Source: Chrysochromulina tobinii
Lineage: Eukaryota
NCBI GenBank assembly: GCA_001275005.1
Contig: JWZX01003109.1
Coordinates: 1-41,453 of the forward strand
Reading direction: 5' to 3'
DNA length: 41,453 nucleotides
Under the pieces are notes generated by a model. It did no database searches and was not told where the DNA came from. It saw nothing but the letters and a program-made list of their open reading frames with translations. This document shows, piece after piece, positions 1 to 41,453 of the stretch; position 1 is the stretch's first letter, and each line of letters begins with the position of its first letter. The position numbers and the translations under genes are program-made.

Positions 1-126
1 GATCGCCTGATTCACACCTCATGTATTGGTGTGAAAGTTCGGAGCCTCGTTTCACAGCCTTGCTACACATATTGGGAGCGCCACCCTGTTACCCAGGTTA
101 CGTAATCTGAAATCGGTCTCCGGCGC

Positions 127-867
127 TCACTCCTCCTTTGGGGCATACCACTCCTTGACGGCTTCGATGGCCATGAAGCGCTGGAGGTAGGCGACGACCT
201 CTGGGTACGGCTCCAGGCAGTCGCGCGGCACGTGGTCCACGCCGCCTGAGATGAAGCGCGCCAGCACCGGCACCAGCGAGCAGTCGGCGATCGTCGGCTC
301 GGCGCCGCAGAGGAAGCCGCCGCTGGCCGAGAGGCGCTTGGAGAGAAAGCCCATATACTTGGGGAGCTCCTCGGTGCAGAACTTGGCGCGCACGGCCTTG
401 ACCACCGCGCTGTGCGCCTCCGTCCCCCGAAAGTCCGGCGGGTAGCCGTACAGTGTCGGGTCCTGGAAGCCAATGCCTACGGGCACTCGCCACTCGCGCT
501 GAAGGTCGCCGATGAGGCCGCAAGCTTCCTCGATGGCGAGAAGACGATCGGGATCCGAGGTCGGGTAGAGCGGGATGCCCTTCGCCGTCGCCAGAGATCC
601 CACGTACCGCAGCATCGCCTCGCTCTGAGCGATTGGCTTACCACCGTCAATCTCCATCAGCGGCAGCTGGCCATACGGCGTAGAGAGCTTCATGGCGCCC
701 CACTCGGCGTTCGACACTCGGACGTCTTCAAAGGGGATGCCAGCCAGCACGAGGGCAAGCCGAACCTTCTCTGCCACTCCCTGGATGTTGAAGTACGTCA
801 GCTTGATCGTCATCATCGGCTCCGTCTTGCTCGTCTTCGCTTGACGGGCTCGGTGAACGGAGGTCAT
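127..867 (-). CDS. GST: Glutathione S-transferase (sigma/alpha-like cytosolic GST)
   Basis: Intronless ORF with KLTYFNIQGVAEKVRLAL, TPYGQLPLMEIDGGKPIAQSEAMLRYVG (GST N domain) and FLCGAEPTIADCSL (GST C domain). The start could alternatively be the ATG at 816 or 813. Confidence 0.92.
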   Translation of the reverse strand: MTSVHRARQAKTSKTEPMMTIKLTYFNIQGVAEKVRLALVLAGIPFEDVRVSNAEWGAMKLSTPYGQLPLMEIDGGKPIAQSEAMLRYVGSLATAKGIPLYPTSDPDRLLAIEEACGLIGDLQREWRVPVGIGFQDPTLYGYPPDFRGTEAHSAVVKAVRAKFCTEELPKYMGFLSKRLSASGGFLCGAEPTIADCSLVPVLARFISGGVDHVPRDCLEPYPEVVAYLQRFMAIEAVKEWYAPKEE

Positions 868-1365
868 CGGAGGTCAAAAGCTTTCTAATTCCTTGTACAT
901 GTTGGAGAGGTCCGACGGCACATACGGAATCGGCGGGGGCAGCAGTAGCTCTGGTCTTCGCACAGCCCGCGGAAGCAGAAGTGTTCACATACTTAGCCAG
1001 ACATGACTCACCGAAGTGTTATTGTGTGTAAAAAGTCAAGCGGCTCCGAAGAGTCGCGTTAGTGCGCCGACTTCCGAAGTCACTTTCTCTTCCGTGGGGT
1101 GGTTAACCACTTTTAATTCGTAACTGTGTGGGCTCTCAGGACAAGTGTTAGGGGCCAGTCACGACCCCATCTTTTGAAGGTGGGCCACGCGCGCGCGCGC
1201 GCAGATTTTTGACGCAACCTCGAGTGTGCCGAACAAACCGTGTTTATTGGAATTTGCCGCGCAACGACTCTCGGGCCTCAGCCCAGGTTCCACACGGGGA
1301 CGCTCCCGAGCCCCCCCACCCCCTTCTCGCCCCGGTAGATCTCAGTCGATCTCCACGCACCGATC

Positions 1366-4300
1366 TCAGTAGATCTCGGCGAGCGCGAGGAGCGCGAGCG
1401 AGGACCAGCCGTTGAACGGGTGCGTGCGCTGGCCGCGCCCCGTCTCCGGATCGTACTGCTCCCACAAATAGCCGGTACGCTCCCATTCGGCGATCATCGT
1501 GCCGACGAGGTTGTCACGCAGCTCCGTGTAGAGCTGAGCCGCGCGCTCTTGGCTCGGGCCGGGCGTTGCGCCATAATGGTGCAGCCCCGCGAGCGCGAGA
1601 TAGTTGAGGTTGACCCAGATCGGGCCGCGCCAGTACGGCGCGTCCCCGGGCGCGTTCTCGCGCCCGTACCACGCATCTTCGCGTGAGAGTGAGCGCAGGC
1701 CGTGCGGACTCCAGAGGGAAGCTGGATCTCGGAGGAGGTGGAGGAGTGAGGGCAGCTGCGGAGCGTCCGGCGGCAGCAGCCGCAGGAGGAGTGGGAAGAG
1801 TGACACGTAGCCGAGCCGCGCGACGAACTGCGGCTTCGGAGGCGTGCGCGGCACAAAGTGCTCGCGCGTCATGAGCCCCGCCGGCCCGTTGCCGCCGAGG
1901 TGGAAGAGGAAGCGCGGGTGGGTGGATGGGCACTCGGGCTGGTTGGGGTTGGCCACGTCATGCTCCACCTGCATGCAATGAAGGGATGCATCGGTGAAGC
2001 CATCAGAGATCATCACATGCGATCGGTGAGGCGATCAGGAAGGCGACCATGGGGCGATCAGGGGGGCTCTCTAGTACGTACCTGCTCCTGCCCATCGCGC
2101 GTCGCACACTTGACCACAAAGAACGGTCGGAAGTCGCCGTCGTTCGCATGCTCGCCCCAATCGAGGTACGCCTTCCTCGATCGGTCCCAGTGCAGCGCGC
2201 TGAGTGCCTCGAGCTGCGCCTCGAATTGCGCCTCGTACGCGCCGGCCTCGTCACTCTTGCCTAGCCGAGCGCCGAGGCGGGCGAGCAGACGTGTGAAGAA
2301 GGCGACCCAGCTGTGAAGGTCGACGTGCCGCTCAATGTTCGACACGGTCGAGGCACGCGGGTAGTCATCGAGACCCGACGAGAGTGTCATCGCGTTCAGC
2401 CGCCGGTCGTTGGCATCGCGCCCTCGCCACCGAAAGGAGCCGTCGACCTCGCCCGCCTGCGTGCGTAGGAACCACGCGTGCCACTTGACCAGCCGCGGCC
2501 AGAGCTCGCTGAGCACGGTGAGCGTGCGTGCGGCTTGCTCCCTCCTCGACTGTGTGTGTCCCAGCCGACGCCCTCGCCGCGGCTGCTGCGGGTGCTGCGA
2601 GTGCTGCTGCTGCGGGTGCTGCGAGTGCTGCTGCGGCGGCGGCGGTTCGTCGTCGGCCTCGAGTGAGCTAAGGAGGGAGTGCAAGCGGAGGAGGAGCGCG
2701 GGCGGGTTCGCATGCTGCCGATGCTGCGCGAGGAACTGCGGAGGCACGCGTGCCTCCGCCTCGGCGCCCAAGATCTGCTCGCGTGGAATCCATCCGTCGG
2801 CATGCATCAAGCCCAGCCAGCTCGCGAGGATGTGGTCGGCGAGCGGCGCGTCCCAAGCGCCCACGACGAGCTGATGAAACCCCTCATCCCACAGGAAGCC
2901 GCGCGGGAAAAAGGGGCGCGACGGCACCACCGTCAGCAGAGCGGCCGGCGGCGTGCGCGCGGGCGCGAGCGTGTGCGGTCCACGAAGCGGCGTGGGCGGC
3001 GCGATCGTCGAGGAGCCATAAAAGAATCCGATCGACCCGAGGAGCGCGGAGAGGGCATGTGCCGCGAACCGGAGCTCGCGCGCCCCGAGGGGCGCGCCCC
3101 GCAGCGTCGGTGCCGCCACGGCCTCCGCCTCAACGCCGGCTGCCGTTGAGGCTGCGCCGTCGGTTGCCTTATTTGGGTCAGAGCCGAGTCCAAGTTGAGT
3201 GAGCAGCCGCTCGTCGAAGGCCGCTTGCTTGGCCGCAAGGCGCGACGTGAGCGCACTGCCGCTGTAAGCTGCATGCGAGGCGGCGCACGCGTCGCCCTCC
3301 GCCGCCCCTTCCTTGCCCTCGGCGCACGCCGCAGGCACCAGTAACAGCTCCATTGTGAAGGGCGGCGCCGCACGCACATGGAACACGACGAGGCGAGAGC
3401 GGCCATCGGCGGCGTCGTCCAAGCCGGTACCGACAGCGTCCGAGAGCTCCTTGACATTCGCACCGCCGCCACCACCATCGCGATTGGCCGCCGTCTTGCG
3501 GCTTGCCGCCGCCGCCGCCGACGCCGCCGCCTGCCGCCGCGCCTCGAGCTGCTGAGCCACCAGATCGGCCACGTTTAGATGGGATGCGCCGGGATTCTGT
3601 GAAGACTGCGGAGAAGACGACTGTGAAGACCGCTGTGGAGATGCCCAGGCGTGCACCGGCACCGCAGTGCGCTTGGACGATGTGCCGTCCGCCGTCGGCG
3701 ACGCGCCGAGCGTCGCCTCCGCGAACAGGGTGAACGTCCCAACGTCGTCAATGGTACCGTGCAGCCTTGCCGCACCCTCCGGTTGGAAGAAGGAGGGTGG
3801 GCGCCTCTCCAGGCTGCCACCGCCGTCGGCGGCGCCGGCGGGCGCAAGCTCGGCGTCAACCGCGGCGTAAAAGTAGAGCGAGAGCGGCCGCGAGGGCGGC
3901 GTCGCTTTGCTCGCGCGTCCGCTCGCGACCGTGGCCTCGAGGCGCACCGCCCAGCCGCTGGTGCTCGTCGCGACAAAGCTCGTGTGCAGCTCGACGCCGT
4001 GAGCCTCGTCGACTATGGGCTGCGCGCCGTAGCCGCGCCCGTCGTGCGCCATGAAGCCGTAACGCTCGAGGCCGTCCTGCTCGCACTGGTGGCGCAGCGG
4101 CAGCCCGTCCGCTGCCCACATCAGCCCTGCCGTCAGAGCGGTCGGCGCGGTGAGCGAGCGCAGCCCAAAATAGACTCCGGGCCGGTAGGTGCCCCAGCGC
4201 AGCGACGCGTTGTGCTCGGTGGTAAAGTGCTGCAGCGCGGAGCTGTGGCCAAGCAGCGTCACCGCGGCCGACGCGGCGCGCGGTGCCGCCGACGCCGGAG

Positions 4301-4430
4301 ATTCTGCAAGGCTGCTCGGCGTGACGGCGCGCTCCACGGCAACGGACCCCGGGCGGAGCAGCTGCTGATAGAGCACTGCGAGCAGCGCCAGCAGGGCGGC
4401 GGCGCCCGCGCCCATGGTCCACAAGGACAT
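1366..4430 (-). CDS. GCS1: Mannosyl-oligosaccharide glucosidase I (GH63); 2 exons (4430-2082, 1968-1366), intron 1969-2081
   Basis: N-terminal signal anchor, WGTYRPGVYFGLR, VPSRPFFPRGFLWDEGFHQL, GWIPREQILG, TLSSGLDDYPR, YWRGPIWVNLNYL and WEQYDPETGRGQRTHPFNGWSSL. A GT-AG intron joins GQEQ|VEHD in frame. Confidence 0.93.
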
Positions 4431-4847
4431 GGCGCCGGCAGATGGCGTGTAGGTGTGAGGCGGCTTGCGCTTCATGTGTGGTTGGTCACAGATGTCGACG
4501 CAGTGTGAATTGGCTGTTAATTCCGGCTCATATGAGAACTGGCCCGCAGTGGGCAAGCGCCGTTGAACCTCGCCGGTCGAGTGGCCATCGCAGCTTCGAG
4601 GCGGATGCGGGAGTGTGTGCTGGCTCCAGGCTGTCCGCCTCGAACTCGACTCCTCGACTGACTGTAATAGTAAGATTCGTGAATGCCTTGCGGTGGCACC
4701 GTCTACTAATGAGTATGAGGGTATGCTACGGTGTTGGTGAAGCGTGTGGTCTGTGGAGCGCGCACTCACGTCTCGTCTAGAATAAGGGGGCTGAGGGGGG
4801 ACTTAAAAAAGAATTCATGGATTTCGACCTGTTGCACCCTGCCAACA

Positions 4848-6143
4848 TCACCTCCGCTCCCACCTCCCCCATCGCCTCAAACGACCTCGCCATTCATTTA
4901 CGTACCAGAGACCCTCGGCACGTGGGCGGCTGGGCGCGCAGCGTGCCGCCACCCGGTTTCGACCATGTTCTTTGGTGGACTCCCACCCGGCGCCCCGCGC
5001 AGCCGCACGAAACCTCCTCCGGCTCTCACGGACGCGTCCCCGAGCCACGGCCGCCTTCCTCGGCTCGAGCGCCTCGCAGAACACCCCCTCCGCCCAAGCC
5101 GCCGCCCAAGCCTCCGCCCGAGCCTCCGCCGCCACCCCAGCCGCCCAAGCAGCCGCCCGAGCCTTCGCCCGAGCCCCCGCAACCGCCGCCGCCTCTTTCC
5201 TCGCGGCAACCGCTGTCGCCTTCGCAACCTTCATCAGCTGAAGGGCGGCGTGGCATGCATCCGTGAGCGTCGGGTCAAGGGCCTTTGCCTTGTTGTTGAT
5301 CGATGCGTCCACAATGGGCGCGGCGCTTGCAATCATTGCGAGCGGCGTCTTGCACTTCATCATCTCATCTTTGTTCGTCGCAAGCCACTTGCGGCAGCGG
5401 GAGATGATACCACTGTCGATTGGCACATCGGTGGTGGTCAACTCGGCGACGTACTTGACAAGGCTTGCGGGCATGCCATCCGAGGAGGATGCAAGGGAGG
5501 CGAGAGCGCCGGCAGCCATCTTCATTGCAGACGCACGGCGGCAAGCGGCCTGCACGGCGTCCCTCTCCCTCATGCGACGTGAGGTGAGCAGACGCTTCAT
5601 CTCAGCGACAGCCCACCCCGCCGCGTCGGAGGGCATCTGAATGGTTGCGTCGGAGGTCTCCGAGTACACGGGCGCTTGCGCCACACACAAGGCCAGCGGA
5701 TCGAGCGGCGGCATCGCCTCGTAGTCGGCGACGGAAGCCCAGAAGCCAACACAGCACCGAATATGCTGGGCGGCATGTTCGGCGGCAGCGGCGGCGGCGG
5801 CGGCGGCGGCGCGGCGGCGGCGCGCATCGAGAAGACCGCCATACCCAGCAGTGGCCCCCGCGGAGGCGGAGGCGGAGGCGGCGGCGGAAGCGGCGGCGGC
5901 GGCGATGGTGAGCTTTCGGGCAGCTTCTCGCCGCCAATGCAGCCGTATAAGGGTCATGTCCATCGGCGAGTGCTTGAGCGTGACGGACTTGGGCGCCGCA
6001 GGGGTAGGACCGGCCCCGCCCTTGGATTTTGACTTCTTCTTCATCAGCCCACCCCAGTCATCTTCGAGCTCGGCCTTCTTGACAATCTTAGCCCCACAGG
6101 GTAAACACACAAGATCCATGAGGGAAGACCGCAGTTCAGGCAT
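4848..6143 (-). CDS. Hypothetical Ala-rich protein
   Basis: 431-aa ATG-initiated ORF filling the gap between two same-strand genes. Low complexity, no recognised domain. Confidence 0.45.
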   Translation of the reverse strand: MPELRSSLMDLVCLPCGAKIVKKAELEDDWGGLMKKKSKSKGGAGPTPAAPKSVTLKHSPMDMTLIRLHWRREAARKLTIAAAAASAAASASASAGATAGYGGLLDARRRRAAAAAAAAAAEHAAQHIRCCVGFWASVADYEAMPPLDPLALCVAQAPVYSETSDATIQMPSDAAGWAVAEMKRLLTSRRMRERDAVQAACRRASAMKMAAGALASLASSSDGMPASLVKYVAELTTTDVPIDSGIISRCRKWLATNKDEMMKCKTPLAMIASAAPIVDASINNKAKALDPTLTDACHAALQLMKVAKATAVAARKEAAAVAGARAKARAAAWAAGVAAEARAEAWAAAWAEGVFCEALEPRKAAVARGRVRESRRRFRAAARGAGWESTKEHGRNRVAARCAPSRPRAEGLWYVNEWRGRLRRWGRWERR

Positions 6144-6314
6144 TGGATTGATGGAGGACGGGCAGTCCGCTCGGTTTTTGTGCGAAGAGATCGCTTGCCT
6201 TTTGTATTCCTTTTGTACGCTCGCCTTTCCACTGAAAGCGCTTGTCTTTAGCTCGCCTTTGATGTCTCGAAACCACCCCGCTCTGAATACACTCTGCCTT
6301 CCCCGTTCTTGTGT

Positions 6315-8067
6315 TCACGGCAGCATCGCCCACACGCGCGCGGGCGCCTCGGGCGCGCCAGCAACGTTGAGCGGCGCGACGAAGACGAGGGCGCCACGCG
6401 GCGGCAGCTCGGGGCCGAGATTGAGGTTCTCGACAATGTAACGGTCGGCGCCCAGGACGACGTGGTGCACGGGGAAGCCACGCGCGGCGCCGTCGCCGCC
6501 GTCGGGCGAGAGCGTGTCGACACCGAGGCCGACGGCGCCGCGCGCCGAAATTAAAAAGCTCGCGGCCGCCTCACTCACGCCCGGGTATGCCATGCGAGGC
6601 AGGCCGATGCTTGGGTCGATGCGCGCCGTATCGGGCGCATTCAAGTATCGGCTGGCGTCGGCGTACCGGTCAGCGGCCCAGCCGGTGCGTATGCACACAA
6701 ACGCGCCGTACGGCACCTGCCCGTGCAACGCCTCGTCCGCGAGAATCACCTCAAGCCCGACGCACACATCCTCGCCCGCGGCCGCGGCCGCCACAACTGC
6801 CAGCGGCACGCTGATGACGGCGAGTGGACGTGCAGCTAGCTCCTCCGTGCCGAGTCCGTCCACGGTCCGGCCACCGGCCACAAAGTGGGCGGGCGCGTCA
6901 ATGTGCGTGCCCGAGCCCCCGTTGAGTGTAAACGACTGCTTCGAGCGACAGAAGGGGTGGGACGTCGTCGCGGGCGACTTGTGCACCTGTGGGGAGAGGG
7001 GCGTGGTCGCGCCGTGGTGAGCACTTGCATGCGGTGGGACGTCGTCGCGGGCGACTTGTGCACCTGACGAAAGAGGCACTCAGTAGCACTCGTTGGCTCT
7101 CGTTGGCACTCAGTAGCACCCATCGGCACTCAGTAGCACTCAGTAGCACTCGTCGGGTGGAGGGGCGCCGTCGCGGGCGCCACTGTCGCACCTCTCGCGC
7201 GAGAGGCTTGCACGTCGGCCACTGTGCGCTGCTCTCCGAGAGGACGAAGCCGCAGTCGACGCAGCGTGCGCACGAGCGCAGTGCAACGGGCGTGGCTGGC
7301 GCGGGCGCAGCGGCCGCCGGCGCGGGCGCTGCGGCAGCCGGCAGAGGGATGCCGAGCAACGTACACAGTGGAGCGGTCGCCGCACTGAGGTCGCTCGCAA
7401 CGACGTGGCACGGCGCGCTGAAGCCACCGCCCGGTGCGCCGCTGCCGCCAAGCGCAGCGTCGAGCGCGATGCCGATAAACGGGCATCCAAAGTCGCGTGC
7501 CGCCTTGCAGTCATTGTCGCCGTCGCCCACATGCACAAGCTCCGCGGGAGCGACGAGGCCCTCGGCGGTGGAGACGGCCATCAGGTTCTCCACCTTGGTG
7601 CCCGGCGCGCCGAGCACCTTACGGAAGCGTGGGCGCCAGCCGAGTGCGTCGATGAGCTCGTCGATGGGCTCCTGCGGCGTCGCCGTGTTCACGTAGCACG
7701 GAACCCCGTGCGCGGTGAGGTGTGCGAGCAGCGCGGTCGCGCCCGGCACCTCCTGGGCCGTGAGCAGCCGCCCCTGGAGCACCGTCGAGAAGGTGTCGCA
7801 CATCTTGGCGCCAAAGGTCACGGCGTCCGTCTCCTCGGACGGCGCCGATCCGCGCTCGATGAGACCGCGCGCCACGCCTTCAAAGATGCTGTAGCGAGTG
7901 ACTTTCACGCCGGCCGGCGCTGTTCGCGAGTCGTGCGGCACGGTCTCGAGCACCGCGAGGCCGCCCTCGTAGGGTGCGACCACCTCACGCATCGTCTGGA
8001 ATTTCGTGTGCTCGCTCAGCAGCAGCGTGTTGTCAAAGTCAAAGGAGACGGCGCGAGGCGTCGGCAT
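6315..8067 (-). CDS. HAD-family hydrolase fused to a kynurenine formamidase-like (putative cyclase) metal hydrolase; exons 8067-7192 and 6986-6315
   Basis: N half has HAD motif I (SFDFDNTL) and motif IV (HVGDGDND). An Ala/Pro linker follows, then the cyclase-like domain (CVDCGFVLSESSAQWP, GTHIDAPAHF, CIRTGW, YPGVS, GLGVDTLSPD, FPVHHVVLG, IVENL, APEAPARVWA). Compound intron 6987-7191 joins LARE|VHKS in frame. Confidence 0.8.
6987..7191 (-). other. Compound intron: two abutting intron units (7191-7064 and 7063-6987), each starting with a copy of the downstream exon start
   Basis: 7063-7033 is identical to exon 6986-6956 (31 nt, GTGCACAAGTCGCCCGCGACGACGTCCCACC), and both copies are preceded by CAG. 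The unit from 7191 begins with a degenerate third copy, followed by GAGTGCTACT-type repeats. Confidence 0.8.
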
Positions 8068-8312
8068 GTGAGCTGGCGTGAATTGGCACGTGAAAATACA
8101 TGTACTCGGAATCTCGTGGAAGATTTCATACATGTACCTTTTCCAATGGCTGTGAATGTAGGCGCAGAATGCTGCCAAGAAGGCTATCTGGAAGTTTAGT
8201 TCCAAATTTGGTTGAAGACTTTAAAAGTCTTTTCGCTCCAAACGCGTGTGCATCGTCGTTCGCGCGAGCGCGGCCGCCGACGACGAACGCATCGCGGGAA
8301 GGCACCTCGTCG

Positions 8313-10974
8313 ATGGAGGTCCTGGATGCCGAGCAGCATGGTGCTGTGGCCTATCGGAGACTTAGGCGCGGGACGTCGTTTTTCAGCCGCTCCCCGGATA
8401 CTCCGTCTCCGCAGAAGACGAGTACTCCGCAGAAGAAGATCGTCGCTGCAGAGCCGGATGCGCCTGCATCGCCAGAGGCGACCAAGATACTCCTCAAACG
8501 CATTCAACGTGATGCGTTGAGTGCGTTGGATGATGCAGACATGAAGAAGCTCGAGAGGCGGCTTGATCATATGGAGCCGATTCAGGAGGGTCTCAAAGCT
8601 TGGCAAGTCAGAGCCCGCGCCAATAGCGCCAGGTACAGCCAGCGCTCCCATAAGGTGGTCAGTCTCGCGCGAAAGATCGCCGCGGAGGAGGCCATCGCTG
8701 CTGCGACCGCGGCGGCGGCGAGCAAGAAGGAGCAGGCTGCAGGCAAGCTGCAGGCAGCGCATCGCGGCCACTCGGCGCGCAAGTCGGTGGAGGCAACAGT
8801 GTCCGAGGCAAGAGTGGCCCGGCGCCTTCGAATGGGCGGCCTTGCCTTCTTGTGTCTGTTTGTCAGCGTGCTCGCCATTGACTTTGGCCGTGGCCTCGCT
8901 AATGTGCTGCGTATGCCGCCGCCGCCACTGCCACCGCCAGCTCCTCCCGCGCCACCGTCGCCGCCATCTCTTCCTCCGCCATCCCCGCGACCACCACCGC
9001 ACCCCCTTCTCCTCAACCAGCGAGCCTTCGTAAGGCCATCATCACCGCCTCCCTCATCGCCGTGTCCCTCATCGACCCCCCCACCGCCGTGTCCCTCATC
9101 GAATCCCCCACCAACGTGTCCCTCATCGAATCCCCCACTGCCTCCCCAACCACCGCATCCCTCACCAAAGCCCCCACCGCCAGCACCCTCCCCACCACCC
9201 CCACCACCCCAAGAGCCCATGGAGCCATGGGCGGTCGTCTTGTTTGGCTCCATCTTCGTGGGGTCCATCTTGATGCTCATTGGGCTCGCCTGCTCCAAGT
9301 CACCCCTTCATGGTTCCAAGTCGTGCCTCCGGAAGTCACCCCTTCATGATGATCGACTTGCGGCGGAGCAGGTGGTGCGCAAGTACGGACTGAATCAAAT
9401 GGACAAGGGAGGGGATGGTTCTTACCGAGAACTATCATCGGGCCCTTATCGATGGGACGTGCGGTCGTACGCGACGCTGGAGGAGGAGGAGGAGGAGGTG
9501 TCGAAGCCCATTCCACCTCGCGTGCACAAGATCCTTGACAAGTTTGACAGGTTCGGCAGCAGCTCCGAACTGATTGCCACTGATCGCCACTGATCGCCAC
9601 TGATCGCCACTGATTGCCTCCCTCATTGCATGCAGGTTCGGCAGCGGCTCCGTGTCGATCGCAGAGCTGAAATCCGCCCTGATCTTGCTCGACGTCGACG
9701 TGGACAACGAGCGAGCGGAGGGCGTCCTCAAGCCTCTCGACCAGTTCAGTCGACCTCTCGGCGTCGACGTGCGCGAGTTCGCCGAGCTGTGGGAGAAGAT
9801 GGCGAAGCCTCCGAAGCTGGAGCCTACGCCAGCGCGCAAGCCCCAATCGCCGAGCAACTCATCGAGCAATCTCCAATCGCCGAGCAACTCACCGAGCAAG
9901 CCGCCCGAGTCCGCAGAGTCCCGAGTCCGCAAGGCCGTGGGCCCGAAGGCCGTCGGCCCGAAGGCGAGGGCAGTCAAGGAGGCGGAGGAGAAGTACCAGA
10001 AGCATCAGGCCGAAGATGAGTTGAAGAGGGCGAGGAAGCAAGCACTGCTCGAGATTCAGAAGGCACTTGCCGAGGCGCAACCCCTCTCCGATGCACTGAG
10101 TGAGCGAGCGAGCTCAGAGCAGGCGTGGTACGAGTGCCTCGATCGGGTGATCGAATGGGATGCGATCGAAGAGAATGAGTTCCGGCGACCCCAGCTCAAG
10201 ACCTCTCGAACGCTTGTGAAGAGCACCGTCGAGCGGGCACTCAAGCGCTGGGGCGTCACCCTCGATGCCATCAACAGCGTCTCCCTCGGTGCGACGGCGG
10301 ACGAGCTCGTCAGCTTCTTCTACACTCACGTGGATAGCAAGTACCAAGAGACGGCACGCCAGAAGCCCCAGAGCCGAAAGCCTTCCCCTCGCTCTCGAAG
10401 CGCGCCACTCCATCCCGAGCCCAAGGTCCCTGTGCGCGCCGGCGTCATCGGCCAGATGCGGACTTCAACCGCCAAGGTCTTCCTGGAGAACTTGGGCCAC
10501 CCCACACACAGTTTGAAGCGCTGTCCATTGTACATCGTGGTGACCGCCTTCGAGGCCGAGGGCTCTGCGCCGACGGTCGATCTTCGCATCTTCGAGAAAG
10601 AGAGCGATGCGTTCTCGACGTTGCTTCAGATGGGGGGCGAGTCCGTGTCCGCTCGAGGCGTCGTCCAGCCTCTCGTCGAAGTGAAGGGTGTCGCGCTCGA
10701 GGACCTGGCGGTCTTCTGCGATGACTGGCAGGACCCGAGCCGCTGGATGCACAAGACTGATTGGGTGCAAGTCACGAAGCCGGTCCCGCTGTCCCCCATG
10801 CTACCTGCTGCGCCCGCGGTGCTGCCCATGCCGTCGTCCCCATCGACGGTTGCGTCGTATCTGAGTGCGTGCTCTTCGGCGCGGGGGTTCCCCGTCGGCG
10901 CGCTCCCCGGGATCCCGTGGGGCTCCCCGGACGAACGCCAGTGTCCGCCTGATGGGGGACCGCCCACCTCCTAG
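8313..10974 (+). CDS. Membrane protein with IQ motif, two TM segments flanking a Pro-rich region, and EF-hand-like loops; intron 9551-9635
   Basis: IQ-like KLQAAHRGHSARK; TMs GGLAFLCLFVSVLAIDF and WAVVLFGSIFVGSILMLIGLA. Splicing restores DKFDRFGSGSVSIAELKSAL (EF-hand-like) and joins ORFs 8100-9593 and 9652-10974. Confidence 0.7.
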
Positions 10975-11398
10975 TGAGGAGGAGATGGAGGCCTGGGAGA
11001 GATCCATGGAGAGATCTCATCTCACGACTCGACGCCCATGACTACGCGGCCGCCGGAACCCTTGAGTGGACAAGACCGTTACTTTCAAGATAGCCAATAT
11101 GTACTCATGTGGTGTCTGGTAGTGTTTTTCACATTTCAGAAGTGTTTGTACATGTACTGTGCACCTTTGCTGTCGGCCGCCACTAAGCCGTCTCTATGGC
11201 GAATGGCCGGGTAGAGACCCGCGTGTAACTCTTCCCACTAACTTCCCACGGCATATCGAGCCTCTCCATCAACCAAGTGTTCAGTTACAAATCTCTCTCC
11301 ATCGGCCGCAATCGAAGGTAACTGCGCTCTCAGGCTCCAGGGCCGCCGACGCGCGCTTGCTCTTAGCTTGCTCTTAGCTTGCTCTTAGCTTGCCTCGG

Positions 11399-12591
11399 CT
11401 AAGAAGCATTGTCGTCCTCGACTGTCAATCTGTCAGTGACTGGCGGCTGCCAAGAGCTACCAAGAGCCATGAGCGCCTGCTTGTGCGCTGCAAGCTCGTG
11501 ATTCAGCCGTGCCTCGAGCACCTGATCCAGGAATCGCTCGGCGCGCGCGCGCGTGTTGGGTGCGAAGCGCACGTCGAGCTTCTGCTCTGCGTCTTCGAGT
11601 GCGCCTTCGAGTGCCCTGGGCCGGTGCCTGTGGAAGAGGTAGCGCATCAGCCGGTCCAAGTCAACGTGCTCGGCACCTACATGCTGGATGAAGGCTTGGA
11701 GGTCCGCTATCATCTGATCAGCGCCTACGACGATCTCGAAGCGTGTCGTGTACTCGGCGAGGGCGCGTTTCTCCCCGGCCTTGCCTACGCTCATCAGGCT
11801 CGCGTTGCGCAACTTGGCGTCCAGCTTGCATTCGTACACGAACTGGATGTTCCGCGCGACCTGAAAGATGAGAAGGCTTGCTGTCATGGCGACCTCAACC
11901 CACGCACCGGCGACCCAGATCCATGGAAGCAGCTCAGAACCCTCGGTAGTCGTATCCGAGATTTCGCGGTTGCCATCCCACCTGATGAGGGAAGCAAATC
12001 AGGTCTTAGGTGCCACCAGAGGCCATCAGGGAGGCACTCCGTGCGGGGAGGCACTCCGAGCCACTCAGACACACTAAATGACAATCAGAGACTCACACTC
12101 AGGCTCAGACAATCAGAGACCATCAGAGACAATCACCCGATCTCATACACCCACGGCACCGCGGTCACCGCCAGCATGATGCTTGCGTACACCCACAGCC
12201 TTGCCGGCATCCCGCATCGATATCCCATCCGTCGGAGTAGCGCCTTACCCTCGCTTCGAGTGTCGTACTGTGTTGTACAGAGGAGATTGAAGACGGACCA
12301 AGTGCAGGAGATGAAGTACAGAAGCATCACCGCCAGGATGCATAGCGACACGACAACGGATAGCGCCGTAGCCGCGCTGGCGTAATTGAAGAGCATTTCG
12401 CAGATCACCGTGAACATAAGCGCCGCGAGCAAGCCGATGTTTGTCATGCTCTCCTTGAAGATAAGGAGGTCGTCAACGTCAGGATTGGGGTAGTCGTCGT
12501 AACGCACATGCGCATTCAGCCACTCACCGGTCACGATCAGTTCAAACGCGGCCCTCCACCATGAGCGCTTCGAGAGCTTGCGGGTCTTCAT
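11399..12591 (-). CDS. Hypothetical multi-pass membrane protein; exons 12591-12137 and 11981-11399, intron 11982-12136
   Basis: Several hydrophobic segments (NIGLLAALMFTV, TALSVVVSLCILAVMLLYFISC, YASIMLAVTAVPW, WIWVAGAWVEVAMTASLLIF). The GTGATT...CTCATCAG intron joins the two ORFs in frame (YEIG|WDGN). Confidence 0.65.
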
Positions 12592-12961
12592 AATGGGATG
12601 AGCTGGGCGTGATGCGACCGGCGGTTCGCGCGCGGAATAGGAACTGAAGAGACCCGCTGCGCGGAGGCGGCGTGCATAAATGGATTTAATTCTCCGTTGT
12701 AAATCTCCGTTTTAAGACATAGATTGCGCTGCTCTTACGGTGATAAGTCACTTCGTTTTCGCATCGACGATAGTAAGCCGACTTGCTGGTCTTCTCCACG
12801 GCTGATAAAAAGTCAACATACTTTCTTGAGTCACTGACTAAACTGATATTCATACCCCTTGTGGCGGCCACGTCACGGCCGAGGGTGAGCACTAAAAAGG
12901 TTCCTGACCGCGACGCAGGCGCCCAGGCGGCGGCAACGTGTGTGCCGCCTCTGCCAGCCTC

Positions 12962-14329
12962 ATGGACTGGCTCAAGTCGGTGCACTTTTACCGCAAGGTG
13001 CCCATCGACCTCACCGAGGCGACGATCTCCGGCGGCGCCATCTCGCTGCTCTCGACGCTCGTGATGGCGTACCTATTCTTCACCAACTTCTCGGCGTACC
13101 TGACCGTGACGCAGAGCACCTCGATCGTGCTCGACTCGTCCGACGAGAAGAAGCTGCAGCTCAACTTTAATGTGACGCTCCACCACCTGCCGTGCCGCTT
13201 CGTGTCGCTCGACATTGTCGACGTCATGGGCACACACCTGCAGAACGTGTCGGCCAACATCCTGAAGACGCGCGTGGATGCAGAGGGCGCGGTGGTGGGA
13301 CACGCGCCCACGGTGCAGCGCGAGATCGCGCACTCGACCGCGCTCGTGCCCGCCGAGCACAAGGACGCGGCCAAGTTCTCGCCCGACCTCGACATGCGAA
13401 CCTTCCTCGAGAGCGTCAAGGAGAAGCGGCTGGTGATGGTCAACTTTTATGCTCCGTGGTGCCCGTGGTCGCGCCGGCTACAGCCCGTGTGGGAGGAGGC
13501 GTACGGCAACGTGGTGCGCAAGGAGTACGCGGGGGACGTGCTCATGGGAAAGGCGGACTGCACGGGGGGCGGCCAGGACCTGTGCCAGAAGCAGCACGTG
13601 CATGCGTTCCCCACAGTACGGGTGTACCGGCGGCACAATCCGCACTCGCACGAGAGTTACGTGGGGGACCGGACGCACCAGGCGCTCGAGGGCTTCGTCG
13701 AAAACAACGTGCACGACGCCGACGAGACCGAGTCGCTCGCTGAGGAGCAGTCGGAAGTGTCAGCTGGCCCAGGGGAGGGATGCTTGGTACGGGGGGTCGT
13801 CTTGGTCAATCGCGTCCCTGGCAACTTCCATCTCTCGGCGCACTCAAAGTCGCACTCGTTCCAGCCGCACAAGCTGAACATGTCGCACACGGTCTCGTCC
13901 ATGACATTTGGGAAGGCGCTCACGCCCACGCAGCTGCGTCTGCTTCCTCGCGAGGTCGAGCTCGGGTACAACGGCCTCGCGGGCACCGAGCACCATTCGA
14001 TTGGTCACAACACGACCCTCGAGCACTATCTCAAGGTGGTGCACACCACGTATGAGGTGAGTGCCGCGAGGACGCTCGAGACCTACCAGTACACGGTCAA
14101 CAACAACCACTACCAGGACGGGGAGTCGCTGCCGTCGGCGGTGTTTGCGTACGACATCTCGCCGATGCAGGTCACGGTCACGGAGGTTCGTCAGTCTCTC
14201 GCAGCGTTCCTGACGTCCATTTGCGCGATCATCGGCGGCGTCTTCACGGTCACCGGCCTCATCGACGGCGGCATCTTCCACACGACCAATGCGCTCAAGA
14301 AGAAGATGGAGATTGGCAAAGCCATCTGA
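12962..14329 (+). CDS. ERGIC_N / thioredoxin / COPII-coated ERV domain protein (PDI-C, PDIL5-4-like)
   Basis: FYRKVPIDLTEAT and LNFNVTLHHLPCRFVSLDIVDVMG (ERV N); VMVNFYAPWCPWS thioredoxin (CxxS); GEGCLVRGVVLVNRVPGNFH; YDISPMQV; FLTSICAIIGGVFTV; C-terminal KKKMEIGKAI. Intronless. Confidence 0.93.
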   Translation: MDWLKSVHFYRKVPIDLTEATISGGAISLLSTLVMAYLFFTNFSAYLTVTQSTSIVLDSSDEKKLQLNFNVTLHHLPCRFVSLDIVDVMGTHLQNVSANILKTRVDAEGAVVGHAPTVQREIAHSTALVPAEHKDAAKFSPDLDMRTFLESVKEKRLVMVNFYAPWCPWSRRLQPVWEEAYGNVVRKEYAGDVLMGKADCTGGGQDLCQKQHVHAFPTVRVYRRHNPHSHESYVGDRTHQALEGFVENNVHDADETESLAEEQSEVSAGPGEGCLVRGVVLVNRVPGNFHLSAHSKSHSFQPHKLNMSHTVSSMTFGKALTPTQLRLLPREVELGYNGLAGTEHHSIGHNTTLEHYLKVVHTTYEVSAARTLETYQYTVNNNHYQDGESLPSAVFAYDISPMQVTVTEVRQSLAAFLTSICAIIGGVFTVTGLIDGGIFHTTNALKKKMEIGKAI

Positions 14330-14703
14330 TTGCCATCTCCATCAGATGAGGGAGCGCCGCGGCGGTGGCGCACGAGCGATTGACACGAGTGGCCGGCGGC
14401 GGCGACGGTCGCCCACTTCTGCTGGGCGCACTGGGTGTCGGCTGCGTCTCTTTTTTTTTCTTTTAGATTGAAGAGGAGTATGTACATGTACTCAAACTTG
14501 CTCTTTTAGCGCAAGGAGCTCGCAGCTCTCTCTCATGGAAGCACTCTCTTTCAGAAGCAACTTGAGGGGAAAACAAGGGCGACAAGCCATGGGGTGAGAG
14601 ATATTCACAGCGAAAATGTTCTTCTCGCCGGCGGCGACACCTCGCGCGAAGCCGCGAGCGAACCAGGAGCGAACACGGCGCCAACTCACACGAATCCTCT
14701 TCG

Positions 14704-17700
14704 ATGGAGCAGCCGAAGTTGCCGCAGCGGATGCGCGTGTACCTCAATCGCACTGCGCAGGAGGCGGTGCTGCTCCGCAATCCGGAGGCGATCGTGACGA
14801 TCGCGCCCAGCGCCGGCCGTGGCGGCGGCACGAGCCGGAATGCCAAGCCGATGCGCATCGACGTCGCCGATTTGCCTCTGGTTGAGTGGGACGGCCAGCT
14901 CGTTGGCCAGCGGGCCCGCTGCCTCGTGGCCGACGGCGAGTGGATGGATGCCTTCGTCATGGCCTTCCTCGGCGGCCAGCGTGCCTACCGGCTGCTCCTT
15001 GCGGATGGCTCGCAGCTCGAGCGCGGGCTGCCTGACTACCGCGTCGTGCTGGCCGCGGAGGGCGACACCGAGCTGGGCACCGAGGCAGTCAGCTTCCTGG
15101 CCACAGAGCCTCCACCGGAAGCGGTCGTCGGAACGAATGCGGATGCCGATCCTAATTTGGATGCCGTTCCGGCCGGCGGCACTGCGGCCGTTGCCGGCAC
15201 AGCGAGCGCGGAGGCAGCCGCCGAAGCAGCCGCTGAGGGCTCGAGTGCAGCGGCCATGGAGGTGGAGGGGCAGGAGGCTGCAGCGGACGCGCCGCCCGCG
15301 CAGGCCGTCACCGCCGAGCCACTCGCGCCAGTGGCAGAGCCCTCGTCGGCGCCATCTTCGTCCGTGCCGGCTCGGCCGTTACTTCTGTACCGTTCTTCGC
15401 TGACGGCGACTGGGTATCGTGGGGTACGCCCCTCGGCGGCCTTGCGCACCCCGACGAGCGCGAGCGGGTACGAGCTCGCCGTGTACGTCGACGGGCGTGA
15501 AAAGACGAGCGGGCCGTACAACACCGTCCTCGCCGCCGCGCATGAGTACCGTCGGTTACTCGACCTCGCTCTCGATGCGGACGGGCGGCTGATGGACCAC
15601 AGCCGAGCAGCTGGCATACGCTCCACTGGCGGCAGCCGCGCGGGCGGGGACGGCGGCGGCGGCGGTGGCAGCGCGGCGGGTGCGGTCGGCGGGAAGAGAA
15701 AAGGCAAGGAGCTGAGCATCGTGTGGGACGAGACGATCGTCGGTCGTCGCATTCGCGCCTTTTTCCCAGGCAGTGGCGAGTGGATGGATGGGACTCTCAT
15801 CTCGTGCGCCGCCCCCGCGCGCCGCCCGCCACGAAGGCGCCAAGTCCACGGCCGCGTGCATGCATGTGCTCACCACGGCGCCTCGCGCTCTCCCCTCCGT
15901 CTTACACCCTCCGTCTTTCACACCCTCCGTCTTCACAGGTACGCGCCGCCCGCACGCGCCGCGCGCAAGGAAGGCGCCAAGTTCACCGCCTCGTACGACG
16001 ATGGCGAGACCGAGGAGCTTAGCTTGCCGGACGAGAGCGTGCGGCTGCTTCCCGAGGGGTGCGGCCAGGGAGCCGAAGCCCCGCCTCTCACCCGCGAGGA
16101 CGAGAAGCGCGCATACAAATGCCAAGCGCAGCTCGCCGAGGATGCCGCGCGCGCCGAGATCGAGGTGAGACAACCCTGATGGCTCCACTCATCAGCGGCC
16201 CCTGATGGCTTCGCTCATCCACACCCGATTGCTTCGCTCATCAGGCCGAGGGCATTGAGCTCCTCACCTCGTCCAAAACGAGCACGGGCTACCGGTGCGT
16301 CAGCGGCACGCTCGTCCAAGGGCTCGGGGTGATGAGCTACGAGGTCGTGCCCAATAAGGACGGCAAGAAGGTGAGTGTGAATGTGAATGTGAATGTGAAT
16401 GTGAATGAGGTCGTGCCCAATAAGGACGGCAAGAAGGTGAGTGCCACGCGCAGTGCCTCTCTTAGTGGCACGCTCGCTTAGTGGCACGCTCGCTTAGTGC
16501 CACGCGCACACGGGATGGCCTCTGATGGATGCTGCTTGCGTCGCTCATCAGATTCATCTCGGCAAGTTCAAGTCGAAGCTCGAGGCGGCGCTCGTCTTCT
16601 ACAAGTACATGCAGGGGTTGGGTACGTCGGCCATCTCCCGCGTTGGGGGGCTCGAAGCGGTACGGCAACATGCTGATGGAGTTTGAGCTGCCGGATGCGA
16701 TGGAGGGCGGCAAGGCGAACACGATCGAAAAGGTGGGCGGTGCCTCATTCACATTCACATTCACATTCACATTCACACATGGGCGGTACCTCGCCGTGTG
16801 CCCTCGGATGAGGTCGTGCATGGCCACTGATGAGCTTTCGCATGGCCACTGATTGCAGGTGCTCGACGTGCGCGACGTCGAGATCGAGGTGGATGCGGAG
16901 ACGGGAGATCCAATCTCCGACGAGATCGTCCGTTACGTGCCGCCCTCCGCCGAGGGCACAGAAAGCGTAGGCGCCCAGGACAGCGCCGAGCTCATGCAGG
17001 TGACGACGCACCTGAGCACACCGCCCCTGTTCAACGTGCCGCCTCTCGACGAGAGCATGCTCGCCGCCTTGCCAAGCTGCGAGCAGTGGGGCGGCTGGCC
17101 CCGGCTGCAGCTGAGTAAGAGCGCGGTCCACCACACCAAGACGACGCTCGCCGTCCTCGCTGCCAAGTTACCCCACGAGTTTGGCGTGCTCATGCGCACT
17201 CGGGCGGCTGTAGCGGAGGCAGTCCAGCTCATTGAGAGTGTCGAGGATGCGGCGTCCTATCATGCGCAGATCGCACCTCCGCGAGTCGAGGCGCCTGTGG
17301 CCAACGGTCAGCGCTGGTTCCCTTACCCGCCCGACACGTTCGAGATGGCGCTCGATACGGCGCTCGTGATGGCGCTCGATACGGCGCCTGCGGTGGGTCC
17401 AGGCCTCGGCGAGGAAGGCGGCGAGGGCGAGGATGGCGGCGAGGAAGGCGGCGAGGGCGAGGAAGTCGGCGAGGTTGGCGGCGAGGGTGGCGGCGAGGAA
17501 GGCGGCGAGGGTGGCGGCGAGGGCGAGGGTGGCGTGTTCGAGCCCGATCTCATCGACGCCCACGCCAACGAGGACGTCGATGAGACCGCGGGGGAGATGG
17601 AGGTGGAGGGGGATGCGTACAGCGCCGGACCGAGCGCTCGGCTTGGCGCCTGGCGCGGCGCCCGGCGCGGCGCGCTCGTCACCGCGTCCAAAAGCGGCGC

Positions 17701-20700
17701 CGGTGGTGCCCAACACGGCGCTCTTCGGACGGCGCCGGCGCGGCCAACGGAGATGCGCCAGGTGCGCTGATGATGCTGATGATGCTGATGATGGTCGTCT
17801 GATGGCCGTCGGATCGCTCTCGGATGGCCCTCTGACTGACCTCTAATGACCTCTAATGACCTCTAATGACCTTTAATGACCTCTAATGACCTCGGATGGC
17901 CCTCTGACTGCCCTTCTTGATATGCCCTTCTTGATCACCCTCATGTGGCCCTCGGATGGTGTCGTGCAGGTGCGCCAGTACCTGGTCAAGCTGCGGGGGC
18001 ACTCGTACAACCGGCTCGAATGGCAGCGCGAGGACGAGATCGAGGCAGATGGCAAGCTCTCCAAGAACGCCCTCTCGCGCTTCCTTCGCAAGCTCGCCAC
18101 CGGGGAGCCCATCGATCGGGAGTACGTGACCTACACGCAGACGCTCCGCATCATAGGCCATCGGACGGAGGGGGGCTTTGGCAAGGAGTACCTCGTCAAG
18201 TGGGGCGGGCTGCCCTACTGCGAGTGCTCGTGGGAATACTCATACAGCGTCGCCCGCCGCCGCCATCGACGCGTACAATGTGGCGTCCAACCGGCTGGCC
18301 GTGGAGGCGGCGAAGCTGCAGCGAGATCGCGATCTGGGCTGGCTCCAAAAGGGGCGCACGCTCGAGGTTTGGCCCGCGTCCGATCCGTTGCACGAGCTGC
18401 ACGGCGCTTGGTACGGCGCGACCGCGCTCTCGCTGCATGAGACGCACGTGTACATTGAGTACAAGCACCTGCTCGCCAACGAAGAGGACGTCGACGCGGG
18501 CTCGCTCCGGGAACGGGTGCCCGTGCACCGCGTGCGTCCGTTGCCGCCCAAGACGAAAAAGGACTTTCGACCCGAAGTGGGCGAGGTCGTGAGTGCCGAG
18601 CACTTAAACGGGTACTGGTCGGGGCGCGTGCTCGCGATCGCCAAGCGGGGCGAGGTCTTGCCGGACCTGCGTGGAGCCGCGGTTCGGGCGATGGAGCAGC
18701 AGCAGCTGCTGCAACCTCCGCTGAACGCGTCCGAGCCGTCGCTGAGCATCGGGCAGACGGCTGAGGGGCGCGACGGGCGCCAGTGGCAGCTGCTTGCCCT
18801 CGAGGGCAGTCAGAGGCGCATCTGGCAGCTGCTCGGGAGCGCTGTGAATGGAAGCGCTGTGAATGCACAGCTGCTCGGAGGCGCCGTCTCGAGCGCCGGC
18901 GCAGACGAGCCGCCGCCGTCCGCCGTGGCCGTTGGTGTCTTGCCGGCGACCGTAAGCGCCGAGGCGGCGGAGGCGTCTGAAGACGAGACGCGTGGGGGAG
19001 AGGGCGGCGGCGGCGTCGGCGGCGGCGGCACGCAGCGCATGAGCTCGTGGAGCGACAAGGCCCCACCGCCGACCAAGCCGACGACGAATGCGCACTACCT
19101 TCGAGGGATCTCGCGCTCGGAGCTCCCGGGGAGCCGCATTGTGGTCGTTTACACCGAGGAAGCGGACGTTGCCGAGGCGATGCCGGCGATGCCGGAGGGA
19201 AGCCCCGAGCTCTGCGGCCACTTCATCGAGGTGTATTGGCCCATCGATCGCGCGTGGTATCGGTGCCGGGTGCTGCGCGTCGTACCGGGCAGGAGGCAGA
19301 TGATGTACGAGGTGCTCTACGTCGACGACGACGTGCGCGAGACACTCGACCTCGCCAAGGAGGAGTGGCGTCATGTGAACACGCAGGTGCGCATCGCGTA
19401 CCCGGGGCTGCTGATCAAGCCGACAGAGGTGGAACGGCGTCCCTTCGCTCCTGGTGCACTTTGACGGCATGGAGGCGAATCCCGAGTCGGCGGAGTGCTT
19501 TGTCGACGAGGACGGTGAGGACGAGTGGATGTGGGAATCTGAGTTTCGTCTGTCCCAGGGCATGAGGGTCTTCAAGCCGGAGCCGCTGATCGCGAGTGAG
19601 ACCATGTGGTTCATCTCGGGCGACGGCGAGTCCTCACTCGCGCCCATCGCGGCGCCGCCGCCGCTGCTGCTCCGGCTGCCGTTGGGCGCCGAGATGGGCA
19701 TCGAAGAGGACGAGACGGCCGACGGCGCCGCCACCTCCGCCCCCGCTCTCGCCGCCCAGGTCGCTCCGACGGCCGTGGTCGCCGCCAATGCTGCCGTCGA
19801 TGCCGTCTCGCTGCCGGTGGAGGCGCCGTACGGCTCGGGGGGCGATCTCGACTGTGATCTCGATCTCGGCTATGATCTCGCCATGGTCCTCGACAGCGGA
19901 GCTTACGCATCGACAGAGCCTAGTCGTGAAGCACCGTCGTGAGCGCCGCCGCCGCCGGAGGGGCGGGCAGCGCCTCCACTGCCGTCGCCACCGTCATCAG
20001 CGTCAGCGATGTCGTCAGCGACGCCGCAGAGTGCCAGAGGACGGGTGCGGCAACGGCGGGGGGCGCAGCGGCGCCGATGGTGGAGGCCGCAATCGTCGGC
20101 ACAGCAAGCGACAAGCCCGCGGCAAAGGCGAGCGCCTTTCGGCCGCCTTCAGCTCTCCAAAGTTGGAAGCCGTTGAGCGCCATTCGGCCGAATTGGAGAT
20201 GGAGTGGGGTGGATGAGACGGGCAATGTGGCGGCCGGTTGGAGGGTGGGTGCCACGATGGCGGATGGGATGCCCATCGAGCCGCGCAAGGCGAGCGACCC
20301 TTTTGCCGACGTGGAAGAGGACGATGAGGAGGAAGAGGCCAAGCTGGCAGCGGCGACGGCCGCTGAGAAGGCGGCGGCCGAGAAGGCAGCGGCCGGCAAG
20401 GCAGCGGCCGACAAGGCAGCGGCCGACAAAGCAGCGGCCAAGAAGCGTCGGGCCGAGGATGGCGAGGAGTACGTGGATGGGAAGGGTGGCGGTGGCGGCC
20501 GGCGCAACGGCGAGGAGGGCGAGGAGGAGGAGGAGAGCGACGGCGAGGAGGGCGAGGACGAGACGGCGATCGAAGTGAGCGGGTGGAAGCGACTGCACTC
20601 GTCGCCGCCTGTGCCTTCGGGGCGCGTGCTGCGCCCTTATCAATTGGAAGGCGTCAATTGGATGCGCTTGAATTGGTACCTTGGGCGTAACATCATCTTG

Positions 20701-23700
20701 GGCGATGAGATGGGCTTGGGTAAGACGGCGCAGTCGTGCATGCTGCTCCATACGCTGCGCCGCTTCGAGCACGTCGAGGGTCCCTTTCTGATCGTCGTAC
20801 CGCTCTCGACGCTTCCGCATTGGGAACGCGAGCTCTCGTTATGGACGGACTGCTATACGGTCGTGTACCACGGCTCGGCGGAGAGCCGCCGAGTGCTCCT
20901 GCAGTGGGATTGGAAGCTGGCGACGCCCAAGATGCTACCAGTAGACCCAAGCAAGCCCGAGGGGAAGAAGCGAGAGTACAAGTACCGTTTCCACTGTGTG
21001 CTCACAACGTACGAGACGGTGGTACGCCATCGCTCCTGAGATCGCTCCTGAGAGTGCCTCTGTGAAAAGTGCCTCTGTGAAGAGTGCCTCTGTGAAGAGT
21101 GCCTCTGTGAAGAGTGCCTCTGAGATCGCCCCTGACCTCTCCTCGCCTGGCGCCGTCACGGGCGCTCCTTTCCCCCATCAGGTGGCTGAGCCCGACCCCC
21201 TCCTCAAGATCCGATGGGAACATTTGATCGTCGACGAGGGCCACCGGCTCAAGAACCGACACTCACGCTCCCTGGATGTGATGAAGGACCTGCGCACCCG
21301 TCGGAAGCTCGTCCTCACCGGTACCCCCCTCAAAACCACGTGTCAGAGCTCTGGTCCATACTCCACTTCCTTGAGCCACACAAGTTCCCCGACCACCACG
21401 CCTCCGATGAGCGCTTCGGAGCGCTCTCGTCGGGCGGCGGTACGGTCCAGCAGGTGTGCGCGCGCGCACGCTTCTCACAGCGCTCTCGACCCGAGTGCAT
21501 GCATGTGCTCACCGCGGCGCGCGCAACCCCCGCCCCGCCCTCCTCCGTCTTCCACAGGTGCGTGCGCTGAACAAGCTGCTTCGGCCGCACCTGCTTCGGC
21601 GCGAGAAGGAGGACGTCGAGACGTTACAGCCGATGCAGGAGGTGCTCCTGCACGTCGAGATTACCAATCTGCAAAAGGTCTGCTACCGCGCGGTGCTTGA
21701 GCATAACCGACAGCTCCTCGTGCGCGGCGCGGGTGGCACCGCGGGCCTCGCGGCCGCTGCAGGCGGCGCCTGGGCCAACGTCTCGATGATGTTGCGCCAC
21801 TGCTGCAACCACCCGTGGCTCATCAAGGAGGTCGAGGCGGGCGCGCTGCAGGCGCTCGAGGCGCACTCGCTCGAGCGCGCGCCCAAGACGGCGCGCGAGC
21901 GCAACGACCCGCTCTACTGGCACGCGCAGCTCACGGCCATGCGCAAAGAGCAGCAGGCGCGCTATGTTGAGCGCCTCGTCAACTCGAGTGGCAAGATGCT
22001 GCTGCTCGACAAGCTGCTGCCCAAGCTCAAGGCCGACGGGCACCGAGTGCTCATCTTCTCGCAGTTTACGAAGGTGGGTGATCTCTGATTGCCCGACGGA
22101 GTACTTGACACTCGGATGGCCCGACGGAGTACTTGACACTCTGATGGCCCATTGGAGTGCCTTTTGATGACCCTCTGATGACCCTCTTGATGACCCTCTT
22201 GATGACCCTCTGTTGTCGCAGGTGCTCGACCTGCTCGAGGTGCTCATCGAGGCGCGAGGGTATGGCTACGAGCGGCTCGACGGCAACGATCGCGGCGTCT
22301 CGCGTCAGCAAGCTATCGACCGCTTCTCCACTCCGCAGGTGATGACCTCGGATGGCCCCTCTCGGACGGCCTCTCGGATGGCCCTTTTGATGGCTCCTTT
22401 GATGGCTCCTTTGCTGGCTCCTTTTGTAGGCTCCTTTTGATTGCTCCTTTGATCACCTCCCGATGGCTCCTCTGATGACCTCCCGATGCGCAGTCGGAGT
22501 CGTTCCTCTTCCTCCTCTCGACACGTGCGGGCGGTGTCGGGATCAATCTGACGGCCGCCGACACGGTCATCATCTACGACCCCGACTGGAACCCGCAGAA
22601 CGACATCCAGGCGATGGCGCGTTGCCATCGCATCGGGCAGACGCGCGCGGTCAACGTGTACAAGCTCATCACGCGAGATACGTACGAGATGCACATGCTC
22701 GCCGCCGCCAACCACAAGCTCGGGCTCGAGCACGCGGTGATGAAGACCGGCGGCTACGATGCCAAACCGATCGTCGGCGCGGGCGGCGCGGGCGGCGGCG
22801 CCGGCGGTGCGAGCGGCGCGCCAGGCGCCTCGGCCGAGGGCGCCAAGATGAGCGCCGACGGCCCCTTTTCGAACGACTCCAAAGCAAAGGCGAGCGAGAT
22901 TGAGCGACTGCTCAAGTACGGCGCGCAAGTGCTCACGGCGCCTGAGCACGACGAGCGGGTCGCCTCCTTCGCCGACTCGTCCATCGAAGCCATCCTCGAA
23001 AAGTATGCAGAGAGGCGCCTCGTCGGCGGTGGCGAGGGCGGCGGCGGCAGCGGCGGCGGCGGCGGCGGCGGTTCAAATACCTTCGCGCAGGTCTCCTTCG
23101 TGTCGGAAGAGTCCGGCGCGGCGGTCGACCTCGATGATCCAAACTTCTGGTCCAAGATCCTGCCCGAGGTGGGGGCGTTGGCGGACATGGACCCGGAGCA
23201 GGCTGCGGCGATGGATGCGGCGGCGGAGATGAGCGGGGCTTCCAAACTGCGTGCCACGCGGCCCGACCATTTGACGGCGCTCGACCACCTGATGAGCTCG
23301 AAGAAGGGGGCGGGCGGCGGCGGCGAGCGCAAGCGCCCGCGCGACGAGGGCGGCGCCGAGGAGGAGGTGGCGGCCGAGTTGTCCAAGAAGGAAAAGGAAG
23401 ACGGGCGGTGGGCCGAGGCGGAGGTGCTCGCATTGTGCACAGTGATCCTCGCCGTCGGGCACGAGCTCGCGCCCGAGATTGTGCTGAGCGGCGTGGTGCA
23501 GCTCACGCCTGAGGAGGAGGGAGGGACCGGCGCCGCAACGTCGAGCGCAAGCCGGGCCGCCTCTCATGGCGGCGCTCATCCTCGCCCACCGGGACGTGCG
23601 CCCGCGGGCAAGCAGTGGGACGCGAAGCTGGGGCAGTGGGTGGGCGAACGGGGTGTGAAGGGCGAACGTGAGGAGGAGGGGCGGTGGCGATTCGCGTGCA

Positions 23701-24079
23701 AAGAGTGCGGCGGGATCAAGGCCGGCTGGAAGAATGCACCATGCGGGAATCCGTGCATGCCCAAGGAAAGCCACGTTGCCAAGGGAGCAGGGGCTGACAC
23801 CTCGCGTATGACGGCCGCTGCAGCGCCTGCCGTGCTTAATGCAGCTGCGGCCAGCAGCGGTGAGAAGCTGCCGCGGCTCCCGAGCGGCTTCTCACTAGCC
23901 CAGCGCAAGAGCGCGAAGGTAGAGGAGTCGGAACTCCCTCCACTGCCTCACGCGCCCTCCGATGCCACCATCTCTGCGATGGCGAGTGCCGCGGCCGCGG
24001 CGGCCGCGGCTGCGGCCGCTGCTGCGGCCGCCGGCATCGCGACGATGGATGGCGCGGGTACGCTCGCGGCGGCGTATGA

Positions 24080-24121
<42 letters not shown>

Positions 24122-26102
24122 CAATGGGGGCGCGTCGCCTGCTATCAATGGCAGCAGCAACACCTCCGTGCGGCGCAGCGGTGGTGGCGGCGCCGGCGGT
24201 GGCGGTGGCGCCGGCGGCGGCGGCGGTGCAGCGGCGGCAGCAGCTGCGGACGGAGGCAATGAGGGCAAGGAGAGGAGACGAAGCGCCGTACCGAGCACGT
24301 TCGAGCCGAAGGAGACGTCCAAATTAGGAAACAGCGATGCCAAGGGGAAAGGCCCCAAGGGCGGCGGCAAGGGGGATGGCAAGAGCGGTGGCGGCGACGG
24401 CGGCGGTGAGGGTGGCGAGGGTGGCGAGGGCGAGGGCAAGGGAGCTGACGCGCCCGAGTACAGCGTCGAATGCATCGCCGCGGAGCGTATGTTCCGCAAC
24501 AAGCTGCAATATTCGGTCAAGTGGCTCGGGTGCGAGGGCCACTGAGGACTCGATGCTTGCATCTGATCGCAAAGATCACTTTTGATGGCCTCCCTCATTG
24601 CCTGCCTGAGTGCCTGCCTGAGGGCCTGCCTAGGGCCGGCCCGATTGCGCCCGTCATCGGCCCGATTGCGCCTGTCATCAGCCCACTGCCTGAGGGCCTG
24701 CCCGATTGCGCCCGTCATCAGGTACGAGGAGTGGACGTGGGAGCCGGCGGCATTGCTCAAGGACACGGCGGCGCTCGCTGCTTGGGAGGAGCAGAAGCGC
24801 ACGCGCGCCACCCAGAAAGGAAATGCCAAGCGCGCGGCCAATGCGGCCGTAAAGAGCGATGCGGTGCTCGGGACGGCGCTGGTCGCTCTGCAGCCACGGG
24901 CGGAGGACGATCGCGCCCTCAAGAAGGCCTGCGACTGCATGCTGATCGATTGGATGCGCTATGCGGCGGCCAGCGCGGCGTCGCCCGAGACGGCGCCCGA
25001 GGTTCGTCAGGTGCTCGAGCAGCGGCTAGAGCGCCTTTGGCCGCCCGCGCTGCACACGATCTCAGAGACGTCGCTCCGGGTGATGGCGGGGCTCGAGGAG
25101 GCAGTCTCCCATAAGAAGAAGCACAAGCCCGAGCCGCCACAAGGTGCCAAAGCCAGCACCGCGACCAGCAGCGGTGCAACTAGCGCCTCCGCCGCCGCCG
25201 CCGCCGCCGCCGCCTCCGCCTCTGGCGCCACAAAGGAGCGACCGGTGACGCGCTCGACCGAGTACGTGACCGCTCTCGGGTACCACCCGCGCCCTAAGGG
25301 CTTCCCGCCACGGAACGACTCGGACGAGTCGCTCAAATGGAGCTACAAGCGCGGCGTGTGGGTGAACGTCGAGGTGGGCTCTTGAGTGCGCACTTGAGTG
25401 TGAGTGTGAATGTGAATGTGAAGGTGGGCTTCCCCGAGTGCTCACTTGAGTGCCTCTCTGATGAGCCTCCGATTGCATCTCTGAGTGCATGCGGCGGAAT
25501 GCGTCCCCCAATAGGTGGGCACTCGGTGGAAGGGGGTGCTCGCGGACCGCGAGGAGCCTGCGCGCCTCGAGGCCGAGAACGACGCAATGGACGCGGAGAT
25601 TCGGGAGCTCGAGCAGGCGGAGCGGGAGGCGGAGCGTCTCGTGCGCGAGGCGGAGAGGGAGGAGGCGGAGAAGGCGGAGAGGGAGGAGGCGGAGAGGGCG
25701 TCGATCAAGGGGAGCACGGCCGAGATGGAGGCCGAGGAGGGCACCACCGGAGGAGAAGGCGGAGCCCATACGAAGATGGACGTGGAGGAGGACGAGGACA
25801 ATGGAACGACGCCCGTCGCGACGGCAATGGTGGTCGAGATTGTGGTCGCCGCCGCTGCGACCAGTGACGCCCCGACGAGTGGCGGGTCGGGGGACGCGGC
25901 GGGCGTGCTCGTGCTGGCCTCCGCCGTGCTTCCCCCGCGGTCGGCGGCGCTCGAGGCTATCGATCGGGCACTGCCAAAGCTTGCCTCGCGCCTCAAGCTA
26001 CCGGTGGCCGATCTCGAGTGGTACGAAGGCTTTGTGGCCAAGGGGGCGCCCGAGGCGCTCGCGCGGCTGCTTACCTTAGACGGTTGTGCACAAGCGTCAT
26101 AA
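14704..26102 (+). CDS. CHD-type SNF2 chromatin remodeller with AP2-like, Tudor/Agenet and chromodomains; 11 introns (15804-15938, 16165-16244, 16371-16551, 16733-16858, 17762-17969, 21022-21181, 21454-21557, 22074-22221, 22339-22493, 24530-24721, 25374-25514) and 4 apparent frameshifts
   Basis: [81 protein letters not shown] and [44 protein letters not shown]. Chromodomains [26 protein letters not shown] and [15 protein letters not shown]. All introns are GT-AG and restore the frame. Confidence 0.85.
16341..16443 (+). repeat. 37-nt exact direct repeat of exon end plus donor flanking a (GTGAAT)n tract
   Basis: 16341-16377 equals 16407-16443; the spacer 16378-16406 is GTGAAT repeats. Confidence 0.95.
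16734..16792 (-). repeat. (ATTCAC)5 tract flanked by 13-nt direct repeats
   Basis: TGGGCGGTGCCTC (16734-16746) and TGGGCGGTACCTC (16780-16792) flank ATTCAC x5 (16747-16776). Confidence 0.9.
25372..25452 (+). repeat. Degenerate (GTGAAT)n tract flanked by imperfect ~30-nt direct repeats including the donor site
   Basis: AGGTGGGCTCTTGAGTGCGCACTTGAGTG (25372-25400) versus AGGTGGGCTTCCCCGAGTGCTCACTTGAGTG (25422-25452). Confidence 0.8.
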
Positions 26103-26434
26103 CGAGTGAGCTGTGGGCCACAGGGGCAGGAACTGGCGCCGACGCCACACGCCCGGGTGTACTAGCGCTCTCTTAGCGCTCTCTCAAGGGATTATACGAT
26201 AGGGGGGGCTGACACGGCTTGACGCTGCCAAAAGTTGCGTGAAGTCCTCCTACAAGAAAGTGTGAATGTGATTCTGTGTGTTGCACGGTCGACAAGAGAA
26301 GGGGGGAATCCACGAAATCCCTTTCTCACGAACTTCCATACGAGTCGCCGCACAACTAGGTCGACTAGCGGGGCCTTGTTAACTCCCTTGTCCCCACTTT
26401 TCTAGTGCCACTTATCTCGCACACTTCTGTCTTC

Positions 26435-27142
26435 TCAGCTCCCCATCTCAGCAATCATCTCGATTGCGGCATGGTGACCCACCAGGTGGCGGAACGGACT
26501 CTCCGCGCCCAGCCGTGTGTGCGTGCCCATCGCGAGCGCCAGCAGCCGCGGACGCCACCAGCTCAGCACCAACGCCGCCGCCGAGCCCTCGGCGGCCTCG
26601 CCCTTGGCTTGCAGCTCGCGCGCGAGCGAGAGCGGCGTGGGGTCGCCGGGTGCGGTGGCGGCGAGGATGGAGGCGCCCTTGCGGAGGAGGGCGTGAGCGC
26701 GGGCGGCGGGGATGATGGTGAGGTGGTGGAGCGGTGTGGTCCACTTGCGGGTCGAGGTGACGAGCCAGGCGGTGAGGGCGGTGTGACCAGTGCGCGTTGC
26801 CAGCTCCTCCGCCGTGCACTTGGTTCTGTCTCGATTGGTGAAGGTGCGCGCGGCGCCGTATGATGAGAGGAGCTGAACCATGTCAAGGTTGCCGCCGATG
26901 CAGGCGGCGCTCATCGGCGCGAAGCCCCAACTGTTGGCCTGGTTCACATCGGCACCGTCCTCGAGTAGCACAGAGGCGGTCTCGAGGTGGTTGTAGATGC
27001 TGACCAACATCAGGGCCGACTTCCCGTACTTATCAATCTGATCGATGCCTGCGCCCTCGGCGAGCAGGCGGCGCACTTTGGCTGTGTCGCCACGCCTGGC
27101 CGCATCGAGCAGCGGAGCCTCCAGTATTTCTAATTCCTCCAT
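26435..27142 (-). CDS. Ankyrin repeat protein
   Basis: LLDAARRGDTAKVRRLLAEGAGIDQIDKYGKSALM, GADVNQANSWGFAPMSAACIGGNLDMVQLL, WTTPLHHL, GDPTPLSLA. Confidence 0.88.
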   Translation of the reverse strand: MEELEILEAPLLDAARRGDTAKVRRLLAEGAGIDQIDKYGKSALMLVSIYNHLETASVLLEDGADVNQANSWGFAPMSAACIGGNLDMVQLLSSYGAARTFTNRDRTKCTAEELATRTGHTALTAWLVTSTRKWTTPLHHLTIIPAARAHALLRKGASILAATAPGDPTPLSLARELQAKGEAAEGSAAALVLSWWRPRLLALAMGTHTRLGAESPFRHLVGHHAAIEMIAEMGS

Positions 27143-27157
27143 TCACGAAGGATGCCT

Positions 27158-27641
27158 AATATGGTGTGTGCAGAAGCGCGCATCCGTTGCGGGGACACAT
27201 AACTAACACATAACACCCCCAGAACTGATACGCATCGATATTTCGGAATTCGAAAGCGCCGACCGGAGACCGTCGGCACATTCTCGGAACATCCGGCAGA
27301 GACCGCGGCGATACTTCACTCGCCGAATACAATTGCCATACAATTGTAGTAGAGCAAGATCAGCCCGCTAGCCCGCGCGCGCGTCCGCGCGCGGGCGGCA
27401 GACGAACCGCATAACAGGGTGCCTATAAGGCTTTCCCCTGGGTACTTGTATCCCCTTCCACCCAAACGGCGGTGAGACCCCCCTTGTGGGTTCTCCCGCA
27501 TCCCCCCTGTCCGGTTCCATGATGGATACCGTCCTGGTGTAATCTCCAAATCTGTAATCTGGCCCTTCACGTTGGGTTCACAGCCGTTTAACTTTGGGCG
27601 TCACACGGCAATATGGTGTGTGCAGAAGCGCGCATCCGTTG
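27158..27641. repeat. 32-nt exact direct repeat bracketing a 420-nt intergenic segment
   Basis: AATATGGTGTGTGCAGAAGCGCGCATCCGTTG at 27158-27189 and 27610-27641. Confidence 0.92.
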
Positions 27642-27970
27642 GGCCGTGCCTAATATGGGACAAAGGCTAGAGAAACGAAATTGGTAATCAGGTCTTTATT
27701 CAGGTTGCGGCACCACCTACATGTACATGTATTAAAGGGATGAATATTTTGGGAGGACGACAATTTATCCGGCGGAGTCGCGCCCCGCCCCCAGACCCCA
27801 ATTAGTTAACCGATACGGCGGAAACATATAAAGCACGGGGTCAGCGTGCGCCCCGCGATTTTGACGAATCCATGTGTAATTACCGGAATGCGTCAGAGCT
27901 TACAACTTGTTCGCGGGCGCTCCGACACAAACACCGCGTCTTTCAAGGCTCCTCTGTGCGCATATCCAAC

Positions 27971-30900
27971 ATGGCGACCATCCAGGATCTCCGTTTCCGA
28001 CCACCCGCCATTCCATTGCTACTGGGCGATCCGTACCTCCAAACCTGGATCTTTGGCGACAACGTGACAGAGCCGATCCGGCACTGGACGGGCATCGCAA
28101 AAGACACCCTTGGACTCGTGCGGGTGGATGGACGCACGTACCGCTTCCTCGGCTCGTGCCACACTGCGCCGGCGACCCAGCCTGGCCCCGTGGTGAATCT
28201 CACCAATAGCAATCTGGCTCCGTCTGGTTGCGACATTGATCACACGGACGACGCCGGAGATGCGGAGTGCAACCTGCGCTGCTACTCCGATCCAGATTGC
28301 GTGGCCTACGTGCGAGGCGGCGACCCGCCTCGGTGCTTCCTCAAAAGCTGCGCCTATCCGATCGAGGAGGACACGGAGCTGAACTCGAGCGTGCTCACTG
28401 GCATGCATCCGCCGTGCGACATCGACGTGTCTGCACTCACGCAGCGTTCTGTCCTCGTTCTCCCCACTCGCACCGTCGTCCACCTCGAGCTCCCAGGTGT
28501 GCTCTCGCTCAATCTGACGTTTCGTCAAACGGCCTTCCCTGATGACCTGATACGCTTGAGCCGCCCCGTGTACTACATCGAGCACCACACTGCGTCGCTC
28601 GACGGCATGCCGCACCGCGTGCAGCTCTACTTCGACGCGAGTGCCGCTCACACCGTCAACAGCTGCTGGGACACGTCGGTGCGTCGACTGCAACCGGATT
28701 GCATCGGATGGCCTCGGGGCTGGCTGGGGTGTAGCCATTGATGTCACTGCTTGTCACTGATTGCGTCGGATGGCCTCGGGGCTGGCTGGCAGGGGTCTCT
28801 GACGGCCTCCCTCATGTCAATTGATGTCACTGATTGTCACTGATGGCCGTTGATGGCCTCCCTCATCAGGTGCGCTGGTCCGAGTGGTCTCGCCTTCTGA
28901 GTGCCTCTGATGAGCCGTTGATGGCCTCCCTCATCAGGTGCGCTGGTCCGATTGGTCTCGCCAGGGGGTGCGTGGCATCCAAATGGGCTCCGACTCGCAG
29001 CCGGTCCTCGGTGCCGCCGCGACGGACCGGTCGAACATTGATTGGGGCTTCCTGCATCTCGCGGTGCAGCTGCCGCCACAACAGGCAAAGCACTCCGCCA
29101 CCGCCGCCGCCGCACCCGCACCCGTGGACCTTCGTGCTGGCTCTGCGGCGCGGAGCCGATCGGCCTTCATCGCGTCGGGAGTTTTGCCGAATGTAACTGA
29201 CGGACGGCAGCCGCGGCGCTGTTCAGACGATTTACCGACCCTGTCAGCTGCTGTCGACCTCGGAGCCGTCGATAGCGCGGGCGCTTCGCACTTGGTGCTG
29301 ATGGCGTATGATGATGTGCGCTCGGTCGAATACTTTGGAGCACGGGTGTGACGAAACCCATCGATGGCCACGGATTGCTGTGGATGGCAACTGATTACTG
29401 TGGATGGTCACTGATTACATTGGAATCGCTGTGGATGGCCACTGATTACTGTGGATGGCCACTGACGACTGCCATGATCGGCTGAGATCACGTGTGGTGA
29501 GCGCAGTACGCGGCCTTGTGGACGCATACGTACCCTGACGTGCAGGAGGCGATAGGGGCCGCAGCGGCCGAAATCGACGCGATGCGTACCCGCGGCGACG
29601 CGCTCGATGAGCAGCTCATCAGCGAATGGAGCCGTGCAGGCGGCGTGAAGTATGCGGCGGTGCTCGCGCTTGCATGGCGCCAGGTGCTCGCTGCGCTCAA
29701 GACCGTCTGGGCGACCGACCGGAACGCGAGCTGGACGTTCCTCAAGGAGATCTCGACCAACGGAGATATGAGCACCGTCGATGTGATCTTTCCCTCGACG
29801 CCGATGCTGCTGCACGCGGCACCTGAGCTGCTTCGTCAACTGCTCCTGCCCGTGCTCGCATACGCCCATAACGAGACGTACGTTCAATTCTCAGACCCGT
29901 ACTCGCCTCATCAGCTGGGGACGTACCCGATTGCAAATGCGCCCACGAAGGAGCAGGTGTGATTGCGTCTGATGGCCTCCCTCATCATGAGCCAATGCCT
30001 ATCGAGCAGCATGCTGCTGATGCTGATTGCGTCTGATGGCCTCCCTCATCAGGAGCCAATGCCTCTCGAGAACTCAAGCAACATGCTCCTGATGCTCCTC
30101 GCGCTGGTACAGCGCTCTGGCGCCGTCTTGGCGCGCCAATGGCTCGCCCCCTACCTGCCGTTGCTGACCACGTGGACGGAGGTGCTGATAGGTACGGCGC
30201 TGAGCCCCACACCAAACTGCTGAGCCTTCACACCGAACCGCTGAGCCTTCACACCGAACCGCTGAGCCTTGATCGCCTGAGTGCGACTGATGGCGTCTTA
30301 GGTCATCACTGAGTGCACCCGATTGCGTCACTGAGTGCACCCGAATGCGTCGGATTGCCACCTTCATCAGAGACGACGCTCTTTCCAGCGGAGCAATTAA
30401 GCACCGACGACTTTGCCGGCCCGATTGCGAACAACACCAACTTAGGGCTCAAGGGCATCCTAGCCATCCGTGCCTTTGCGGAGCTGTGCACCATCATGCA
30501 GCTCGATGATGAGTCTCGTCAATTTAATGGCGGCCGCGCCCCTCCTCAGCATGGCGGCCGCGCCCCTCCTCAGCATGGCGGTCGCGCCCAGGACGGCGCA
30601 CGTACCGGCCGCCCGTGCGCGGAGTATGCTTCGATTGCGGCGGACTATGCTTCCACGTGGCAGCTGTATGCCTTCAACGCGACTGGGCAGCCGCCACACT
30701 ACTCGATGAGCTTCAACGTGGACGAGTACCAGGACTCTTGGTCCCTCAAGTACAACCTGCTCTGGCAACGGCTGCTACGGCTCGATGGTCCATTTGATTA
30801 CGATGCGATTGCGGCGCTCGAGACGGCGTACTACCTCGAGCAAGCGAATGAGTTTGGGACGCCACTCGACCCTCGCCATCAGTACACGAAGGCGGACTGG

Positions 30901-31234
30901 CTGTCCTGGGTGGCTGCAATGTCCCCGGATGAAGGTGCGAACTCAGCCTCTCTCCGAGATCTCTCCGATTCGAACTCTCTCCGAGATCTCTCCGAGATCC
31001 GATCCTGTACCCTCGAGATCTCTTCGGACGACGCTTACTGCTCTTGGCGTGTGCTCGGCATTTGCAGCTCGTTGGCATGCTCTCTTCAGCCCGATCTTCG
31101 AGGTGCTCAACACAACGTCGAGCCGTGCGCCGTTCACCGACTTGTACGACACGATCTCCGGCGAGCTGGCCATCAACGGCGCCTTCATTGCACGCCCCGT
31201 GGTCGGCGCCCTCTTTGCCAAGCTACTGCTCTGA
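27971..31234 (+). CDS. Glutaminase A (GtaA / DUF5127-DUF4965-DUF1793 type) with inserted PAN/apple-like domain; introns 28679-28937, 29346-29506, 29957-30052, 30192-30370, 30935-31067
   Basis: RPPAIPLLLGDPY, GLVRVDGRTYRFLG, FLKEISTNGDMSTVDVIFP, PYSPHQLGTYP, EPMPLENSSNML, QLSTDDFAGPIANNTNLGLKGILAI, SWSLKYNLLW, YTKADWLSW, PFTDLYDT and FIARPVVGALFA. Five GT-AG introns restore the frame. An upstream in-frame ATG at 27872 is possible. Confidence 0.88.
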
Positions 31235-31398
31235 AAAGGGTCGGATCTGCCTTCCCCCCGCAACCTGTTATACTGACGAAACTCTGTCCTCCCCTATATT
31301 TATTTTCTTTCCCAAAACTAAACATGTGTCACAGCAAGTTTCCAAAGCTGGCAACCACAAAAAGGGCGACCAGGACAAAGACCTACGCTGCTGCTGAG

Positions 31399-31854
31399 AT
31401 GCGGCTGCCGGAGTTCCTCCTTCCCGATGAGATGATGTCGGGCGCCTTCATCGGCGATGAGATGACGGTGGGCGATTTTGTCTTTAACTGGCTCCCACTT
31501 CTTCTCGTAAACATCTTGCCGATTCTTTGCATCCCCTTCTATGCCCTCGGCGTCTGCCTCGGTTGCGGGCCCGATCCGAACGAGGGCAAGCTCAAGTTTG
31601 GCATGCGCCATGCTTTGAAGGGCCTCATGATCGCCGTGCGCGCTGACGTGCGGATGGGGCGCGAGTCCAAGCACACCTCGATGCTCAAGAAGGCGGGATT
31701 CAAGAAGGGCGGTCCAAGTTGGATGCACCCCACCTCTTCCGCCTTGGAGTATGGGACGGCAGGGGCCAATGCCCGTGGCGGGAAGGCCAAGGACCAGACA
31801 AAGGCCAAGGCCGAGGAGAAGGCCATCAAGTCGGGCACCGCGCGCTTCTACTGA
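31399..31854 (+). CDS. Hypothetical small membrane protein
   Basis: ATG at 31399, coding-like GC3, one TM (FVFNWLPLLLVNILPILCIPFYALGVCL) and a Lys-rich tail. Confidence 0.6.
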   Translation: MRLPEFLLPDEMMSGAFIGDEMTVGDFVFNWLPLLLVNILPILCIPFYALGVCLGCGPDPNEGKLKFGMRHALKGLMIAVRADVRMGRESKHTSMLKKAGFKKGGPSWMHPTSSALEYGTAGANARGGKAKDQTKAKAEEKAIKSGTARFY

Positions 31855-32398
31855 TTGCCTTGCGACGCGGATTTGCCGGTTGCGCGGCGCGCGCACCAAG
31901 CAATTGCGCGCATCCGCGCAAGATGAGAGGGGCGGCAAATTGGGGCGGGGCAGCGCAAGGTCGGCGTGCAAGTGCCCTGCCGGAAAGTCTAGCTGAGGAG
32001 GAGATAAGGAGGAGAGCGGACTGTGAGTCGGCAGTACTATGTGGAGTGCCCCGCGTGATTCACGAGTGCAGACTGATCTGTTTTCGATCGCGGTCTGTGG
32101 CGTCCGGTCCGCTCGGGTTCGGTTCCAGGCGGCTGTGTGTTGCTTAACACCGTACACGCTTAGCATGCCTGGGGGAGACCCCCTCGTCACGTGTACGCTG
32201 CCTGTAGGCGATGTTTACTTACTTACTTGCGGGGTTCGGGGCGGCGCGAACCAGCGCAGAACGCCGCCGGCCGCGGGGCGCGGGCCCCCCGTGTGTCGTG
32301 CGCCGCGGTCAATTTGGCAACCAAGCGGGTCACAACCCCCGCACACATTCGACGTGCTCAGTAAAATCTGCCCAGACCCCAATCGCGTGTGGATGTGA

Positions 32399-33325
32399 TC
32401 ACCCGTAGCACCGGACCTTCTCCGCCGACCCCTTGGAAGCATCCTGCCCTCCCTTTTGGAGGTAACGCTGGTGGTAGCCCTCAGCGGGCCAAAACACAGC
32501 GGCGGGTTTGATCTCAGTGACCACACGGCGTGGGCTCACAGTTGCCTGCACGCGCTCGACGCAGCGCCTGGCGGCCGCTTCCTGCCCCGCGCTGTGAGGG
32601 TAGAGGCCGTGGCGATACTGCGTGCCCATATCGTTTCCTACTCGATTGAGGGCCGTCGGGTCTACCGTCGAAAGCAACTTGTCACAGAGCGCCTCGTACG
32701 AGATGCAATCTGGATCGAAGATGAGCTGAAGGCCTTCAGTATGTCCGGTTGTGCCGTCACACACCTGGGCGTAGGTGGGACGCTCCACCGCCCCCTGCGT
32801 GTAGCCGACGCAGGTGGCGATCACGCCAGGGAGCCGTTGAAAGTGCAGCTCCGTGCCCCAAAAGCAGCCGCCAGCAAACGTGGCGACCTCGTACCGACCA
32901 TCCTTGGATCTCGTTGGGATCTCACCGGCTAGAGCCCATTCGCCCGCCTCGCGCGCAAATGAGCCAACTTCAAGGTCGTCCAGACTCGCGTATGAGTACT
33001 TGCCAATGACGCCTGTAGCTTTGATCAGGTTGAAGATGGCATAGCAGACGAAGCCGGCGTTGATGACGACCGAGGTTAATGAGGCGCCATCGCCCGCCAG
33101 CCAAGCTGGGACAGCTGTGGACAGCTGAACTCCTGATTGAACGCAGAGGGCCCCGAGCAGCGCGGTGGTGATGGAAGGCAAGTTTAATTTGGGCGTCTCC
33201 TCCTTCATAACGAGGGACGACGCACGGCGCTGCTGAACGCTGGCGGCGCTAAGTTGATGTGGATTGGCGAATGCTGTCGCGAGCGGAAGCAGTGCCAACA
33301 CAGCCGACGCACGCAAACAGGACAT
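32399..33325 (-). CDS. msrA: Peptide methionine sulfoxide reductase A, probably plastid-targeted
   Basis: ATFAGGCFWGTE, VGYTQG, PTYAQVCDGTTGHTE, GNDMGTQYR, FWPAEGYHQRYLQKGG and terminal CYG. Signal peptide ending ATA-F followed by a transit-like segment. Confidence 0.93.
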   Translation of the reverse strand: MSCLRASAVLALLPLATAFANPHQLSAASVQQRRASSLVMKEETPKLNLPSITTALLGALCVQSGVQLSTAVPAWLAGDGASLTSVVINAGFVCYAIFNLIKATGVIGKYSYASLDDLEVGSFAREAGEWALAGEIPTRSKDGRYEVATFAGGCFWGTELHFQRLPGVIATCVGYTQGAVERPTYAQVCDGTTGHTEGLQLIFDPDCISYEALCDKLLSTVDPTALNRVGNDMGTQYRHGLYPHSAGQEAAARRCVERVQATVSPRRVVTEIKPAAVFWPAEGYHQRYLQKGGQDASKGSAEKVRCYG

Positions 33326-33761
33326 TACGCAACTCGGAAGCCAAGGCAAGCCAAGTCATCTCAAGTCCAGTCCCTTGCACCACTACTGGCCGCCAGAGCA
33401 CATCCGTTAGGATTCCATTCGGTTGTCTGTTGTTTTAATGATAGAATTGACTTGATTTGTAAAGACTTGACTTAACTTGTGTGTTCGCAAACACTGCAAG
33501 GGGTGGGAGCAACTACAAGGGGCTACTGTGATGGGCGTTCAGGATTTCGAAAATTGCGACAGACCTCGCTGATCAGATTTCTTCCCTGCGGACTTGTCGT
33601 CTTTCGGCTTCGCGCACCTCGCTCTCCCTTCGCTACTCTTCCGTCCACACCCCCTGAGGTGCTTCCACGTGCAAAGATCTAGCGAGCCGTGTTGGCGCTT
33701 TTCCACAAGCACGTGCTTCATATCTGGTTCATCACCGTCGCTCGACTCTCGCCCACGCAGC

Positions 33762-34463
33762 ATGCTGCTCCTCACCATTGCTTCGCTCTCGTTGCCACGC
33801 GCCGCACAGCTCAGGATGCACGCAGGGGACTGGGTGAGCGCACGCACAGGAACGCTTCCGTTGCTCCACATGCCGATGGACAAGTGCGGCTTGCTGCTCC
33901 CGGGCGAGTCACGCAGGATGGTCGTCGAGAGTGCTGAGGAGCTCGCAGCGCTCGAGGCAGCTCAGTTTGGGTGCATTGGTGCGCTCATCACGTCGCCCTA
34001 CAAGAACGTGCTCTCCATCTCGACGCTCCTCGAAGTGCGCGAGATCCGCCGGCGCAAGATCGGTGCGCAGATTGACGTACTCGCCGTGGGACGTGTCCAC
34101 ATTGAGCGCGTCGAGAGCAAAGGTGGTCGCTACTTCGTGGCGCGTGGCTGCCGACCCGCCGTGGACGAGCGAGCTCAGGACGAGGACGCAGAGTTCGAGG
34201 GTCTTGTGTTGGAGCTGCGCGCCGCCGCCGCGCGACATGAGGCGCTCCGCATCGGTCTCACCAAGGCGGTGGTGAGTACGCAAACACGAGATGAGATCGC
34301 CGCCAGGCTCCCGAAGGGATGGACAGGGACAACACCGCACTTTCCTAATAAGGGCGAGGCGATGGAGGGCGCGCGACCAGAGGACGGCACCACGTTCTCG
34401 CGCCCGCAGCCGTCACAGCAGCAGGATCGGGATCAGCCGAAGCAGCAGCGGGATATGCAGGAA

Positions 34464-34498
<35 letters not shown>

Positions 34499-34943
34499 GC
34501 AGCAGGCGCTAGAGCCGCTGGAGCGCTGGGTTTACAAGCCAGCGGCATGGCAGCAGCAGCAGGAGCAACAGCAGCAGCGGCAGCCACAGCCGCTGCAGCC
34601 GCCGCCACCACCGCAGCCGCCGCCACCGCCGCCGCAGCAGCAGCCTCTCGACGAGGCACGCGAACAGATGTTCGAGGAGCTCTGTTCGTATCATTTGGAC
34701 CAGGCGCCCGCGACGACGCTCGAGCGGCTCTACGGCTTGTGGGGAGTGGAGGACGAGGCGTCGGCGGAGGTGCAGATGCTCAGCTTCGCCGCTTGCACCT
34801 CGCTCCCAGCCTTTCAGCGCTCACTCGCGCTCGGAAAACTCAAGACGAGCGAGCGGCTCGAGTACGTGCGCTCGTGCGTCGAGCGCGCCGCCTCCCATCT
34901 CGCTGCCAAGGCGGCGATCCGCAGCGCGTTCGCGAGTGCGTGA
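33762..34943 (+). CDS. LON peptidase substrate-binding (N-terminal)-like domain protein with poly-His/Gln/Pro insert
   Basis: Leader peptide; LPLL..LLLPGESRRMVV, AQIDVLAVGRVHIERV and C-terminal LSFAAC..QRSLALGKLKTSERLEYV resemble LON_substr_bdg. (CAT)11 at 34464-34496. Confidence 0.6.
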
Positions 34944-35069
34944 GGACTGGGCGTGCTTGGGCGTGTGCTTCCCTGACCGTGATCGGGTGTCCCATAATAG
35001 GCACTCATCAAGGCGATTCGTCAATTTGTCGAAGAAGTGACGAAAAAGGCGTCTGTCATCATCATACAC

Positions 35070-35698
35070 ATGCAAGCCTTTCTCGCACTCTTCTTCGCTC
35101 TCCTCTCGGTCGCCAACGGTGAGCCTCGCATGTTAACCCATTTGCAACGAGCGTTGACAGACCGCTCCCGGGCGGGTCACGCCCTTTCCCAACCATCTTC
35201 CCTCACGTCCCATGAGCAGCGCGCGCGCTCAAAATCTCCCTCGAGCAATGTGAGGGGCATCCCCGTTGAGCCATGTTCACATATACGCCTCCCGTTGCGT
35301 GTGCCGCAGGCTTTGTGCTCGCTCCATTCGTTGCGCGCGCGCCGACGCGCGCCGCCTCCATCCCGATGATGGGCGTCGAGGATGCCGCCGCCAAGTGCCT
35401 CGAGGAGGAGTGCTCGCTCGACACCATCGACGACCTGATCGCCGAGTTGACGAAGGAGGTCTCGTCGATGACGATGACCCTGCCGCTCTCCCAGCGCCAG
35501 CGCTCGGTTCTAGCGACGCTGCAGCAGCTCAAGACCATCGGCTCGAAGGCCGACAAGGGCACGCTCCAGGCGATCATCGAGGCCGCTGCACGGAGCTTCG
35601 CCGTGGTCGAGAACTTCAACTTCCCGGGCGAACCGCTTGGGTACACGGGCACGGTGGGCACCCAGACCATCGCGGGCCGTGTCTTCGACAAGAAGTGA
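35070..35698 (+). CDS. Small hypothetical plastid-targeted protein; intron 35119-35309
   Basis: MQAFLALFFALLSVAN|GFVLAPFVARAPTRAASIPM is a bipartite-type leader (signal peptide, F at +1, Arg/Ala transit). Mature region begins AAAKCLEEECSLDTIDDLIAEL. Confidence 0.7.
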
Positions 35699-36286
35699 GG
35701 CACTTCACCCCCGGTTTCATGTCGGAGATCCAGATACAATCTGGACCGATCCCCACTGATCTGCCGTGTTGGGACCTTCCCTTCCGGACCGTTACGCGTA
35801 CCATCCTCAAGGACGTTCCTGAGGCATGCGCCCTCACGGCATTGGGAGGACGAGGAGTGCACCCCACGCGCATGACGGTAAGCGTCTCGGCGATGGAGAG
35901 GCGAGAGCAGCGGAGTTTGCACGTGTCCGGTCCTCAGTGGAGGTGCTTGACGAACGTGGATGAGTATAAATGAGTATTCTTCGGGTTAACTGTGGACTCA
36001 CGTATTGAGAGATATTTATAACTCAACAAGCTCCAACCAATTTGCGGGACCCCTGAAGTACGGTTGGGGAGTTTGAATCGGAGATGCCCGCTTGAGTGTG
36101 TGGTACACACGCCCCACCCGCACCCCCAGCACACGGACTCAGCGACTCACCATATGCGACGCGACTGCTGCGTGGCAGTGTTTCGTTCGGTGGTCGTTCG
36201 CGTGTGTCGATTTCTCTCCTACCAGAGGGAAAAGAGGGAAAACCCTTTCACAGTGTGAGGTGTGAAACTTTGCTTTGGTGTGGAGG

Positions 36287-38507
36287 ATGTCCCCCTGGAA
36301 GGTGACGTCTTGGACCGTTGGTGTGATCTGCATCCTCCTCGTGGCTGTGGACTGGTCGGCCAGCAGCGTCTTGGTGCAGGCCATCTTCACGGCCGAGAAT
36401 TTCAATAAACCTGTCTTTCTCACGTGGCTTGGCAACAGCCTGTTCGCGGTGCTCATTCCCATCAAGCTGCTTCTGGACGCTGCACGCCGACGGATCGGTA
36501 CACGATATTGTGCTGGCCGCTCCGAGAGCGAAGATCCGAGTGTGGTCACCATGCACGCGGCGTGCGAGAGCCATGGTGAGCGTCCATACGAGCCGCCGAG
36601 GACCATAGCGGCATGGTATTTTTCGGCGCCCGTGCAACGGGCTGCACGCGCGGGCGCGATGATCGCTCCCATCTGGTTCGCGGCGAACTGTACGTACAAC
36701 ATTTCGATGTCGCTCACGTCGATCACCTCCTCCACGGTCATCTCCTCATCCTCCTCAGCCTTCACCCTCCTTCTCTCCGTCCGTTGGCTCGGCGAGGCAC
36801 CAACGCCCCTCAAGCTCGTCGGCGTCGGTCTGTGCTGGCTTGGCAATGGGCTCACGGCCCTCAAGGACAGCGACTTCGAAGGTGGCGGCAGCGGCGGAGG
36901 CGGCGGCGGAGGCAGCGTCGGCGTCGGCGGCGGCGGTGGCGACGGCGGTGGCGACGGCGGCAGCGGCGAAAGCGATAAAGGTGGGCCGAGCCATTCATTC
37001 ATAGGTGACGCGGTCTGCCTGCTGGGCGCTGTGCTGTATGCCGTGTACACGGTGCTGCACCTCCGAGCTCGAGCCGACCAGGCTGATGGCCCCTGATGGC
37101 GCCTGATGGCCCTCAATTGCCCTTGATTGTCCTTGATTGCCCTTGATTGCCCTCAATTGCCCTTGGTTGCCCTTGATTGCCCTCGATTGCCCTTGATTGC
37201 CCTTGATTGCCCCCGAGTACAGGTGCTCATCCGCAAGCTCGAGCCGCCCGACCTGTCCCTCTTTTTTGGCTTCCTGGGGGTGACGACCTTTCTCCTGTTT
37301 GGGCCTCTGATCGCGCTGCTGCATGTGACCGCGGTCGAGGACGTGAGTGCGCTCACATTCACGGTGTTTGGGCTCATTGTTCTCAAGGTGGGCTGGCTAA
37401 TGATGGCTGCTTGCTTGCAGCTGCTTGCAGCTGCTGGCTTCTGATGGCCATTGACGACCACTCCTGGCTACTGCTGCTCATTGATGGCCATTGGATGTGA
37501 TGGGATGTCGAGCTGACGCTCACGGCTATGTGTGTCGTCTCCTTGCGATCTGATAGCGTGCTCTGAATACCCTTGATGAAGACCGTTCCCCCTGTGAATA
37601 CCCTTGATGAAGACCGTTCCCCCTGTGAATACCCTTGATGAAGACCGTTCCCCCTGTGAATACCCTTGATGAAGACCGTTCCCCCTGTGAATACCCTTGA
37701 TGAAGACCGTTCCCCCTGTCAATTGCCCCAGGGTCTCCTCGATAATGTACTCTCGGAATACCTGTGGGCGACTGCAGTGCTGCTCACCTCTCCTAGCGTG
37801 GCTACGGTTGGCCTCGCGCTCACGGTGACGCTCGCCACTTCAATTGCCGTCGATGACCTCTGATGACGATTGAGGCTCGATGCGTCTCTGATGACCTCTG
37901 ATGACCTCTGATGACCTCTGATGACCTCTGATGACCTCTGATGACCTCTGATGACGATTGAGGCTCGATGCGTCTCGATGCGTCTCGCTGACTGGCTTCC
38001 TGATTGCGACGCTGATTGCGACGCTGATTGCCTCGCGCGAGTGCTCCTGCGCGTGTCAACGTCGCCTCTTGCAGGTGCCGATGAGTATACCCTTGATTAC
38101 GCATGAGTACTCTTGATTACCCTGAGTGTCACCGTCGCCCCTTGCAGGTGCCGCTCGCCATCGTGTCCGACCTTGTCCTGCCTCGTGCATGGCTCGTCGA
38201 TCCACAAGCGCCACGAGTGACCTCACTCGCCGCCGCCGCCGCCGTCATCGCCGGCTTCATCGCCATCAACTGTGCGGCGAAGGCCGAGGATCGCCGGACC
38301 GAGCGCGCGGAACACGAAGGCGATTGCGACATGTGCTTGTGCCAGTGGACGGGCACGCGAGTGCCGTTACTTGGACGGCGCGCCGACGACGGCACGCTTC
38401 GGCTTGCGCCCAACGCGCCCGCCTCGGACGCGCCCGATATGGCGCCCGACGCATGCGCACCGTCAGTGATCAACTATGGCACTATTCGCCGGGACTCTAG
38501 TACCTGA
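36287..38507 (+). CDS. SLC35F/EamA (DMT superfamily) transporter, Thi74/SLC35F5-like; introns 37052-37222, 37388-37731, 37825-38147
   Basis: FNKPVFLTWLGNSLF, IWFAANCTYNISMSLTSITSSTVISSSSSAFTL, GDAVCLLGAVLYAVYT|VLIRK, FFGFLG, K|GLLDNVLSEYLWATAVLLTSPSVATVGLALT|VPLAIVSD. Confidence 0.9.
37564..37718 (+). repeat. Intronic minisatellite, 31-nt unit x5 perfect copies
   Basis: TGAATACCCTTGATGAAGACCGTTCCCCCTG repeated head-to-tail without spacers just upstream of the acceptor at 37731. Confidence 0.95.
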
Positions 38508-38614
38508 TCACGGGGAGGTGGGAAATAACCACAATCAAACAGATCTGGAGAGATCGGTATCCGAAAAGGTTTTTCTATTCATAGAAGATCGTCGCTGTGA
38601 AGAGAAGACAGAGA

Positions 38615-40682
38615 ATGGCGAGACTGGCCCTTCTGACTCTTCTCGTTGTCGCCGCCGCCGCACTATCACGACAGCCGCTCTCGCGCTTCAATACGCTTCC
38701 ATGCGTCGGCACCGTCGCCAGCGGCTCGCGAGAGCTCCTTGTAATCGGCACCGCACACACGCCATGCAGATCATCTGCCGAAGTGTCGGCGCTCATCGCT
38801 CAATCGCGGCCAGACGTCGTGATCATCGAGTTGGATCAGGAGCGCCTAGAATGCTTGCTGCGCACGGACGAGCAAGGCAACGGCGAGCAGCTGCGGTACG
38901 GCGCCGACTTTGCTGCAGCTGTGCGCGGCGCGGCCGAGCTGGGCGTGCCCATCGTGCTCGGCGATGCCAAGGCAAGGGACTTGGTCGCGAGGCTGCGCGC
39001 GGCCGGCGCCGTCGCAGACGGCGAGCGCCTGTGGCGTGCCGTGCAGCTTGCTCTCAAGGGTGGGCGAATCACGGACGGGGTGCGTGCTTCGTACGTGAAC
39101 GTGGCGTCGAGCTTACGCGACGACCCGGCAAAGATGCTGCCGCTGCTCGCGGGGGTGTGGTGGACGGTGCTGCTCACCGGCCTATCCGGCCTCGCCACAG
39201 CGCCTGCCTTGCCCGTCGGCGCCGACGAGGCTGGCGTCATCCCGTGGCTCGCGACCGCGGCAATGGAGCTCTCCGCATTCGGCGGCGCGCTCGTGCTCTT
39301 GCTGTGCGTGCGCGTGTTGGATGAGCTGCTGCTAAGAAGAGACGAAATCCTCGCTGCGAGTACGCTGATTGCCACTGATTGCAACTGATTGCCATTGATT
39401 GATGCTAAGAAGAGACGAAATCCTCGCTGCGAGTACGCTGATTGCCACTGATTGCAACTGATTGCCATTGATTGATGCTGAGACGAGACGAAATCTTCGT
39501 TGGGAGTACACTACTCGCTCGACCACCACTAATCGCCGCTGATCGCCAATGATTGCCATTGATTGCCACTGATTGCCTCTGATTGCCACTGATTGCCACT
39601 GATTGCCACTGATTGCCAGTGATGGCCTCCCTCGTTGCATGCAGGTGCGCTGCGAGGGCTTGAGCTCGCGCGCGGCCTGCGAGACGGCCGGCTGCTGCGC
39701 CGACGCTTCACCTTCTCGACGGACCCGACGCTCGTCGCTCGAGCGCCGCTGGATTGCCAAACCCCCATCTTCACACCCTTCTTCACCGTGCGCCAGCCGG
39801 CTCGCTTTGGAGCGCCGTCTCCACAGTCGGCGTGCACGCGTGCGCTCACCACGGCGCCTTGCCCTCCTCCGTCCCCACACACAGGTGCGTCGGCCGCTTC
39901 GCGCGGGCGAGGAGCGCCGTCTCAACCTCTTCGAGCCTCGCTGGCTTGCGCTCCTCGATAGCCTCGCCGCCTCCACGGCGGCTTCCACAGCGACTTCCGT
40001 TCGGCGCGAGGCGACGGGCGCTGCGGCGGGCGCCGCATGCGGTTGCGGCGAGCAGGCCTTGTCGTCCTTGCTCGTGGACGCGTCGTTTGGGTGCGTCTTT
40101 GCGGTGAACGAGCAGTCCGTGCCGGTGCCGGTGGCGGTGGCGGCCTCGGGATTCGCGGAGGGCGTGGGGGGAGTGGGGGGAGTGGGGGCGAGCAGTACGC
40201 GGATCGACGACGTGGTCATTCCTCGAGTTGGACGGCGTGCGCGCATCGTGCGCATCGAGGAGGGCGTGCGCCCAGTCACAGGCGCTCGCCGGCTCGTTGT
40301 CTGGCTCGTGGGCGAAGAGCCTCTCGCCATCGACGACCGAACGCTCCACCCGACGGGCGGCGGTTACCTGAGCGCCGTGGCGACGCCATGCGACGAGGCG
40401 GCCTTTGAGATCGCCCACGGGCCGATCGCCGACGCGCTCGATGGCGGAACTCGGGCGATGCCGGAGGTGGCGGGCGACGCGAGTGGCAGCGTGGCGGGCG
40501 ACGCGAGTGGCAGCGTGGTGCGTGCGCTGTTAGTGGTCGGCCTTGCCCACGCAAACGGGGTGCTCGTGCGCGTCGCGGACCAGCGGATGCGCCCGCCACA
40601 GCGCCAGCCTCTGTATTTCGACGAGCGCGCTGGTGGCGGCGCGGACGACGAGCTCGAGCCTGGCTGGGTAGGCTGGTCTTAG
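38615..40682 (+). CDS. TraB/PrgY-family protein with inserted TM segments and a LON-N-like domain; introns 39360-39644 and 39788-39884
   Basis: Signal peptide; ELLVIGTAH, RPDVVIIELDQERL, IVLGD, LLLRRDEILAAS and final LLVVGLAHANGV (TraB motifs). PFFT|VRRPLRAGEERRLNLFEPRW resembles the LON_substr_bdg start. Confidence 0.72.
39330..39512 (+). repeat. 73-nt tandem duplication of exon end, donor and intron start (2 exact copies plus 1 degenerate partial copy)
   Basis: Units start at 39330, 39403 and 39476 (TGCTAAGAAGAGACGAAATCCTCGCTGCGAGTACGCTGATTGCC...). Confidence 0.9.
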
Positions 40683-41109
40683 GAACAGGAAGAAACACGC
40701 CGCACCAAAACGGCCTAGACGACCGGCGCGAGCTCGAGCAACATCAAGCGTCACCCAACGAAGCCAAATCCCTACGAACAGCTGCATAGGGTCCCTATGT
40801 AACGGGCAACTCGTACTCGAAAGACGCGGACGAATCGGACGTCAACCGCGAGAAGCAACCGTAAAACCGCGAAACGCGGGCCCGCTACGGCGTACGGGGC
40901 CGCGCGGAGCGATCCGCGTCCGGTCCGGGGAGTTTGTCTTATCGAAGAATCGTAGCCGCGTAGGGTCGAAGGCATGGTCGAAGGACGAACAACATAGGAC
41001 GAAGCGGTCGTGTTAGGACCGGCTAAAAACTCATAACCGAAAACCAAAACGAAACGCTAAGGTCTCGTTTTGTCCGCACAGATTGAAGCAGAGCATCGCG
41101 GCCGCCACG

Positions 41110-41453
41110 TCACAACGACGCAACGGTGATCGGAGGGTCGAGCGTGGCGCGCCGCTCGGGCTTGACGTTCGCATGGCCGTACACGCAGTGGCGACAGCCG
41201 CTGCCACAACAGTAGCCTCGCTGCTCCGAGGCCAGCTGCGTGAAGACGGTGTAGCCAGTGCTCGGGTCAGTGTAAGTCAGCTCGCGCTTGCGGACCGCGC
41301 ATGCATGCGCTTCCATGATGCATGCGTGCGCCTCCTCAATGTCGCGCAGCGAGCTGGCGCCCGGGACTGCACCGCCAACGGCGCCTGCGTCGGCGCCCGC
41401 GCCCGCGACGGCGCCCGCGTCGGCGCCCGCGCCCGCGCCCGCGACGGCGCCCG
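41110..41453 (-). CDS. DUF5522/C1orf53-like Cys-rich protein, 5' end outside the window
   Basis: DIEEAHAC, TYTDPSTGYTVFTQLASEQRGYCCGSGCRHCVYGHANV. The frame stays open to the window edge. Confidence 0.82.
   Translation of the reverse strand, partial: GAVAGAGAGADAGAVAGAGADAGAVGGAVPGASSLRDIEEAHACIMEAHACAVRKRELTYTDPSTGYTVFTQLASEQRGYCCGSGCRHCVYGHANVKPERRATLDPPITVASL

Follow-up and report, generated by a model that had tools for sequence, protein, structure and literature searches.

The 41,453-nucleotide stretch of Chrysochromulina tobinii DNA analyzed here (hereafter the window) carries introns whose 5' end duplicates the start of the next exon, and this pattern is real and far wider than the window. 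We put it at slightly better than even (a probability of roughly 0.5) that such introns arise in a single repair event, in which a tail is copied from an existing, often nearby, intron, rather than through a transposon. Repair-linked intron gain and Introners are both known kinds of intron birth; what sets the present introns apart is the combination of a long duplicate of variable length with a tail resembling the 3' parts of the genome's own introns. The literature searched, with most subscription papers outside its scope, holds no description of this pattern in Chrysochromulina.

Introns of the window

Independent reading of the window recovers 26 introns, 17 of which have GT after the acceptor, the same count as in the earlier sequence-only reading. 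An anchored score of at least 8 is reached by 6 of the 16 scored GT-followed introns, as against 5 of 416 mismatched pairs (control maximum 9). The individual matches on which that reading was built are present at 9551 (16/17), 7063 (31/31), 28870 (24/25) and 37825 (12/13), and gapped anchored alignment recovers those at 15804, 37052 and 39788 (scores in Table 1). The 7/8 matches at 24530 and 39360 and the 8/9 match at 25374, which it had also enlisted, score 5.5-6.5, a level attained by 60 of the 416 control pairs; thus, singly they are no evidence.

Table 1. Introns and duplication units of the window
Position	Strand	Feature	Support
6987..7191	-	Compound intron, cyclase gene	Frame restored (KPLARE/VHKSPA); no RNA joint among those listed
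6987..7063	-	Perfect 31-nt duplicate and family-C tail of a second, younger event at the site above	
9551..9635	+	Clean primary case: 16/17-nt duplicate, 10-nt CTGAT repeats, family-B tail	No RNA joint among those listed
15804..15938	+	Decayed ~54-nt duplicate, family-C tail	Spliced in 4/4 RNA runs; anchored score 29
16344..16442	+	34-nt duplicate of upstream exon end and donor, (GTGAAT)n filler	Within intron 16371-16551
24530..24721	+	Intron, 7/8 match near chance	Spliced in 2/4 RNA runs
25374..25514	+	Intron, 8/9 match near chance	Spliced in 3/4 RNA runs
28679..28937	+	Glutaminase intron 1	Homologues join 28678 to 28938
29957..30052	+	Inner 17/18-nt exon-start duplicate beginning GA, behind a tail with AT for AG	
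37052..37222	+	Transporter (PF00892 homologues) intron 1, decayed 27-28-nt duplicate	Junction by homologues P0001/P0002; score 12
37825..38147	+	Transporter intron 3, 12/13-nt duplicate	Junction placed by protein homologues
39360..39644	+	7/8 match near chance; 73-nt tandem repeat comprising the end of the upstream exon and the donor	Junction by reading only
39788..39884	+	Decayed duplicate (14/18), family-C tail	Score 8; junction by reading only

Two of the units, at 7063 and 28870, had been read as stand-alone introns: their sequence matches hold, but both are inner units of longer introns. Upstream of 7063 lie the repeat tail and AG of an intron with its donor at 7191, in a gene with a Pfam Cyclase match in exon 2. 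At the 7191 donor end the start of the next exon is again copied, in decayed and gapped form; 10-nt branch-point repeats come after it, then an inner AG at 7065-7064. The two tails of this intron are unrelated, with only 3 nt in common. Positions 28870-28937 form a 67/68-nt repeat of acceptor plus exon start inside the glutaminase intron, around which RNA contigs end at 28677-28683 and resume at 28937. Transporter intron 3 likewise has an additional AG with a 6-nt copy of the exon start behind it (38074-38080). Removal of 9551..9635 yields what we take from its motif to be an EF-hand-like loop, and the exon at 9637-10971 has no Pfam match. The gene interrupted at 15804 encodes a CHD-like helicase, a name given by reading its translation, and RNA pieces at 16344..16442 fit the first donor being used.

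Of the ten introns of the sequence-only reading, three (15804, 24530 and 25374) are confirmed by RNA and two by protein homologues; at 7063, 9551, 39360 and 39788 there is no joint among those listed, at low RNA depth. Splicing of an intron with a long duplicate is seen in RNA in one case, 15804. In a mapping swamped by repeat joints (90% likeness, a DNA run included), the joint 35119-35309 was the sole usable one.

The view that these are assembly artefacts or retained coding repeats draws on four 1-nt indels of the window relative to RNA and on one collapsed array: the 28870 unit has two copies in the window and five in an independent, 99.9% identical assembly (L017). Against it stand the splicing in RNA, the divergence between copies, the independent assemblies and the recurrence of duplicate-bearing cases in assemblies that are 2-4% diverged, and we regard it as virtually negligible. 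The duplications are real overall: 0.97 of the words of 28000-31300 are present in 10 DNA runs, and L017 and another independent assembly, L016, show no other intronic indels of at least 5 nt over 18.9-40.0 kb.

Duplicates across the survey loci

The survey set consists of 121 metagenome loci and the window, with 291 acceptors that are motif-defined and, in the metagenome loci, not RNA-checked. The loci were picked by an 18-mer in 8 of the 64 parts of the metagenome collection, and therefore the rates given here are not genome-wide. Loci L042/L113, candidate distant relatives, proved to be bacterial coding matches and were kept among the 291 acceptors as non-hits, as was L068; L034 and L098 were removed for low GC. 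The tail motif is absent from the viral contigs, and its three matches in prokaryote genomes are chance occurrences in coding sequence.

GT follows 200 of the 291 acceptors, and 88 of these 200 have an upstream copy of the exon start scoring at least 12 (shuffled mean 0.5, maximum 2), so that the excess over shuffled pairings predicted earlier is very large in these loci. Overall, 114 of the 291 acceptors have an upstream copy: in 82 the first copy is preceded by exon-like sequence (primary) and in 32 it comes after intron-like sequence (recurrent). The duplicates span 11-65 nt continuously with no characteristic length. They range from intact to eroded, as had been described from the window: 42 are perfect over at least 12 nt, 44 are at least 90% identical, 15 fall below 90% and six are short and perfect. 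When one copy and the insert are removed, the frame is restored in 48 of the 52 testable cases among 72 (shuffled 38%), which bears out the proposal that the upstream copy serves as donor while the insert supplies branch point and AG, with exact removal.

Other arrangements accompany this main class. In a mirror class (13 of 151 rows, versus 53 rows with a 5' duplicate, a ratio of about 4:1) the duplicate supplies the AG, and the frame is restored in all eight testable cases, or all five under a stricter filter. In four further rows AG/GT lies inside the duplicate, with filler present as well, and both testable cases are in frame. AG-ended tails also precede non-GT starts (L041, L060, L076, L110, L047). 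The earlier view of a GT as the necessary target is therefore not supported. The AG-ended tails where the AG seems useless, together with the 4:1 ratio, hint at an inherent bias toward the 3' ends of introns. Some fillers end mid-repeat; at 7063 a new, unrelated tail sits at an old acceptor, with unrelated tails in several other recurrent cases; and plain tandem units of 54-110 nt over acceptors or donors are common (28870, 39360, L026, L058, L095).

Anatomy and source of the inserts

The inserts are tails resembling the 3' parts of other introns, ending in CAG with repeats upstream. They fall into three tail families, in which duplicates occur at equal rates (65/151 in A, 4/9 in B, 19/40 in C), which speaks against the single shared cassette or retro-like element first envisaged. 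No family of near-identical full-length introns was found among 76 inserts, the common part being confined to the 3' tails: the 5' 8-mers are distinct in 71 of the 76, and likeness to another insert reaches at least 90% in two and at least 80% in 18. Terminal inverted repeats are absent from the same 76 (best 7/10 matches; at least six in three inserts), and terminal direct repeats were found in 0 of 82. The main class has a ragged 5' end and a fixed 3' end, the ends of A and B being set by the search motifs. One family-A 3' end folds as a hairpin (z -2.67), while B and C ends, one example each, have z about 0.

For the 35 of 90 cases in which a template could be inferred, microhomology at the entry junction averages 1.9 nt, while blunt joins made by simulation give 0.59 (0 of 20,000 resamples); the return junction is inseparable from the donor consensus. 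Microhomology at the 5' junction is also expected from target-primed reverse transcription. Same-strand acceptors less than 1.5 kb apart share 12-mers more often (13% versus 2% of pairs above 0.2), with sharing back at background by 4-10 kb; near pairs on opposite strands number only five. A near intron ranks within the top three of ~287 candidate templates for 11 of 66 young inserts (eight loci; expected 2.2), and the other 55 have none there. Local gene conversion after birth could also produce such local likeness.

Presence and absence of introns

Across 28.2 kb of overlap, one of 28 tail clusters is a presence/absence site, which could reflect either gain or loss. At this site (L011/L025) the intron is present in one allele and absent from the other, and the empty L025 allele, within a weak PPR match, carries a single copy of the duplicated sequence, as anticipated for an empty site. 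In a relative with 57% identity, the glutaminase gene appears, from ORF fragments, to read through all five intron positions of the window and to break at another.

A proposed repair origin and its alternatives

The repair reading would begin with a staggered break or stalled fork leaving a 3' end in coding DNA. This end may prime by 2-5 nt of microhomology in the branch-point repeats of another intron and copy about 35-70 nt, through the AG, before rejoining 11-65 nt upstream of its point of departure; the stretch between the two points would thereby be doubled. Selection would then retain the products that splice exactly (a GT or GC start, donor-like context and a unit of mostly 62-100 nt) and also those landing in an existing intron. 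As each new intron ends in AG/GT and could serve as the next template, the process would be self-sustaining and need no transposase. Later, the direct repeat may allow expansion of the unit to arrays or exact loss of the intron. For the enzyme, polymerase theta-type end joining is our guess; among the papers listed by a literature search there is nothing on polymerase theta or alt-EJ in Chrysochromulina. Among the described outcomes of break repair are partial tandem duplications whose filler is templated from nearby (PMC7407515). Of the options raised earlier, staggered-break templated insertion fits best. The entry microhomology, the local likeness, the lack of terminal inverted repeats and what looks like one kind of mutation acting in further registers (the mirror, AG/GT-inside and old-acceptor cases) speak for the repair reading; the 55 young inserts with no near intron in the top three and the apparent bias toward intron 3' ends speak against it.

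A different template, the excised intron RNA, is conceivable: the AG end of the lariat would be joined or primed at a nick before GT and partly copied, with second-strand repair yielding the long duplication, either through target-primed reverse transcription or through spliceosomal attack on R-loop DNA. A precise AG end with a ragged 5' end, the bias to the same gene, the donor-like duplicate starts (GTGCG/GTACG in 30 of 67) and the AG-ended tails at non-GT sites agree with this route, and post-splicing spliceosomes are described as able to use the lariat 3'-OH as nucleophile, with R-loop insertion proposed (PMC10996645). Selection accounts equally for the donor-like target, however, and the mirror and AG/GT-inside classes, the mid-repeat fillers and a gene whose (GTGAAT)n filler runs one way at 16377 and the other way at 16746 tell against an RNA template, which we consider rather doubtful. 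At slightly better odds, though still improbable, the spliceosomal introns of this lineage could be their own mobile agents: donor-like GT sites in the same gene would capture the AG end of an excised intron, which would then be copied in part. If so, any intron could seed exact new introns nearby with no transposon needed, and as the copies share only a short tail, searches for Introners would miss them.

It is unlikely that the introns stem from a mobile family acting as an Introner, its short non-autonomous members being SINE-like or, with a precise end, a fuzzy end and variable duplications, HUH/Replitron-like. The family-A hairpin would suit it, as would Replitron-1, described as inserting beside a dinucleotide, with its other end fuzzy and its duplications variable in length; C. 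tobinii is reported to have one Replitron locus (PMC10288648). The missing terminal repeats and full-length family, B and C ends that fold no better than shuffles, the like behavior of the three tail families and the mirror class argue otherwise, and a published Introner screen lists zero families for C. tobinii (PMC12130899). A shade less probable still, no new positions would arise at all: a tandem duplication over an old acceptor, followed by exact deletion of the original upstream intron part, would merely rejuvenate an intron. The common tandem units over acceptors and donors and the 32 recurrent duplicates point that way, and the empty L025 allele could reflect loss between 30-nt repeats. 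Yet primary duplicates outnumber recurrent ones (82 versus 32), 38 of the 82 are still perfect, several recurrent cases have unrelated tails and relatives appear to read through these positions. Moreover, AG ends the exon before 30 of 82 primary duplicates versus 10 of 13 other window introns (p=0.013), the opposite of what AG/GT-guided deletion predicts.

Relationship to known systems

Among the closest parallels in the sources available is intron gain at staggered double-strand breaks in Daphnia pulex, with direct repeats of the adjacent exon, presence/absence alleles and repeated secondary events within young introns; the repeats there are 4-12 bp with most insert sources given as unknown (PMC4202315), whereas here they are 11-65 nt and the inserts resemble the 3' portions of introns in the same genome, often close by. 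In the Introners of Symbiodinium and of Polarella (classes 4/5 and 6/8/10) too, the target duplication provides the donor and the insert the acceptor, with GT enriched behind the acceptor, but they are described with fixed 3-8-nt duplications, discrete families and, in Symbiodinium, inverted repeats (10.1101/2020.10.14.339549), none of which was found in the 76 inserts. The fam24 Introner of Emiliania, which carries an acceptor and takes its donor from the target duplication, is reported with five copies and '10bp terminal direct repeats' (PMC12130899), and an Introner of a Chrysochromulina MAG differs in its 4-bp duplications and in carrying the donor itself (10.1101/2022.06.06.494994). As in Introners, the duplication provides a splice site and the original sequence is restored exactly, as the 48 of 52 frames and RNA at 15804 show.

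The AGGT tandem-duplication model also turns a duplicated exon segment into an exact intron (PMC3443670), and the few AG/GT-inside cases resemble it, but even these carry filler; the foreign tail gives the branch point and usually the AG, and AG precedes GT at just the 30 of 82 primary sites. Templated insertions by alt-EJ or SD-MMEJ and the partial tandem duplications of rice share microhomology priming and duplication with local filler, but are described as scattered mutations, not as a process that sustains itself and yields many introns (PMC7407515). Replitron-1 of Chlamydomonas, a copy-and-paste element with a precise end beside a dinucleotide, a fuzzy end and variable duplication, differs in its 0.9-3.6-kb length, terminal direct repeats and transposase (PMC10288648), none of which was seen here. 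Target-primed insertion of non-LTR elements and SINEs resembles the main class in its fixed 3' end, variable 5' end with microhomology and variable duplication, but not the mirror class or the mid-repeat fillers, and the inserts end in CAG rather than in poly(A) or a simple repeat; the window has no Rfam match, and hence none for the RNA-gene-derived head typical of SINEs.

Significance

The source of the sequence of new introns that lack an evident transposon is described as a long-standing question (PMC3443670, PMC4202315, PMC4683709). A young intron of the present kind records its target in the duplicate and its age in that duplicate's decay, and often it also points to a candidate donor intron. 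The process seems to be still under way in an alga that can be cultured and has sequenced strains, in which intron birth could be studied. Given the zero score of C. tobinii in the published screen, the same blind spot may hide the process elsewhere. The process further provides a simple explanation for the GT behind so many acceptors and for introns lost exactly between long repeats.

Intron-start duplicates across metagenome loci

The pattern in which the 5' end of an intron copies the start of the next exon and is followed by an insert carrying a branch point and AG is real and widespread in the sampled loci, and very likely records introns that were born recently. The wider sample comprises 121 metagenome loci (L-numbers) retrieved with an 18-nt intron-tail motif from the 8 of 64 parts of the collection scanned (about 1,100 stretches are estimated in total); identity among them or with the window is 99-100% for many and 92-98% for others. 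Acceptors were defined solely by three tail motifs (families A, B and C), 487 matches being collapsed and de-duplicated to 291 with L034 and L098 excluded and three bacterial chance matches retained; the rates are thus those of a motif-selected sample and not genome-wide.

GT follows the acceptor in 200 of the 291. An upstream copy scoring at least 12 is present for 88 of the 200 GT acceptors (shuffled mean 0.5), 8 of 31 GC acceptors (0.1) and 18 of 60 others (0.7), bearing out the excess over shuffled pairings that the sequence-only reading had predicted. Duplicates span 11-65 nt, and the unit of one duplicate plus insert is mostly 62-100 nt. Exon-like sequence precedes the first copy in 82 of the 114 duplicate-bearing acceptors (67 GT, 5 GC, 10 other; the primary cases), while the remaining 32 come after intron-like sequence. 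The earlier proposal that splicing out the unit restores the protein is also supported: among 72 cases tried under a codon model, deleting one copy and the insert restored the frame in 48 of the 52 with confident coding on both sides (shuffled control 38%).

The same mutation occurs in other registers. In a mirror class (13/151 rows; in frame in 8/8 testable) the duplicate ends in AG and the filler supplies GT; duplicates containing AG|GT are in frame in 2/2 testable cases, and others lie across a donor, with fillers stopping mid-repeat. In locus L047, a 78-nt unit with a perfect 17-nt duplicate starting GA and a family-C tail is open in the coding frame, and represents an intron with GA-AG ends or else a failed one retained as 26 codons.

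Introns of the window

The window is nuclear DNA of a haptophyte. A second reading likewise gave 26 introns, 17 of them followed by GT; RNA joints cover 9, and homologues place 6 more. An anchored score of at least 8 is reached by 6 of the 16 scored GT-followed introns (donors 7191, 9551, 15804, 37052, 37825 and 39788) and by 5 of 416 mismatched pairs. Taken singly, the 7/8 and 8/9 matches previously offered as evidence lose that standing, since 60 of the 416 control pairs score as high. Among the ten introns originally listed, RNA confirms 15804 (4/4 runs), 24530 (2/4) and 25374 (3/4), homologues confirm 37052 and 37825, and reading frame is the basis for 9551, 39360 and 39788; 7063 and 28870 are inner units rather than introns of their own. 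The cyclase intron has its donor at 7191, where its 5' end is an older, decayed copy of the exon start duplicated at 7063; hence two events occurred here, and their tails are unrelated. The 28870 unit, within intron 28679-28937, is a tandem repeat with five copies in L017 versus two in the window. The indels in the long helicase gene (see table) are probably assembly errors of the window that break its frame.

Nature and possible sources of the insert

The insert is not one element. No inverted or direct terminal repeats were found at insert ends, 71 of 76 insert 5' ends are distinct, and 2 of 76 inserts are at least 90% like another. Instead of the single shared acceptor cassette once envisaged, three unrelated tail families each carry duplicates at 43-48%. 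The family-A hairpin listed in the table may be relevant to splicing or to the tail's origin.

A template could be inferred in 35 of 90 cases; in these, entry microhomology, between the last bases of the duplicate and those normally preceding the insert start, averages 1.9 nt, against 0.59 nt in simulated blunt joins. Same-strand acceptors less than 1.5 kb apart have tails more alike than background, an excess gone by 4-10 kb (the pairs are not independent). When about 287 candidate templates are ranked for each young case, the three best include a near intron in 11 of 66 (8 loci; expected 2.2) and none in the other 55.

We favor, at a probability of roughly one half, microhomology-primed templated insertion: a 3' end would prime by microhomology during break repair or fork restart, existing introns would serve as templates, and selection would keep the register that can be spliced; the steps of copying and rejoining, like the enzyme, are predicted. 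Excised-intron RNA as the template is a less probable candidate, retained because AG-ended cases are about four times as numerous as mirror cases and non-GT sites also carry AG-ended tails. A small mobile family, Replitron-like or otherwise, would match the one precise end, one fuzzy end and variable duplication, but is improbable given that the terminal-repeat and family tests came out against it. Likewise improbable is a route in which tandem duplication and exact deletion renew old introns; it accounts for the arrays but neither for the excess of primary cases nor for the rarity of AG before primary duplicates (30/82, versus 10/13 of the other window introns).

Presence, absence and relatives

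The prediction that an empty site carries one copy is realized at one site. L011 and L025 show 75 differences over 4,094 aligned bases; L011 carries, within a PPR-like gene, a unit of 79 nt that includes a perfect 28-nt duplicate, and the unit's tail closely resembles the tail of another intron of this gene, 438 nt further upstream. At the corresponding position L025 has a single copy and an open frame, and a weak PPR match (E 0.022) spans it. This one presence/absence among 28 tail clusters (28.2 kb of overlap) may be a gain in one line or a loss between repeats in the other, both fitting the data alike. In other overlaps the units differ in copy number, and in one case a whole intron is doubled. 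At ~4526-4622 of L066 the 5' segment of an intron, 97 nt long, occurs twice in head-to-tail order relative to L057, with an AG|GT junction that is a possible recursive splice site.

Judged from ORFs and proteins, a 57%-identical glutaminase (ORF fragments, 10-11-kb contigs) stays open at each of the five intron positions of the window and is broken at another, and a transporter homologue (contigs up to 10 kb) is a single ORF across three; one relative gives no direction of change.

Comparison with known systems

The pattern works like repair-associated intron gain with Introner-like splice logic, but does not count as an Introner under the family, fixed-duplication and terminal-repeat tests. 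Daphnia gains have 4-12-bp repeats of mostly unknown source (PMC4202315), compared with 11-65 nt here; dinoflagellate Introners share the donor-from-duplicate logic, with duplications fixed at 3-8 nt (10.1101/2020.10.14.339549); a 2022 survey describes a different Introner family in a Chrysochromulina MAG (10.1101/2022.06.06.494994); and in a 2025 survey C. tobinii is listed with 0 Introner families, while one Emiliania family there has five copies and direct repeats of 10 bp (PMC12130899). No published description of the pattern was found in the literature searched, of limited coverage, including parts of PMC10996645, PMC3443670, PMC4683709, PMC7407515, PMC8469720, PMC11282704 and PMC10288648.

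In proteins P0124/P0167, residue 671 onward appears as read-through into the relative's own intron, compatible with GT then CTGATTGC-like repeats; the protein sequence suggests that this distant relative may share the intron style.

Coordinates of the GA-starting unit and of further features of the window and loci
Feature	Sequence	Position	Strand	Basis or remark
GA-starting unit	L047	ends ~2,061 nt from minus-strand start	minus	78 nt, family-C tail
Single-exon gene	window	12962-14326		product 100% identical, full length, to Chrysochromulina parva protein
(GTGAAT)n repeats, introns of one gene	window	16377-16407, 16746-16777, 25395-25426	both orientations
One-base indels, long helicase gene	window	16645, 18251, 19433, 21330		versus RNA contigs (3-4 runs)
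Coding charged repeat	window	25697		longer by 66 nt in L017
Repeated segment	window	27160-27189, recurring at 27611-27640
Intergenic high-copy repeats	window	~27250-27490, 32190-32215		DNA depth in thousands, run X9
Family-A tail hairpin	window	28838-28869		branch-point-like CTGATG pairs with terminal CATCAG (z -2.67)
Long tandem arrays, 69/138-nt period, shared by several loci	L033, L047, L054	7284-8389, 1-1683, 2429-2940
Length difference	L041	10085		L072 longer by 724 nt
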